From NCBI GenBank assembly GCA_004431415.1, contig QPMI01000424.1, positions 1 to 64,000 on the forward strand: 64,000 nucleotides of DNA. The letters run 5' to 3'. A program made the position numbers and the translations under genes. Of the stretch, positions 1 through 64,000 are shown in pieces. Under the pieces are notes generated by a model that ran no database searches, was not told the origin of the DNA, and was given only the letters and a program-made list of their open reading frames with translations. Source of the DNA: Cyanophora paradoxa CCMP329 (lineage: Eukaryota > Plantae > Glaucophyta). How positions within the stretch are numbered: the stretch's first letter is position 1; each line of letters opens with the position of its first letter.

Positions 1-329
1 TTCCCGACCGCGGGGCAGGGTGTGGTGGGGCGGGGCGGGGCGGGGCGGGTCAGGGTGGCCATGGGGCAGGGCGGCCGCTGGGCGGGGCAGGGCGACCGCG
101 GGGCGGGCCCGTGGGGCTAGCCGGCGCCTGATAGTGTCTGTTAGTTTATTGAGCCTCTGCAAAACATTCAGGGGTGTGCGCCCGCAAGGAATCTATAGAT
201 CTATCTTTACCGCCGCCAGGGATCGGGCCCCGCTGCCTAGATATAGTCGGCGTCTGGCATGAGAGAGACTTGCGAATCTTGCTTGCAGCTGCGGACTTGG
301 CCTCTGTGACCGCCGCCGACGCACCCGGG

Positions 330-1445
330 CTTGGGATTTATGTTCTCACTTGCTATCCTCCGGCCGTCCCGGTCCCGCCGCGAAGGCTCGCGAGTAGGTC
401 GCCTGCGCTCACCTAGTCGCGCAGGGCGCGGCGTGAAGGCGGGGAGGCGTGCACGAAGTGAGAAATGGGCCGCCGATGTGTTCCGACCGCCCCCGCCGCA
501 AGGGCGCTGCGAGTCGAGCTCCCTGCATCCGCGCTATCGCGCGGGGCGCGGCGTCGAAGGGCGGGGAGGTGCGCACGACGCGAGAGATGAGCCGCCGCTG
601 CGCCTCGGCTGCCCCGCCGCGAAGGCGCAGCGATTCGGGGCGCCTGCGCTCGGCTTCTCGCGCGGGGCGTGGTGGGGAAGGGCGGTGAAGCGCGCACCAG
701 GCGATAGATGGGCCGCCGCTGCGTCTCGGCCGCCCCGGCCCTGCCGCGAATGCTCCGCGAGTCGGGTCGCCTGTGCTCACTTCTTCGCGCGGGGCGCGAC
801 GCGGAAGGGCGGGGATGCGCGCACCAAGCGAGAGATGAACCGCCGCTGCGCCCCGGCCGCCGTCGCCGCGCGGGCGCCGCGAGAGGTCCTCCTGCGCCCG
901 CCCCGTCGCGCGAAGCGCGGCGCCGAAGTGCGGGAGGCCCGCACCAAGCGAGAGATGGGCCGCCGCTGAGCCCCGCGAGTCGGGTCGCCTACGCTTGGCT
1001 TGTCGCGCGGGGCACGGCGGAGAAGGGCGGGGAGGCGCGCACCAATCTATAGATGGGCCGCCGCTGCTACACGGCCGCCCCCATCGCGAAGGTGCCGCAA
1101 GTCGAGCTACCTTCGCCCGCCCCGTTGCGCGGGGCGCGGCGAGGAAGGGCGGGGAGGCCCGCACCAAGCGAGACATGTGCCGCCGGTGCAAACCGGCCGC
1201 GCCGGCCCTGCCGCAAAGGCGCCGCGAATCGGGTCGCCTCCGTTCACCTAGCTCGTCGCGCGGGGAGCGGCGCTGAAGGGCGGGGAGGCGCGCACCAAGC
1301 GATAGATGGGCCGCCGCGGACGCTGCGTTCCGGCCACCCCCGCCGCGCGGGCGTCGCGAGTCGAGATCCCTGCCCCCGCCCCGTCGCGCGGGGCGCGGTG
1401 GCGACGGGTGTGGAGGCGCGCACCAAGCGAGAGATGAGCCAAGGC
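330..1445. repeat. GC-rich minisatellite, about 9 degenerate units of ~120 bp
   Basis: Core GAAGGGCGGGGAGGCGCGCACCAAGCGAGAGATGGGCCGCCG recurs near 435, 556, 677, 804, 925, 1022, 1144, 1276 and 1405. The overlapping Arg/Ala/Pro-rich ORFs are by-products. Confidence 0.85.
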
Positions 1446-1597
1446 TGCGCCCCGGGTGGCTTACTATATTATAGTCCATGTCCTAGCTAAAGATCTTCGC
1501 ATCGCGGACTGAAAGCAAGATGTCGAATAAGACTCACTCCCAGGATTCGAACCTGGGTCTAAGCGATGTGAGCAGCCGTCCGGGACGGCTGGTCTAG
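1446..1597 (+). mobile_element. Terminus of a host dispersed repeat, possibly a Helitron-like 3' end
   Basis: Homologous to 48022-48097 and 48868-48954. Ends in hairpin CAGCCGTCC-G-GGACGGCTG (1573-1591) then CTAG (1594-1597). The hairpin-CTAG spacing is shorter than in canonical Helitrons. Confidence 0.4.
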
Positions 1598-1726
1598 ATC
1601 TACGGGTACCGAATAGCAAAGCTTCAGCCCGAACCTTCAGCTAATAGCCAAGCTTCAGCCCTTTTTTGGAGCTTCGAATAGTGAGGAGGCGGCTGGTCAC
1701 TTCCCCTTATCGAGCGCACCATCCCG

Positions 1727-3274
1727 ATGTCCGACGAAGATGAATATCTGGCTTTGCGGCAGGTGAGTCGCACGTGTGCACTGCGTGACTCAAATGTGCA
1801 AGCAAAGCCAGAACTTCGGAACTTGTACTAATATGGCGTCCTCTACGCGCAGCGGCAGGCTAACGCGCTTGCACACTGGAACGCAGAGAAGAAGAACGAG
1901 GTTGAAGCGTTCCGACTCGCAGCTCAAGAGGTGCGCCTTATGCCGCGCAGTGCGAGGAGGGCCGCCGCTGCGCCGCGTAATTTGAGGCGTGGTTCGTAGA
2001 TAGGCAGTGTCGTCGATCATCACCAACCGGCTGCAATGTGGAAGACACAAGAACGCCGCCGGGGGAAGCAAAAGACGCAGGGGAGGAGGACCTTCTCTGG
2101 GCATAGCGGCGCCGCGACCGCAGCGACAAGCGGGACATCTACAGCGCCCGTGGCCCGCCCAAGCGTGGCCATTGCGAGTAGTAGCGTAGCTGCTAGCGGC
2201 CGAACGCACATGTGCTCGGCTGCAGAAGTCACAACGGTCGGTGGGCATGCACACCTTCAACCACCCCACATCGTAAAAACGGACGAGTCGCCAGCGGCGG
2301 TCAAGCCCACCGACTCGATGCTCGTGCCTCAGCTCGCCCGCGGCATCTGCATCGCCTGCGGCGAGGAGAGCCACCAGAACACAACGAGCCCTGCTCGCGC
2401 CATCGAGAGCGGCTTCGTGGTAAGAAACCTCAAGTGATTACAGTATATAGCTACACTACGAATCTGACACGTGGGCACAGGGGCATGTACTTGTCTGTAT
2501 GATGGAAGGAGGAGAGCTTGGCGCGAAAATTCAGGAAGCGCGCAAGGAGGTCATCGATGCGATCGACATCTTCTTTCGCGGGACTTCAGCGGGTATTGCA
2601 GTGCAACTTGCTCAAGAGCTACGACTCGTGAAAGCCAGAATCGATAGATTCCCTGAAGAACATATATCTTCGTCAGAGCAAGCGACCGATTCACTACGTA
2701 CCAGGATGACCCAGCCGCTGGAATTGAACGTGTGTACTCCTGCATTTATGTTTTCGTCCAGCACGCGTTGCGGTTGGGTGGCTGACTCAAGACACAGGAA
2801 GGGAACAGTGGCACCACTGAAGACGGGACTACGTCGGTCATTGCGCATGCCGTATGCAATGCAATCAGAGACGCGAAGTCAAACGTGGAGCGCGAACTGG
2901 GCTGGTTGCAATCGGTCTCAAGGTCGATCGGGAAGCTGGAGGGTCTTGCTTTCTACCTGGCGGATGAAGTTGTCACCCTGCGCAAACTTGCAGGGCAAGC
3001 AGGGGCGCCAGAGCAATCTGGTAATCTGCATCCCGCGCCAATAGAGCTGTCGCCTACTTCAGCCCCTCCGGCTTTCAGCTACTACGGCACAGAATCTTCG
3101 CACCCTCCCTTCAGAACCACAGGATCGCGGACCACCCGTGACCAACGTATTCTTATCGAACCTCTCTCTTTTTCGCCGGTTCTGCCGATCTCATCGTCAA
3201 CCATTTCGCCTGCGGCAGCTCGCCGTCCACCACCTTACACTCCTCCTATGTGTACGTTTTCCGTGCACTCATAG
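1727..3274 (+). CDS. Hypothetical multi-exon host/TE gene, exon structure uncertain
   Basis: ATG at 1727 (MSDEDEYLALRQ) followed by donor CAG|GTGAGT. Further open stretches at 2036-2437, 2499-2730 and 2885-3274 are separated by short intron-like segments. No family recognised. Confidence 0.3.
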
Positions 3275-3525
3275 TTCTTTCATTTAAAGTTACTAATCTC
3301 GTTCGTACAGAGCACGTGATTCGGTGGTGGTTGTCCATGTCCAATATCACACCATACTCTCAAGCTAGCCCCTCTAAATACACAATAAGCGGCTGCTTAC
3401 GATTACGACTGAATAAACTATACGTAGACTTGGGTTTTCCGAGCTATATACGCAGGCTATCGTTGTGGTACGAAGGTACCAGTGTTGCCTACAGTACTGT
3501 GCACAAACAATCAGGAGGGCATTGG

Positions 3526-3676
3526 AAATCTCTTTTGTGCGAAGCGGCAGACCGTAGTGTGCACGATGCCGGATAGCGAAGAACGTGGTGAGGTCCCGGC
3601 GGAGTCTATCGTACCAGGCGTAAACTCTGCCGCATGTGTGACCGGCAGCAGCGTACACATGCACGTTCGTAAATTT
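3526..3676 (-). repeat. 151-bp inverted duplicate of 8966-9116 (paralogous exon)
   Basis: Both copies encode F(T/A)NVHVYAAAG(H/Y)TCGRVYAWY(D/E)RLRRDLTTFFAIRHRAHYGLPL. Confidence 0.85.
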
Positions 3677-6587
3677 GTACGAAAGGTGAGCTGAGTCGAT
3701 TGTCATTGGATCACGTCTGTGCACGTGCTGCGTTTCAATGAACATCGTATGCGCTGGTCCTTTCTACGCTTGCTTGCTCCTTTCTCTTATGTTCGGGGGG
3801 TACCCTGTATCTATTTGCTTTGGTGATATCGGCTCTTTGGGATCCGCTTCCCGCGCTGCTGGTGTTCATCATCTACGCGAAGCGTGCGTATGCAACCCGC
3901 GTACTGCCTGGGTTATGCTGCGCGGGTGCTGGCCGACCTTTTAGCTGGGCTCTCGTCGACGTCGGAGCGGGGCTTGCATCTCTCACACTTCTTACGCAGC
4001 TCATTCTGACGGCAGGTATTAGAGGGCAAGACAGTACGGACTGCCTGTACGACCTTCTGGCGTCAGTCCCGAAGCCACGTCATCCGGCTCGTTCTGTCTT
4101 GCAATGAACATCACGCGTATGACACGTAAGTTTCTCCTTCGTGGTATTTCCGACGTTACGGGTTTGAAACCAGATCTCTGTCGTAGGTTCACGAATGCAG
4201 GATCTGGTGCAGCGGGTAAAATTTTCTTTTGACGTTGGTATTATTGCCGCGTCATTGCAAATGGACAGGTGTTCGAGAACCCTGGGATTTTCATTATTAT
4301 CGCATCTTTCATATGTGACAACCAGTACCGTGCTGTCGTCTGTGTGCTTGGTGGCGTCTGTCAGAGTTGGAGACGTATAGTACGTGTGGTTGCCGTGATT
4401 GATGCGGTACTGATGGGCCCTCGAGCTCATTTCTCTTGTCCTTCAGGCACGCAATTTCAAACCAGTGTCAGCTGTTTTTTTCGTGCAGGATGAAAATGGA
4501 CTTGTGCGCAGACCCATCGGTCAAGTTAATATAAGCGTGAATTCAATTGCGGAGGTGCGTTGTATTTCGCTTATGAGATCGCCCATGATCACCTCGGTAG
4601 CTAATGACATGATTCAGGCCGTTCGTATGCTAATATCGCATCCTAAGAAGTGTCTTCTCGAACATGTGCGTTTTCAGGGTTACGACGCTATGTAACATAT
4701 ACCTCACGTCCTTCGATGGCTCCTAGGTTTTGACAACAGTTACGAGGGTGGTGTTTATTACTTCACGTACAGAAGAAATATTCGTAGAACTCCCTCGTCT
4801 CGTGACTCATATTGGGTGTGCGGATATGCTAGTTGTCGAACTGTGCATATTTCGTGCACGTCCGTCACCGAATACGCTTTTTTTGGTTTGTTAATTCAAT
4901 TTCGGCTGTTGTGTTTCTATCTCATTTTTAATTATCAAATGAACAGGCAAGTCGGCAGGAAATGGAAATCGTACTGAAAGAATTTACGCGGAACTTACTA
5001 CACGCCATGGACACTGTGCCAGCACATGTAATTCCAGCTGGATTCGGTGTCTCAGTCACGACATTATCGTCTCTGCGCACAGGCCCAACCGTTCCATCAT
5101 CTACCAAAACATATATTGCTCATGCGCCACTTTTGGGGGGCTATCCGTCTGCTGCAATTTCCCATGTACGCGTCTTTTCTACAGTCGTGAATGCTTTAAT
5201 TAATAGAGCGTCCGTTGATATATTAAGCGCAGTTGGAGATTTGTTTGGATCCCAGAGAATCAGATCTGTTGATACTACACTCCGTCCTGGAACGACGGGA
5301 GAAGCCATTGAGTCTGGCAGGGATAGCATTGCAGTCGCAGCATTCGATATCTTCTGCAAGAGCACTCCGTCGCCATGAATCACTTGTCAGTGAAACATGG
5401 AGGCTCTCGGCTTTCATTTCACCTATATCGCATCGACTCAAGATATTCGGATTTTATATACGTATTAATGAGGACTGCCCATTGCAGTGCTGTGTGGATC
5501 CGATTGTCGATCCATTTCAACAGAGTATACCGCCGCTCGAAGTGTGCAAGATATTGACACCGGATCCTCGCACTGGGGCCGTTACTCTGGGTATATTTGC
5601 AAGAACTTGCAATGTGCTCATTTTCTTGTATATATGTTTGGGTGATTTTACGTTTATTCTGTCCTTAGGCAAAGGGGATGGCGGAGTTCCGGGAATTCCG
5701 ATATGCCTTTCGTTTGCTGGAATTGATTCTGGCGGAGATTTCTAAACCGTTCATTCTGTCATTTGAAGGGTGCGTGTTACGGTAGGGACTGTGAACTGGT
5801 TTTTCATTTTTCGTTTTCATCTGAATTGTCCTTGCTTTGTACAGATTAAATTTGTCGCATGTGGCGGGTCTTTTATTCGAGACAAGGATTGTGACATTAC
5901 TGGAACGTAACCCACCCCGTCATCTCATTCTTCGTGATTGTTATAAAATGGCCAACGATGCGAGGAACGGCATTATCGATAGTTTTAGTTTCCCAGTTAT
6001 TCGGACTGGGTGCCAGATTACATACGAATCATAATATTGAGTGATTGTTTGTCTGGTCAAGTACATATGCATGCATATAGAATCCTAAGCACTACTAGCC
6101 CAGTGTTCCACTGCCCCCCATCGACCCGCTGCCCCTCTGCACCCCTTCACCCCGGCCCCGAGTATCCCGTCGCCCACCAGTGCCCCGCCTCTTCTGGTCT
6201 CTAGCGCCCCGCTTCCTACGCCCCCTATCGTCCCACCCGCGCCGCCCTCTAGCACCCCGGCCCGTCACCCCTCTGCCGTCTCGCTTCCATCGGAGAGGAC
6301 CAGCGGGAGACAAACCGCCTAGACTCAGTGTTCCGCCGCCCCCCAGCAACCTTCTGCCCCCCCCTCAGCACACCGTCTTCCCCCATCGACATGACCCCAC
6401 TCTGACCCTACTCAGCATCCCGTCTCCCACCAGCGACCTGCTGTCCCCCACCGCCCCGTCCCCGCCGCCCTTTAGCGCAAACCCTCTGTTTCTCACTTGC
6501 CCCCCCCCCCCTCCTCCCCCCCCCTCCCCCCCCGCACCTCTCCGCCTCTCTAAACATCTGTCAGTCGATGATTGCATTTGTAAATGC

Positions 6588-7367
6588 CTACTTTTGCTTC
6601 GGGAATACCTGGATTGCAGACTCAAGGTGTTTAATGCTAGTTCTTAAAAAGCTGCTTGAACACCAAGCGTGTACCGAGCTCTTTCTCATGTCAGGACACC
6701 TACTTCCCGGTTGCTTCGTCGACATCTCATCAATGGCCTCTGATAAAATTACCATTTCGATCGACACCTTCTGAAGTCTCATCAGGACGCCGGACAGCTT
6801 AGCAGAATCATCGTCCGACAGTGGCAAAATTGGGAACGTTGGCCTTGTCAGAACTGCAAGCAATACGGCCGTGTGAACCAGACGTACGCTAGCAGCAATA
6901 TTAATGCCGATGTGCACGAGATGCACTGCGTACTTACTTGAATCGTCGCTTGCGCTGTCGCTGTCAGTGCCCTGCATATCGACATCCGACCCTGTTCGTG
7001 CCACCCTTTCAGTACACAGCGTGTTCGTTAGCAACCGATCGTACGTTCGGAATGCCAGATATGCACCTGTTGCATTCTGCCATTTCTCTGCCCAGTGGCA
7101 CGACGGGCAATCGCTATAGTCATCACCCCGGACACTCTGCGCGATCCCCATGCGCGTATGAGTCGGTAGACCGGTCCAACCTCGTGAAAACATGCCCGCG
7201 TACTTCCCGACCAGCGTCTGATTGCGAATCGCCTGACGCTTCTGCAAAGTGAAGTGCATATGAAATGCGTTAGCCTGCTGCGGACTCTGCACGTCTACAG
7301 CGAGCGCTGGTCTGAATGCGTCACCTCGCCCATGTTCGATAGGTGCTATCCCGGCTTCGCTCTCCAT
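6588..7367 (-). CDS. Hypothetical protein (probable first exons), divergent from the gene at 7489
   Basis: 259-aa ORF of ordinary composition with a CPSC motif. No family recognised. Confidence 0.3.
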   Translation of the reverse strand: MESEAGIAPIEHGRGDAFRPALAVDVQSPQQANAFHMHFTLQKRQAIRNQTLVGKYAGMFSRGWTGLPTHTRMGIAQSVRGDDYSDCPSCHWAEKWQNATGAYLAFRTYDRLLTNTLCTERVARTGSDVDMQGTDSDSASDDSSKYAVHLVHIGINIAASVRLVHTAVLLAVLTRPTFPILPLSDDDSAKLSGVLMRLQKVSIEMVILSEAIDEMSTKQPGSRCPDMRKSSVHAWCSSSFLRTSIKHLESAIQVFPKQK

Positions 7368-7488
7368 TAATGTGCAAACGGTAACCTTCCCGACGCGAGC
7401 ATCTACCCCTGTGCTGTCGCTCCGTCAGCGTCACTTCCGATAATAGCTGTCATCAGTCTCTCTCCGTACATCCTGTTCCTAGGCGGCC

Positions 7489-9277
7489 ATGTACGACTTG
7501 TACGATATCACAGGCGCGATCGATCATCCTCGGCGCAAGCTAGCATCATACCTCGCTGCGCGCTTTAATCTGAGTGCCTTATACAAGCCCACCGCCACCG
7601 ATCTATGTATCGCGCCCACCGAGGTTCGCACACACGCATGTTCTATCCTTTGCTTGCGCATCCGATCCGGTAAACACATGTTACTATAGCTACTCTCATG
7701 CGTGCTCCTACTCCAAGTTTTTACAGAGCGGTGATATGCTCGGAAGAGTCATTGACAATGGCTGCCGCGACCATGGGATCATCGGACCAGGATTGCCTGT
7801 GATGGACGGCTTTTATGCACATCCTGCGGCTTTGGGGGAGCGTCTCCGCGACCACGCCTTAATTTCGTACCTTCCTCCTGACATACCAAGCTGCGTGTTC
7901 ATATCAGGTCCGTCATTCGCCCATCGTTCCATACCTATGCCTACAAACATACGCATCCTCTCTACGCGCACAGGTGGCCTCCCCTTCAAAGCCCTCACGT
8001 GCCCGCCGATTGCCTACCGAATGGCATTGTACGCATGCATGCGAGAAAGCATGAGCGCGAACCGTTTGTCCTGATAGTAGCTTGCAGGAACGATATCGAC
8101 ATCTACGTAAAAGCCTCAACCGTGGCAGAATTCACTCGCGTCGTCAACGCCTTCTATCAAGCTGCGGCGCGCGCATCCGCAGAACGAGTCGCGCCTTACC
8201 TACCAAAGAATAAAACCGTGGATGTCTTCTGCGCACCTTTTGCCTACGGCATCCAGATCATGGCCCCAGGTGTCCTACCTCTGCAGGTGCCTGCTACATG
8301 CAGAATATTTCGAACGGTATCATTTCGATTTTCAAATTCTGTTCATCAGATCAGTGTCATGGGTTCGAATACTATTGAGCGTATAGTAGCATCGTACGAC
8401 CTCCCTGCATGTGCAATCTACGTGCCAGGAGACGACCTTAGCCACCCGGTCGCAACGTTTGCAGCGTGTATGACCCTCATCACGCACACAATTCCCATCA
8501 ACGTGGACTACCTGGGCCTTTTTCACCCCTTCTACTACGTTGAAAATGGCCACGTGTTAACCACGCATCATCCATACCACTGCGTGCCCCGGATTTTGAA
8601 ATACGTGCAAGACACCGGAGCTGGAGTACGTACTCTCTCGCATTCAATCCATACTACTGCTGGCCTCCGCGATCGTGTTCGTGGGTCATCGCTTTCTGGC
8701 ATCGAAGACGTTAACCCGCGATCAAGATCCGAACTCGAGTGCATAATGCATCCTGCCTCCGCAGCTGGCGTCCTGCAACTACTATGACACTCAAATGTGG
8801 TGCGCAGGAATCTGAGGGCGCGTCACCTGGATTGGATTGGTTGCGAAGGGGACACCGGTCTGCTTCCCTCAGGAGTACACCCTGTGCGTTTCTATTTTAT
8901 ACGATCATCGTGGCCGGTATCGAGTTCACCCGCAAAGTTAATGTGTTTGCGGCCAGTTCATGAAGAAATTTGCGAACGTGCATGTGTACGCTGCTGCCGG
9001 TTACACATGCGGAAGAGTTTACGCCTGGTACGAGAGACTCCGACGTGACCTCACCACGTTCTTCGCTATCCGGCATCGTGCACACTACGGTCTGCCGCTT
9101 CTCACACAAGAGATTTACGATGCCTTCAACGCTGCATTCGACGCCTCGGTGGCAGCAAGGGAATCGGACCCCAACAGAGTACGTCGCTACGTATACTATT
9201 CCTTCCGAATTCCTGCGACCCCCTGCTACTACAGTTCTTTCACTCCCCCCCAACCCCCAAGTAACTACAGCATGTGA
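7489..9277 (+). CDS. Intron-containing gene, candidate Pol-beta-like nucleotidyltransferase-fold protein
   Basis: Removing GT-AG introns 7908-7973 and 8029-8087 gives VFISGGLPFKAL...NDIDIY (GG + DxD), followed by IERIVASYDLPACAIY. Confidence 0.45.
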
Positions 9278-9763
9278 TCTCTAAACCCTCCTTGCGGTGG
9301 TGATCGTACCCGTATTCTTCATGTGCACATCTTCACGGGTGCAGTGTGGTGAACTCTGCATTCGACGCATCTGTTGCAGCAAGGGGATCGGACCCCGGCA
9401 TAGTTAAGCTTACTTTTTTTGCAAAAGCCCAACCGGGCAATGTTCGTATTAAGGACAACAACAGCCGCCCCGTCGCTGTCATCGACTGGGGGGGCGCCTT
9501 GGCTAGCTCTGAGGCTCTGCGGCATAGAGGGAAGACGTCCAGCTATCTTATCCTAGCTGTGAGCTATCGATCTGCGGCTTGAGGAGGGCCTGATGCATTG
9601 GTGTCCTTGGTCCTGTGGAAAAGGAGGGGAGGGGGAAGGCGAGGCGCACAGGGTGCTGGGGGTTGGCGGGGGGCGAGGCGTAGGGAGGGGAACACGGAGT
9701 GCGCGGAGCGCTGGGCAGGGAGTGGGGTACATGGCGGGGGTGAGGCGCTGGGGTCGGGGAGCT

Positions 9764-10046
9764 TGTCGGATAGGAGGATTCCCACCCGATTGGGCGCCCG
9801 CGCGGTCCAGCGCGGGGCCGGCTCCCTGTGCTGGAGCAGCTGTAGATGCAGGCTGGTGTATTCTCTGTGTACCCGGAAGACTACTGACACTGTACCCCTA
9901 GGATAGGTAGAGGCAGGCCAGCGTAGGCTACCGCGAGGTAAACCTACAGGAAGAGAGACTATGCTAAGGCACCGTAGACTGCGTCAGGCACCAACTAGCT
10001 CTAGTCACTAAGTCACCGCAAGGCCAGGGAATCGAGCCATGCGACA
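9764..10046 (-). repeat. 3' LTR (283 bp)
   Basis: Identical by eye to 45352-45634; TG...CA ends. Confidence 0.95.
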
Positions 10047-10060
10047 ACTCCTCTTCCGCT
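10047..10060 (-). promoter_or_regulatory. Polypurine tract (AGCGGAAGAGGAGT on minus)
   Basis: Abuts the LTR. The same motif recurs at 11887, 12007 and 12056. Confidence 0.7.
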
Positions 10061-12199
10061 GACGTCGCGTCCGCGCGACGTAGCCAGTCAAACCGTGACT
10101 CGGGTCGGCATAACCGCAAGAGAGCGTCCCCAACACCGCCAATGGGTGCGCCGCTCGAGGGCACCGACAGGCCCCAAGACGAGGAACCTGAGCCACAGCC
10201 CGGGGGCAGGAATGCAGACAGCTGCAGGCCAGGGAGAAGGCCAGGTAGATCCCGTCCAGGTCGATCCCGTCCAGGTCGTCCAGGTCGTGTGCAAGGCAAG
10301 GCAGGGTGAGGATGAGCATGCATATGCGTGCGTGCGTGCGATAAGCTCGGAAAGGGCAGAAAAGCATAAAAATCGCAGAAAGTGATACTGGCCCGAAACT
10401 CGCTCCGTACGGCGAGCACCGCAGGAGAGGGCACGGATGGGAAGTTTCACCGCCTCGGAAGAAAACAACGAGGAGGTATCCGGGCCACCCATCAGGCCCA
10501 ACGAAAGAGCGGGGCACGATAGAGTGAGCCGCCGACTACACGCCTTTCTGGGGCCGTGCACCAACGAAGCCCCACTCTACCACTCCTCTGAGCTCTAGGG
10601 CCCACGCTCCAGAAAAGGGAACGAAAGTCGTCAAGGAGCCAACACGCCACCGACCCACACTTGGCCCGACAAGACAGCGCAAGTGTGATCGGCCGACGTC
10701 TCCGAGAGAGGACAAGGCTGAGGCAAAGCTGGCAAAGAAATCTGCCCCCGCACCACATCTCACCACGATCACAGCGTCGCCCTCGGCATCCCCTCCTGGG
10801 ATCCTCGGCGCCGACAGTAGGGGCGAAGTATGGGTTTTGTTCAGGATGGTTGGTAGAGGTTCGCCCGTACCTCCGAGTACTCCAGTCCTCCGTCTTGACT
10901 CGCAATTGTTGACTTGAGCCTCCGATCTCGATCGCGATCCAAGGGCGGCCAGTTGTCGAGCGGCGACCGTACGCGTGGCCACGGGTGCACGCTCAGACGG
11001 CCGACCCTTGAGCCGCGCGGCGGTTAAGGGTAGCAACGTCAACGCTTCAACAATATCGATCCCGTGGCTTCACGCGCGCTAGCGTTAACGTTCCCATAGG
11101 GAATTGCGTAAGAAGCGCAGGGAGCGTAGGGAATGCATATATCTATGGCCTTGGACGAGATGGGGCGAGGACCCGAGACCGAGCCCTCGTTCTCGCGGTG
11201 TGCATGGCAGCGCTTGCGCTCGGCTGCTGGCGATGAAGCCAGACGACGATGCTCAAGATGGACGTGGCCATCGTCAAGACATGGCACGCGTGCTGGCCGC
11301 GAAACCCATCGGTCGTTCCTTAGGCCTGGTCTTCCTGTGATCTGGCTCTAGCCAGGCTCGTTGACGAGCTTGACGGACCATGATCGCAGGAAGGGGTGCT
11401 GCAGCGATCCGTGAGACTGCATGTTCACGGTGCCGAGACCCTCGAGATATTGGGAGTCCTGTTTGCGCATAGCCGCATCGTTACACGGCATGCAGTCGGC
11501 CGCTGAGATCCGATTCCGTTCCTTAAAATGCCGCATCAGTGAGTAGTGAGAACGGTGCACTGGCCGTAGCTGGGCTCTCAAGCTCTGTCGAAACAGCACT
11601 TGCCAGTCCGTTCCGGACACGGTCACCGGCAGTGCGCGTGACAACAGGGCCTGAGGGCCGTCAGCCCCAGTAGCACCGCCACCGATGGGTTTCTGAGGCG
11701 GAGGGTGGTCCGCCAAGGGCGAGACCCGGATCCCGGCAAGCCGCCGTGTGAGAAGGCCTCAGGGCGGTTGCAGTTTGGCTAGGTTCAGTCGACGTCGCTC
11801 AGCCTACGCTCAGCCTACGGACCGCAGCTCCAATCCGTAGCCGGCGCGACTGTGCATGCACACTCGAGTCTGACTCAGTGATCCCGACTCCTCTTCCGCT
11901 GAAGAGGGAAAGTCGGGGCGTGCCATGGTGGCAGGCACACGCCAATCGGGGAGGTGCTCTGGCGTCTGGCCAGGGGGCAGCCTTCTGCTGGGGCGCCGGT
12001 GTACGTACTCCTCTTCCGCTGAAGAGCGGAAGCGGGTGTCTGTGCACGTACACGTACTCCTCTTCCGCTGAAGAGCGGAAGCCGTAGCACAGCGAACTGC
12101 TCTCGATACCACCCCCCTTCGGTGAAGCACCGTCCCCGGTGCTCCACCTTCGAGGTTTCATTTGGATTTGCGAAAACTCTGGCCCTCTGGAGCCACGAG

Positions 12200-15100
12200 G
12201 GCCCGTGCGCGTGAATGGATCGGGGCGGCGTTATTCGCCGAAGAAATTCGCGAATGCAGCTCGAAAGTACGGTGCCATGGCGTGGCAATGCACAACCACG
12301 ACCGTCTCTCTTTCCCGATCGCGAGCTGCAGCTGCTTTCTAGCTTTTAAGCTCTTCGCGATCCAAGCTCACGTGACCCGCGGATACGGGGTCTTCGGTTT
12401 GAATTGGGCCCAGGGTGTGGCCGATCGCGATTGCGGAGGCCGGTTACGTATATGTATATGTATACGTACTACGGTAAACGCCAGGCGCATCGAAGGGCTC
12501 GTCGTTTCGCCAAGTTGCGATTAAATCGAGTGCCGCTCTGTCGGGCTCAAACACGTCGAGCGTCGAGCTCGAGGGGATCGAGGCTTGAGTGCACGCACGT
12601 CAGTCAAGTTTTCAGAACACGGCGCCGGCTTTGCATAGCATAGCGCTTGCAATCGGCTGCATGTGCCAGTGTGCCTGCGGCTTGTGGCGTTGGTCATGAC
12701 CCGTGCCAGAGACAGCGCTTCCACGTTTCGCGGCTGCGGGCCAGGCGTTGCGGGCTAAACCTTCAGGGGCGCGCCACTGCCGGGAATAAGATCCTGGGTC
12801 GCCGCCGTCGGGTGCGAAATCGATAACTGTATCGAGTTCGGTCCCACGCTTATTTGTGTGCGCAAATGGCTGAGCTGCGGGGCAGAATTTAAGGTCCGCC
12901 GCGCCACTGCCGGGAATAAGATCCCGGGCCGGCCGCAGGAGCGAAATCGCTCAGTAGCGTATCGAACTCAAGGATCACGTGCACCGAGACGGGTCCCGGG
13001 CCTGTCCGCGCGACACTGTGACGGGGCATGCACAGGCGCCGCGTCTGCGCCACGGCGCGAAACTGCGTGCGCCGAGGCACCGGGCAGAATGCGAGCTTCA
13101 CCGCCACCCGAGCACGAAATTTACGGTCGAGCTTGTAGCCTATACTGTGTAGGCTATAGCTACACCTCGTTTCCATGCCGCGGCGTTGTAGTGTGATCGC
13201 GAGATTGGATCGCAGGATCGCCGTAGCGCGATCGCGAGATTGGGCCGCAGCCACGTACGCGTGCACTTCGAGGCGAATCGCGGCTCGACACGGTCGAGGT
13301 CCGTCGGTCGCTGGGCCTGCGGCCGCGCCGGCGTGCACGCGTGCTTTCGAGTTCAACGATTCGAATTCGAATTCGAATTCGAATTCGAATTTCGGAATCC
13401 TTTGAACGCAGTCGGCCGGCCGCGGGCCTAGGCCGGAGCAGGCTTGAGTTTTGACCCGCGATCGCTCGGTATGAGTAGCGAGTTTCCGAGCCTCGCTGCG
13501 AAAACCACGTGCGTTCAATTTTCGCGCACGTACGCGTGGACCATGATCGGTGTGATGGCATGCGCGTGCCGCAGTGCCACGGCACGTGAACGCCAGCTCA
13601 AGGCGGGTTGGACCCCATGCTGGCTGCTTCATAATCATGATCATGGCATGCGCCGGTCTACCGCCTCGCCACAGTGCGATCGCGTTTCGCGGGCCGCTGG
13701 GCAGGCTGCCAGGGCCATGTCGTGGTGCGAAAATCTAACTTTCGGCACTGCGGCAAGGCTAGCGCCACAGCTGGCGCTAGTGCAGCGAGGCCGGGCGCTG
13801 GGAGCCGCTGAGTTTGCCGCGGCCGGGCGAGCCGGTGCTCAGGGTTCCAATCGGAACGGCAGCACTGCTCTTGCAATGGACGGGCTATAGCTATAGCGCT
13901 GCCAGCGCCGCTCAGCCACCCTCGCCGCAGCGTTGCAGTGCGCCGCGGCGCGCGGCTCGGCGCGGATGCGTATGCCTGTCTCGGTGCTTTCGAATTCGAC
14001 GGGTATCCAAGTGCCATGCGCGGTTCTGCACCTGTCCGACGGTCGTCCCGAATTCGAACCCCGGTCCGGTGGCTTCGAATTCGCCAGTCACCGTCCCGCG
14101 AATTGTGTGGCTACAGCTGACGGGCCGGGGCCGTCGATGCATCGATCGAGGCTTGTCCGACGGTCCGTGCCACAGCTGGCCAGGGTCCGGGCTCGAGGCT
14201 CAGGGCTGCGGCGCAGCCTCGGAGGGGACTGCAGGCACGGGCATCGAAGTCCCGTTGCTCCGCAGTGTCATCATCTGATATTGATGAAGCGGGCCGGGGG
14301 CGAGGCTCGAGCTCGCGCTGCGGCCCGACGTTTTCGCGGTGCTCATGACCAAGGCCCGAACTCACGGCCGCGCTGCGTGCGCCTTCCGGCCCGCGGGGCC
14401 AGATGCTCAATCAGTGAGAGCGGTACTAGTGTCTCGGCGGGCTCAGCGAGCTCGCGGCCGGGGCGGTTTTCGCCGCTTCTAGCCCGTAGCTTCGCCAACC
14501 TAGAGCGCCAGCCTCGAGTTCGGGCACGGCCCGGCGGCGAAGCTGAAGTTGCTGAACTCGAGCTTAGGCTTTGAGAGACAAGCTCAGAGCAGAACTCGCC
14601 GAGTCGGCATCGGCCGTGACCAGATCTAGGGCCTTAAAGCTCGACGGTCTCATCGCGATCGTCTGCCCGGCCGCGGGCCGGCGACGGGTTTTCGCGAGGC
14701 CGAGGCTCGCCGCGAATTCGCTGAGCTCCGGCGACTCGGCGAGACGCCAGCTCAGCGGCTGACAGGCGAGCTATGACCGCCGAGCCGGCGCCCAGGCCCA
14801 GGCCTAGGCCGCCTCGGGGCTCGCGGGGCCCGGCCCGGGGCCGTACGCCCAGGACGCCCATATGCTTCAGGTGAAGGCGTGCGCAATCAGACATCGATTA
14901 TCGCCGAGTCGGCTCGGACTCTCGGCTGCAGGCTCTCGGATATCGATTCGCCATATCGCCGAGCCGATTGTCTTGGATGCACGCAAAAATTGGACGCGGA
15001 TCCGCTACGTATACGCCCTTAACAGCTTGCTGGCGCTGGCCGAGGCCTTCGGGCAGCCTTCGGGCAAGCCTTCAGGCTGGCCGAGGCCTTCGGGCATCCG

Positions 15101-17285
15101 CTACGCCTTTGTCATCGGCAAGCCTTCGGGCAGCCTAGGCCTGGCACCACCGTGGCACGGAGGCGCCAGCTCGAGAGAGCCTCGGGGGCCGCAGTTGCAA
15201 TCGCATTTGAGGCGCCGCGGCGAGCGGTTTCATCTGCTTGCCGCAGTGCGCAGCCTCTCGCATCCGGCGTCCGCTGGGCCACTATAGCTAGCAGCGCCCG
15301 CGGCCAAACACCGATCGGATCCGAGCTCGGAATTTCGAGGCTAGGTGGCGCTCATGATCAGGCCTGCAGCTGGGACTGGGGCCACCAGCTGCAGGCTGGG
15401 CCGCAAGGCCTATGATCATGATCAGCTGGCCCGTACGCGTGGCCAGTGCACGTGGGGCCGCGGATTCACTGGGTCCCGCGGGCCGGCCCGGAGCGCCGGG
15501 CCTCATGATTGAGACCGTGCGCGTGACCGTGGCTAACGAGTGCCGAGGTGCCGCAGTGCTAGGCGTCGGCGGGCTGAATCAGGGCCACGGTTTGAGTTCG
15601 AAACGGCACTCGCGTGGCCGCGTGATCGCGACTTTCGGCGCCCGCCGGCCACGGGTTGGGAGTCTTGGGACCTAGTTTCGCGCTCGGTCGCGAAAATATG
15701 CCGCTAGCGCTGGGCGGCGGGCGCAGGCTTAAGAGGACGGCTGCAGCGGGGTTGCGTTCGAGGAGGCTCAGGGCGCCGGCGCCGGCGGTTACGTCCGGCG
15801 GTCGGCTTGTGCAGCCTCGCGCGTCCGAGTCCGGCGGCCACTCAGCGGCCAGGTCGCCAGCACCGCCGTGGTGCTCGCAGCCAAGCGCGCGCCTATTCGG
15901 CGAGGGTGATGCGCCCGGCGGCCGGGCCTCGAGCTCGCCGATCGATATTGCGAGTCGATCGTGGCCGCGGCTGCGCACGCGATCGCGAGGTTCCGGCGCT
16001 GTACATGCGCCCGGGCTCGCAGGGCATTCGCTAGATCTCCGAGGCTCATGACCAGCCGCTGAGCCCCAGGCCGCGCTACTGGGCCAGGGCCGCGGGTTGC
16101 AGGAGCTCAAGCGGCAGCTTGGGGGGCCGAGGAGGCTTTTCGCTTCGAATTAGCTGCCACGGGCCGGGTGCCACGGCGCGGGGTAGTCAGCGCTAGCTGC
16201 AGTTGCGATCTGAGTCCGTGCCCAGCTGCCGCAGTCACTGAGTGCAGCTGCAGCTGCAGCCGAGTTCGGTTTGCGAATGCAAAGCGATTTGCAGCCCGCG
16301 AAGCGCGTGGCCGCTGGGTTGTGGGGCCCTGGCCAGGAATCGAAGCCGCAGGGGACAGGCTTGGCGCGCGAGGCGCCGCCAGCGGCTGGGCCTTAAGCTT
16401 GTAGGGATCCGTGCTTGGACCCGTGCTTGCTGGGCGTTGCAATTGGATCCGTGCTTGCAACGCCGATCGGCAGCTGCAGCTGTGCACGCAGCGGCAGGCG
16501 ACGCCAGCACGGCGCCGTCGGAGTCATTCGAATTTCGCATGCTTCACCGCAAGAAAACTCGTAGGGGGTCGAAGGCAAGGGGCCTCCGCGGCCGAGCTCG
16601 AGGCTCGTGCGGGGTGAATTTCCCGGTTTCGCGGGCCGGATCATCGGATCCCCGAAGGGCCCTGCTGCGAAAACGGTATACCATGATAGCCCGGCGGATA
16701 AGCAGTACGCTGGCAGCTCGCGCTACGGCGGCACTGCGAAAAGCGATTTGAAGTGCACCGTACGCGTGGCACGCCGAGGGCGAGCCATGGGCCTCGCTAT
16801 AGACCCTGGCGGCGGCTGCTGCCCAGCCGTGGGTACAATTCGACGGCCGTGCGGGCACTGGCGTAATGATCGGCCCGGCGGCACTTGGCGGCATGCACGC
16901 CCAACTTGGCGATCATCGGATCGCGAGCCACGGAGCCCAAGTTCAAGGCTATGAGTGCGAGAGGGGCGTCTTGTGTGCGACCTCTAGATCTAGATCCGAT
17001 GATCTGAGACTCGAGATCCGGGCCGGTCACAGGCTCAGCTGTAACGCGGCTTGCAGCCTCAAGGCTTCATGGCCTATAGCTAGGCTTGGTGGCTGAACCT
17101 GGGCCGCAGCGGCGACTCTCCCAGCGAGCTCGAGCTTGAGCCGGCCGGCTTCCCCGCGGCCGGCGCTGACGCTCGTGGCCAGAAGCTTGAGCGAGCCCGG
17201 GGCTGGTGTTTGAGCCCACGAGAAAGCAGCGGCAGCCTGCAGGCAGGTACCCGGTGATGTCCCGGAGCGAGAACCGGAGCTTCTG
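12200..17285. other. Palindrome-saturated non-coding DNA (continues 42945-43980)
   Basis: Chains of overlapping 6-bp palindromes, e.g. (TTCGAA)n 13360-13392, GCTATAGCTATAGC 13884, TGATCATGATCA 15413, TGCAGCTGCAGCTGCA 16243, TCTAGATCTAGA 16983. Confidence 0.7.
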
Positions 17286-18220
17286 GCTCGCTTGGGGGTA
17301 GACCCCACCAATTGCGCGCAAAAAAAGCCGACCATGTCAATAAGCAGGTCTTACATCTCCCACAATTCTCAGTGCGAAAATCATAAATTCGCACTGAGCC
17401 ACACTATATTTTTCAAACATCTAACCCTTCCTTACTGAAACCAATCACGAAACCCTTTAATTCTCCATTTTTCTAATTCCTTACCATTCTCAGTAAGCCC
17501 TTTAACCCTCCCCCAATCTCTCAGTAAGGACAGTAAGACCCTTATTTTTACGAAATGTTCCCGATCGTTTCCAAACTGTTTTCAGTTACCCAAATTGAAA
17601 AATCCAGGTAGACCCCACCAATTAAACAAGTGATCCCCACTTAAAGACTTCCCGAATGTATAATGTAACAATGGCAAGCAATCAAGTAAATCTACCTGAG
17701 ACTAAGCGGTGCAATGTTTGCGATAAGGTAAAACCGGCATCGAGTTACGCATTGCAAAAGCGTAGCTCAGGGAATATACTTTTGAATTGGAGATGCAAAG
17801 ACTGCGACCGAGAGTATCACAATTACCTTTATCATTGTGTGTTAAAAACGCGTCCGAAAATCGAAGTACAATCGAAGATATGCTCGCACTGCAAGATTGA
17901 GAAGCTTGCAAGTGAGTTTAATAAAAGACAAAGAACGAAGGATGGTCTCAACTATCAATGCCGAGAGTGTTATAGCAAAACTCGTAAGAGTTAAACAGAA
18001 TTTAATTGTATATTTTTTAAAGCAAGTTTGTGCATGAGCAAGCATGCCGAAAATGCCCACCTGCACAAACTTGCGACTTCAATCGAAATGTACTTCAATC
18101 GAAATGTACTTCAATCGAAATGTACGAATCGAAATGTACGATTAGCATATTTACGACAAAGTACGACGATAGACCACGTTAAAATACACTCGCGCCCCGC
18201 CCACTATGCAAGATACATGC
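17286..18220 (+). repeat. Left TIR of PLV-1 (935 bp)
   Basis: Reverse complement of 42010-42944. One mismatch seen (position 8, T vs C). Contains 3x ACTTCAATCGAAATGT at 18076-18123. Confidence 0.95.
17656..17994 (+). CDS. TIR-encoded tandem C2-C2 zinc-finger protein (start may be 17671)
   Basis: CNVC...CKDC and CSHC...DGL..QCREC, resembling the Zn modules attached to viral HNH/EndoVII nucleases. No nuclease domain. Homologue in PLV-2. Confidence 0.8.
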   Translation: MYNVTMASNQVNLPETKRCNVCDKVKPASSYALQKRSSGNILLNWRCKDCDREYHNYLYHCVLKTRPKIEVQSKICSHCKIEKLASEFNKRQRTKDGLNYQCRECYSKTRKS

Positions 18221-18270
18221 GAACAACATGCGAGATACATATATAAATTGTTTTTCTCTTCCTATAATAA

Positions 18271-19080
18271 ATGAAGACTCACTTTTACCATAAATATACC
18301 GGCAACAAGTATAATGAAATGGATACGATCTATCCATATATCGATTTAGAAGGAATTAATAAAGTTATAGAACCGTTTTGTGGTTCAGGTGCTTGTAGTT
18401 TCTATCTTTGGGAAAAGCATAAAGACCGGTTTGATTATTATATGAATGATAACGACGAAACCCATACCCTTTTTTTGAATACAATGAAAGACCCAGACAA
18501 TAAAGTTAAACTCTTAGAGAGTCTTAAACAGTTCGAAGCAGTTAGCAATATAGAAGAGCATAAAGAAGTCTATAAGAAGTTTCTACAACATGATCGTAAA
18601 GATGCAATGGATTACTTAGCTCACCATTTCTATCTTCTTAAAAACAGCGTTTTAAATGTTAAAACCCTCCGTGATTTCAAAAAACGAAACGTGAAGGTGA
18701 GTCCATATACAACTCTTAAAAAGAAGATGCCTTACGATGATTTCATAAAAGGAGTCAACCTATCCCATGGGGATTTTCGCGATATTGTAGCCAAATATAG
18801 AGATGACGAAGCGGCTTTTATATTTCTCGATCCTCCATACGTAAACAGCAATAATGACTTTTACGAAAATGTAGAATTCGATTTAGAAACCTTCTTTTTG
18901 GATTTGGAAGACCTATTTAAGACAGCGAAATGCAAGGTTATGATGGTTGTAAATGATGCTCTTTTAATGAAACTCCTATTTAAACCCTATATTCGCCATA
19001 CGTATGGCAAAGTGTATGGTATAACAAAACGAAAAAGGAACCATATCATAATGACTAACTATGAACTTGGTGAAAAATAA
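18271..19080 (+). CDS. N6-adenine DNA methyltransferase (Dam/D12-like, alpha class)
   Basis: N-terminal YTGNK, SAM-binding EPFCGSG, YMND, and catalytic FLDPPY. Confidence 0.92.
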   Translation: MKTHFYHKYTGNKYNEMDTIYPYIDLEGINKVIEPFCGSGACSFYLWEKHKDRFDYYMNDNDETHTLFLNTMKDPDNKVKLLESLKQFEAVSNIEEHKEVYKKFLQHDRKDAMDYLAHHFYLLKNSVLNVKTLRDFKKRNVKVSPYTTLKKKMPYDDFIKGVNLSHGDFRDIVAKYRDDEAAFIFLDPPYVNSNNDFYENVEFDLETFFLDLEDLFKTAKCKVMMVVNDALLMKLLFKPYIRHTYGKVYGITKRKRNHIIMTNYELGEK

Positions 19081-19389
19081 CGACTCAGTCGTATATATAT
19101 TTCGTATATATGTCCGAACCTCCGTCTGTATGATCCCGCCCAACTTTGATTTTTTTGTGTTTTTTTTGTTTTTTTCGCATATGACGACATATACATATAT
19201 ATACCGGCGTCACCGACATATTCGGGGTCATCAGATCGCGGCGATTCCGAAAACATATAGCATGCGATAGCGTAGTATTTTTACCTGGCAGGTCTGATCG
19301 TAATGTGATAAACTCTATGGCTGATCGTAATGTGATAGGTGAGATCTCGCCTACGCAGCTCCCGCAGGCACCTTCGTTCGCAGGTCGAT

Positions 19390-19659
19390 GCTGTCAGCCG
19401 ACATGATGCGACAGTATCACGCTGTCAGCCGATATTATGGGGATAACATGATGCTGTCAGCCGACATGATGCGACAGTATCACGCTGTCAGCCGATATTA
19501 TGGGGATAACATGATGCTGTCAGCCGACATTATGCAAATAAAATGATGCTGTCAGCCGACATTATGCGACAGTATCACGCTGTCAGCCGACATTATGCGA
19601 CAGTATCACGCTGTCAGCCGACATTATGCGACAGTATCACGCTGTCAACCGACATTACG
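19390..19659 (+). repeat. Tandem array of 9 units with 31/32-bp period (GCTGTCAGCCGA core) in the main non-coding region of PLV-1
   Basis: Units start at 19390, 19421, 19453, 19484, 19516, 19548, 19579, 19610 and 19641. Confidence 0.95.
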
Positions 19660-20142
19660 TAAACTACGCCGAAACTAAGCCTTATAGTAGGTCTGTTATA
19701 CCTTTCAAATTCTCAGTTAGAAGCATAATAGCCGCCGGCTTTGATTTACCATAACACCGCGATCGCGACTCGGCGGCGACCCCCCCTTCCGTTTTCCGGG
19801 CATAACTTTGGACAGGAAGCTGATCTCGGCACGCTCTCAATTGCTATGTGCTCACAACTTGATTCCGGGCATGATGGTGCTACATTGACCAGCTTAGGCA
19901 ACCGTGGCGCGAAGCGCAAGTTCGCCATCGGCACAAGTGCCCGAAAACGGAGGTGTCCGCTACATTCTGAGCGCCGGCGCGCGTTCCCGTGCGGCTCCAC
20001 TAGTCATACTTCGCATCCGTGTGCGTATAGAGTAATTCTACGCTATTACAAAGCGGCGCAGTCGGATTCGCAAAGGTTGCGATTTGGCGGCTACAAAAGC
20101 ACACACAGCTCGTAGCTCACAAAAATATCGACTTAAATAATA

Positions 20143-20535
20143 ATGGATTCCCGATACCGCGGCTACCACGTTATGCTCGACTATATAACCGACCCGTTCA
20201 CCGACTCCCCGGAGGCATGCGCCGAGTGGATCACAGCGAACCTATCGCAATATATCACAGATCGCAAGATGCGCATCGTGCATCAGCACACTTGCATTTT
20301 CGATGGCTCTATTTCCCCTCCTGGTTTCGCGATTGGCTTTCTATTGGATGAGTCGCATGCGACAGCTCACTCTTACAGCGACCAGGGGCTATTAGCGATC
20401 GATATCTTTACATGCGGCTCAAACGCCGAAGCGAAGACAATGGGTATAGCACGGGACATTAACGAACTCATACAAGAAAGGCTGAAAGTTCGAAAGTGGG
20501 ACTTACAGGTCGAGCAAAGGTTCCCAATTTCATAA
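20143..20535 (+). CDS. speD: S-adenosylmethionine decarboxylase proenzyme (prokaryotic class 1b, pyruvoyl-dependent)
   Basis: 130 aa; N-terminal GYH..D, PPGF, autocleavage motif LDE^SH, HSY, and AIDIFTCG. Confidence 0.9.
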   Translation: MDSRYRGYHVMLDYITDPFTDSPEACAEWITANLSQYITDRKMRIVHQHTCIFDGSISPPGFAIGFLLDESHATAHSYSDQGLLAIDIFTCGSNAEAKTMGIARDINELIQERLKVRKWDLQVEQRFPIS

Positions 20536-20560
20536 AAAATGAAAAAAGCGACATATACAT

Positions 20561-20875
20561 TTAATGTTCCTTGATCGGAAACTTGCCCATTAGCGGGTGA
20601 TCGAGACCCATGACATACCAGCATCGCATGACGGGATCCCAGCGGGCTCTCTCAGCCTTCGCTTGATCCTTAAATTCATAAGGAATATCGAGGTAAACCT
20701 TCACGTTTCTTTGATACACTTGCTCATAGCTTAGAGTTTTGAACTGAGAGCATAGGGGGTGATCTTTCTTCGTGACATACCAGCATGAATTCTCACGATC
20801 CCACTTTCCACCGAGGGATTTCGCAACGTCTTTTTTATCATACGGAATGTCAACGAAATGCTTTTCACCCTCCAT
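20561..20875 (-). CDS. Tandem DUF5710-like domain protein
   Basis: Two repeats: FVDIPYDKKDVAKSLGGKWDRENSCWYV and YLDIPYEFKDQAKAERARWDPVMRCWYV. Confidence 0.8.
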   Translation of the reverse strand: MEGEKHFVDIPYDKKDVAKSLGGKWDRENSCWYVTKKDHPLCSQFKTLSYEQVYQRNVKVYLDIPYEFKDQAKAERARWDPVMRCWYVMGLDHPLMGKFPIKEH

Positions 20876-20888
20876 CGCTTTTATATTT

Positions 20889-20908
20889 ACCGGAGAAAAT
20901 AATTTCGG
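20889..20908 (-). promoter_or_regulatory. Putative promoter motif TATTTTCTCCG(G), also at 26658-26677, 27227-27239 and 27788-27798
   Basis: Four copies, each ~8-31 nt upstream of a minus-strand ATG. The first two are identical over 20 bp. Confidence 0.7.
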
Positions 20909-20914
20909 GGTTTG

Positions 20915-22297
20915 TTATGAACGAGATGACCGAAGAATGCGCGTAGTAGGGGCTGTGTAGCTTGCGCTCTGATTCTTGAATGATTTATACCACCGCTGAC
21001 TGTTTACCTCTGAGAGCTTCTCGGTTCCTGCGATCGTTAATTTGGCGAGCTCTCTCAGCGCTCTCTTCGTCTTTTCTGCGCGATCTTCCAGTAGGTCGCC
21101 TTTGGGAACGCTTGCGGCAACATCTATACCTTCCTTTTGAACCTGTCGGATAGAAGCGGCTTCTATTTCGGCTGCTTTGATTGCGTTGCCTGATGGTTCC
21201 ACCACAGCTTCGACCTCTGTAATGATCTGCAATTCGTGCGGCTTAAAAAGCTTCGGCATTACGTTTCCGGATGCATCTTGCACCTCTATTGCGTTTCCTC
21301 TCCTTCCCGCAATTTTGTAGACCTCTCGGCTATACCTTTGAGTCGCCCCTTTATCGAACTTCGATCTCGGCAATAACAGGCGGACGTGGAGACCCGGCGT
21401 AAAGTCGCTGAATATATCCTTGACGATCGTATTCTTTTTCGAAATAATAGCCGCTCGGATCCGATCCATATCAGTAAGCTTAACATCTGCGGGCTTCATT
21501 CCTATTGTTCTGTGAATGGTGTTGTTATAATTGAAAACGAAGTCGTCCAATTTGTCCATGAATCGAACTGTATTATAAGCGACACAGTAATTGTTTATCA
21601 TCGTTTTTAAGGTCAAATGAAAGCGATTCATTATTCCCAGCGAAGTGTGATCTCCGACCTGTTTAAAGCGGTGCTCTATTCCATTATTTTTCACGATCTC
21701 CTGAAACTCCTTCGCGACGAATTCTGAACCGTTATCTGTCTCTAATCGAACCATTGGAGCCGGGAGCTCTGTGAGCATCTCCGCAAAAGCGGCGGCAACA
21801 CTTGCGCCCTCCTTATTCTTTAACTTCTTGGCATATGCTTTTCGGCTCGTCATCTCAATGAGAGTAAGGACTGCAATGTAGCCGGAATTATAGCTGCCAT
21901 ATGAGAGATAAAAGATGAGATCCGCTTGATAGCACCACGGCGGGGCTGTGATGGGAATAAAGGCTGTTTGGGTCGGTGCGGGGGGCTTCTTGTTGATCTG
22001 CATAAATTCTTGTTTCGCTGCGACATCTTGCACTTCTTTCAATGTGAGGCTCTTGTCCTCTTTTCTCAGCTCTTCGTACAATGCCGATGGGTTCTTAAAA
22101 CCTGTCTTTGGGTCATACATGCGGCGCACGATCTTAGAGGACGGGTTAGCAATGCTAAAAGGAACATCTCCTAATAAATTTGATTTTGCTTGGCGTTTTG
22201 TGATTTTTTGGGGGACTTGCTCAGTCTCAGGAACCGCGATAGGTAGTATGGTGGTCTCTGTCTCCTCTCCCGCTACCCTTCTGACGATCCGTGACAT
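20915..22297 (-). CDS. Retroviral-type (rve) integrase of Polinton/PLV type
   Basis: YQADLIF, LETDNGSEF, GIMNRFHLTLK, YNNTIHRTIGMKP and VRL..PRSKFDKG...YSRE. The third catalytic position is Asn. Confidence 0.93.
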   Translation of the reverse strand: MSRIVRRVAGEETETTILPIAVPETEQVPQKITKRQAKSNLLGDVPFSIANPSSKIVRRMYDPKTGFKNPSALYEELRKEDKSLTLKEVQDVAAKQEFMQINKKPPAPTQTAFIPITAPPWCYQADLIFYLSYGSYNSGYIAVLTLIEMTSRKAYAKKLKNKEGASVAAAFAEMLTELPAPMVRLETDNGSEFVAKEFQEIVKNNGIEHRFKQVGDHTSLGIMNRFHLTLKTMINNYCVAYNTVRFMDKLDDFVFNYNNTIHRTIGMKPADVKLTDMDRIRAAIISKKNTIVKDIFSDFTPGLHVRLLLPRSKFDKGATQRYSREVYKIAGRRGNAIEVQDASGNVMPKLFKPHELQIITEVEAVVEPSGNAIKAAEIEAASIRQVQKEGIDVAASVPKGDLLEDRAEKTKRALRELAKLTIAGTEKLSEVNSQRWYKSFKNQSASYTAPTTRILRSSRS

Positions 22298-22315
22298 TCT
22301 TCTAATTAAACCTGT

Positions 22316-25300
22316 TTATTTTTTGCTGCAATTGCACCCGTGATGCGCGAGCTGGCAATTGTCTTTAAGATGCGGGCGCCTGTTGTTTATGCGATCCACG
22401 ACGAGCTTGTAATTCGGATCTTGCGGCTCAATCGGAATCGGAAGGGAACAGAGCGCACAGGCGCCCTTCTGTTGCTTTTTGCGCTCTAATATCCACTCCG
22501 GCGTAATATAATCCGCCTCGTCGAAATCGCGCCCGGCACGCTGATCCTGGCATTTATAACCGCGGATCTTTGTTTTCAGATATTCGATGTAGTCACTCTT
22601 TCCTTGGAACTTGTGAATCGGTGTATAAATCAGCACAGTGGACAGATCGCGGTTACGAGTGAGAGCGGTATAGAACCATTCGCGAGTGGTATAGCGGAAC
22701 GTAGCCTCACAAATGACAATGCCCGAATCAAGTGTGAGACCTTGCGTTGAATGACCTGTTCCTGCATAAGGGAGAGAAAAATGTTCTAACATCGCGCACG
22801 GAACCTCGAACGTGACGCCATCGAAAACGTCAGTTAATGTGACCATTTGCTTTGTAATTTTGGTGATCCGATAGGTGTAATTTGTGTATGCATTAATAGA
22901 CTCACCCTCAGACCGCGAAATGCGTAGATACCTGCGACAAACGACTTCCAGACCCTTGTAGAATTTGATGCCGTTGACCTCTACGGTTGCAATATTTACT
23001 TTTCGTCTATCGTGCATCAGTTTGTTATAGGCTAAGGTCATTTCGTTTCTGTAAGCGATGCCAAAGTAGCCGTCAGGAATTGCGTTTAGATCATTAATTG
23101 TCGGCAACCCGTATTTCGAGATAATCTGTGCGGCTTCGAGTCCGTTTTCGAAGAGATCCTCTTTGATCGCCCGAATTAATTCACGGTCTGTCTCCTTCTT
23201 GTGCCGCTTGTTAATGCGTAGACTCAGGACGTTAGGGAACATGCTCTGAACAGCGCGCTTATAGTAGCCCTTGCGATCAGAAACCGAGAGCTCGTCATTA
23301 ATTGGTTCGTTCTGATAGGTATCGCCATTAGCCAAATATTTGATATCCGGATAGCGATCGATAAACGACTTGATCTTAGCGAGATCTTTTACGGAATACG
23401 CGAATATCTCGTCGAACATAATGTGACTGAACTCGGAGACGAACGCCCTCTGGTCTTTTTCGCTCATAGCCTCTTCGTAGGTCTGATCATTTGAGACACG
23501 GATCCCGAGAACATTATACAAAGTACGAACGGTAATATTTTCGATTCCGCGGACTTTCAGGGAGTCCCTTAGCTCTGCGCACTGTTTGTTATAGGGGCAA
23601 ATAACTAAGCAATTCGACTTCTGAGATGCGAAACAGTTAATACCGAGTGTCGACTTTCCACTTCCGGGCATGTCAGCAAGGACAAGCATACGATTATGGA
23701 GCTCCGCAACCCAATTAAAGCACTCAGGATTAAATTCGTCCCTCAGCGAGAACCGGTTAATGAGTGTCTCGGGATCCTGAAATTCGAGAGTTACACCCCG
23801 TGGTGGGCGGAGTGCATTCTCAGGGCATCTTTTCCCGGGAATATAGCTGAATTTGCCCATGTTCTCAAACGCATTTCGGTCGAACTCTTTCTTACTTGTC
23901 CATGAACCTTCGATATATAGACAGTCCGTTCTGATCCCGGCAACCTTGTGCCCGCGCGCTGTCAGGCGCTTGTATTGCGCAAACATATTAGCACGGTTGC
24001 GATCGTAAATATGAAAGTGGATAGGAAGGAATCCGTTAACGAGCTCGCGGTGGGAGCTGATCTTAACGAAATAGATGTGACCTTCGAATTCGCTAAGAGT
24101 TTTGACACGTTTCGAATTCTTAGGATTGAAAGTAAACACCTCTACTGTTCCTCCGCATTCTTGGGCGAACCTCTCAGCCTCGGCACGGTTGTAGAACATT
24201 TTCGTGGATGTTTGCGAGTCTTGGAATTTGCCGAGCATTCCGATCTCTTTCACTAAAATGTGTTTCTTGTCCGTGGTTTGAATGTCACTTGAAAGCACTT
24301 TTTTCATCTCAGCGATCGACGTATTGGGCACCAAATGCGAAGGCTCCGCGACCGCGATAATCTCTATCTTGTCCTTTACGTCCGCCCAGTGCATGGCGAG
24401 AGTGTAGCCTGTCATGAAATTATAACAGCGACCACTCACGGAAAATGCGCGATCCAGAATAATTTCGACTCCATCAATCTTGCGAGACATGGCGGCATCA
24501 TAATCTACATCCTCATCGTCGGCGAAAGTCGCTTGCTCTCTCTCAAACGCGACCACACGCACGTAGTAGATCGCGTATTCGAGAATATCGCTTCCCACTT
24601 TAAAGGGAACGAAGTCATCGAATACATTGTATTTCGGAAGATATTGCATGCCTTTCAGTATCGAAGGGTAGCACTTCGCCATATCGACGGCTGTGTAGGT
24701 GGCTTTTGGGTTTGGCTTATAGAAATAACCGCTGAGTGCCGATCGCTTGTAGTGCGTGAGAATTTCGCGCATGTTCGGGCTGTAATGTGAGATATTCGTG
24801 GCATTTAGAAGCGACTCCCGGAATCCCTTCCCGATTTCACAGACCTTATTATAATACTCTTCTGTTTCGAAATCTTGCTCAATAAAGTGGTCGGTTGTGC
24901 GTGGATCTTTGATAGAAAACATCGACCCATTGGCTTTGAATGTGATGCTGTCGATTTGTTTCGATGGTGTTAGCTTCACAGCGGGCTCATATCGCATTTT
25001 CAGGAACGTAAATAGAAGACCTTCCAGACCTTCACGCCCAGTATACAGAATGCGAATGAAACTGCGCTCGTCGGGCGATAGTTTAAGTTGCGTGATCTTT
25101 AACAGATCCTTGGATGTGTGCGCGAAGATATCGTGAGTAAGACACGTCGGAATTTTATAGAGTGCTAACGAAGAGTTCGACTTAGGAACATGATTATCGA
25201 GCTCTTCGACCTCCATCTTTGCCATGCGCATTTCGAGCGACTTGATGTTATCGTTGAATATATAGATGTGCTTGTTGTGAATCATAAAGTGAATATTGCG

Positions 25301-26635
25301 GGGAAATATGTTTTTGTTAATCGATTCCGCCGCGAATTTGTATATTAACTTTCCGTCGACATCAAAGACGCGGAAGCCTGTCTGGATTCTCTTACAGAAT
25401 TTCTCGATATGGCGGAGGGTGAGAGCCAGAGAGTCGCCAGGTGTGCGCTCACGACCGTGAAAGAATTTATAGAGACCGTCGTACGACATAGTTAAGTCAG
25501 TATATCGCGGTTTTGGCGCCTCCTGACACTTCTTAATGGACGCTCCCCATGTGGAGATGATCATATCATAGCCGCAAGCGTTAGATGTCGATGATTTGGG
25601 AAGCTCTATTAGATCTTCGAACTCAGACGCGTTTGGATTTAATGTATAGTCTGTGAATTTGCTCATAATCGCGGTGCATCGCATACTGTCCATTAGCTCC
25701 TCATCCAGGAACGCGTAGCGATTGCCAGGTATAGCGCCGGCTCCATCATCATCCTCAGCCGCTTCGGCTCCATCAATCGCGATTTCGTGGACAGTTACAA
25801 AGGCATCATCGATGCTACTACCGAAGTCCACTAAGATTTCACGTAGTTTTCTCTGTTCCGCGGTTGGTGGTGTCTTAAAGAAGAACACCTCGTATGCTTC
25901 GCCGAAAGTTCCCAGACCCATAGCCAATTCATCATAGTTTTCGAGTAAATAGAAGATTGAATCGCTCTCTTCCGAATAATAACGATTTTGATCGGGTCGA
26001 ATGAGAACTCCATACGCTTTATCGATTTTTGCCAGAGCAAAGTTTCGCAACACCCTCACCGAAACTGTCTCTCTTATATTGCGGTAGGTGACAAAGGTTC
26101 TATCTGGTATATTTAATTCGGGAATTCCGGGACGAACGAGCATATCCGACGACCGAGCACCGGATCCAGGCGCCCACATCTTGAACGTAATTGTTGCGAG
26201 AGTTTCCGGATCGTATGCGGCGATTGGGTCGAGAATAGTGCGTTTGATCGCATCCTCTACCGCTTTTAGTTTACCTCTCTGCTGCTTTGCTTCGAGCTTC
26301 GCTTCTTTCGCTCGTTTCTGTTCTTGCTTGCGATCGAAGCGCTGTAAACGCTTAGCCTCTTGTTCTTTTTGCTTCTGCTTTTCTATATTAACTTGGGTGC
26401 GAGCGGCGCGCTTTTCTTTCCGCTCTGCCCTGCGGAAAACGCGGGGATTAATGATTCCATTCAGAGTATCCCGAATGTCGATCAGCGTTTGGAGCTTGGG
26501 CTTCCGATTCATTGTGTTGTGCATCGCCCAATGCGCCTGTTCTTCGGTTAGCAAATCCTGACTCAATCCCTGCATAATGTATCCGATAATTTCATCCCGA
26601 ACATTGTTAGCGATTCTGTTGGTTGCGCGCGGCAT
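22316..26635 (-). CDS. Replication polyprotein: candidate vOTU-like protease + family B polymerase-like palm + SF1 (RecD/Pif1-like) helicase + HNH-like domain
   Basis: NACGYD...HNKHIY (Cys/His); DMAKCYPS, KHILVKEIGML and IRTDCLY (PolB A/B/C variants); PGSGKST, FDEI, GDTYQNEP, HSTQGLT and YTALTR (SF1); CALC...VDRINN..HLKDNCQLAH.GCN (HNH-like). Confidence 0.85.
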   Translation of the reverse strand: MPRATNRIANNVRDEIIGYIMQGLSQDLLTEEQAHWAMHNTMNRKPKLQTLIDIRDTLNGIINPRVFRRAERKEKRAARTQVNIEKQKQKEQEAKRLQRFDRKQEQKRAKEAKLEAKQQRGKLKAVEDAIKRTILDPIAAYDPETLATITFKMWAPGSGARSSDMLVRPGIPELNIPDRTFVTYRNIRETVSVRVLRNFALAKIDKAYGVLIRPDQNRYYSEESDSIFYLLENYDELAMGLGTFGEAYEVFFFKTPPTAEQRKLREILVDFGSSIDDAFVTVHEIAIDGAEAAEDDDGAGAIPGNRYAFLDEELMDSMRCTAIMSKFTDYTLNPNASEFEDLIELPKSSTSNACGYDMIISTWGASIKKCQEAPKPRYTDLTMSYDGLYKFFHGRERTPGDSLALTLRHIEKFCKRIQTGFRVFDVDGKLIYKFAAESINKNIFPRNIHFMIHNKHIYIFNDNIKSLEMRMAKMEVEELDNHVPKSNSSLALYKIPTCLTHDIFAHTSKDLLKITQLKLSPDERSFIRILYTGREGLEGLLFTFLKMRYEPAVKLTPSKQIDSITFKANGSMFSIKDPRTTDHFIEQDFETEEYYNKVCEIGKGFRESLLNATNISHYSPNMREILTHYKRSALSGYFYKPNPKATYTAVDMAKCYPSILKGMQYLPKYNVFDDFVPFKVGSDILEYAIYYVRVVAFEREQATFADDEDVDYDAAMSRKIDGVEIILDRAFSVSGRCYNFMTGYTLAMHWADVKDKIEIIAVAEPSHLVPNTSIAEMKKVLSSDIQTTDKKHILVKEIGMLGKFQDSQTSTKMFYNRAEAERFAQECGGTVEVFTFNPKNSKRVKTLSEFEGHIYFVKISSHRELVNGFLPIHFHIYDRNRANMFAQYKRLTARGHKVAGIRTDCLYIEGSWTSKKEFDRNAFENMGKFSYIPGKRCPENALRPPRGVTLEFQDPETLINRFSLRDEFNPECFNWVAELHNRMLVLADMPGSGKSTLGINCFASQKSNCLVICPYNKQCAELRDSLKVRGIENITVRTLYNVLGIRVSNDQTYEEAMSEKDQRAFVSEFSHIMFDEIFAYSVKDLAKIKSFIDRYPDIKYLANGDTYQNEPINDELSVSDRKGYYKRAVQSMFPNVLSLRINKRHKKETDRELIRAIKEDLFENGLEAAQIISKYGLPTINDLNAIPDGYFGIAYRNEMTLAYNKLMHDRRKVNIATVEVNGIKFYKGLEVVCRRYLRISRSEGESINAYTNYTYRITKITKQMVTLTDVFDGVTFEVPCAMLEHFSLPYAGTGHSTQGLTLDSGIVICEATFRYTTREWFYTALTRNRDLSTVLIYTPIHKFQGKSDYIEYLKTKIRGYKCQDQRAGRDFDEADYITPEWILERKKQQKGACALCSLPIPIEPQDPNYKLVVDRINNRRPHLKDNCQLAHHGCNCSKK

Positions 26636-26804
26636 CTCTATTAGTTCTTTTAAAATAACCGGAGAAAATAATTTCGGCGCAATCTACCAAATCCTCCTTT
26701 TCATACCCTTGTCGCCAATTCTTTAAGTGCTTTTTTGACGGATACGGGGAATAAAAAGGGAGGTAAAAAATTAATCATTTTTTGCATCGTACGGATACTT
26801 TCCG

Positions 26805-27218
26805 CTACGAATTTTTTGCGTTCTCGACGACATGCTTTCGGGGTCTCCCAGCGGGCTTTTGCGGCTGGGGCTTCACCGGCGGATTCAGCTTTCGTTCCGC
26901 TCTTTTTCTGCGTTGGTATTCCCGTGCCTTTTCCCTGATTTTCTCCCGATACTCTTCATCGTCTTGGTATCGCTGCTGTTTACGAATTGCGATCTTTTGT
27001 AGCTGCTCCGGGGTAAATACGGTCGCTTCCCCTGCGGCTAATCGCTCCTGTTTCTGTCTCTGATGCTTGTTTCGCTGCCTCTCGGCGTCTTTTTCGCGTT
27101 TTAGTCTTAATCTCTCCGCCTTCTCCTCTTCTGTGATCACCTTCTTCGGTCGCCCGGGTCTGCGCTTTTCTTGCTGTGCCGCCATTGCCTCTTGGTTTGA
27201 AATCTTGGGTTTCGCCAT
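26805..27218 (-). CDS. AT-hook / charged coiled-coil DNA-binding protein
   Basis: RRPGRPKK and GRPRK flank a Lys/Arg/Glu-rich helix; promoter motif upstream. Confidence 0.75.
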   Translation of the reverse strand: MAKPKISNQEAMAAQQEKRRPGRPKKVITEEEKAERLRLKREKDAERQRNKHQRQKQERLAAGEATVFTPEQLQKIAIRKQQRYQDDEEYREKIREKAREYQRRKRAERKLNPPVKPQPQKPAGRPRKHVVENAKNS

Positions 27219-27342
27219 TTACTATAACCGGAGAAAATAGTTTTTTGTCACTCTGTATTATTTCCCTTGCCCTTATATACCTTTTACCGAAACCTTCAAT
27301 TTTTGCGCTCGGATCGATACAAGCGCCACCGAAATTCACCGC

Positions 27343-27756
27343 TCAATAACCGTTCCAGACGGTTCGTTCTTGTTGCTGAGGATATACATAAGGGTTTGTT
27401 AAGCTGTCATCGTCGCCTAACGCCATTTGATCCAATCTATACATCGGATAAGGTGAATCAGCGCGAAAATGCCCTTCCACAAATTCAGGACATGAGCGCC
27501 TTCTAATATGCTCTACATGCACGTCCTCTATCTGAGCGGCTTCGATATTAGAACTCATAGCCGCGGGCACAGGCGAGGGCGATCGAGATCGTGGGTGGTT
27601 GTGATTGTCGCTGTGGTTAGAATATACAGAAAGGCGCCTACCTCCATGGTCTTCATCTGTAATATCAACCTCTACGGTTGTGTCGCAGCAAGAGTTGTGG
27701 CACGTGCTCGTGAAATGTAAATGAAACATTTCGATGCATTGTGTGATGAAATTCAT
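27343..27756 (-). CDS. Hypothetical protein
   Basis: ATG-initiated 137-aa ORF filling the gap; promoter motif upstream; TCHNSCC and RSRSPSP motifs. Confidence 0.6.
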   Translation of the reverse strand: MNFITQCIEMFHLHFTSTCHNSCCDTTVEVDITDEDHGGRRLSVYSNHSDNHNHPRSRSPSPVPAAMSSNIEAAQIEDVHVEHIRRRSCPEFVEGHFRADSPYPMYRLDQMALGDDDSLTNPYVYPQQQERTVWNGY

Positions 27757-27805
27757 CGATCCTACAAGGACGCAACGTATTAAATATCGGAGAAAATAAA
27801 AGGGA

Positions 27806-27964
27806 ATGAGGCTATTGCTTGCTCGTGTGTTTCCTTATGAGTTGGTCGACCTTATAATGCTGTTTATGGAGCCGACATGCCCGTTTTGCAAGGGCGTTCA
27901 TATTAAGACCCGCTCTAAATACGGGCGGGTTCAGCTTTGCCTTGCGGATATTCACAGTCATTAG
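27806..27964 (+). CDS. 52-aa small protein with F-box-like N-terminus and Cys/His cluster (absent from the ORF track)
   Basis: Manual translation: MRLLLARVFPYELVDLIMLFMEPTCPFCKGVHIKTRSKYGRVQLCLADIHSH. Fills the gap; its stop overlaps the convergent gene's stop. Confidence 0.45.
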   Translation: MRLLLARVFPYELVDLIMLFMEPTCPFCKGVHIKTRSKYGRVQLCLADIHSH

Positions 27965-28644
27965 CGGATATGGCGTTTACCACCGAGCATTGCGGCATAA
28001 TTCACGGGTGCGGTCGGCACAATATGTGCATATTGCGGGGCGACCGATTGCTGACGAGTTACGGCTTGCGCATCTGTCTTTTCCTCCTTTTTAATTTCCT
28101 CTACGTCGACTTTTTGCTTTAATCCGAGTTTGGAGATCTCTTTCTTTACGAGACCCTTTAATTTCTTGCGTTCGTTATAATCTTGCATCCATTTCTCATA
28201 GTTAGAGACTTTCATTTCAAGGTCTCGCACTTTCTCTTCGAAGCTCATGACAACGTCGACAGGAACCGTGTGTTTTTGATAGGATCCGCGCTTTTTAAGC
28301 TCGGTTTCGGCGGCTTTCGGGACGTCTTGCGTTTTGTGTTGGCTTGCGACAACTTGCGCTTTAATTACTTTGTCGGTTGCTTCATCAACAGAGCCGCCTC
28401 CAATCTGTGGTTTTACAGTAGCTAAATCCTCCATTTGTCGTTTACCGCTATCTTGGTTGCCCTTGTCCGCGGTGGCACTCGCAATAATCGCCTCTTGCTT
28501 GGCGACCTCTTCTGGCGAAGTGTCTACAAGATATTCGGGCATTTCGAGACCGCCACCCGACGTTAATCCAGACTCTTCAAGTCCGCGATTAGGATTACCA
28601 GAAGCGACCGTTTGTAGGGTTTGAGGCTTCTTTCGGTAGACCAT
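27961..28644 (-). CDS. Hypothetical coiled-coil protein (possible virion core protein)
   Basis: 227 aa; starts 2 nt after the ATPase stop; charged coiled-coil FEEKVRDLEMKV. Confidence 0.7.
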   Translation of the reverse strand: MVYRKKPQTLQTVASGNPNRGLEESGLTSGGGLEMPEYLVDTSPEEVAKQEAIIASATADKGNQDSGKRQMEDLATVKPQIGGGSVDEATDKVIKAQVVASQHKTQDVPKAAETELKKRGSYQKHTVPVDVVMSFEEKVRDLEMKVSNYEKWMQDYNERKKLKGLVKKEISKLGLKQKVDVEEIKKEEKTDAQAVTRQQSVAPQYAHIVPTAPVNYAAMLGGKRHIR

Positions 28645-28646
28645 GA

Positions 28647-29513
28647 TTATCTTCTCTTACATTTGATTAACATTTTCTTTTTCTTAGGCGAAATTTGGGA
28701 AAGTTTGGGGATACCTTCAAGCTCACGTTCAAATTTGGATAAAGTTTTACAGACAGTTGTCGAATCTTTGACAGGCGGCGGTTTTGTAGCTTGCTCCTCT
28801 TGCTGTTTGCGCTTCTTTTCTTCAAAAGCCGCCCGCTTGTGGAATTTAGTAAACGGATGGTCATCGATCATATCGGCTTTTTCTACCCACCATCGCACAG
28901 AATACCCGGTATTATCGTGAATGATCGCTTGGTAGCTATGACAGAATTCTTGGAACATGCGCTTGAAACTCTCTTTATCCATGTTCCCGAATTCCTCGTG
29001 ATATGCTTCAAACTCTCGCATGTTTGACCAGCTTAGGAATATGATATACTCCGCATTGCTGCGAATGATCGTTGAAAGCTTTGTTAGTTTCTGCGATATT
29101 AAAGCCACGGAACAAAACGTATGACGACCTTGCGCCATCAATTTATTTAGCAAATGATCGCGCGAAAGATCGATAGTTCCGGACTCCAAACAATCGTCGA
29201 GCACAATGAGAATATTCTTTGGTTTCTTACCCGCGATGATGGCTTTTTTGCGGGCTTCTATGATCGACTCTACATATTCCGGTTTCCAGGTATCATGCAC
29301 TTCGTCTGTTATTTGTCCCCAGAAACCGTTGAAACTCGTAGGACAGAAAACCAGAACATACGAGATCTGATCTTCGAGTTCTTTGATCAGCCACTTTAAA
29401 AATACCGACTTTCCACAATTGGTTTTCGCCAATAAGAGAAATCGTGCGGGAAGTTTCACCCTCTGTTTCGGGTTCCATTCTTCGAGATCCATGGGCGTCG
29501 TCCCTTTTTGCAT
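28647..29513 (-). CDS. A32-like FtsK/HerA genome packaging ATPase
   Basis: Walker A AKTNCGKS, Walker B LIVLDD, GRH, ISQ and IRSN. ATG at 29513 is preceded by TATAGTGAAAGA. Confidence 0.93.
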   Translation of the reverse strand: MQKGTTPMDLEEWNPKQRVKLPARFLLLAKTNCGKSVFLKWLIKELEDQISYVLVFCPTSFNGFWGQITDEVHDTWKPEYVESIIEARKKAIIAGKKPKNILIVLDDCLESGTIDLSRDHLLNKLMAQGRHTFCSVALISQKLTKLSTIIRSNAEYIIFLSWSNMREFEAYHEEFGNMDKESFKRMFQEFCHSYQAIIHDNTGYSVRWWVEKADMIDDHPFTKFHKRAAFEEKKRKQQEEQATKPPPVKDSTTVCKTLSKFERELEGIPKLSQISPKKKKMLIKCKRR

Positions 29514-29571
29514 TCTTTCACTATAAAAACAATAGAAAAATAAGACTGAATGTGGTAATCGCACGAATTCC

Positions 29572-30885
29572 TTAGCTACTTACTCTTCGGATACCGTCGG
29601 CACCAATTATCATTATGTTATGAGCGAGGGCAATGCACTGAATTTGCATCTTCTGATAAGCGGCACCCGCATACCACTCCTCATTACCGACTCCACCGGC
29701 TGTGACACCATTGAATTCGAAGACCAGATCGAACGCCGATGTGCCTGTGGCATCGATGTAGCCCGTGTTCTCTTGGTTGAGAAGCGACGCCTTTCCGTTT
29801 CCAGCACCGAAGTAAATGCCAGAGAGAGCCGGGTAGCTTGTGCTCTCGGTGAAAATCGCCGAATTATATTTATCTTGAAGTTCGGTCGCGGCAATCATGA
29901 GAGGAAGCGAAGTATTCGAGTAGAGGCGGTTATTGTTGAGTTCCACATAGAAGCTTACAGCGTTGGTTCGGAGTGCACGAGGAGCCAGAACCGAGAGAGT
30001 TCCGTTGTTCACCTTGGTCTTCGCGTTTTGGCGCACAGAGAATACGAGAGTGTGGATGAGACCCGCACCTGTGAGTTGCGAGAGATTGACTCGCGAACCG
30101 GAGGCGGTCGGCTGGAAATCTGTGTGGAGGAAACCGATTTCGTTGTAGGGGATCGCGATACCAGTCGATTTAACACGGGCAATGGTCTCAGATACAACCG
30201 CCTCATCGGCATTTACGACCTTGCAGATAATGCGGGGTTTCAGCACTTGAAGGGAAGCGCCATTGTTGGTAACCGCAATATTGGCAACATTGTTAGTATC
30301 CTCAATGATACCATCACCAATCGCCTTGAATTCGATTTCGACCACGATCTCAGAGTTCAGAGCGCAAAGTGGGAACATCGCCTTCTCGAAAGGAGAGGGT
30401 AAATCGATTTCGTAGGTTCCACCGACAGTGTTACCAGCGGTTCCGACAAGACCACCCACATAGCGAAGTTTCTTATCGAGTTCGCCCTGTTCGGTCATCA
30501 GTAGAAAATACTGGGTGACGAAATCCTCTGGGACAACGTAGCGGAATGAAGCGTGAGAGATTTCGATGCGCTTAATTAGCGATCCAATAACGCGAAGGTA
30601 GCCAGTAGTTCCAGCGACACCATTCGTGAGATCAGTGAGGGTGATCGGGTTAAGATCGAGTTGCAGCGCGAGACCATTCAGGAAATGGTAGCGGGGGATT
30701 TTGAAGACAACTCGGTTGCCGAGAGCGCTGGGTGGCTCAGTGTCGGGGGCGACCAGAACTCGAAGTGGCTTAGTGCCAGAGGACGTTCCAATGACCAGCG
30801 ACTTGTTTAGGAAATAATCCTTGTAGTCATCGGTGGTGAGCATAGATTTCAGCGTTGGGCGCTGGAATTGGCTGTTAGTCTCCAT
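29572..30885 (-). CDS. Major capsid protein (double jelly roll), 437 aa
   Basis: VVFKIPR..FLNGLAL.L, IKRIEI and FPLCALNSEIVVEIEFK motifs; lies between ATPase and penton; start supported by the PLV-2 copy. Confidence 0.85.
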   Translation of the reverse strand: METNSQFQRPTLKSMLTTDDYKDYFLNKSLVIGTSSGTKPLRVLVAPDTEPPSALGNRVVFKIPRYHFLNGLALQLDLNPITLTDLTNGVAGTTGYLRVIGSLIKRIEISHASFRYVVPEDFVTQYFLLMTEQGELDKKLRYVGGLVGTAGNTVGGTYEIDLPSPFEKAMFPLCALNSEIVVEIEFKAIGDGIIEDTNNVANIAVTNNGASLQVLKPRIICKVVNADEAVVSETIARVKSTGIAIPYNEIGFLHTDFQPTASGSRVNLSQLTGAGLIHTLVFSVRQNAKTKVNNGTLSVLAPRALRTNAVSFYVELNNNRLYSNTSLPLMIAATELQDKYNSAIFTESTSYPALSGIYFGAGNGKASLLNQENTGYIDATGTSAFDLVFEFNGVTAGGVGNEEWYAGAAYQKMQIQCIALAHNIMIIGADGIRRVSS

Positions 30886-30932
30886 GAGCGTTTCTTCTCT
30901 TATCTTTGGGATCAGAAAATAATTTACAGGGC

Positions 30933-31859
30933 TCAATAGAAATTCATTTCGGGCGGTGCGTCGTAGGTTTCGATTTCAAAAGTGAAATAATGCGCCCAAA
31001 CCCCGAAATCTAAGAGAGCGCCATCATGGTCGATGAGTTTAATCGTGAGGCGGTCGAAAGATTTTAATTCGCGGAATTCACGAATGAGAGGCACAGTAGT
31101 GGACGTGTCGAAGTGGTAGATATCACCATGTTCGAGTTCCTGTGGGATTGGAATGCGCATGAAATAACCGTCGACGTGCTTGTTGACTGAGCGAATAAAC
31201 GGCGCGAATTCGTCAATATATAGCCAGATCATCGAAGCCGGGGTCTCATCTCCACGAGTATAGCCACGAATGCGTCGATTGAGCGTCACAGTTCCCGTCC
31301 CAGGATTGAACACAAGGAATGTATCGTTTGCAAGAGGTGTAAATGTCTCGTAAACATATAGTTGAATATCTTTGAAACCGAATATTGCGAGTTTCTTAGC
31401 GATTGCTTTGCGGTTACTGGATTTTCTGAGTGTTTCAGGGGAAGCTTTGGAGAACTTGAACCAAAAGTTACTATCACTGAAAAACTCATAGATCTTTGAA
31501 GTAGTATTATAGCGGCATTTAATATATTTTCCACCGAAATCTGAAAGGCGAGCTGCTTCGAGTCTTTCTGTGACTTTTGCGGCAAGGTCGTCTTTGGTGT
31601 AAAATCCTTTGGGGATTGTGATGGTCACGAATCCGGAATCCGAAGCTGTGACCGAGAAATAGAGTTCCATGCGCTCGATGGTTGCACCAGTGGCGTCGAT
31701 ATCGTTCGTCACAGTTGAAAGAACATTCGGAACCGTTGCCTGCACCAGGCGCACCGATTTTACGTTGTCATAGCGACGGGGTAATGTCACTACATACTTG
31801 TTTGGCTGTGTGAACTCCTCGTCGCGATCATCGCTCGAAAAGCTCAGGTATTCTTTCAT
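30933..31859 (-). CDS. Minor capsid (penton-like) protein A
   Basis: SSDDRD...PNKYVVTLPRRYDNVKSVRLVQATVPN, IPKGFYT and LTIKLIDHDGALLDF..HYFTFEIE. Confidence 0.85.
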   Translation of the reverse strand: MKEYLSFSSDDRDEEFTQPNKYVVTLPRRYDNVKSVRLVQATVPNVLSTVTNDIDATGATIERMELYFSVTASDSGFVTITIPKGFYTKDDLAAKVTERLEAARLSDFGGKYIKCRYNTTSKIYEFFSDSNFWFKFSKASPETLRKSSNRKAIAKKLAIFGFKDIQLYVYETFTPLANDTFLVFNPGTGTVTLNRRIRGYTRGDETPASMIWLYIDEFAPFIRSVNKHVDGYFMRIPIPQELEHGDIYHFDTSTTVPLIREFRELKSFDRLTIKLIDHDGALLDFGVWAHYFTFEIETYDAPPEMNFY

Positions 31860-31875
31860 CTTACTATAATAGATT

Positions 31876-32721
31876 ATGAAAAGAATAACAATAAATTGCG
31901 ACAGTAGAGACCTTGAAAATGGCGTGCTGCACTTGAAAACGCGCCTTAATAATGTACGACGATTTCGTGTGCTATCCGCTGAGATTCCCAATAGCTCTTA
32001 TGTTGTTCCGCCCGATCAGACAATTACTATAACGCTTCTGAACGAAGAGCCCACGGTAATCCCCGCATCCAAAATGATAGCACCGATTCCCAGCGTAAAC
32101 GATTATTATTACGTTGATGCTGATAACGAACGATATCCGAAAGAGAGAGCTTTAAACAGTGATGCTTTACTCGGATTTGCGGGCGGTTCTTTTAATCCAC
32201 TCGGTGTCTTCCCGGTTTCCTATTCTCTCGCTCTGTCCACAAACCGTTTCGTGTTCTCGTCTCCAAACAGCCCGTTTACATTAGAGTCCTCAGACCAGGA
32301 GCTCTGTGATTGTCTCGGCATAGAACCCGGAGTGGTTTACGCCAGCACACCAGAACCAGTGACGGTTCCACTCAGAGATTACCCCAGTCGCTATGCATTT
32401 ACGTGCCCGAAAATGGTCGACTTTAATGCGATTCCATATATTTACCTTGATATCGAAGAGCTCCGCCCGTTTACCAAATTCGCAGCGGTTACAGGTAGAC
32501 TGAACAATGTCGACGACTCCTATCTATTGCGAATTCAGATGAACTCGGACTTTGGTAGATATTCCTTTTACCACGAACCGAGCGCAAGCATCCCTTTCGT
32601 AAATGTCACATCGCAACTCGATTTAGATCGTCTCACAATTTCGCTTCGAAAATGGCGGGGCTCTGTTGCGGATATAAACGGTCTCTCATTCTCGTTCCAG
32701 CTCGAAGTGATCACGGATTAA
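31876..32721 (+). CDS. Minor capsid (penton-like) protein B
   Basis: INCDSRD..NVRRFRVLSAEIPNS, YIYLDIEEL and LDRLTISLR..G..ADINGLSFSFQLEV. Confidence 0.8.
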   Translation: MKRITINCDSRDLENGVLHLKTRLNNVRRFRVLSAEIPNSSYVVPPDQTITITLLNEEPTVIPASKMIAPIPSVNDYYYVDADNERYPKERALNSDALLGFAGGSFNPLGVFPVSYSLALSTNRFVFSSPNSPFTLESSDQELCDCLGIEPGVVYASTPEPVTVPLRDYPSRYAFTCPKMVDFNAIPYIYLDIEELRPFTKFAAVTGRLNNVDDSYLLRIQMNSDFGRYSFYHEPSASIPFVNVTSQLDLDRLTISLRKWRGSVADINGLSFSFQLEVITD

Positions 32722-32727
32722 GCGCTG

Positions 32728-34221
32728 TCACACGTAGTAGCCCTCGAAATCAATTCGGCATGCCGAAGCTACGTTCGTCGAGAGCACCCAGATTACGAGG
32801 GTTCTCACAGATCTCGGGTTCGCTAAGAAATGTTCGTCGGGCTCCGCACTTCCGGCTATTTGATTTGCATTGGTAAACACTCTCGTCGCGCCGGCTTCTG
32901 TGTATGTAACAAGCGCAGAAACTCCGGGAGTGAGCTGGTAATCGATCTCAAACGTTTTAATATAGTTGCCATTCGCAGCCGGCTTCATTTTTATTGAGGA
33001 AAGCATGAACAGACGCGGAAAATCAATGCGTAAATAATTGCCTCCCGACCTACTACCTTGCGGCGGGTTTGTAAATCCCACCCACCCCGTAGCATTTGAC
33101 CAGCGGGCATTGGAGGCTGTGCCGAATTCCGCAATAAAGGCGCTATTATCGAGCGGCACCCAGTTAGACTCCGGGGGTGCACTTGTATCTGTGCACCCGG
33201 ACAGATTAATTATGGGAACATCGCCCTCTGAGATATTCATGGTCAGCACTGAATACATCGCATTAAAATACGTTTGCTGTGCGGAAACAAAGGTGAGGGC
33301 TTCCGTTTCCAAATATTGCAGGTGACTGGTCGTGATCGTATCGAGAGTCATTTTATCTTTCGGTAAAGGCACACTCAGCTTATAGTAGCGATCGTAGTTC
33401 TGATCATCATTTCTGGGTAAAAGTTCCAGTAGCTTTACGTGAGCGTTTAGATCGCTCGACTCTAAGAACATGCTGAGAATTGGCGATCCTGTGGCGCTTA
33501 GCATCCATTGCACGATCCCCCAATTTTTCATGGTGTCATACGAATATCCAGCTGTCGCTTTATCTAAGTCTTGGACGTGACCCGCCGTAATCGAAACCAC
33601 GATAAGCTCCTCCTCGCAAGAGTTTCCGAATAAAGTGCGGGCGAATGTGTAGCCACAAACCCCGGGCGAATTATTTCCGCTCATGCAACCATCGATTAAA
33701 CAGTATGTTCTCCCGGCGACTGTGACTTGTTTCGGCTCGAAATAGGTGGGAGCAGCCGAGGTAGCCCTTGCAGCATCTCGCACAAGCATCCCATTAATAT
33801 CTTCGTCGTTGCTGGAAATAAAAACGGGGGACATTAAGACCGTGTCAAACGCAGTCACGATGGTGGGTTTATAGAGATCCGCCATGGTCGCTGAGCCGCA
33901 GAGTTCCAGAGCCACAGCTTCTAAGTTAGTTGCTTCGTACTTTGGGCGCTGTACAATCGATGTAAGCACTCGTGGATTCGCGAAAATCAGCGGTAGCTTT
34001 GCTTTGTAGAGCGCCAGAATATCAGTGGCAGTATATTTAGGGGCGCCATCGGTTCCCTTGATATTCAATAGGAGCGCGATTAATCCACCTGTGGATGTTC
34101 CCGCAAAGCAGTCGAATAGCTGTTGGATTCGTTTACCTGTTTGTGCTTCAATCTGTGCCAGTATAGCAGCCTCGATTATTCCGCGCGACCCCCCTCCACT
34201 CAGACATAAAACGGTCTTCAT
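32728..34221 (-). CDS. Patatin-like phospholipase with C-terminal discoidin (F5/8 type C-like) domain
   Basis: LSGGGSRG, GTSTG nucleophile, ATSAAPTYF and IDG(C); C-terminal YLRIDF...YIKTFEIDY...CRIDFEG. Confidence 0.92.
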   Translation of the reverse strand: MKTVLCLSGGGSRGIIEAAILAQIEAQTGKRIQQLFDCFAGTSTGGLIALLLNIKGTDGAPKYTATDILALYKAKLPLIFANPRVLTSIVQRPKYEATNLEAVALELCGSATMADLYKPTIVTAFDTVLMSPVFISSNDEDINGMLVRDAARATSAAPTYFEPKQVTVAGRTYCLIDGCMSGNNSPGVCGYTFARTLFGNSCEEELIVVSITAGHVQDLDKATAGYSYDTMKNWGIVQWMLSATGSPILSMFLESSDLNAHVKLLELLPRNDDQNYDRYYKLSVPLPKDKMTLDTITTSHLQYLETEALTFVSAQQTYFNAMYSVLTMNISEGDVPIINLSGCTDTSAPPESNWVPLDNSAFIAEFGTASNARWSNATGWVGFTNPPQGSRSGGNYLRIDFPRLFMLSSIKMKPAANGNYIKTFEIDYQLTPGVSALVTYTEAGATRVFTNANQIAGSAEPDEHFLANPRSVRTLVIWVLSTNVASACRIDFEGYYV

Positions 34222-34264
34222 TATCTTATATACTTCTTATATATCTTCTTTGTTTATAAAGAGG

Positions 34265-37200
34265 ATGTCGTTCCTGAATCCGAGACCCGATGCACGAGTA
34301 ATTAATTCGACCACGCAGATAGAGGACACTGACCAGGTAAACACCGAAATTCGTGGGTCTATCAGAATAAATTACAATGCAGACCGCGAAGATCCAGTCA
34401 GTGGAACACCGAGCAGACCCGCAGCTTTGCAGTTAATGAACGTCGAGAAGGGGGATCATAAACTTGGAATCGACTTTTTACTTGATGATAACGAGCGAAA
34501 CAGAGTTGCCAGCATCCAGGCGACTCGGCAGTTACCGAAAACGGTGCGCTATAATCGCAGGAACATTCCCAAAGCATTCGACAAGGGTCGCTTAAACTTC
34601 TTTATCCAAGATGAAAGCGGTTTCCAAAATGCAGCTATGAGAATCGTGGATAATAGCACGCTTATAGCCGGGGTTTCAAACAGACAGACAAAGGTAGAAA
34701 TTGTTCACGGTTTATCTACAAGTAATTTGACAGCAAGTAACATTACCACGAATACCCTAAACGTAAACTCGCTTAACTCTGAGTCGTTTTTCGCCACTAA
34801 TGTCGCTACATGCAATCTAACCCTTGATTCATTTATAATTCAGAAGAGCAACACTGTTCCCCAAATCACAGAGGGCGTTTTTACAGTAGATCCCGCGAAA
34901 CCAGTGTTAGAGATCCTCGAAAACGGGAGCGTTGTAAATATAATTGGTGCCAATGCCCCGAATGTGCGATCCATAGCTCTTGATAAAACGACTATCTCGT
35001 TTGCTGAGGAAGTTCCGACATTTACCACAGAGAAACAAGCACTGAGAACCGATCACGTTCACATTACCAGACAAAATGTAAACGATCTTTTGGGCAAGGA
35101 CATTGTAAAGGCGTTTTTGGAGTTCGAGAGGAACAAGAACACCAAAGATTCCAGCCAGGATGGAACCCTCACGACTCACACAACCGAAATAGCCGCAATA
35201 CAATCGGAGATTAATGCACTGTTTGCAGCAGATGGAGCGCTTGCAATTACCTTAGCCCATATTCTATCGAAAAGGAACATTTACCCCGCGACTGATAACA
35301 CATACCGAGTTGGTCTCTCGAATCTGAGATGGTCAGAGGTGCATGGAGTTTCCATGTTTGCCTCCAATTTAATCCTTCCATTAAATCACTCACTCCGACC
35401 TAATCAGATTCTTACCAATGATAATGCACTGATCAGCTACACCGACTATAATAGTAATCTTTCCCGCTCGGTTTCGCAAACTGAGACCTACACTGTCGAG
35501 GGATACCCTCAGCAGCTCGCAAATGGGGTCTATGTCGCTTATGTAGGCAAACCTACATATACATTCACTTGGGATCAGTTGGGTGTCACAGGTTTCGAGA
35601 CGAATATACCCACTGTTTCATTGGTGGATCACACTACTTATTATAATCCTATCTATAACAATAATGAATCTAATAAAGCATTTATCCAAAATGTCACCTC
35701 CACAGGGTTTCAGGTTTCGTTTGTCATTAACGAGACATACAATTTACTTATCATCCGAAACAACTCATTTAGTTCCGAAGCTACTATTAGTTTCACTCTC
35801 ACCATCAATTACATTAGCCCTGTATTCGATAGCAAACCCAGAGTAAAGGTTTACCGAGATTTACAAGGTAGCAATATCGTTCCTTTCTCACAGAATTTCG
35901 ATCTTGGGGCGAATTCTTTGAGGTGGAACACAGTTTACTCAATGAATGCAAACACCTGTAATATTGTGGTCGCAGGTTCATCGGCTACTATTGGAGATCT
36001 GACCGCCCCTTTCAAAAGGAGTATCTTAAAGAGCTGTATATTACAAAGTCTGATTTACCAGATGCTATTTCGTTGGTGCTCTCCCCGACTCCCAGCATCT
36101 CATACCACAATGTGAAAGACACCAGTAATGTAGTGCAGAGGGGAAGCAAAGTATTCCAGGCATCCGAGATATCAGCAACAACATATAGATACCTTGCAGC
36201 GGTTCCAGCGAATTTTAATTTCACATTTGAGACACCATTTGTTTCCCCTCCTACTATTGAAATTACCGACACGAATTTGTATGTGGTAAATGATGGGTCA
36301 GCTACATCACTTCAAAATGCACCAGCCGGCTACTCTCCATTTGTCGCAACAAATATAACAACAACCGGCTTTACACTTGTCGGAAATGCAACAGTGACCT
36401 ATGCTCTGTCAGGATATCCTGTTGGGTTGTATTTTTCGAAATTTAATCTCTCTGTTATCCCAGCAGTGTCTCTTGCTCCTCCCTTTACTATCAGTTGGAA
36501 GGCAACAGGAACTATTCCACGATTTGACCCCGAAGATCGATTAAAAATAAGGTATCCTCTCGATGTTACCGACATTCATACTACGAGAATAAATGGGCAG
36601 AATTTCGTATTTAATGGAACCAATGCGACTCTGATCGATAATCGAGTTACAAATAATTACTTTTTCGATTCTCGATATATTAATACTTGCAATATTGTCA
36701 TACAAAACACGTTTGAAAATCGCAGTAAGACCTTAACAGTCACCTTGCCCACTCACTCGAATGTCTCAGATGGATTTCACTATTATCTTTTCAATCGTAA
36801 TTACACCTCATATATTCCATATCCTTCTGAGACTGTCAACATGAGCTATCCCAGAGTCACCCTAACATCGACCAATGCTGACTTCTTTGGATCCACGGAC
36901 TTTATGACCTTCTTTGCTTTCACATCGTCCACAGATGGTCTCTTAGTTTATTACACTTTCAGGTATGATGCTGTTTGGACTCAGCTTGACAGCCACCCAA
37001 ATACAGATGTAATTGAAGTGGGCGATAAGAAATATATTAAAACCGCTTCCCCATGGGTGTGCACTGTCCGGCTCGATGATAGATACACTCCCAACCTAAA
37101 TAACATTGGAATGCACTCGACTTGCAATATTTATGTGCAAGGTGCAATTTCGGCTACCAAATATTTCGAGGGTGGGAACTGTGATGCAGCCCATAGGTTG

Positions 37201-37971
37201 CTATCGAGAAATGGACTCTTTGAGTCATTTAGTGGGACAGCTCTACCCCCTTTCATCAGGGACACAGTCTATGATACTACATGCAATATTTGGGTGTGCC
37301 GATCTGTGAGCAACCCGCCTGTAACACAGGAATTATACAAGTATCTCGCAGATAAATATGGTGCAATCGCAGGCTCATCAACAGGAAATCCAGCGACGGC
37401 TCCCATCGTGTTTGCAAATGCATACACAGCGCCAACGTCGTTAGCAGGGTCGACAGAGCCGCCACCAAACGATCCCAATCCGAACCAGCCTAACCCAGAT
37501 CCCGATTCAAAAGATCCCCCTACAACTGATCCAGATCCGAACACGACACCTAATAATCCCTCAAATCCTACAAATCCAGTCGGATCGCCAGGAATGGATC
37601 CCGGGACGTTAGTGCTTCTCATTCTCTTGCCAATTCTCGGTGCCCTTGGACTTGTGCTTGCATACAAATTCCGAGCTTTATGTTGTGCTTGCATAGACAG
37701 AACCATTGCAGGAGCAGGTAATAAATACTCAACGCCTGAACTGAATGTGACCCAAACAGCCGAAGGAGATGTGGGGTTAGAGGTGAGGTCAGCCGAGGGG
37801 CATGGTCTTAGTGTAGTGAGAACTGATCAACCACCAGCAAGTAGGGCAGCACCCAAAAAATCGCGAGCAGAACGAATGGCTGAATCAATAATAAAAGATA
37901 ATGCAGACTTTATGGCGGAAATGGCACAGCGAGAAGGGAGAATATATGAACATGTTCCAAATGTTATGTAG
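34265..37971 (+). pseudogene. Large fibre-like protein with C-terminal TM helix, frameshifted at 36014-36017 (real or sequencing error)
   Basis: ORFs 34025-36115 and 36073-37971 join if one A is added (A4 here, A5 in PLV-2), matching the intact PLV-2 gene. Confidence 0.85.
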
Positions 37972-38009
37972 CGATCCTAATTTTTGTAGTATGCCTTAAT
38001 AGAGAAATA

Positions 38010-39548
38010 ATGACGGAACCCATAGTAGAAACGACAGTAAAGAATGCTGTATTGGATAATCAATTTTATATAACCCATGCCAATATACCCAGTGAATCCA
38101 ATGACCTAATTGTTAATCTAAAAGGCTATGTGATGGGAGCTATGGCTTCTAACCTATGGAATGACCTTTTCGGTTACGAGTTTGGTCACATCTATGACAT
38201 TGCAAATGGGATCGGCTATGTGGATGCGATGGCAGGCACAGCCTTTCGAAATCTAAATTGCAACTGTGTGGGTGGGTGGATGTTTCAGATCTGTTCAAAT
38301 GTCGATCCTACTATTGATCCCGCCACGATAACCTTTGATTGCAATCTGTTTGCCCCCAAAACCATTTTCTCCATCACTTGCAATCTCGTTAATTCGGATG
38401 TGCCCATTGTGGCACCTCTCATGGGTGCATCCAATATGTATATTCGAAGATACCCTGTTGTTCACACAGGTGGAGAGTATGTGATCCCAGATGATCCAGC
38501 TATAATGCCTATTAAAATCGATCTCCCTTCGGATTATGTAGGGAGGGGGGAACTGAAAACCGTTTCATTTACAGGAGACTATAATGATCTCATTAATAAA
38601 CCCACCGCAGCAAATCTACACCCTGTTGCATTTTCGGGGAGTTTCCTCGACCTTAATAATAGATCACACACCCACACAAAGGCAGAAATCACAGATTTTG
38701 CACACACTCACACCAAATCACAAATTACAGATTTTGCACACTATCACACCCGAGCAGACATTACGAATTTCGCTCACACTCATGTTAAATCAGAGATTTT
38801 AGATCTCGGAAATGTTGCATATGTTGGTCACACCCACACCAAGGCAGAGATTACAGATCTTGGAAATGTTGCATATGTAGGTCACACCCACACTAAGGCA
38901 GAGATTACAGATTTTGCACACACTCATGATTGGAATACAGATATCTATAACAAACCTGCAATTTTCTCAGGAAACTACAATGATTTGACCAATAGACCAA
39001 CTCTTGATCCTTTCACAGCCACCACAATCAGAGCCAACAACACAATGTATGTAGGATCAGGTCAGATTGTAGAACCAGCAGGACCTATGTTTGAAGAAAC
39101 ATGGTTCTTCCACAATTCGCAGAATTACTTTGATAAAACCTTACTTGTTCGTGGAAATGCCTATGCAAGAAATTTCTATGCTATGAACCCCTCAAATAAT
39201 GCGACCATCAGTCGATGTATTACAGAGGCAGATCTTTCCAGTCAACTCAATGCATATTTTAATGGGAAAATCCAAGCAGGAACGTATGTTTACACTACTC
39301 CTTATCTTTGGGCAAATCCTGACCATAGGTTTAACCTCACTATTAATTTCAACAGCAGCTTTGCTAACCCTCCTATTGTAACAACTGGTATACAACACAA
39401 TGAGACAGCCTACTACTACCGCATGTATGTAAGGCTTAAACAAGTTTACAGTAGCTATTTCACTTGTGAGCTTGACATAGTTCCATTAAGTTCTTTTGAC
39501 AGACCAGGATTTCCAGTTACAATTCATTACACTGCTGTCGCAATTTAA
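38010..39548 (+). CDS. Fibre protein with phage-type HTH repeats and H-type-lectin-like tip
   Basis: HTHTKAEITDF repeats, SG.YNDL.N.P repeats, and C-terminal IQAG...FNSSFANPPIVTT...IHYTAV. Confidence 0.8.
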   Translation: MTEPIVETTVKNAVLDNQFYITHANIPSESNDLIVNLKGYVMGAMASNLWNDLFGYEFGHIYDIANGIGYVDAMAGTAFRNLNCNCVGGWMFQICSNVDPTIDPATITFDCNLFAPKTIFSITCNLVNSDVPIVAPLMGASNMYIRRYPVVHTGGEYVIPDDPAIMPIKIDLPSDYVGRGELKTVSFTGDYNDLINKPTAANLHPVAFSGSFLDLNNRSHTHTKAEITDFAHTHTKSQITDFAHYHTRADITNFAHTHVKSEILDLGNVAYVGHTHTKAEITDLGNVAYVGHTHTKAEITDFAHTHDWNTDIYNKPAIFSGNYNDLTNRPTLDPFTATTIRANNTMYVGSGQIVEPAGPMFEETWFFHNSQNYFDKTLLVRGNAYARNFYAMNPSNNATISRCITEADLSSQLNAYFNGKIQAGTYVYTTPYLWANPDHRFNLTINFNSSFANPPIVTTGIQHNETAYYYRMYVRLKQVYSSYFTCELDIVPLSSFDRPGFPVTIHYTAVAI

Positions 39549-39567
39549 CTATTTGATTAATATAAAG

Positions 39568-40641
39568 ATGACCTCTGTATTAGAGATCCCAAACTATGAA
39601 CTTGCAGCAAAATCACTACACAGCACCTCTCATGAAGTAGTTGATTCTACACCCGGGTTTATTTGCACTGAAACTTCAAGTAATACCTCTTTCACAGAGA
39701 ATAATATACTCAGAGTCAAAGAGATTCGATGTGATCGCAATGGAGGCAAGATAAGAACCACAGGAATTATTATCTCGAATAAAAATCAAGTTCAAGCAGG
39801 TCAAGTAGTCCCAGATTCAGCAGTGTATGATAATGTGGGTGGATTCACCACAGCAAAGATAGTAACTTTCGATAACACAATAAATAATTCGGCTCTTGTT
39901 GTCAAGAGTGGAGGAGCATACATTGGAGATGGGGCAATTGTGGTGGGGACTGTTACAGCAAATCAATTGAATGTGAGTGGGACAAGTTCATTTACAGGAT
40001 TGATGACCTTTAATGGAGGTCTATCAGGAAGTATTCAGTATGGAACTCTCACACTGTCAACAAGACTAACAACTCCTGAGAGTAACACAATTGCAGACAC
40101 CAACTTCATTTACAAACGAAATGGAAGCGCAATTGTGACATTACAAAATATTCAAACAACACCATCAAATAGAGAAGCAATCGTATTTTCATCAGGTAGC
40201 TATCTGAAACGAAATGGTTGCCCTCGTTTTATGGCTTCGGCAATGACAGCAAATGCAGCAGTAGCTCTTCTTGGTAAAACTTCGGCAAGTTCCTTCCCAT
40301 TCACAGGCATTCTCATCAACCATGGAAATCGCTTTGCTGGTGCTACTGGAACGTTTACAGCTCCCATTACAGGAACCTATCGCTTTTTTTTCAACATTGA
40401 AACAACAAACAATGATGGGATGAACGGAACCATAGTCCTCAATATACGAAAAAATGGTGCATCTTCGACAAACGAGGCAACTGGGACATTTTCATCCTCT
40501 GTATCAAGGCTCAATATTTCATACGAATGCATCATCGACCTCGCTGCAAATGATTGGGTCAGAGTGTATAACAACTCTGCCACTGGGATTGAATACACCA
40601 ATCGATCTCACTTTGGAGGAATGCTGATAAGCGCCACATAA
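39568..40641 (+). CDS. Fibre protein with C-terminal C1q-like domain (1)
   Basis: GTFTAPITGTYRFFF...IDLAANDWVRV...FGGMLI; ATG at 39568 follows TATAAAG. Confidence 0.85.
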   Translation: MTSVLEIPNYELAAKSLHSTSHEVVDSTPGFICTETSSNTSFTENNILRVKEIRCDRNGGKIRTTGIIISNKNQVQAGQVVPDSAVYDNVGGFTTAKIVTFDNTINNSALVVKSGGAYIGDGAIVVGTVTANQLNVSGTSSFTGLMTFNGGLSGSIQYGTLTLSTRLTTPESNTIADTNFIYKRNGSAIVTLQNIQTTPSNREAIVFSSGSYLKRNGCPRFMASAMTANAAVALLGKTSASSFPFTGILINHGNRFAGATGTFTAPITGTYRFFFNIETTNNDGMNGTIVLNIRKNGASSTNEATGTFSSSVSRLNISYECIIDLAANDWVRVYNNSATGIEYTNRSHFGGMLISAT

Positions 40642-40663
40642 TATTGTTACTTTAAAGTAAAGA

Positions 40664-41683
40664 ATGTCCACACAAATTGCTGTTCCTGTTTTCTGTTATG
40701 CCGCCCCAAAATTGCATCAGCTCAACCACACAGTAACAGATGCAACCCCTGGGTTTATTTGCACAGAATCCACAGGAGCTGATTCATTTTCTCAAAATTC
40801 GGTGATCAGATGCAAAGAGATACGATGTGATCGCAATAATGGAAAGGTGAGAACCACTGGTTTAATTGTGTCAAATAAGAACCAAGTCCAATCGGGATCG
40901 ATTGTATCAGATTCAGCAATTTATGATGATGTGGGAGGGTTCACCACACCCAAAATTATTACTTTTGACAACACCATTAATAACTCTGCTCTTGTAGTAA
41001 GAAGTGGAGGAGCCTACATTGGAGATGGGGCAAAGATTGATGGGACACTTACAGCATCTCAACTTTCCGTGACAGGGACAACCACTTTCACAGGATTAGT
41101 AACAGCAAGTGGTGGAGTCTCAGTATCAACCACCTCTCAACCCACCATTACTGCAACTACAAGGTTAGTAACCCCTGAAATCGATACAGGGGCAAATGTT
41201 GATCTTGTGTTGAAGCGAAATAGCAATACAGTAGCAACACTTGAACCCAATTCATTAACAATTAATACAGGTTGTTATTTAAAGAACAGCTTCCAACCAA
41301 GGTTCTGCTTCCGATTGGGATATAATCACACTGCAACTTCTTCGACCGCTCTCATTAATTGGGCAACAGATATTGTTAATGTCACTGGATCTTTCACTGG
41401 GTCATCTGGAAGATTTACAGCTCCTGTTGCTGGACATTATCGATTCTCAGTTTATACCAACTCAACAACATCATCCGCAATTCAGCTTTTTTTCAAATTG
41501 AATGATGCCGACCCTGGGGGCATTTCTCTAACTGCTTCACACACAGGCACATTAATAAAACCTCTTCATCTGTCTTGCATTCTCAATCTTGCAGCTAATG
41601 AGTATGTTACAGTTTGGACAGGAACCACAGGCACATATTCCTCTGCAACAACATTCTGTGGAGAGCTGATCAGTATAACATAA
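40664..41683 (+). CDS. Fibre protein with C-terminal C1q-like domain (2), paralogue of (1)
   Basis: N-terminal ~130 aa closely similar to (1); GRFTAPVAGHYRF...LNLAANEYV...FCGELI. Confidence 0.85.
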   Translation: MSTQIAVPVFCYAAPKLHQLNHTVTDATPGFICTESTGADSFSQNSVIRCKEIRCDRNNGKVRTTGLIVSNKNQVQSGSIVSDSAIYDDVGGFTTPKIITFDNTINNSALVVRSGGAYIGDGAKIDGTLTASQLSVTGTTTFTGLVTASGGVSVSTTSQPTITATTRLVTPEIDTGANVDLVLKRNSNTVATLEPNSLTINTGCYLKNSFQPRFCFRLGYNHTATSSTALINWATDIVNVTGSFTGSSGRFTAPVAGHYRFSVYTNSTTSSAIQLFFKLNDADPGGISLTASHTGTLIKPLHLSCILNLAANEYVTVWTGTTGTYSSATTFCGELISIT

Positions 41684-41704
41684 ATTTCTCTTGTTATAGT
41701 AAGA

Positions 41705-41968
41705 ATGTCGAATATCTACCAAGTAGTTCTTTCAGATACTGAGAAATTGGGAATGGAGTTCTGCGCTGCATCTGTTCAGGATTGGATCGATAATGCTGCC
41801 CATAACAGAGCAAGAATTGCAATTGATGAGATTGTTCAGAAAGAAATCCACTCTTGCATCTCAGGTGGAGTTCAAATACCAACCTCAAAGGAAGCGATTG
41901 TATTACAGGCATTCCAAAGGGGAACTGTGAAGAAAGCAATTGAATATAATACAGTTGCTGAGGAATGA
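41705..41968 (+). CDS. Small phage-like tail-fibre-associated protein (possible chaperone)
   Basis: VQDWIDNAAHNRARIAIDEIV...IP.SKEAIV..AF resembles small proteins that follow C1q fibre genes in aquatic phages (from recall); conserved in PLV-2. Confidence 0.7.
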   Translation: MSNIYQVVLSDTEKLGMEFCAASVQDWIDNAAHNRARIAIDEIVQKEIHSCISGGVQIPTSKEAIVLQAFQRGTVKKAIEYNTVAEE

Positions 41969-42009
41969 AGTCTAAATTAATTGGTTTTTCATATAGCATG
42001 CATAGAAAG

Positions 42010-42944
42010 GCATGTATCTTGCATAGTGGGCGGGGCGCGAGTGTATTTTAACGTGGTCTATCGTCGTACTTTGTCGTAAATATGCTAATCGTACATTTCG
42101 ATTCGTACATTTCGATTGAAGTACATTTCGATTGAAGTACATTTCGATTGAAGTCGCAAGTTTGTGCAGGTGGGCATTTTCGGCATGCTTGCTCATGCAC
42201 AAACTTGCTTTAAAAAATATACAATTAAATTCTGTTTAACTCTTACGAGTTTTGCTATAACACTCTCGGCATTGATAGTTGAGACCATCCTTCGTTCTTT
42301 GTCTTTTATTAAACTCACTTGCAAGCTTCTCAATCTTGCAGTGCGAGCATATCTTCGATTGTACTTCGATTTTCGGACGCGTTTTTAACACACAATGATA
42401 AAGGTAATTGTGATACTCTCGGTCGCAGTCTTTGCATCTCCAATTCAAAAGTATATTCCCTGAGCTACGCTTTTGCAATGCGTAACTCGATGCCGGTTTT
42501 ACCTTATCGCAAACATTGCACCGCTTAGTCTCAGGTAGATTTACTTGATTGCTTGCCATTGTTACATTATACATTCGGGAAGTCTTTAAGTGGGGATCAC
42601 TTGTTTAATTGGTGGGGTCTACCTGGATTTTTCAATTTGGGTAACTGAAAACAGTTTGGAAACGATCGGGAACATTTCGTAAAAATAAGGGTCTTACTGT
42701 CCTTACTGAGAGATTGGGGGAGGGTTAAAGGGCTTACTGAGAATGGTAAGGAATTAGAAAAATGGAGAATTAAAGGGTTTCGTGATTGGTTTCAGTAAGG
42801 AAGGGTTAGATGTTTGAAAAATATAGTGTGGCTCAGTGCGAATTTATGATTTTCGCACTGAGAATTGTGGGAGATGTAAGACCTGCTTATTGACATGGTC
42901 GGCTTTTTTTGCGCGCAATTGGTGGGGTCTACCCCCGAGCGAGC
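42010..42944 (-). repeat. Right TIR of PLV-1 (935 bp)
   Basis: Reverse complement of 17286-18220. Confidence 0.95.
42236..42574 (-). CDS. Second identical copy of the TIR zinc-finger gene
   Basis: Same 112-aa translation as 17656-17994. Confidence 0.8.
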   Translation of the reverse strand: MYNVTMASNQVNLPETKRCNVCDKVKPASSYALQKRSSGNILLNWRCKDCDREYHNYLYHCVLKTRPKIEVQSKICSHCKIEKLASEFNKRQRTKDGLNYQCRECYSKTRKS

Positions 42945-44029
42945 CTTCTGAAAAGCCTTTGAAGCTCAGCGGCTCGTGCGAACAGCAAGCTCAGATGGGC
43001 TTCATGATCAGGCTAGGGTCCGCTCTCCGAGGGCCCAGGCCCTGAGGGCTCGGGGGACTGAGCTGTGCCTACAGTAGCATGTGCAGTGTAATTAAGGCTA
43101 GCGCTGGAGCCGGGGTCGCCCCGTAGCTAGAGCCTTGAATTCGAAGGCACGTCGCTGGGCCGCGCGCGCAGCCGGGCCACGAGCTCGAGCTCGCAATCGA
43201 GCCTTTGATTTTGCGGCTTGCCCTGTTTGCCCTCACGGCGTCCACTCCCCCTTCTTGCTAGCACCGTCCGCGGTGCTTGCAATAGAATCTTGGAGAGAAT
43301 TCAAGGCGGTGATGCCACTTTTAGCGCGCAGCCTGGCAGCGTGAGGCCTAGGGCCGGCTGCCGCGGCTCATGATCAGCAGCTGGTGGTCGCGGCCGGGCC
43401 GCGGGATTCACGCCTAGTAGGCCTTGGGCTGGAGCCGGAGCTAGCGCTCGAGCTTGCAATTGGGCCTCGATCGATCGCGAGCTCTGTCGACGTCTCCAGG
43501 CTTTTGTTTTGCAGCCTTGCCATGCATATGGCAGTACTGGTTGTACATGTGTTCCTGAGCAGCTAGCCGTGGAGCCTGCCAGGCTGCAGCGGCATGCACG
43601 CAGCTCATGATCAGCGGCTGGCATGCATATGCTCCGGATCTGGATCAGAGCTAGGCTCATGCATATGATCAGTGATCAGGGCCGAACTGATCATGAGTCA
43701 CCGGTGTACCAGGCGCCGGATAGCTCAGAAATTGCAATTGCAATTGGGCGAGGCCTGCATGCGCAGCTGATCATCTCGCGCGGCGCGGTCACCGGGTCAC
43801 GAGCGCTGCGCGCTGGTCGGCGTGAATTCGAAAAAGCCTCGAGCTCGGAGCTCGAGCTCGTGATCTCAGTGTTCTGGCCAAGAGTCTGCACTAGCTATAG
43901 AGTACAGAGGACATTCTTCACACAAAATTCCGGGGGACATTCTTCACACGAAAAGCTCGCAGCGTAAAGCCAAGCTTATCGCGCAGAATGTCCACGCTCG
44001 GATTCCAGCGTCCTCGCCGTCCACGGTCG

Positions 44030-44280
44030 AGCACACCCTTTCAAGAAGACAGGCTCACTACGCAGTAGTAGAGCGCTGCTTCGGGTGGCTAGCGATGCAG
44101 CGGTGACTCGAGCAGTCTGCCTCGGTCCCGGTTCGCTTTCTCTCATCTCCATCGTCGGCTGATCAAGCACGCCCTTTCAAGAAGACAGGCTCACTACGCA
44201 GTAGTAGAGCGCTGCTTCGGGCGGCTAGCGATGCAGCGGTGACTCGAGCAGTCTGCCTCGGTCCCGGTTCGCTTTCTCTC
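44030..44280. repeat. Two near-identical ~114-bp direct repeats
   Basis: 44030-44144 and 44167-44280 (CCCTTTCAAGAAGACAGG...GCTTTCTCTC). Confidence 0.9.
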
Positions 44281-44555
44281 CGGCCGTCGCTCGGTGCCGC
44301 AGGCAGCCGAGGTGAGCAAGCTCACATCGCACGAAACCGGAGCAATCTGCCCCCGGATCGTGTTTGCGCTTTATTTGCGAGAGCAGCACGCCCCAGTCGT
44401 AACCGCGCTGAGCCAGAACCTCAGCCCGCGGCCGTGGGCGCCAGGCTAAGCCACGCGGCTGCCCCACGTCTCCTCCGCTGAAAGATCTGCGTGCGAGCGG
44501 CTCGCCGGGCTCTATAGGTGGCCGGCGGCCGCCCGCGCTTAGTGCCGCGCGGCGC

Positions 44556-44843
44556 GAGCGAGGTCTGCGGCCGACCCCAGCAGATCAAATCTGCCGACCC
44601 CAGCAGATCAAATCTCACGGGCGAGGCGCGGCGCGCACCCCGGGAGGCCGAGCGCGTGCGCAGCGACAGCACGGGCCATGATGAACTCGGGCGCGGAGCG
44701 AGCGAGGTCCGCGGCCGACCCCAGCAGATCAAATCTGCCGACCCCAGCAGATCAAATCTCACGGGCGAGGCGCGGCGCGCACCCCGGGAGGCCGTGCGCG
44801 TGCGCAGCGACAGCACAGGCCATGATGAACTCGGGCGCGGAGC
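44556..44843. repeat. Tandem duplication of a 144-bp unit
   Basis: 44556-44699 and 44700-44843, each containing an internal CCGACCCCAGCAGATCAAATCT repeat. Confidence 0.9.
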
Positions 44844-45351
44844 GCCGGGCTCGGGGTGCAAGGCTCGCGAGGGCCAGCACGGCCGATCGACCAGGCTCGA
44901 TGTACGCCTCGGTCTTGGGCGAGGCTCGCGGGTCGCCGGTCATCGTACAGGTCTTCTTTCGTCTGCGCGAGGCCGTGCGCGCGGCGCGGCGCCGCAGGGG
45001 GCGCGTACTAGCATGGGCATCGAGGTTGTCCTCCGAGATCCGGACAAGATCTGCGACGTCCGTCGGCGAGGGCGACGGGAGGGCGCGTCCGACCGCATTT
45101 AGCAGTTCTCAAGAGCTAGTTCTACGTTTTCGGTGAGCTGACGGAGAGCCTGCCGGCTCGCTGTGGCTGATCGCTGTGTGCGTCCCGATCGCATGCCGAT
45201 CCGGGCTCGCCGGTGCGCGGGGTCGCCGATCGACGCTGAAATGATGTTCTAGAGCTACTGTCGATGCGCCCGCATCGCTGCTGGTCGCCGATCGTGCCGG
45301 GCTGATGTTGACGATGAACTGCCCACGGGTTGCTCCGTAGGCAGTGGCGCC

Positions 45352-45634
45352 TGTCGGATAGGAGGATTCCCACCCGATTGGGCGCCCGCGCGGTCCAGCG
45401 CGGGGCCGGCTCCCTGTGCTGGAGCAGCTGTAGATGCAGGCTGGTGTATTCTCTGTGTACCCGGAAGACTACTGACACTGTACCCCTAGGATAGGTAGAG
45501 GCAGGCCAGCGTAGGCTACCGCGAGGTAAACCTACAGGAAGAGAGACTATGCTAAGGCACCGTAGACTGCGTCAGGCACCAACTAGCTCTAGTCACTAAG
45601 TCACCGCAAGGCCAGGGAATCGAGCCATGCGACA
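45352..45634 (-). repeat. 5' LTR (283 bp)
   Basis: Identical to 9764-10046 and followed by TSD GAGCT. Confidence 0.95.
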
Positions 45635-48021
45635 GAGCTGGGGGGCGGGCGGGGCGGGGCGGGCGGGGAGGGTGACGGGCCGGGAGCGGGGCGAGGCGCT
45701 GAGGGTCGGGGCAGGGCGCTGGAGGGCGGCGGGGGCAGGGCGCTGGGGGGCGGCGGGAGCGGGGCGCTGGGGGGGGCATAGTTAAGCTTACTATACTGTA
45801 GTCCAGGCCTAGTCAGCTAGCATAGTACGGAGCATGTGAGGAGGGATCGAGGCAGTGTGAGTGGATGATATTGGAATGGAAGTCAAGTGCAGCAAGCTGA
45901 GGGTAGCCAGTGCCAATGTGCGCATTCAATAAAGGCAGGCAAAACTAAGTAGTCGAGCGCATGATAGAAGGTGTCAGAGATAGGAAACAGAAATCGATAC
46001 GAAACGAACCCCGACAACTGACTGCCATACAACGTATATGGAGTACGGCGCGCGTCCTTGCCCTAATTCTGACCGACATCGTCGTACATTCCGTGGTACA
46101 TATCATCATGCAGCGGCCATCCATCTGGGTCCACATCGGGTCGATGTACGACGTGCTTGGCGACCGTCCCATTCCACTTCATATAGATTTCGGCCCACCG
46201 GCGATCGGGGTCCCAACTGCCAGCACAATCGAAGGCATTTATCATCAAGTCGTACTCTGCGGTGGGGATGGGGTTAATAGTTGATCATCATCCAAGATTA
46301 CATGTGTACAGGCACCTCCATTACAGTCCGTAAGCTGAACGGACGCAATCACATCGTACGCAGAAGTGAACTCGTTGTTACTCACGCGCACCGCTGCAGG
46401 CCCAGGTGGTACTGCTATGATGGCGCCTGTGCCGGGATTCTTGATTATAAAAACGTCGGGGGTCATTTGGCTCATGGCCTCCAGTACGATGATGGAACCG
46501 GGGCCGCTGACTCGCACTGATTGAGATATATCGCGGTAAGAAGCTAAATCGAGATTCGGTCTCGCGTAAGAAGCAGCTAGCACTATATCGGATGTGGGCG
46601 ACGTATCTGCGATGGCGCAAATCGCAGCATGCACTTGCGTCAGCAGTGAACGGAGCAAGCGCACGGAGAACATACCTCTCGATCGCTTCTTGGAACCGGA
46701 ATCGAGGATGGGACGCAAAGTATTCGTCAACGACATGTCTAGCCGTCTCTGCAAGAATCAAGTCCGGCAATTAGGGGTACAGCCTGCATTCCCGGCGCCG
46801 TGAACGACAGCCCGTGCGCTACACGCGCAACTCGTCGCATCGTTCTTAGCGCGCTCATTCGCCTGCGCAATCTCCAGCTAGGCCAACCCACCGCTAAGCG
46901 CGAAGCAACGCGGCGCGCTCCTTCGCCAACGCCAGCGCCATCAAGGCGAACACAAGCGCTAGAAGCGCCGCTCGTCGTACCTTCGAAGCGCGCTCAGTCG
47001 CAGGTTGGCTGATACCCCGGCTCGAAGTAAGCATGCTCAGACCCGATCCGCGCCTGCCGTCTAAACACAGACGACTTTTAACTTATATGTTTCAACAGGT
47101 TCCGACTACTTGATCATGGCGAAAACAAAAGCGTGCCATGGGATCTCACCTGGGATGTTCAGAGGAACGATGCAGAGGATCGAGCAGCCACATGATTATA
47201 GAGGACCGATCCGTAACTATAGTCACTTCTCCGACGTCACTACTCTTATGAGAAACACACCGCCTGTTGATCGCATCCAAATCGTTGAAGATGGAACGGT
47301 TCTGCAACGATTTCTGCAGATCGAGCCTATCCACATCTTCAGGCCATGGCAAGCCGGGCGTGACTTCGGTATTACCCTTACGTAAACCTCTACTTCTTCA
47401 CGTCTCACCACCAGACGCCTGCCAGCTATCTCTCGGGCACTCGATACGAAACTCCGCCTGCATCTGTCCTGTCCCTACACATCAGAACGTATCAGAGTGC
47501 CAGTTCAGTCAGTGTACTGCGTTCACCCGCACGTACGTGGTCGCATTCCCTTCATAAATTCCACATTATTCTTATCCCTGCGCAGTGTTTCGATTTCAAC
47601 GAGCACTTGATATTCTCCCTTCATAATGAAGATTGGTCAGCTATTCGTCCTGCACTCATGATCATGATCAAAGTTAAATCCTTTCCATAGGGAATGCCCA
47701 TTCCAATTCTGCCAAAGACAAGCAGGTCTCCACAATCTCATCATTGACGAGTTCTTCAAGTCCATCCTTGACGGGGTCTGTGCCCGATTTACCTTTACAT
47801 CTCATAATTACTGACACCCTCATTCCAGACAACGCCTGCAGATCTCGCTGTCGAAATAGACAACACAGGAAGATGGCTGCCATGCGCTTCCGACAATATA
47901 CCCGACTAGATTAGAATCTCCAAGCAGGGCTAGGCCGCGCACCCCCCATCAGTGCATCACCCCGCCCCGCCCTTCTCTGCCACATCCAACCCCGCCCCCG
48001 CCAGGGCGTCGCGAGTAGACC

Positions 48022-48954
48022 GCTGCGCCCCGGGCGGCTTACTATATTCTAGTCCATGTCCTAGCTAAAGAGCATCGTACAACGGACTGAAAGCAACGTG
48101 GCCCCCTAATCGACAGACCTATAGCTAGTAGTCTTCAGTCGAATCATAGCCACAAACATGGTCATCGTAGCAGTCTGTTTCGGTGCAGCATAGACGATTG
48201 CAGATTTCGCCGCGAGCCTTGCCGTATGCAAGGTGCTCTCCTGGCGCTGCTGGTGGTGCATGTCTCTCATTCTTGGCGCGAGGATCGCCGTATTGACGAT
48301 CAAGGGGGTTTCGCTTCAGAATCCGCCGACAGCGTATAACTGGGTGATTGGGGCAGAGGGTTGTGACATAGAAGTAATCATGCGCGCCCATGCGGGCATG
48401 AGCCCATGTGCGATCGGTACAGACATCGCATTTTATCATCTCGCTGCTATGTTCCTCACAGTAGATGCTGCATAACAAGGGCGTCGGCTCCAGTCAGATA
48501 TGTTGGTTTTGTGCGTAGGGTTGACCACTTAAACATCATATATATCCCTCGCGAACCTGCTACAGTTATCCGATGAGCACCGGTATACCGTATGCTGACG
48601 ACCGCCAGTACTGGCCATGGAGGGAGCGTGAAAGTCGTCATTGCAGAAAAGAACAGGACAGCCAGTGACGGATGAACACTGAGCAAGCCGGCACGTTCGT
48701 GCTGGTTCGAGCGGGCATGGGCCGTGCATACCGTCGATGGCAGGGCACGCGTACGGTCCGTGCGCACGCGCGTCGGCAATCTCATCCCCGGAACACGCTG
48801 CAGTCGAAGTAGGAGGCGGATCGGCTTCAGCTGCCGGCGCCATTACTATATGCTGGACCGAAATATGAGAGCAAGATGGCGAACAAGACTCACTCCCAAG
48901 ATTCGAACCTGGGTCTAAGCGATGTGAGCGGCCGTCCTGGACGGCTGGTCCTAG
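48022..48954 (+). mobile_element. Second copy of the 1446-1597 repeat end, split by ~770 bp of Cys-rich minus-strand gene-like sequence
   Basis: 48022-48097 matches ~1447-1520; 48868-48954 matches ~1512-1597 including the hairpin and CTAG. Confidence 0.55.
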
Positions 48955-49428
48955 AGACAGTCGCGATCGATGTTCGTCGCCAGCTTATGGTCTATGGCTG
49001 CATGGTTGCCAGCGCGGCTCTCACTTATGAGAAGCCAGCTAGCATAGTATACGTACCCTCCTGAACTACGCTGTCTGGGACCAGGCATCAGCCTGTGGTT
49101 TAGCGAGCAATAGCGAGCAATAGGGAGTAATAGCGAGCGATAGCGAGCAATGCACGACCCGAAGGGACAGGAGGAGCAGGCTCCGGGTCAGACCCATCAG
49201 ACAGCTCCGATCGGGAACGCGAAGTACACGTTGCCAGCGCAAGGAATCTACGCTGTCTGGGCCCAGGCCTCAGTCTGACGTAGAGTCTCTGGCATCAAAC
49301 CCGAACGGCGGCTTTTTTCCCAATATGCGTACGCGAACTCGGAGAGTTAGTCGACGATCGAGAACTAAAGTTAGTCCCAAATTTGAAATTTTGCGTTGAG
49401 TACGTACTCTAAACCATACCGAAGTGCA

Positions 49429-51827
49429 ATGGCACGTCAATCAAAGGCAGCTGCTGCTGCAGCCACGGCTGAGAAGAAGGACAACGTGCTCGAGCCGAAG
49501 AAGGCTGACGTGGCCGCGTCACTGGCGAAATCTGATGCCGCTGCTGCTGCCGGGAAGGACCCGCTCCCTGTCGCCGTTGACGAGGCTTCGCCGGTGATCC
49601 CTACGCCGGTGGATGCGGCGTGGACGACGCGGCACGCGCTGCCTGGGTGCGCTTGGAGTTAATCAATGTTCGGTCCGGCATGGTGCGGATTTAAGCTGAC
49701 GATCTGCGCGATAGCAGGCTGAACGACGGCATGCCACGGGAAGGGGCAGCTGCAACTATCACGGCGGCAGTGGCATCGTCTCGCCCGTTGCCTGGCGCGT
49801 CCGGATCCATTTGCAATGCTGGGCAAGTGTACGTATTCTACGATTGCGTAATATTGGCTGTGACTAATACGACGTTATTCGTCCCTGCGTAGATCGGCTG
49901 CCGTGCCGGTCGCCACTAATTCGGCAAGTGGCACGGCTAATGGGATTGTGATGCTATCGTACGTGCTTTTATAATCAATAGCATTTGTGCACGACGAGCG
50001 TCACAACCCTAATATATTTCCAGGCCCGCAAAGAAGGTTACTGTGGCGCGCACGTTCATGGATTTGAAGGATGGGAGGGATTTTAACGGTGTCGTGCGGA
50101 TTGCGAACATGCACACCATAAGTGGAAGGAACGGAGGTGACACCATCCGCGGTACTCTGGAGGATGAGGTGCGCAACCCCGTTGTAGCTGGATAACCTCA
50201 TGTGTAATGTCAATGTGGCGATTTTATATAAGCTTTCTGCTCATCGACGTACGCAATGCAGGTCGGCGATAAGGTGCCGCTCCGTATCTTCACAGGGGCG
50301 ATGCTAACAAGTGCGGGAAAAAATGCCATCAAGGGAGACATGCTCATCGATCAAGTGAACAATATAACCGAACACTTGAACGCCAGCTGCAACTCAGAAA
50401 ATATGGTATACTCTCCCATTTACGTATACTTCCATTATCCGTATCAGTATGCTGACATGGAATATATCGATCAGTACTTAATCATGAAATCATCAAACAA
50501 AGCACGCTACTTGGTGAAAGGGACTGCGACCGAGAAACTGGCTTGGCCATTGACGCGAGACCGCACACTGCTGAAGGAGATCCAGATTAATTCTGGTAAT
50601 GTCGGTCTAATCAACTTTGAATCAGTGAATGAGGAGGTCTGTCACTCATGTTTTACCTATATTCATATCGCGCGTCTTCATCACCTGCTCACTTTTGCTG
50701 CCGTACGTTAGGATCCTCGGCTCATCGAGCTTCCCCACAAACTCGCGAATATGGATCGCGCATCATTTGTCATGATGCGCTACGACATCGTTTCCGACTT
50801 CAAGGGAGCAGCAGTTGACTATATGAATGTCAACAAACTGTGCGACTCGAACAGGTTCAGCGAATGTGCGTGCTACTATAGATAACTGGGATGATACCAC
50901 GTTTTTCGGCGCGCTCGTACCGTGTTTTATCGCTTCATCAGATAACATTGGATGCATCATCAAGGAGGAAGAGGACGGATACGTGTGCATGGACAAGCTC
51001 GGGTGTAAGGTGTCAGCTCGGTTTGGACTTGGCGCAAAGTTCGAGTCCCTCGGGGAGCTGTTCGACACCTACAGCAACGACGGGGTCGCGGACATCGTCG
51101 TTTCATTCGCGGAGGTTCGGACGTCTATACTGTAGTTAACATGGTAAACGAATGCAAGGCGTAATTCACACGCATTCAACCGTAGTTCAAATTCGAGCGA
51201 CCATCAGGCACCCCGACGGAACTGTGGTTTGGCTTCTTTTCTGAAGTAATGGGACTTGCGGAATTCGAGGAGAAAAAGAAGACCCTGCCGGTAGGGTTCG
51301 TCTCGAAGGCAATTAAAATTCCGGATGCGAGTGCTCGCTTGCATGCATCTGTCCCGTTTGGTAATGGGTCGAACCGAGTTGGTGCGGAAGTTCAGCCTAT
51401 CGGTTTTAACCTGTGTAACCCTTTCATGCAGCGCTCTTCGCCGGCGGTACCGGCCCGACAGGGAGCACCCCGAATTTGTCGGGTACGACCGGGATCCCTG
51501 TCAAGGTTGGAAATGGTGGATCAGCGATCGCTCTGAATGGAATCTCAAGCTCGCCGATGGCAATGGCAGCAATGAACATGCCGATGCAGCTGCGCCTGAG
51601 CCTGAAGGACAATCCGTTCGCGGTGTCTCGCGATCGCACTGGAAGTGAGGCTTCTTTTCCTAATGGGCTCGTTGAGCGCGAGGTATATGACTTTCCGTAC
51701 ATTGCATATGTCACGTTCCAGCTAATCTCGTAGCAGGCAACTATCGCAAAGCGGAAGAAGGGAGGCAATGACGAAGCCAAAACTTCAAAGAAACAGAAGA
51801 ACGTGAGCGTGGAGTCGGAATCAGATG
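49429..51827 (+). CDS. Multi-exon hypothetical gene interrupted by PLV-2
   Basis: ATG at 49429 (MARQSKAAAA...); successive open exons separated by ~50-70-nt GT-AG segments; last visible exon ...KRKKGGNDEAKTSKKQKNVSVESESD runs open into the TIR. Confidence 0.55.
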
Positions 51828-52765
51828 GCTCGCTTGCAGGTAAGCACCACCAATTGCGCGCCCTCTTCTTTCTTTCCCCACTACCATTCTCAGTAAGCCC
51901 ATTATCCATTTTCAAATTTCTCAGTAAGGCTCAGTAACAAATCATAAATTAGCACTGTATTTTTCAAACATCTAACTCCTCCTTACTGAAACCAATCACA
52001 AAAACCTACATATAATCTTCTCTCTAATCCCTTACCATTTTCAGTAAGCCTTTATTCCGCCTTCCGATCTCTCAGTAAGGACAGTAAGACCCTATTTTTT
52101 GCGTAATGTTCCTGATCCTTGTCGAACTGTTTTCAGTAGTCCAATTTGAAAAATCAAGGTGAGCCCCACCGATAGGTTAAATTAACTTATATAGTGCGTA
52201 TATCCCCACTTAAAGATTTCCCACTATACAAGTATAAAGATGCCGGGTAATCAGCTCCCCTTACCTAAAAGTAAACTGTGCAATGTGTGCAAAGAGGTCA
52301 AGCCTGCATCGTGGTTCCCTTTGCGCAAGTGCAAGTCGGGAAATATAACATTATATTGGAGATGCATAGAGTGCCACCGTGACTATCAAAATGATCACTA
52401 TCACAATGTCTTAAAAACGCGTCCGAAAATCGAAGTACAATCGAAGATATGCCCGGATTGCAAGATTGAGAAGCCTGCAAGCGAGTATAATAAAAAGCAA
52501 AGTACGAAGGATGGTCTCTACTATAAATGCCGACAGTGTTATAGTGAGACTCGGACGAGCTAATTTATGATTTTAAAATGAGATTTATATTTTTTAAAGC
52601 AAGTTTGTGCATGAGCAAGCATGCCGAAAATGCCCACCTGCACAAACTTGCGACTTCAATCGAAATGTACGAATCGAAATGTACGATTAGCATATTTACG
52701 ACAAAGTACGACGATAGACCACGTTAAAATACACTCGCGCCCCGCCCACTATGCAAGATACATGC
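51828..52765 (+). repeat. Presumed TIR of PLV-2 (~938 bp; partner outside the window)
   Basis: Homologous to the PLV-1 TIR; inner ~180 bp near-identical, outer part diverged. Confidence 0.8.
52240..52563 (+). CDS. TIR-encoded tandem zinc-finger protein (PLV-2)
   Basis: All 8 Cys conserved relative to 17656-17994. Confidence 0.8.
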   Translation: MPGNQLPLPKSKLCNVCKEVKPASWFPLRKCKSGNITLYWRCIECHRDYQNDHYHNVLKTRPKIEVQSKICPDCKIEKPASEYNKKQSTKDGLYYKCRQCYSETRTS

Positions 52766-52860
52766 CTTTCTTATGCATGATCTATGAAAAATAACAATAA
52801 ACCCAGTCGTCAGACAAGCTGCCTTGGCTGCGCCTCTCTCATTCTTCGAATTCGAATTCT

Positions 52861-53124
52861 TTACATAGGAGCACTCACAGGAATTTCGCTTGCCTTTCGA
52901 ACAGTCCCCCTTGCAAATGCTTGCTCTACAATCGCTTCCTTTGTGAGTGGAATCGGAATTCCAGCGGCAATACACGATTTAACTTCTTTGTCCACAATCT
53001 CATCAATCGCAATTCTCGCCCGATTATGAGCAGCATTATCGATCCAATCCTGAACAGAGTAGGCACAGTATTCCATTCCCAGTTTTTCAGTATCAGTTAG
53101 AACCACTTGGTAGATGTTCGACAT
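52861..53124 (-). CDS. Small phage-like fibre-associated protein (PLV-2)
   Basis: Orthologue of 41705-41968. Confidence 0.75.
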   Translation of the reverse strand: MSNIYQVVLTDTEKLGMEYCAYSVQDWIDNAAHNRARIAIDEIVDKEVKSCIAAGIPIPLTKEAIVEQAFARGTVRKASEIPVSAPM

Positions 53125-53133
53125 TCTTTTACT

Positions 53134-54159
53134 CTATGTTGCAGAAATTAATTCACCAGTAAATAAACAATTTGCATGAGTGGTTGCACCAAAAATAGCA
53201 CCGCTATTGAGGTAGAACCTTATTGTATCATAACCGGCTAATATAGTTATAATGGAAAATCCAAATTGCCTTGCAACTGATGTTGTTCCGATTGCATCAG
53301 AGTATGCTTGCACAACAACACTCTCAATATCTATATTATTCCTTTTCAATTGCATAACAGTATCTGAGGTATTTTCAGTTGTCAGACCTGTAAATGTAAA
53401 TCTGTAATGTCCAGGAACAGGAGCTGTAAACACACCAGTGTCTCTATCCATATGATTTCCATTGTTGACCCAGTTATATGGAAAACTTGTTATGTATCCA
53501 GCTGTGGTTATAGAATTATTAATACTAACACAGAATCGTGGATGATTTGGGGTAGAAAGATAGGAATTGGTTCCATTTACACTGAATCCATTATAGCTAT
53601 ACTGAGTGCTGTTCTTTGTGAAAGTTGATGCGAAGGTAGAAGCAATCTTTGCCCCACCTCTCTTGATCTCAAAATTGTCATTCGCACCCACAGTATCAAT
53701 AGAATTGGTCTTCACTCCACCACTTGCTGTAAGAAGCCCAGTAAACCCACCAGTGGTTGCATTCACAGCCCCATAAGAAGTTGCTGTCACTGTCCCATTC
53801 ACACTCAGTCCAGTCCCAATCCATGCCCCACCACTGTAAACTTGAAAAGCCGCCGAATTCCTATCAGCCGGATTAAAAGCCGTTTTGGAATCCTGTTGAC
53901 CTTCATATAGATTTTCTTTGGTGACCAGCCCCGAAGAGATTGCGGGTCGATTAGATACGATCATTTGAGTAGCTTTAACGACTCCATCAGCCTTGTCAGC
54001 TCGGAGTTCTTTGACTCTGAGTATGCTTTGGTCATTAAAAGAATCGGTTTTCGCTGTCTCAGTCGAAGGGTGGCTTGGAGATAAATCATAAACAGTGTGT
54101 TGGACATTGTGGACAGCACTTGCACTCAAAGAAAACACAGGCGTGAATACAGTTGTCAT
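53134..54159 (-). CDS. C1q-like fibre protein (single copy in PLV-2)
   Basis: GVFTAPVPGHYRFTF...FTGELISAT; N-terminus only distantly similar to the PLV-1 pair. Confidence 0.85.
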   Translation of the reverse strand: MTTVFTPVFSLSASAVHNVQHTVYDLSPSHPSTETAKTDSFNDQSILRVKELRADKADGVVKATQMIVSNRPAISSGLVTKENLYEGQQDSKTAFNPADRNSAAFQVYSGGAWIGTGLSVNGTVTATSYGAVNATTGGFTGLLTASGGVKTNSIDTVGANDNFEIKRGGAKIASTFASTFTKNSTQYSYNGFSVNGTNSYLSTPNHPRFCVSINNSITTAGYITSFPYNWVNNGNHMDRDTGVFTAPVPGHYRFTFTGLTTENTSDTVMQLKRNNIDIESVVVQAYSDAIGTTSVARQFGFSIITILAGYDTIRFYLNSGAIFGATTHANCLFTGELISAT

Positions 54160-54179
54160 CTTTAAATTGCTCTTTATAA

Positions 54180-55643
54180 TTACGTGAGAATATTATTGTT
54201 TTGGAGAGGTCCGACAGCAATCCAATGGAGTTTAAGGGTTCTTTCGTTTTGGGGCACATTCGTATAATTGATGTCCGAGTAACAAGTAAATATAGCAATC
54301 CAAGTGAATTTATTTTTGAAACCAACACGGTTCCCACTCACAAATTCAGCGGAGATATATATGCTGTTTGTAAAATTGACACTTGTTAAGATAATATCAT
54401 TTTCGAGAGTAGCATTAACTATTGGATCACTATTATATGGGGTAGAAAATGTAACGGTTCCCGATACTGTGGTAAAATCCCCTTTGTAATAGACTCCGGC
54501 AGGAATGACTACATTCGCTGTCCCTTGTTGCACATATGCATTTGCATTTACATAACTACCGAAATTCGTGAGCAACTCTATGCTGTGATTGTGAGTAGGT
54601 GGTGAAGTAGGTGTGTTAATCAGATCGTTATAATTTCCGCTCGTAGCCACAGCATGTAGGGTCGGTGTATTAACGAGATCATTGTAGTCTCCACTTGTAG
54701 CCACAGCATGCAAGGTCGGTGCATTGGGTGTGTTAGTTAAATCATTGTAGTCACCACTTGTGGCAACAGCATGCAAATTCGGCTTAGTAAATAACCTATC
54801 CCATGTCCCATTGAAAGGAAGTGTAGATTCTGATATAATTACACCTTGATCGATCCAACGAGGTATATAACTTGTGAAATCGGGAGTTCCCTCTAAATCA
54901 TAGTAATTTCCTGTGTATGCTACACTACTCCAAGTCGGCTTCTCAGTAATATCAGTCCATCTACCACTAAATCCCGCCGGCACATCTGTAAGCTCTTTAT
55001 AGCTCACCTTTTGCTTCGGTATAGAGAGCTCGATGGGTGAGAATGCACCCGAAAGGCGATTTTCAGAGGTGAAATACATGAGACTTTGACTGTTAGGGAA
55101 CTCATCCACGAGATTAAAGGTGAAATTCGTGGGCAATTCGAGTCGACTAATTGGGGTGTTGTCGCCTAATATAAATTCGGCGCCTGTATGCACGACCGGA
55201 TTTCTTTGGATATACATATTTGATGCACCTATTACAGGTGCTACTATGGGCACATCCGAATTAACGAGATTGCAAGTGATAGAAAAAATGGTTTTGGGGG
55301 CATACAGATTGCAATCAAAAGTAATCGTGGCGGGATCAATAGTAGGATCGACATTTGAACAGATCTGAAACATCCACCCACCCACACAGTTGCAATTTAA
55401 ATTGCGAAAGGCTGTGCCTGCCATTGCATCCACATAGCCAATCCCATTTGCAATGTCATAGATGTGACCAAACTCGTAACCGAAAATGTCATTCCATAGG
55501 TTAGAAGCCATAGCTCCCATCACATAGCCTTTTAGATTAACAATTAGGTCATTGGATTCACTGGGTATATTGGCATGGGTTATATAAAATTGATTATCCA
55601 ATACAGCATTCTTTACTGTCGTTTCTACTATGGGTTCCGTCAT
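54180..55643 (-). CDS. Fibre protein (PLV-2 allele)
   Basis: First ~154 aa nearly identical to 38010-39548, then LHAVATSGDYNDL repeats and a different tip. Confidence 0.85.
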   Translation of the reverse strand: MTEPIVETTVKNAVLDNQFYITHANIPSESNDLIVNLKGYVMGAMASNLWNDIFGYEFGHIYDIANGIGYVDAMAGTAFRNLNCNCVGGWMFQICSNVDPTIDPATITFDCNLYAPKTIFSITCNLVNSDVPIVAPVIGASNMYIQRNPVVHTGAEFILGDNTPISRLELPTNFTFNLVDEFPNSQSLMYFTSENRLSGAFSPIELSIPKQKVSYKELTDVPAGFSGRWTDITEKPTWSSVAYTGNYYDLEGTPDFTSYIPRWIDQGVIISESTLPFNGTWDRLFTKPNLHAVATSGDYNDLTNTPNAPTLHAVATSGDYNDLVNTPTLHAVATSGNYNDLINTPTSPPTHNHSIELLTNFGSYVNANAYVQQGTANVVIPAGVYYKGDFTTVSGTVTFSTPYNSDPIVNATLENDIILTSVNFTNSIYISAEFVSGNRVGFKNKFTWIAIFTCYSDINYTNVPQNERTLKLHWIAVGPLQNNNILT

Positions 55644-55672
55644 TATTTCTCTATTATGGCATTCTACAAAAA

Positions 55673-58600
55673 TTAAGGTCGCATTGGGAGAAGCTCGTAT
55701 GTTCTGCCCTCTCGTTGTGCAATTTCCGCCATAAAGTCTGCATTTTCATTCATTATTGATTCAGCCATTCGTTCTGCTCGTGATTTTTTGGGTGCTGCCC
55801 TACTTGCTGGTGGTTGATCAGTTCTCACAACACTAAGACCATGCCCCTCGGCTGACCTCACCTCTAACCCCACATCTCCTTCGGCTGTTTGGGTCACATT
55901 AAGCTCTGGTGTTGAGTATTTATTACCTGCTCCTGCAATGGTTCTGTCTATGCAAGCACAACATAGAGCTCGGAATTTGTATGCAAGCACAAGTCCAAGA
56001 GCACCGAGAATCGGCAAGAGAATGAGAAGCACTAACGTTCCTGGATCCATTCCTGGCGATCCGACTGGATTTGTAGGATTTGAGGGATTATTAGGTGTCG
56101 TGTTCGGATCTGGATCAGTTGTAGGGGGATCTTTTGAATCGGGATCTGGGTTAGGCTGGTTCGGATTGGGATCGTTTGGTGGCGGCTCTGTCGACCCTGC
56201 TAATGATGTCGGCGCTGTGTATGCATTCGCAAATACGATAGGAGCCGTCGCTGGATTTCCTGTTGAAGACCCTGTAATTGCACCATAGGTATCTGACAGA
56301 TATTTATATAATTCCTTTGTCACAGGCGGATTGCTCACAGATCGACACACCCAAATATTGCATGTGGTATCATAGACTGTGTCCCTGATAAAGGGCGGTA
56401 GAGCTGTCCCACTAAATGACTCAAAGAGTCCATTTCTCGATAGCAACCTATGGGCTGCATCACAGTTCCCACCCTCAAAGTACTTTGAAGCTGAAATTGC
56501 ACCTTGAACATAAATATTGCATGTCGAGTGCATTCCAATGTTATTTAGGTTAGGAGTGTATCTGTCGTCGAGCCGGACAGAGCATACCCATGGGGAAGCG
56601 GTTTTAATATATTTCTTATCGCCCACTTCGATTACATCTGTATTTGGGTGGCTGTCAAGCTGAGTCCAAACAGCATCATATCTGAAAGTGTAATAAACTA
56701 AGAGACCATCTGTGGACGATGTGAAAGCAAAGAAGGTCATAAAGTCCGTGGATCCAAAGAAGTCAGCATTGGTCGATGTTAGGGTGACTCTGGGATAGCT
56801 CATGTTGACAGTCTCAGAAGGATATGGAATATATGAGGTGTAATTACGATTGAAAAGATAATAGTGAAATCCATCTGAGACATTCGAGTGAGTGGGCAAG
56901 GTGACTGTTAAGGTCTTACTGCGATTCTCAAACGTGTTCTGTATGACAATATTGCAAGTATTAATATATCGAGAATCGAAAAAGTAATTATTTGTAACTC
57001 GATTATCGATCAGAGTCGCATTGGTTCCATTAAATACGAAATTCTGCCCATTTATTCTCGTAGTATGAATGTCGGTAACATCGAGAGGATACCTTATTTT
57101 CAAGCGATCTTCGGGGTTGAATCGTGGAATAGTTCCTGTTGCCTTCCAACTGATAGTAAAGGGAGGAGAAAGGGACACAGGTGGGATTGGAGTAAGATTA
57201 AACTTCGCAAAATACAATCCAACAGGATATCCTGACAGAGCATAGGTCACTGTTGCATTTCCGACAAGTGTAAAGCCGGTTGTTGTTATATTTGTGGCGA
57301 CAAATGGAGAGTAACCAAGGGGCGCATTGTTGAGAGAGGTAGATGATCCATTATTGATCACATACAAATTCGTGTCTGTTATTTCAATAGTAGGAGGGGA
57401 AACAAAAGGTGTCTCAAATGTGAAATTAAAATTCGCTGGAACCCCTGCAAGGTATCTATATGTTGATGCTGATATCTCGGATGCCTGGAATACTTTGCTT
57501 CCCCTCTGCACTACATTACTTGTGTCTTTCACATTGTGGTAGGATATACTGGGAGTCGGGGAGAGCACCAACGAAATAGCATCTGGTAAATCAGACTTTG
57601 TAATATACAGCTCTTTAAGATACTCCTTTTTGAAAGGGGCGGTCAGATCTCCAATAGTAGCCAATGACCCTGCGACCACAATATTACAGGTGTTTGCATT
57701 CAAAGTATAAACTGTGTTCCACCTCAAAGAATTCGCCCCAAGATCGAAATTCTGTGAGAAGGGAACGATATTGCTACCTTGTAAATCTCGGTAAACCTTC
57801 ACTCTGGGTTTGCTATCGAATTCAGGGGTGATATAATTGATGTTAAGAGTGAAACTAATAGTAGCTTCGGAACTCAATGAGTTGTTTCGGATGATAAGTA
57901 AATTGTATGTCTCGTTAATGACAAACGAAACCTGAAACCCTGTGGAGGTGACATTTTGGATAAATGCTTTATTAGATTCATTATTGTTATAGATAGGATT
58001 ATAATAAGTAGTGTGATCCACCAATGAAACAGTGGGTATACTCTCCAAATCTGTGACACCCAACTGATCCCAAGTGAATGTATATGTAGGTTTGCCTACA
58101 TAAGCGACATAGACCCCATTTGCGAGCTGCTGAGGGTATCCCTCGACAGTGTAGGTCTCAGTTCGCGAAACTGAGCGGGAAAGGTTGCTATTAAAGTCGT
58201 TGTAGCTGATCAGAGCTCTCTCATCAGTGGGTATTTGATTGGGTCGGAGTGAGTGATTTAATGGAAGGATTAAATTGGAGGCAAACATGGAAACTCCATG
58301 CATCTCTGACCATCTCAGATTCGATAAACCAACTCGGTATGTGTTATCAGTCGCGGGGTAAATGTTCCTTTTCGATAGAATATGGGCTAAGGTAATTGCA
58401 AGCGCTCCATCTGCTGCAAAGAGAGCATTAATTTCGGATTGCAAAGCGGCTATTTCGGTTGTGTGGGTCGTGAGGGTTCCATCCTGACTGGAATCTTTGG
58501 TGTTCTTGCTCCTTTCAAACTCCAAAAACGCCTTTACAATGTCCTTGCCCAAAAGATCGTTTATATTGTCTCTGGTAATGTGAACATGATCTGTTCTCAG

Positions 58601-59392
58601 TGCCTGCTTCTCTGTGGTAAATGCCGGAATTTCCTCTGCAAATGATATAGTCGTTTTATCAAGTGCTAAGGATCTCACATTCGGAGCATTGGCGCCAATT
58701 ATATCCACAACGTTCCCATTTTCGACAATTTCTAAGGTCGGTTTCGCGGGGTCTAATGTGAAAACGCTCTCTGTGATTTCGGGAACCGAGTCGCTCTTCT
58801 GAATAATAAAAGAATCAAGGGTAAGATTGCATGTAGCGACATTAGTGGCGAAAAACGACTCGGAGTTAAGCGAGTTTACGTTTAGGGTATCCGTAGTGAT
58901 GTTACTTGCTGTAATATTGCTCGTCGTTAGATTACCTGCTGAGAGATCATGGACGACCTCTACCTTTGTTTTTCGTGTGGATACTCCGGCTATAAGCGTG
59001 CTATTATCCACGATTCTCATAGCTGCATTTTGGAAACCGCTCTCATCTTGAATGAAGAAGTTTAAGCGACCTCTATCGAAAGCTTTTGGGATGTTCCTAC
59101 GATTATATCGCACCGTTTTGGGTAACTGACGAGTCGCCTGGATGCTGGCAACTCTGTTTCGCTCGTTATCATCAAGTAAAAAGTCGATTCCAAGTTTATG
59201 ATCCCCCTTCTCGACGTTCATTAACTGCAAAGCTGCGGGTCTGCTCGGTGTTCCACTGACTGGATCTTCGCGGTCTGCATTGTAATTTATTCTGATAGAC
59301 CCACGAATTTCGGTGTTTACCTGGTCAGTGTCCTCTATCTGCGTGGTCGAATTAATTACTCGTGCATCGGGTCTCGGATTCAGGAACGACAT
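55673..59392 (-). CDS. Large membrane-anchored fibre-like protein, 1239 aa, intact
   Basis: ATG at 59392 (MSFLNP); coiled coil; P..DN.Y..G...RW fibre repeats; lectin-like modules; Pro/Asn/Asp linker; TM LVLLILLPILGALGLVLAY; CCAC. Confidence 0.85.
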   Translation of the reverse strand: MSFLNPRPDARVINSTTQIEDTDQVNTEIRGSIRINYNADREDPVSGTPSRPAALQLMNVEKGDHKLGIDFLLDDNERNRVASIQATRQLPKTVRYNRRNIPKAFDRGRLNFFIQDESGFQNAAMRIVDNSTLIAGVSTRKTKVEVVHDLSAGNLTTSNITASNITTDTLNVNSLNSESFFATNVATCNLTLDSFIIQKSDSVPEITESVFTLDPAKPTLEIVENGNVVDIIGANAPNVRSLALDKTTISFAEEIPAFTTEKQALRTDHVHITRDNINDLLGKDIVKAFLEFERSKNTKDSSQDGTLTTHTTEIAALQSEINALFAADGALAITLAHILSKRNIYPATDNTYRVGLSNLRWSEMHGVSMFASNLILPLNHSLRPNQIPTDERALISYNDFNSNLSRSVSRTETYTVEGYPQQLANGVYVAYVGKPTYTFTWDQLGVTDLESIPTVSLVDHTTYYNPIYNNNESNKAFIQNVTSTGFQVSFVINETYNLLIIRNNSLSSEATISFTLNINYITPEFDSKPRVKVYRDLQGSNIVPFSQNFDLGANSLRWNTVYTLNANTCNIVVAGSLATIGDLTAPFKKEYLKELYITKSDLPDAISLVLSPTPSISYHNVKDTSNVVQRGSKVFQASEISASTYRYLAGVPANFNFTFETPFVSPPTIEITDTNLYVINNGSSTSLNNAPLGYSPFVATNITTTGFTLVGNATVTYALSGYPVGLYFAKFNLTPIPPVSLSPPFTISWKATGTIPRFNPEDRLKIRYPLDVTDIHTTRINGQNFVFNGTNATLIDNRVTNNYFFDSRYINTCNIVIQNTFENRSKTLTVTLPTHSNVSDGFHYYLFNRNYTSYIPYPSETVNMSYPRVTLTSTNADFFGSTDFMTFFAFTSSTDGLLVYYTFRYDAVWTQLDSHPNTDVIEVGDKKYIKTASPWVCSVRLDDRYTPNLNNIGMHSTCNIYVQGAISASKYFEGGNCDAAHRLLSRNGLFESFSGTALPPFIRDTVYDTTCNIWVCRSVSNPPVTKELYKYLSDTYGAITGSSTGNPATAPIVFANAYTAPTSLAGSTEPPPNDPNPNQPNPDPDSKDPPTTDPDPNTTPNNPSNPTNPVGSPGMDPGTLVLLILLPILGALGLVLAYKFRALCCACIDRTIAGAGNKYSTPELNVTQTAEGDVGLEVRSAEGHGLSVVRTDQPPASRAAPKKSRAERMAESIMNENADFMAEIAQREGRTYELLPMRP

Positions 59393-59435
59393 CCTCTTTA
59401 TAAACAAAGAAGATATATAAGAAGTATATAAGATA

Positions 59436-60929
59436 ATGAAGACCGTTCTCGCTTTGAGTGGAGGGGGGTCGCGCGGAATAATCGAGGCTGCTATACTGGC
59501 ACAGATTGAAGCACAAACAGGTAAACGAATCCAACAGCTATTCGACTGCTTTGCGGGAACATCCACAGGTGGATTAATCGCGCTCCTATTGAATATCAAG
59601 GGAACCGATGGCGCCCCTAAATATACTGCTACTGATATTCTGGCGCTCTACAAAGCGAAGCTACCGCTGATTTTCGCAAATCCACGAGTGCTTACATCGA
59701 TTGTACAGCGCCCAAAGTACGAAGCAACTAACTTAGAAGCGGTGGCTCTCGAACTCTGCGGCTCAGCGACCATGGCGGATCTCTATAAACCCACCATCGT
59801 GACTGCGTTCGACACGGTCTTAATGTCCCCCGTTTTTATTTCAAGCAACGATGAAGATATTAATGGGATGCTTGTGCGCGATGCTGCAAGGGCTACCTCG
59901 GCTGCTCCGACCTATTTCGAGCCGAAACAAGTCACAGTCGCCGGGAGAACATATTGTTTAATCGATGGTTGCATGAGCGGAAATAATTCGCCCGGGATCT
60001 GTGGCTACACGTTCGCCCGCACTTTATTCGGAAACTCATGCGAGGAGGAGCTTATCGTGGTTTCGATTACGGCGGGTCACGTCCAAGACTCTGATAAGGC
60101 GACAGCTGGATATTCGTACGACACTATGAAAAATTGGGGGATCGTGCAATGGATGCTAAGCGCGACAGGATCGCCAATTCTCAGCATGTTCTTAGAGTCG
60201 AGCGATCTAAACGCCCACGTAAAGCTGCTGGAACTTTTACCCAGAAACGATGATCAGAATTACGATCGCTACTATAAGCTGAGCGTTCCTTTACCGAAAG
60301 ATAAAATGACCCTCGATACTATCACAACGAGTCACCTGCAATATTTGGAAACGGAAGCGCTCGCCTTTGTTTCCGCACAGCAAACGTATTTTAATGCGAT
60401 GTATTCAGTGCTGACCATGAATATCTCAGAGGGCGATGTTCCCATAATTAATCTGTCCGGGTGCACAGATGTAAGCGCACCCCCGGAGTCTAACTGGGTG
60501 CCGCTCGATAATAGCGCCTTTATTGCGGAATTCGGCACAGCCTCCAATGCCCGCTGGTCGAATGCCACGGGGTGGGTGGGATTTACAAACCCGCCGCAAG
60601 GTAGTAGGTCGGGAGGCAATTATTTACGCATCGATTTCCCGCGTCTGTTTATGCTTTCCTCTATAAAAATGAAGCCGGCTGCGAATGGAAACTATATTAA
60701 AACGTTTGAGATCGATTAACAGCTTACTCCCGGAGTTTCTGCGCTTGTTACATACACAGAAGCCGGCGCGACGAGAGTGTTTACCAATGCGAATCAAATA
60801 GCCGGAAGTGCGGATCCCGACGAACATTTCTTAGCGAACCCGAGATCTGTGAGAACCCTCGTAATCTGGGTGCTCACGACGAATATTGCTTCGGCATGCC
60901 GAATAGATTTCGAGGGCTACTATGTGTGA
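59436..60929 (+). pseudogene. Patatin-discoidin gene with premature stop (TAC>TAA at 60717-60719)
   Basis: Same 1494-nt length as the PLV-1 gene; frame continues to ...FEGYYV-TGA at 60929. Confidence 0.85.
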
Positions 60930-60964
60930 CTTCCTTCGGTCGTTGCGCGCTGACGAGACAGCGC

Positions 60965-61810
60965 TTAGTCGGTGATCACTTCGAGCTGGAACGAGAATGA
61001 GAGACCGTTTATATCCGCAACAGAGCCCCGCCATTTTCGAAGCGAAATTGTGAGGCGATCTAAATCGAGTTGCGATGTGACATTTACGAAAGGGATGCTT
61101 GCGCTCGGTTCGTGGTAAAAGGAATATCTACCAAAGTCCGAATTCATCTGAATTCGCAATAGATAGGAGTCGTCGACATTGTTTTGTCTACCTGTAACCG
61201 CTGCGAATTTGGTAAACGGGCGGAGCTCTTCGATATCAAGGTAAATATATGGAATCGCATTAAAGTCGACCATTTTCGGGCATATAATCGCGTAGCGACT
61301 GGGGTAATCTCTGAGTGGAACCGTCACTGGTTCTGTTGTGCTGGCGTAAACCACTCCGGGTTCTATGCCGAGACAATCACAGAGCTCCTGGTCTGAGGAC
61401 TCTAATGTAAACGGGCTGTTTGGAGACGAGAACACGAAGCGGTTAGTAGATAGAGCGAGAGAATAGGAAACCGGGAAGAGACCGAGTGGATTAAAAGAAC
61501 CGCCTGAAAAACCGAGTAAAGCATCCCTGTTTAAAGCTCTCTCTTTCGGATATCGTTCGTTATCAGCATCGACGTAATAATAGTCGTTTACGCTGGGAAT
61601 CGGTGCTATCATTTTGGATGCGGGAATTACTGTGGGCTCTTCGTTCAGAAGCGTTATAGTTATTGTCTGATCGGGCGGAACAACATAAGAGCTATTAGGA
61701 ATCTCAGCTGATAGCACACGAAATCGTCGTACATTATTAAGGCGCGTTTTCAAGTGCAGCACGCCGTTTTCAAGGTCTCTACTGTCGCAATTTATTGTTA
61801 TTCTTTTCAT
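60965..61810 (-). CDS. Penton-like protein B (PLV-2)
   Basis: Near-identical to 31876-32721. Confidence 0.8.
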   Translation of the reverse strand: MKRITINCDSRDLENGVLHLKTRLNNVRRFRVLSAEIPNSSYVVPPDQTITITLLNEEPTVIPASKMIAPIPSVNDYYYVDADNERYPKERALNRDALLGFSGGSFNPLGLFPVSYSLALSTNRFVFSSPNSPFTLESSDQELCDCLGIEPGVVYASTTEPVTVPLRDYPSRYAIICPKMVDFNAIPYIYLDIEELRPFTKFAAVTGRQNNVDDSYLLRIQMNSDFGRYSFYHEPSASIPFVNVTSQLDLDRLTISLRKWRGSVADINGLSFSFQLEVITD

Positions 61811-61826
61811 AATCTATTATAGTAAG

Positions 61827-62753
61827 ATGAAAGAATACCTGAGCTTTTCGAGCGATGATCGCGACGAGGAGTTCACACAGCCAAACAAGTATGTAGTGAC
61901 ATTACCCCGTCGCTATGACAACGTAAAATCGGTGCGCCTGGTGCAGGCAACGGTTCCAAATGTTCTATCGACCGTGACAAACGATATAGACGCCACTGGT
62001 GCAACCATTGAGCGCATGGAACTCTATTTCTCGGTCACAGCTTCGGATTCCGGATTCGTGACCATCACAATCCCCAAAGGATTTTACACCAAAGACGACC
62101 TTGCCGCAAAAGTCACAGAAAAGCTCGAAGCAGCTCGCCTTTCAGATTTCGGTGGAAAATATATTAAATGCCGCTATAATACTACTTCAAAGATCTATGA
62201 GTTTTTCAGTGATAGTAATTTCTGGTTCAAGTTCTCTCAGGCTTCCGAAGCCACACTCAGAAAATCCAGTAATCGCAAAGCAATCGCTAAGAAACTCGCA
62301 ATATTCGGTTTCAAAGATATTCAGCTATATGTTTACGAGACATTTACCCCTCTTGCAAGCGATACATTCCTTGTATTCAATCCTGGATCGGGGACTGTGA
62401 CACTTAATCGACGCATTCGCGGCTATACTCGTGGAGATGAGACCCCGGCTGCAATGATCTGGCTATATATTGACGAATTCGCGCCGTTTATTCGCTCAGT
62501 CAACAAGCACGTCGACGGTTATTTCATGCGCATTCCAATCCCACAGGAACTCGAACATGGTGATATCTACCACTTCGACACGTCCACTACTGTGCCTCTC
62601 GTTCGCGAATTCCGCGAATTAAAATCTTTCGACCGCCTCACGATTAAACTCATCGACCATGATGGCGCTCTCTTAGATTTCGGGGTTTGGGCGCATTATT
62701 TCACTTTTGAAATCGAAACCTACGACGCACCGCCCGAAATGAATTTCTACTAA
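61827..62753 (+). CDS. Penton-like protein A (PLV-2)
   Basis: Near-identical to 30933-31859. Confidence 0.85.
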   Translation: MKEYLSFSSDDRDEEFTQPNKYVVTLPRRYDNVKSVRLVQATVPNVLSTVTNDIDATGATIERMELYFSVTASDSGFVTITIPKGFYTKDDLAAKVTEKLEAARLSDFGGKYIKCRYNTTSKIYEFFSDSNFWFKFSQASEATLRKSSNRKAIAKKLAIFGFKDIQLYVYETFTPLASDTFLVFNPGSGTVTLNRRIRGYTRGDETPAAMIWLYIDEFAPFIRSVNKHVDGYFMRIPIPQELEHGDIYHFDTSTTVPLVREFRELKSFDRLTIKLIDHDGALLDFGVWAHYFTFEIETYDAPPEMNFY

Positions 62754-62800
62754 GCCCTTTAAATTATTTTCTGATCCCAAAGATAAGAGAAGAAACGCTC

Positions 62801-64000
62801 ATGGAGACTAACAGCCAATTCCAGCGCCCAACGCTGAAATCTATGCTCACCACCGATGACTACAAGGATTATTTCCTAAACAAGTCGCTGGTCATTGGAA
62901 CGTCCTCTGGCACTAAGCCACTTCGAGTTCTGGTCGCCCCCGACACTGAGCCACCCAGCGCTCTCGGCAACCGAGTTGTCTTCAAAATCCCCCGCTACCA
63001 TTTCCTGAATGGTCTCGCGCTGCAACTCGATCTTAACCCGATCACCCTCACTGATCTCACGAATGGTGTCGCTGGAACTACTGGCTACCTTCGCGTTATT
63101 GGATCGCTAATTGAGCGCATCGAAATCTCTCACGCTTCATTCCGCTACGTTGTCCAGAGGATTTCGTCACCCAGTATTTTCTACTGATGACCGAACAGGG
63201 CGAACTCGATAAGAAACTTCGCTATGTGGGTGGTCTTGTCGGAACCGCTGGTAACACTGTCGGTGGAACCTACGAAATCGATTTACCCTCTCCTTTCGAG
63301 AAGGCGATGTTCCCACTTTGCGCTCTGAACTCTGAGATCGTGGTCGAAATCGAATTCAAGGCGATTGGTGATGGTATCATTGAGGATGTAAACAATGTTG
63401 GCAATATTTCGGTCGTAAACAGTGGTGCTTCCCTTCAAGTGCTGAAACCCCGCATTATCTGCAAGGTCGTAAATGCCGATGAGGCGGTTGTATCTGAGAC
63501 CATTGCCCGTGTAAAATCGACTGGTATCGCGATCCCCTACAACGAAATCGGTTTCCTCCACACAGATTTCCAGCCGACCGCCTCCGGTTCGCGAGTCAAT
63601 CTCTCGCAACTCACAGGTGCGGGTCTCATCCACACTCTCGTATTCTCTGTGCGCCAAAACGCGAAGACGAAGGTGAACAACGGAACTCTCTCGGTTCTGG
63701 CTCCTCGTGCACTCCGAACCAACGCTGTAAGCTTCTATGTGGAACTCAACAATAACCGCCTCTACTCGAATACTTCGCTTCCTCTCATGATTGCCGCGAC
63801 CGAACTTCAAGATAAATATAATTCGGCGATTTTCACCGAGAGCACAAGCTACCCGGCTCTCTCTGGCATTTACTTCGGTGCTGGAAACGGAAAGGCGTCG
63901 CTTCTCAACCAAGAGAACACGGGCTACATCGATGCCACAGGCACATCGGCGTTCGATCTGGTCTTCGAATTCAATGGTGTCACAGCCGGTGGAGTCGGTA
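62801..64000 (+). pseudogene. Major capsid protein (PLV-2), frameshift at ~63154, cut by the window end
   Basis: GTTGTCCAGAGG here vs GTTGTCCCAGAGG in PLV-1; downstream sequence remains near-identical to the PLV-1 MCP. Confidence 0.85.

Follow-up and report, generated by a model that had tools for sequence, protein, structure and literature searches.

Polinton-like viruses (PLVs) of the Tlr1 type carry a major capsid protein (MCP), a minor capsid protein (mCP), an ATPase, an rve integrase and an SF1 helicase fusion, and the absence of a maturation protease is normal both for Tlr1 and for PLVs (PMC5499653). PLVs commonly encode lipases and phage-like fibres, and two mCP genes have been reported in some Trimcap B members. 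Sequences from Cyanophora paradoxa already appear in two surveys. Table S2 of Bellas 2023 (PMC10120064) holds 366 hits in two unnamed clusters, numbered 21 and 29 by column count (Tables S2 and S4), together with frameshifted MCP fragments; Table S4 labels the Cyanophora clusters 'new', with no group name, and keeps a 'Tlr' cluster separate. Table S6 of Bulzu 2025 (PMC12220804) lists 156 Glaucocystophyceae elements, with an A32 ATPase in 139, rve in 85, an SF1 helicase in 34, a lipase in 89, S-adenosylmethionine decarboxylase (AdoMetDC) in 66, a D12 methylase in 10 and a maturation protease in none. Because current MCP models miss the family (those used there recognised 2 of the 156), surveys under-report it. 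Fibres of PTR-PTR-H-lectin architecture and discoidin-patatin fusions are also mentioned for the published Cyanophora elements (PMC10120064/PMC12220804).

The element considered here occupies 25,659 bp (positions 17286-42944) of the window, a 64-kb stretch of contig QPMI01000424.1 from C. paradoxa CCMP329, and stands out by a GC content of 0.444 against 0.642 and 0.633 in the flanks. A first-pass annotation had described a complete 25.7-kb element with terminal inverted repeats (TIRs) and a 6-bp target-site duplication (TSD), and this was borne out. The left TIR (17286-18220, holding a 16-bp tandem repeat in four copies) and the right TIR (42010-42944) are 935 bp each and 99.9% identical, with a single mismatch at 17293, and the direct repeat CTTCTG flanks them at 17280-17285 and 42945-42950. 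Target duplications of 6 bp are typical of rve integration. The near-identity of the TIRs supports a recent insertion. The 64-kb window contains no tRNA genes.

Each TIR encodes a 112-aa CxxC zinc-ribbon protein (17656-17994, plus strand, and 42236-42574, minus strand; PHROG Lar-like/endonuclease VII zinc-ribbon, E 2e-13). Beyond the left TIR lies a Dam-like D12 N6-adenine methyltransferase with a DPPY motif (18271-19080, plus; PF02086, MethyltransfD12, E 1e-15), an optional cassette in the family; some contigs skip 18234-19076. A 1.06-kb non-coding gap with 8.5 copies of a 31-bp tandem repeat (19387-19657) precedes an AdoMetDC proenzyme of the prokaryotic-type class (20143-20535, plus; PF02675 E 2e-11, TIGR03330 E 4e-12), whose motif positions retain the E70/S71 cleavage site and C91. 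After a tandem DUF5710 protein (20561-20875, minus; PF18974 E 5e-24) comes an rve integrase gene (20915-22297, minus; PF00665 E 1e-13). Aligned to HTLV-2 integrase, its product keeps D126 and D188 and has N224 in place of the retroviral catalytic Glu, and with Asn at this third catalytic position we regard it, in this copy, as a putative integrase.

The first-pass gene list left out a 1439-aa protein (22316-26635, minus), likely a Tlr1-type replicase on the basis of PHROG matches and motifs. An SF1 helicase at residues ~973-1343 (PHROG Dda-like, E 3e-13; RecD-type matches weak) is followed by a C-terminal endonuclease VII/HNH region (1354-1439; PHROG EndoVII, E 8e-9). Also present are a candidate vOTU dyad (C354/H456) and PolB motifs A (D651), B (the K796 region) and C (TD at 903-904, with the first Asp substituted), and the motifs, in the expected order, are common to the homologue P0009 (22% identity, n=1). 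PolB profiles, PF03175 included, gave no match in Pfam and further profile searches, no counterpart was found among phage genomes, and a single-sequence fold of residues 251-961 reached a pLDDT of 34. As judged from its motifs, the protein looks like, and probably is, a fusion of PolB palm, SF1 helicase and endonuclease of the Tlr1 type.

Tlr1 and the pPolB-S1H PLVs (PMC5499653, PMC11161782) share with this element a double-jelly-roll (DJR) MCP, an A32 ATPase, rve with a short TSD, the lack of a protease and a large replicase that has a C-terminal SF1 helicase and ends in a nuclease. The order of the replicase motifs is that of the published TP-vOTU-palm-S1H arrangement with C-terminal HNH of PLVs, the PolB and vOTU parts being assigned from motifs and one homologue. 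In Tlr1, however, the replicase ends in a GIY-YIG rather than an endonuclease VII/HNH tail, and Tlr6F was not found in the element. OmPLV of Oxyrrhis marina (PMC12721341), whose MCP sits between PLVs and NCLDVs, with Tlr1, is similar in size (~25 kb), in its TIRs (up to 858 bp), in the absence of a protease and in a helicase-PolB fusion of ~1,500 aa. In OmPLV, by contrast, the helicase precedes a complete, exonuclease-containing pPolB, the recombinase is of the tyrosine type, a TSD is absent, a resolvase is present and no penton was detected (PMC12721341).

Between the replicase and the capsid genes, all on the minus strand, are a basic 137-aa AT-hook protein (26805-27218; PF02178 E 0.003), a second 137-aa protein (27343-27756) with no Pfam, PHROGs or NCBIfam match, and a 227-aa charged low-complexity protein (27961-28644) that adjoins the ATPase and has weak matches only (E at least 0.026). 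A 12-nt motif recurs on the minus strand at 20889, 26658, 27227 and 27786 (overall 20889-27797), each copy lying ~20-40 nt ahead of a non-structural gene in the same orientation, and is a candidate promoter. These four matches are the only ones in 64 kb (shuffled mean 0.69; four or more in 0 of 100 shuffles), for a motif picked only after the upstream regions had been inspected.

Integrase and ATPase, both named in the first-pass annotation, were recovered by Pfam, the latter as an A32-like packaging ATPase with Walker A and B motifs (28647-29513, minus; PF04665, Pox_A32, E 2e-10). The MCP (29572-30885, minus) was recognised by modelling: an AF2 model of moderate quality (pLDDT 60.9, alignment of 6 sequences) adopts a double jelly roll, in agreement with Foldseek and VIA. 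It matches the SGIV MCP (Foldseek E 2e-18) and a PBCV-1 capsid chain (VIA Z 22.5); Z values are 15.8-22.5 for giant-virus capsids, 12.6 for Sputnik, 12.2 for mavirus and 7.9 for adenovirus hexon, with no PLV capsid structure among the matches listed. The nearest structural and language-model neighbours are both Nucleocytoviricota capsids, which supports the resemblance to Nucleocytoviricota proposed earlier, at a sequence identity to giant-virus MCPs of only 8-14%. The MCP has few homologues (5 in a set of 1.84 billion representatives), and in word-indexed protein searches MCP, ATPase and replicase each found a single homologue.

The two pentons of the first-pass annotation are likely, rather than established, assignments. 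The 308-aa protein (30933-31859, minus) matches DUF5901 at E 0.0019, and the 281-aa protein (31876-32721, plus) has ESM Atlas neighbours, at 0.97, in minor-capsid clusters where 12% of the members are annotated as DUF5901 and 44% as Sputnik V18/19, with a sub-threshold recognition score. Each candidate falls below its tool's threshold, and the two are similar to one another (E 1e-7). Compared with a sister copy in the window, the first shows 21 synonymous and 8 non-synonymous codon differences and the second 19 and 7, or 40 versus 15 together. As first noted, the element has no recognisable adenain-type protease: there was no Ulp1/adenain match in Pfam and PHROGs (20 of 20 distinct ORFs) or NCBIfam (14 proteins), and a motif scan gave two partial matches, both antisense to the fibre/C1q genes. 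Formally, a highly divergent protease could still lie among the 137-, 227- and 87-aa proteins. Given a replicase that looks like a Tlr1-type fusion, the missing protease is ordinary, and the gene set as a whole supports the description of an endogenous PLV-type virus that lacks one.

The rest of the element encodes predicted surface, entry and membrane functions. A patatin-like phospholipase (32728-34221, minus; PF01734 E 4e-22, PDB patatin E 7e-17) ends in ~160 residues that have no profile match and are likely to form a discoidin-like domain. It is followed by a large beta-rich protein (34265-37971, plus). The membrane anchor noted earlier is its C-terminal transmembrane (TM) helix (hydropathy 2.74), in a gene split here into ORFs of 616 and 376 aa and intact in the sister (1239 aa). 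This frameshift, the only one in the element, is likely an assembly error, because short-read contigs have one additional base where the gene is broken. A 512-aa fibre (38010-39548, plus) combines phage tail repeats (PF12789 E 5e-8) with a C-terminal H-type lectin (PF09458 E 4e-4), the PTR and H-lectin architecture reported for a C. paradoxa PLV. Two C1q-domain proteins, A (357 aa; 39568-40641, plus; PF00386 E 2e-11) and B (339 aa; 40664-41683, plus; PF00386 E 3e-7), are 45% identical, and an 87-aa protein (41705-41968, plus) is 80% identical in the sister. The metabolic enzyme, lipase and phage fibres of the first-pass annotation are thus all matched in Pfam.

The sister element (51828-64000, minus) is inverted and runs past the window end. 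It is 94.8% identical over 8.8 kb of core and 74-77% in the right arm and TIR, and for this reason it is a mosaic variant and not a recent duplicate; of the recent activity first proposed, the near-perfect TIRs stand as evidence and the sister, with TIRs 77% alike, does not. The fibre/C1q arm is only 32-50% identical in amino acids between copies, against ~95% DNA identity in the core, and the arm with fibre, C1q and patatin genes is their most divergent part. The sister MCP is frameshifted at ~63153 and the sister patatin ends prematurely at codon 428; decay or mis-assembly therefore affects some copies. In the right flanks of the two elements 5 of 6 bases are alike, an observation on two sites from which no target-site preference is claimed. 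Contig depth is tens of times greater over the core than over copy-specific sequence (~1800-2350 versus 53-66 in X1; ~1140-1560 versus 45-55 in X15), which is not a copy number, and the host is shown to hold many related copies. Related loci were found neither in IMG/VR viral contigs (queries MCP, P0003, P0007, alignment A4, integrase and alignment A5) nor in JGI metagenomes, in scans that rely on near-exact peptide words and whose empty result does not show absence. An exact-sequence look-up of 13 window proteins in a 15-billion collection returned 0 of 13.

How new is this virus? The first-pass annotation did not recognise its combination of genes, and this no longer holds: near-identical MCPs and the same gene mix are already tabulated for C. 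paradoxa. By eye, the MCP differs from gene_37737 at 4 positions over the first 239 residues and from gene_3321 at 8 over 308, and is 37% identical to a third listed sequence, P0002 (PMC10120064, Table S2); it shares at least 25% identity over at least 30% of its length with clusters 21 and 29 taken jointly, the level used there for clustering. The test proposed at first, whether the element falls within a described cluster of the same content, is answered in part, in that the cluster is listed with the same tabulated content and is unnamed, with no description found. In the literature on Cyanophora elements we did not find the C1q pair, the TM protein, the two pentons or the full gene order, nor a publication that places or describes the Cyanophora MCP clusters; bioRxiv supplements (Bellas and Sommaruga 2026; Barth 2026), figures and Zenodo files may do so. 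We conclude that the element belongs to a catalogued but undescribed family of Tlr1-like PLVs. The novelty is limited, because both the family and its gene inventory have already been published, as rows in tables.

Other small-virus groups fit less well. Mavericks/Polintons, Gosseviruses and virophages share TIRs, a 6-bp TSD, an A32 ATPase, a DJR MCP and, probably, a penton with the element, and Mavericks and Mavirus its rve integrase, but these groups have a cysteine maturation protease and none was found here. Maverick or Gossevirus (Polintoviricetes) affiliation is ruled out by the lack of adenain/Ulp1 and of a stand-alone pPolB (PF03175) and by the SF1-fused replicase, and virophage affiliation (Virophaviricetes) by MCP Z values far below those of giant-virus MCPs and, again, by the lack of a protease. 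The Mriyaviricetes (PMC11253617) and the Zora VC102, VC134, VC218 and Zephyr groups (bioRxiv 10.64898/2026.06.19.733378) have a giant-virus-like capsid module at 20-45 kb. Zora and VC218 frequently have rve, as here, and Zephyr includes polB-SF1 fusions and lipases at ~25 kb, yet that group is large and lacks endogenous examples, whereas the MCP of this element finds only 5 homologues. A mriyavirus is ruled out, since these have 35-45 kb and neither polymerase nor integrase, in contrast to 25.7 kb with rve and PolB-like motifs. VLTF2, VLTF3 and HUH endonuclease gave no match among 20 ORFs with general Pfam/PHROG, not mriyavirus-specific, profiles.

We consider it highly probable that the element is an integrated, TIR-bounded PLV, likely of Tlr1 type, that would be copied as linear DNA, packaged into a DJR capsid and reinserted by rve. 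The provirus would likely be silenced by host CpG methylation; in C. paradoxa, genes of viral origin are over-represented among the methylated ones (PMC12344493). The replicase would prime at the TIR ends through its own terminal-protein part, which a vOTU-like domain would release, and its SF1 helicase would unwind ahead of the PolB palm. The A32 ATPase would fill a capsid of MCP and two penton types, and assembly would do without a dedicated maturation protease, as it does in Tlr1 and the majority of PLVs. Attachment to the cell surface would fall to the fibre, H-lectin and C1q proteins, and patatin would breach a membrane at entry. For AdoMetDC we lean towards a supply of decarboxylated SAM for spermidine that compacts packaged DNA; a drain on SAM that weakens methylation silencing seems doubtful. 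Whether transcription requires a co-infecting giant virus we judge to be evenly balanced.

A stricter version of this dependence, in which the element is a virophage-like parasite expressed only under giant-virus infection, with giant-virus transcription machinery, and serves host defence, falls just short of even likelihood. Dependence on giant viruses, or action against them, is known for Gezel/PgVV, a C. parva PLV and three Tetraselmis PLVs, giant-virus remnants are reported in C. paradoxa (PMC12344493), one upstream motif is common to four non-structural genes, and no RNA polymerase or transcription factor was matched among 20 ORFs (Pfam, PHROGs). That motif, however, differs from the WWWWWTGW early promoter common to Gezel and its helper and resembles TCCGGA of Tetraselmis virus 1 in part only; the isolated virus TsV-N1 is a nuclear lytic PLV, and fibres and lipase are found with both lifestyles. 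Scattered low-depth contigs in one presumed-RNA sequencing run (n=1) were not counted as expression evidence.

It is unlikely that the family is now an intragenomic self-synthesising transposon, or dead, with capsid genes as relics. The broken MCP and patatin of the sister, the frameshifted MCP fragments in the published table (PMC10120064) and the Asn in the integrase catalytic site would fit such a fate, and a like drift has been argued for OmPLV (PMC12721341). But the penton changes are mostly synonymous, the fibre/C1q arm has diversified between copies as expected of receptor-binding proteins under selection, and the breaks may be artefacts, because one-base indels distinguish the assembly from short-read contigs in the flanks as well. 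That the locus is a fragment of an endogenised giant virus is hardly credible and is largely refuted by its terminal structure. Its MCP neighbours are Nucleocytoviricota, and the DUF5901 and Pox_A32 families occur in giant viruses; against this, it is closed by TIRs and a TSD, has its own rve integrase and Tlr1-like replicase, exists in many copies, lacks matches to VLTF, RNA polymerase and D5 families (Pfam, PHROGs), and its MCP is only 8-14% identical to giant-virus MCPs.

For the integrated, Tlr1-like PLV that we favour, a wider reading may be offered tentatively, as one we think rather less probable than not: the Cyanophora family might form a deep lineage of its own, without a name so far, that sits next to mriyaviruses, Zora and Zephyr where the capsid tree leads to Nucleocytoviricota. 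It would combine a giant-virus-type shell, two pentons and a protein anchored in the membrane with a Tlr1-type replication and integration module, persist as tens of near-intact copies in an alga that can be cultured, and use its AdoMetDC to drain the methyl donor against host silencing. Small viruses whose capsids resemble those of giant viruses attract attention at present as surviving kin of the ancestors of Nucleocytoviricota, and for most of them the only source is metagenomes, with the host missing (bioRxiv 10.64898/2026.06.19.733378). With a multicopy family present in a glaucophyte that is in culture, particles, expression, silencing and helper dependence could be studied directly.

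The integrated Polinton-like virus (PLV) spans 17286-42944 (25,659 bp). Inverted repeats of 935 bp that differ at a single position stand at its two ends, the same 6 bp lie on either side of it, and its GC content is 44%, as against 63-64% in the surrounding DNA. About 85% of the element is covered by 20 distinct intronless ORFs together with a second copy of the gene in the terminal inverted repeat (TIR). Profile scans of the element matched a D12 adenine methylase, AdoMetDC, a DUF5710 protein, an rve-family integrase, an A32 ATPase and a patatin, as well as a phage-tail-repeat/H-lectin fibre and two C1q proteins. None of the profile scans of its ORFs returned a Ulp1/adenain protease, and a protease motif scan gave two partial matches only, both antisense to other genes. 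Given these boundaries and scans, the first-pass annotation was right to describe an element with TIRs, a 6-bp target-site duplication, this gene set and no adenain-type protease.

Some contigs of the public runs join across 18234-19076, skipping the methylase; this gene is an optional cassette. The element's only long non-coding gap holds a 31-bp tandem array (19387-19657), a possible candidate for an origin or a protein-binding array. A 12-nt motif, chosen after upstream regions had been inspected, occurs four times in the window, at 20889, 26658, 27227 and 27786 (-), and in each case a non-structural gene in the same orientation begins about 20-40 nt further on. Weaker variants of it precede the major capsid protein (MCP) and methylase genes, and a second short TATA-like motif, present elsewhere too, lies 8-11 nt ahead of five start codons.

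The MCP (437 aa) had no match in Pfam, PHROG or NCBIfam. A HMMER search of 1.84 billion representatives found five homologues at E 0.001 or better; one, P0002 (37% identical), carries the EukProt label Cyanophora paradoxa, and the other four are Logan/ENA proteins. A structural model built from a six-sequence alignment (pLDDT 60.9) matched iridovirus and PBCV-1 MCPs with Foldseek E values of about 1e-17 to 1e-18, and the top BFVD matches that bear names are giant-virus MCPs, many rows being nameless. Against 48,161 PDB representatives, the best eight matches all come from Nucleocytoviricota; these capsid or scaffold proteins align over 313-354 residues with Z 22.5-15.8 and rmsd 3.6-5.4, and are followed by PRD1 (Z 14.1), Sputnik (12.6), mavirus (12.2) and the adenovirus hexon (7.9). 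In the ESM Atlas, 12-18% of the members of neighbouring groups carry Capsid_N/Capsid_NCLDV, with a recognition score below the tool's threshold. These matches thus support a shell closer to those of giant viruses than to those of virophages, in line with the first-pass reading that the capsid motifs resemble those of Nucleocytoviricota. This is a likeness and not a lineage placement, since no Polinton or PLV MCP is among the PDB matches listed and identity to giant-virus MCPs is 8-14%. Two further ORFs, the candidate pentons, are related to each other at E 1e-7, and their similarities point to minor capsid clusters of the DUF5901/Sputnik V18-19 type.

The ORF at 22316-26635, missing from the first-pass finding, encodes a 1439-aa putative replicase with an SF1 helicase at about residues 973-1343 and an endonuclease VII/HNH tail. 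N-terminal to the helicase are PolB-like motifs A, B and C, with the first Asp of motif C replaced, and a Cys354/His456 pair; all are conserved in P0009, the sole homologue found. At the level of motifs, these would correspond to a PolB palm and a vOTU domain. The motif order is the same as the published TP-vOTU-palm-S1H order of replicases like that of the Tetrahymena element Tlr1, with the HNH tail known from PLVs (PMC11161782, PMC5499653). Tlr1 itself is described with an MCP, a minor capsid protein (mCP), an ATPase, an rve integrase and this replicase fusion, without a protease (PMC5499653). In the integrase (20915-22297, minus strand), alignment to HTLV-2 integrase shows D126 and D188 retained and the catalytic Glu replaced by Asn224, which may be a family trait, a lesion or the mark of a copy inserted in trans. 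This Asn occupies the third DDE position despite the element's recently inserted appearance.

A second, inverted copy starts at 51828 and extends beyond the window end. The 8.8-kb core from MCP to fibre is 94.8% identical between the two copies, as against 74-77% in the right arm. The second copy has one C1q gene to the element's two (32-33% identical), and its fibre is 50% identical across the first 358 residues. The receptor-binding arm (38010-41968 versus 52861-55643) is hypervariable, with differing fibre tails, against about 95% identity in the capsid core; module exchange is the likely source of the arm differences. Between the penton genes of the two copies, 40 codon differences are synonymous and 15 non-synonymous, a signal of selection. 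Contigs of the public DNA runs checked, which all share one organism label, span every compared stretch in full. The family is multicopy: contigs from the core reach about 20-45 times the depth of those exactly matching this copy's C1q region, which suggests tens of copies, with the tool's caution that depth does not equal copy number. The right flanks of both copies (42945-42951 and 51821-51827) have five of six target bases in common, or six of seven with the next base, a possible weak target preference drawn from two sites.

In the window assembly, the MCP gene of the second copy is frameshifted and its patatin gene stops prematurely, and the element's membrane-anchored gene is broken near 36015. 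Contigs with a one-base insertion at this break account for all depth in public runs X1, X2 and X8 and about half in X15, and one-base insertions recur in the left flank (15711, 15824, 16852) in all three DNA runs compared. These observations suggest residual indel errors in the assembly, which makes an assembly error the likely source of the break; less probably, it is a rare allele that was lost from the contigs.

The host DNA around the two copies has features of its own. A degenerate GC-rich tandem array (400-1480) comprises about nine units of about 121-131 bp. A 162-bp inverted pair (3515-3676 and 8966-9127, 93%) brackets a 5.3-kb lower-GC stretch, possibly another mobile or viral remnant, in which ORF-like pieces at 4932-5378 and 7882-8787 had no Pfam match. 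Dispersed repeats of 289 bp (9758-10046 and 45346-45634, 99%) and 85 bp (1510-1594 and 48866-48950, 93%) are consistent with a repeat-rich region; the latter is tRNA-like by eye, and ARAGORN called no tRNA there. Between the copies, 46000-51800 has 47-57% GC and is possibly a further degraded insertion; its ORFs at 46245-46736 and 50256-50711 had no Pfam match.

The first-pass annotation regarded the gene combination as unrecognised and possibly that of an undescribed virus group. Published tables and text make C. paradoxa the likely host (PMC10120064, PMC12220804) and already record a metabolic enzyme, a lipase and fibres without a protease (PMC12220804). The main text of Bellas et al. 2023 does not name Cyanophora. 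Six MCPs of C. paradoxa stand in its Table S2, with HHpred confirmation from capsids of iridovirus, ascovirus and Pyramimonas virus; among them are P0002 and two sequences all but identical to the element's MCP (4/239 and 8/308 differences, counted by eye) (PMC10120064). Table S4 there counts 366 C. paradoxa MCP hits, 272 in one cluster and 94 in another; by column count these are clusters 21 and 29, and each is labelled new and bears no group name. Table S6 of Bulzu et al. 2025 holds 156 Glaucocystophyceae elements, with A32 in 139, rve in 85, SF1 in 34, lipase in 89, AdoMetDC in 66, D12 methylase in 10, a protease in none and a recognised MCP in 2; AdoMetDC is tabulated in cryptophyte PLVs as well (10/177, 17/57 and 45/706), and the text reports discoidin-patatin fusions and the PTR-PTR-H-lectin fibre of a C. 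paradoxa PLV (PMC12220804). Our search of the literature on Cyanophora or glaucophyte Polinton-like or endogenous viruses found no published description or placement of this family, nor did a literature search find a paper on AdoMetDC together with Polinton. The main text of a 2026 framework preprint contains neither 'cyano' nor 'glauc'; among the groups it describes, several of PLV size have capsid modules resembling those of giant viruses, and some Trimcap B members have two mCP genes (10.64898/2026.06.19.733378). Haro et al. 2025 place the MCPs of Tlr1 and the Oxyrrhis marina PLV between PLVs and NCLDVs (PMC12721341), so that a capsid leaning towards NCLDVs is already a known theme among PLVs. 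Lipases are common and modules swapped (Barth 2026), Gezel virions contain fibre and lipase (Gezel preprint), C. paradoxa contigs encode adintovirus-like proteins (Starrett 2021), and viral genes of C. paradoxa, where giant-virus remnants also occur, are methylated (Sarre 2025). The mriyavirus definition was taken from Yutin 2024.

The element thus belongs to a glaucophyte family of Tlr1-like PLVs, one that is already catalogued but has neither a name nor a placement. We suggest that it would replicate as linear DNA, protein-primed from the TIRs, that the ATPase would package this DNA into particles, possibly with dependence on a helper, and that the lectin/C1q fibres and patatin would mediate cell entry, with rve integration giving the 6-bp duplication. 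The AdoMetDC could supply spermidine or lower the methyl-donor level. At this locus, the element would most likely be a latent provirus silenced by methylation.

Follow-up and report, generated by a model that had tools for sequence, protein, structure and literature searches.

Viral homologues of the pyruvoyl enzyme SpeD, and shifts in their substrates, have already been described (PMC9992855, PMC10407285), and methyltransferases (MTases) of Polinton-like viruses (PLVs) are also known. At least three or four changes of substrate have occurred within the SpeD fold, and a Ser, a His and a Cys are named as required for its self-cleavage and catalysis (PMC10407285). The algal giant viruses Heterosigma akashiwo virus and Yellowstone Lake phycodnavirus 2 carry tested class 1b AdoMet decarboxylases (AdoMetDCs), and viruses need polyamines for translation and DNA packaging (PMC9992855). 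Most PLVs carry MTases, and a proposed role for these is to guard against restriction by giant viruses that infect the same cell (10.64898/2026.06.19.733378); giant-virus restriction-modification systems have themselves been reported (PMC7253447, PMC6459981).

We analyzed a window of 64,000 nt from Cyanophora paradoxa CCMP329 (contig QPMI01000424.1), in which the original prediction had placed an AdoMet decarboxylase next to a DNA adenine methyltransferase in a small integrating virus. It offered three uses for these genes: polyamine supply for DNA packaging, SAM depletion or production of decarboxylated SAM (dcSAM) to counter silencing of the provirus, and dcSAM supply to the neighboring transferase for DNA hypermodification. 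The explanation that we favor, and consider fairly probable as a whole, is that one PLV combines a likely arginine decarboxylase (ADC) with a separate, optional anti-restriction MTase. Our literature search found no published report of an ADC-group gene in PLVs or giant viruses, and the covered portions of 10.1101/2022.12.26.521929 and of two PLV preprints mention neither a decarboxylase nor polyamines.

The integrated element and its gene content

The element spans positions 17286-42944 (25.7 kb) of a GC-rich eukaryote genome, with a GC content of about 0.39-0.50 compared to mostly 0.52-0.72 for the host DNA in the window. Its ends carry terminal inverted repeats (TIRs) of 936 nt that are 100% identical (left, 17286..18220; right, 42010..42944), bordered by a 6-bp target-site duplication, CTTCTG (17280..17285 and 42945-42950). 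Within the left TIR lie a Zn-finger-like ORF of 112 aa (17656-17994) and a 16-bp tandem repeat (18076-18139). The two genes of interest follow on the forward strand: an accessory D12/alpha-class amino-DNA MTase of 269 aa (18271..19080) and a class 1b pyruvoyl decarboxylase proenzyme of 130 aa, a predicted ADC of the group that contains the arginine decarboxylase SpeDA (20143..20535). They were predicted to be co-oriented neighbors at the left end; their orientation and position hold, but they are not adjacent, being separated by a 1062-bp spacer (19081..20142) that contains 31/63-bp tandem repeats at 19387-19657 and in which no conserved ORF was seen.

On the reverse strand, the element encodes a tandem DUF5710 protein whose gene converges on that of the decarboxylase (20561..20875), an rve integrase (20915..22297; PF00665, E 1.3e-13), a 1439-aa replication protein with weak Pfam matches, a C-terminal SF1-helicase-like part and, we infer, a polymerase part (22316..26635), an A32-like packaging ATPase (28647..29513; PF04665, E 1.7e-10) and a likely double-jelly-roll major capsid protein of 437 aa (29572..30885). 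The capsid ORF was recognized through Atlas features only, with a feature score of 0.98 to clusters that have Capsid_N/Capsid_NCLDV on 12-18% of their members and a recognition value of 1863 that falls under the tool's threshold, so that the assignment is a lead; the viral scan returned no relatives of this protein. Patatin and C1q/fibre proteins were also identified by the Pfam scan.

We classify the element as a PLV because it has TIRs, the rve integrase, the A32 ATPase, the 1439-aa protein with helicase motifs, the patatin and C1q/fibre proteins and the likely capsid. Its size lies between 15 and 40 kb, and the TIRs with a target-site duplication, the integrase, the ATPase and the capsid gene (the last via Atlas features only) agree with the features by which PLVs are recognized. 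The small integrating virus of the original prediction is thus borne out, as is its statement that the element lacks a spermidine synthase, which was absent among the 20 ORFs scanned. A sister element, oriented the other way, begins near 51820; the distant end, at which both genes would be expected, falls outside the window.

Fold, kinship and likely substrate of the decarboxylase

The decarboxylase ORF matches PF02675 (E 1.8e-11; 44.8 bits, cut-off 25) and contains E70-S71-H72, H76 and an FTCG motif with C91, where S71, H76 and C91 are the equivalents of T. maritima S63, H68 and C83. Its predicted fold is that of a class 1b AdoMetDC (pLDDT 93.4), and a Foldseek search with the model returned the T. 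maritima and A. aeolicus enzymes (2iii/1vr7/1tlu) at a TM of about 0.70. The SpeD is therefore intact in both signatures that had been noted, E^SH and FTCG, and the proenzyme likely self-cleaves at Glu70/Ser71 to form a pyruvoyl group. Thirteen variant sites are listed for the copies in the host runs: 10 are synonymous (22% expected by chance), three are conservative, and no indel is among them. Because of this excess and the lack of listed indels, the gene is, by its pattern of variants, maintained under purifying selection, so that a 25-kb host-dependent virus would be keeping a polyamine-pathway enzyme. The same pattern, together with the intact S71, H76 and C91, makes it very improbable that the decarboxylase is a dead passenger.

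The name AdoMet decarboxylase describes a fold here, and not a demonstrated substrate. The fold stood up to analysis; as to the substrate, the protein scores 46.7 against TIGR03330, below a cut-off of 75.65 that discriminates poorly (three of four tested phage AdoMetDCs miss it too), and it groups with arginine decarboxylases.

A single-sequence word search with the decarboxylase gave no matches. The first set of relatives to emerge consisted of cellular genes, rich in GC and extended at the N terminus (L001-L003, about 40%); two other loci, L004/L005, are weak metagenome matches. A profile search returned 1481 proteins, and the best 120 include proteins from Emiliania, Poseidoniales and Tribonema minus, the last (P0062) being KAG5182568. 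This T. minus enzyme is active on arginine (Km 0.72 mM) and inactive on ornithine or lysine, a SAM test not being mentioned in the part of the report covered, and group members from Poseidoniales, MG II/III and Solirubrobacter failed to complement an E. coli delta-speD mutant (PMC10407285). An unfiltered phmmer search gave 290 matches, the best of which include PQ-loop fusions and the nearest named kin of the query, Chromulina nebulosa (42%); a PQ-loop domain is fused to two of the four kin scanned. Using the homologue P0103, an Atlas search returned generic AdoMet_dc clusters. By BLASTP, the query scores 70-120 bits to 22 group members and 30-48 bits to 12 canonical rows.

Prokaryotic loci with decarboxylase kin numbered 90, of which 80 were kept, all of them archaeal MAG records with Poseidoniales, Thalassarchaeaceae, MGII or Euryarchaeota-type titles. 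Sampled neighbors in these loci (L006, L080) include SpeY/DHS-like and agmatinase genes, once fused, and none of five archaeal MAGs, which are incomplete genomes, gave a match to spermidine synthase. Both the neighborhood and the missing spermidine synthase fit the description of SpeDA (PMC10407285).

In three trees, the query, T. minus and Poseidoniales sequences split from the canonical rows at 96/93, 100/99 and 100/98, where ingroup rows were picked by likeness to the query and the bootstraps of the last two trees were not settled. The canonical side consists of tested phage AdoMetDCs and speE-linked bacterial SpeDs; one tested ADC is in the trees, and the AdoMetDCs of Heterosigma akashiwo virus and Yellowstone Lake phycodnavirus 2 were left out. 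The query falls in a subgroup of 12 rows (support 99/99) without any tested enzyme, and the T. minus enzyme, ~35-40% identical to the query, is in another subgroup. From this kinship, the decarboxylase is probably an arginine decarboxylase (SpeDA). A passing remark in the original prediction, that arginine or ornithine is the substrate of some homologues, has thus moved to the center, as the kinship with the T. minus ADC makes arginine the main reading.

The trees also bear on whether the enzyme could be a true AdoMetDC, making dcSAM for a host spermidine synthase or draining SAM against methylation silencing, with the MTase still unrelated. Trees joining query and canonical rows were not rejected by AU tests (p 0.21; p 0.197), the fold and catalytic residues match, the P-x-G proline is kept and algal giant viruses do carry tested class 1b AdoMetDCs. 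However, the tested ADCs belong to the very group into which every close relative falls, and a SAM drain would, by established chemistry, starve the element's own SAM-dependent MTase; the missed TIGR03330 cut-off adds little, given the phage enzymes that miss it as well. We consider a true AdoMetDC quite unlikely.

Individual residues were compared across the fold. Four residues diagnostic of ornithine decarboxylases (ODCs; Gln, Thr, Phe and Tyr) are missing from the decarboxylase, which reads FLLDESHATAHS...LLAID where the ODC domain reads QLIETSLISGHF...VYLD (text of Fig. S5 in PMC10407285; positions matched by eye). AdoMetDCs have a diagnostic proline (gamma in Fig. 8 of PMC10407285), which may be either of two prolines compared here. 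Neither the query nor any of 322 motif-bearing homologues has the proline of H-x-x-P (17 of 339 homologues are outside the motif pattern and hence not in this count), which 11 of 12 canonical rows possess; the tested AdoMetDCs of phiYS40 and phiN3 likewise do without it. Lacking the H-x-x-P proline and having the P-x-G proline, the query is the same as the tested T. minus ADC. It has Ser77 at a position where most kin have Cys.

This last difference, the 12-row subgroup without a tested member and the history of substrate changes in the fold would all suit a shift of the query's protist subgroup to another amino acid or amine, or a bifunctional enzyme, and the PQ-loop fusions of several kin make a transporter-linked role possible. 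Basic amino acids are the cargo of some PQ-loop proteins, which would fit arginine, and the missing ODC residues also count against such a shift, which we regard as unlikely.

With arginine as the probable substrate, the enzyme would likely convert arginine to agmatine, and host enzymes may then convert agmatine to putrescine and higher polyamines during viral replication. The proposed supply of polyamines survives in this broad sense, via agmatine and not by a dcSAM route. Because the substrate is likely arginine, no dcSAM would be made, and neither SAM depletion nor aminopropyl-DNA would be expected. The options of countering silencing and of hypermodification consequently lose their basis, since both need SAM as the substrate, and the dcSAM reading of the locus, whether as DNA hypermodification or as anti-silencing, falls away.

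Viral scans with the single decarboxylase or with narrow alignments returned 0, 0 and 1 loci, compared to 17 with a 25-sequence alignment. Members of the group lie on three GVMAG contigs and on six contigs that are 4-20 kb long (L192, L194-L196, L198 and L200). Among the six small contigs, a gene block with an A32-like ATPase is present in five and a primase or primase-helicase in four; they are called PLV-like by size, A32 ATPase and primase-helicase only. A 454-aa candidate capsid on L194, whose model reaches a pLDDT of only 29.5, gave no hhalign match to the element's capsid. What is new, by homology, is the recurrence of the decarboxylase group in giant-virus contigs and in these six further small viruses of PLV-like type. 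These viral decarboxylases form an 11-row group with support of 96/92, outside the query's subgroup, and this separation suggests that viruses captured the gene at least twice. If true, pyruvoyl arginine decarboxylases would extend to eukaryotic viruses, and PLVs would gain a metabolic gene.

The methyltransferase and its linkage to the decarboxylase

The MTase ORF matches PF02086 (D12; E 1.1e-15, 58.6 bits, cut-off 22) and scores 50.2 against TIGR00571, whose cut-off is 114.85. It carries the motifs EPFCGSG and LDPPY, with FxGxG and DPPY in alpha order, and is the intact DPPY methyltransferase that had been described. Its class as a D12 MTase holds, but the label 'adenine' is not established, because M.CbeI, an m4C enzyme, has those motifs as well. 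The sole PDB sequence match, a distant one of 39 bits, is 7M6B, which is M.CbeI (PMC8616854); that enzyme was annotated as D12 adenine-specific and has a DPPY motif, yet it makes m4C at GGCC (PMC3425538). Judged by its motifs, the element's MTase may make either m6A or m4C.

The MTase gene differs in composition from its surroundings, with a GC of 0.336 and a GC3 of 0.341, compared to a GC3 of 0.47-0.56 for the core genes and 0.59 for the decarboxylase. Its closest viral kin are 17 IMG/VR loci on contigs of 4-24 kb, most of them 14-23 kb, with identities of 27-38% (BLAST-type matches) and a virophage-type capsid match in 8 of the 17. A second MTase allele has 10 silent codons out of 15 that differ (among the variant rows listed, with double changes merged).

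Contigs from all four host runs contain a joint, 18234->19076, that skips the whole MTase gene (shorter side, 40 bases), and the cassette 18235-19075 is missing from sister copies. A weaker joint, 18231->20121 (sides of 27-29 bases), occurs in two of the four runs and ends 22 bases before the decarboxylase start; no contig in the four runs joins an MTase-less left end to the decarboxylase with at least 31 bases on each side. Contig depth was 605 at the MTase and 1772 at the decarboxylase in run X1, and about 1200-1270 and 4363 in run X2, while run X7 was inconsistent. As contig depth is not copy number, these values hint that the MTase is present in roughly a third of the copies.

Across viruses, SpeD of any kind was absent from the 17 closest-MTase loci (IMG/VR), and a D12 MTase was absent from the 17 viral loci of the decarboxylase group (IMG/VR, fetched flanks up to 10 kb). 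Linkage in relatives had been named beforehand as the check on a joint system, and conserved linkage is expected of a coupled SpeD-transferase hypermodification system; it was found in neither set of loci, and sister copies in the host runs skip the MTase. The MTase skipped in four of four runs, the lack of co-occurrence in either set and the GC3 values of 0.34 and 0.59 are the reasons for which our overall explanation, itself fairly probable, treats the two genes as separate traits and not as a working pair.

A system in which the neighboring transferase uses dcSAM from the decarboxylase to place an aminopropyl group on DNA is, on this evidence, scarcely credible. The two genes are co-oriented in a single copy, a small NPPF-type MTase-like gene lies directly beside the decarboxylase in L198 (one of seven small viral loci screened), and in phage P2559S speD is next to a gene with a methyltransferase domain. 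Against these stand the likely arginine substrate, the skipped cassette and the missing co-occurrence. Moreover, of 80 MTase loci at a greater distance, only 3 have any SpeD, in each case a canonical one, the two inspected being cyanophage-like, and the MTase keeps an ordinary FxGxG and DPPY, which are common to its virophage kin without SpeD. According to the preferred explanation, the MTase would be an optional cassette in a slot beside the left TIR that comes and goes.

Missing palindromes and comparison with known systems

Outside the TIRs, four palindromic sites are nearly lost from the element (observed versus expected: GGCC, 0 versus 37; CTAG, 1 versus 37; GTAC, 7 versus 53; GGWCC, 1 versus 20). 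The depletion persists when 17 coding sequences are compared to synonymous-codon shuffles (GGCC, 0 versus 32.6; CTAG, 0 versus 32.1; GTAC, 6 versus 53.4). The sister element is equally depleted of GGCC, CTAG, GTAC and GGWCC, whereas the host flanks show no depletion of any of them. The motifs that are retained give no consistent pointer to the target of the MTase: GATC is mildly enriched in the element (141 versus 120), but the two closest kin from the first scan avoid it. At least one 4-bp palindrome is avoided in 14 of the 17 closest-MTase loci, and none is avoided in the three GVMAG giant-virus loci with a decarboxylase. An algal giant virus methylates CTAG, which is scarce in its own genome (PMC12700378); our literature search found no report of palindrome avoidance in PLVs or virophages.

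Because the four sites are nearly lost in the element and kept in host DNA, their counts point to an element under restriction pressure. The loss could instead come from a host nuclease or from methylation-linked mutation. In our explanation, the cell is probably co-infected by a giant virus, to which the nucleases behind the site loss would belong, and the MTase likely marks one further restriction site and so shields the viral DNA from restriction enzymes. The near-total loss would then lend sequence-based support to the restriction conflict that has been proposed for PLVs and giant viruses, and sequences could be used to guess helper viruses. Another, speculative use of the decarboxylase would be to drain arginine from the competing giant virus. 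We tentatively extend these points to a broader idea that is less likely to be right than wrong: PLVs captured a pyruvoyl ADC at least two times and stably keep it to steer the arginine/polyamine pool of the giant-virus-infected cell, and the palindromes that a given element lacks are the fingerprint of its helper virus's restriction enzymes.

Phage SAM lyases are SAM-depleting anti-restriction systems, and the element shares with them that it seems to face restriction. Unlike them, it appears to respond by site loss and an optional MTase, SAM destruction not being in evidence. The MTase resembles the D12/alpha-class MTases of PLVs and virophages, and M.CbeI, in having FxGxG and DPPY in alpha order; its closest kin are mostly on virophage/PLV-like contigs of 14-23 kb, and M.CbeI (GGCC, m4C) is only distantly similar.

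The decarboxylase resembles the described viral SpeD homologues (cyanophage and algal-virus AdoMetDCs, the ADC of pelagiphage HTVC201P and phage ODCs) in being small, PLP-independent and carried alone. Those homologues are of another lineage; in the covered part of that report, the ones from eukaryotic viruses are true AdoMetDCs and no PLV or virophage is mentioned (PMC9992855). Its closest counterpart is the SpeDA group of Poseidoniales, Gimesia, Solirubrobacter, Nannochloropsis and Tribonema (PMC10407285), with which it shares the class 1b fold, the catalytic Ser, His and Cys, the core PPGF...DESH..AH.Y..G.LA.D.FTCG and membership in one well-supported group that includes the tested T. minus enzyme. 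Unlike the members of that group, it is encoded by a 25.7-kb eukaryotic virus and stands there without an adjoining speB or speY.

Comparison of the two viral elements

A second element, sister to the first Polinton-like virus (PLV) and inverted relative to it, occupies window positions 51820–64000. The capsid-to-fibre blocks of the two elements show 91–98% likeness, parts of their TIRs differ and their C1q/fibre genes are divergent. The sister element's capsid frame is split in two (62801–63187 and 63187 onward). At 34265–37971, the gene looks broken in the first element's copy, because the two ORFs found there (616 and 376 aa) are the counterpart of a single 1239-aa ORF in the sister element (55673–59392). 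Amid the first element's capsid genes lies a patatin-like phospholipase with an extra C-terminal domain (32728–34221).

Repeated motifs and depleted palindromes

The TTTTCTCCG motif recurs at 20876–20915, 26636–26675, 27219–27258 and 27757–27796, each time 5′ of one of four minus-strand genes of the first element, and it is possibly a promoter that these genes have in common. The palindromes GGCC, CTAG, GTAC and GGWCC are almost absent from both elements (18221–42009 and 52780–64000), a depletion that the host flanks do not share. The first element's two TIRs retain five GTAC sites apiece, the majority of them within or adjoining the 16-bp tandem repeat (18076–18139 in the left TIR). The host DNA carries its own array of GC-rich repeats, spaced by about 120–130 bp, at 402–1463.

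Decarboxylase homologues in other genomes

Decarboxylases of the same group as the first element's are encoded by six small PLV-like contigs, namely L192, L194, L195, L196, L198 (together with a deoxynucleoside kinase) and L200 (together with a SET domain), and by three GVMAG giant-virus contigs (L188, L189 and L191). In protist proteins P0191 and P0202, as well as JGI-named ones, a PQ-loop domain is fused to the decarboxylase homologue, and P0190 and P0199 each contain two decarboxylase-like stretches. At an archaeal MAG locus (L080:3100–5305), agmatinase is followed by a 434-aa SpeD-fold/SpeY-like fusion. In Croceibacter phage P2559S (L089), a gene with a methyltransferase domain and the start of a tested AdoMetDC gene overlap.
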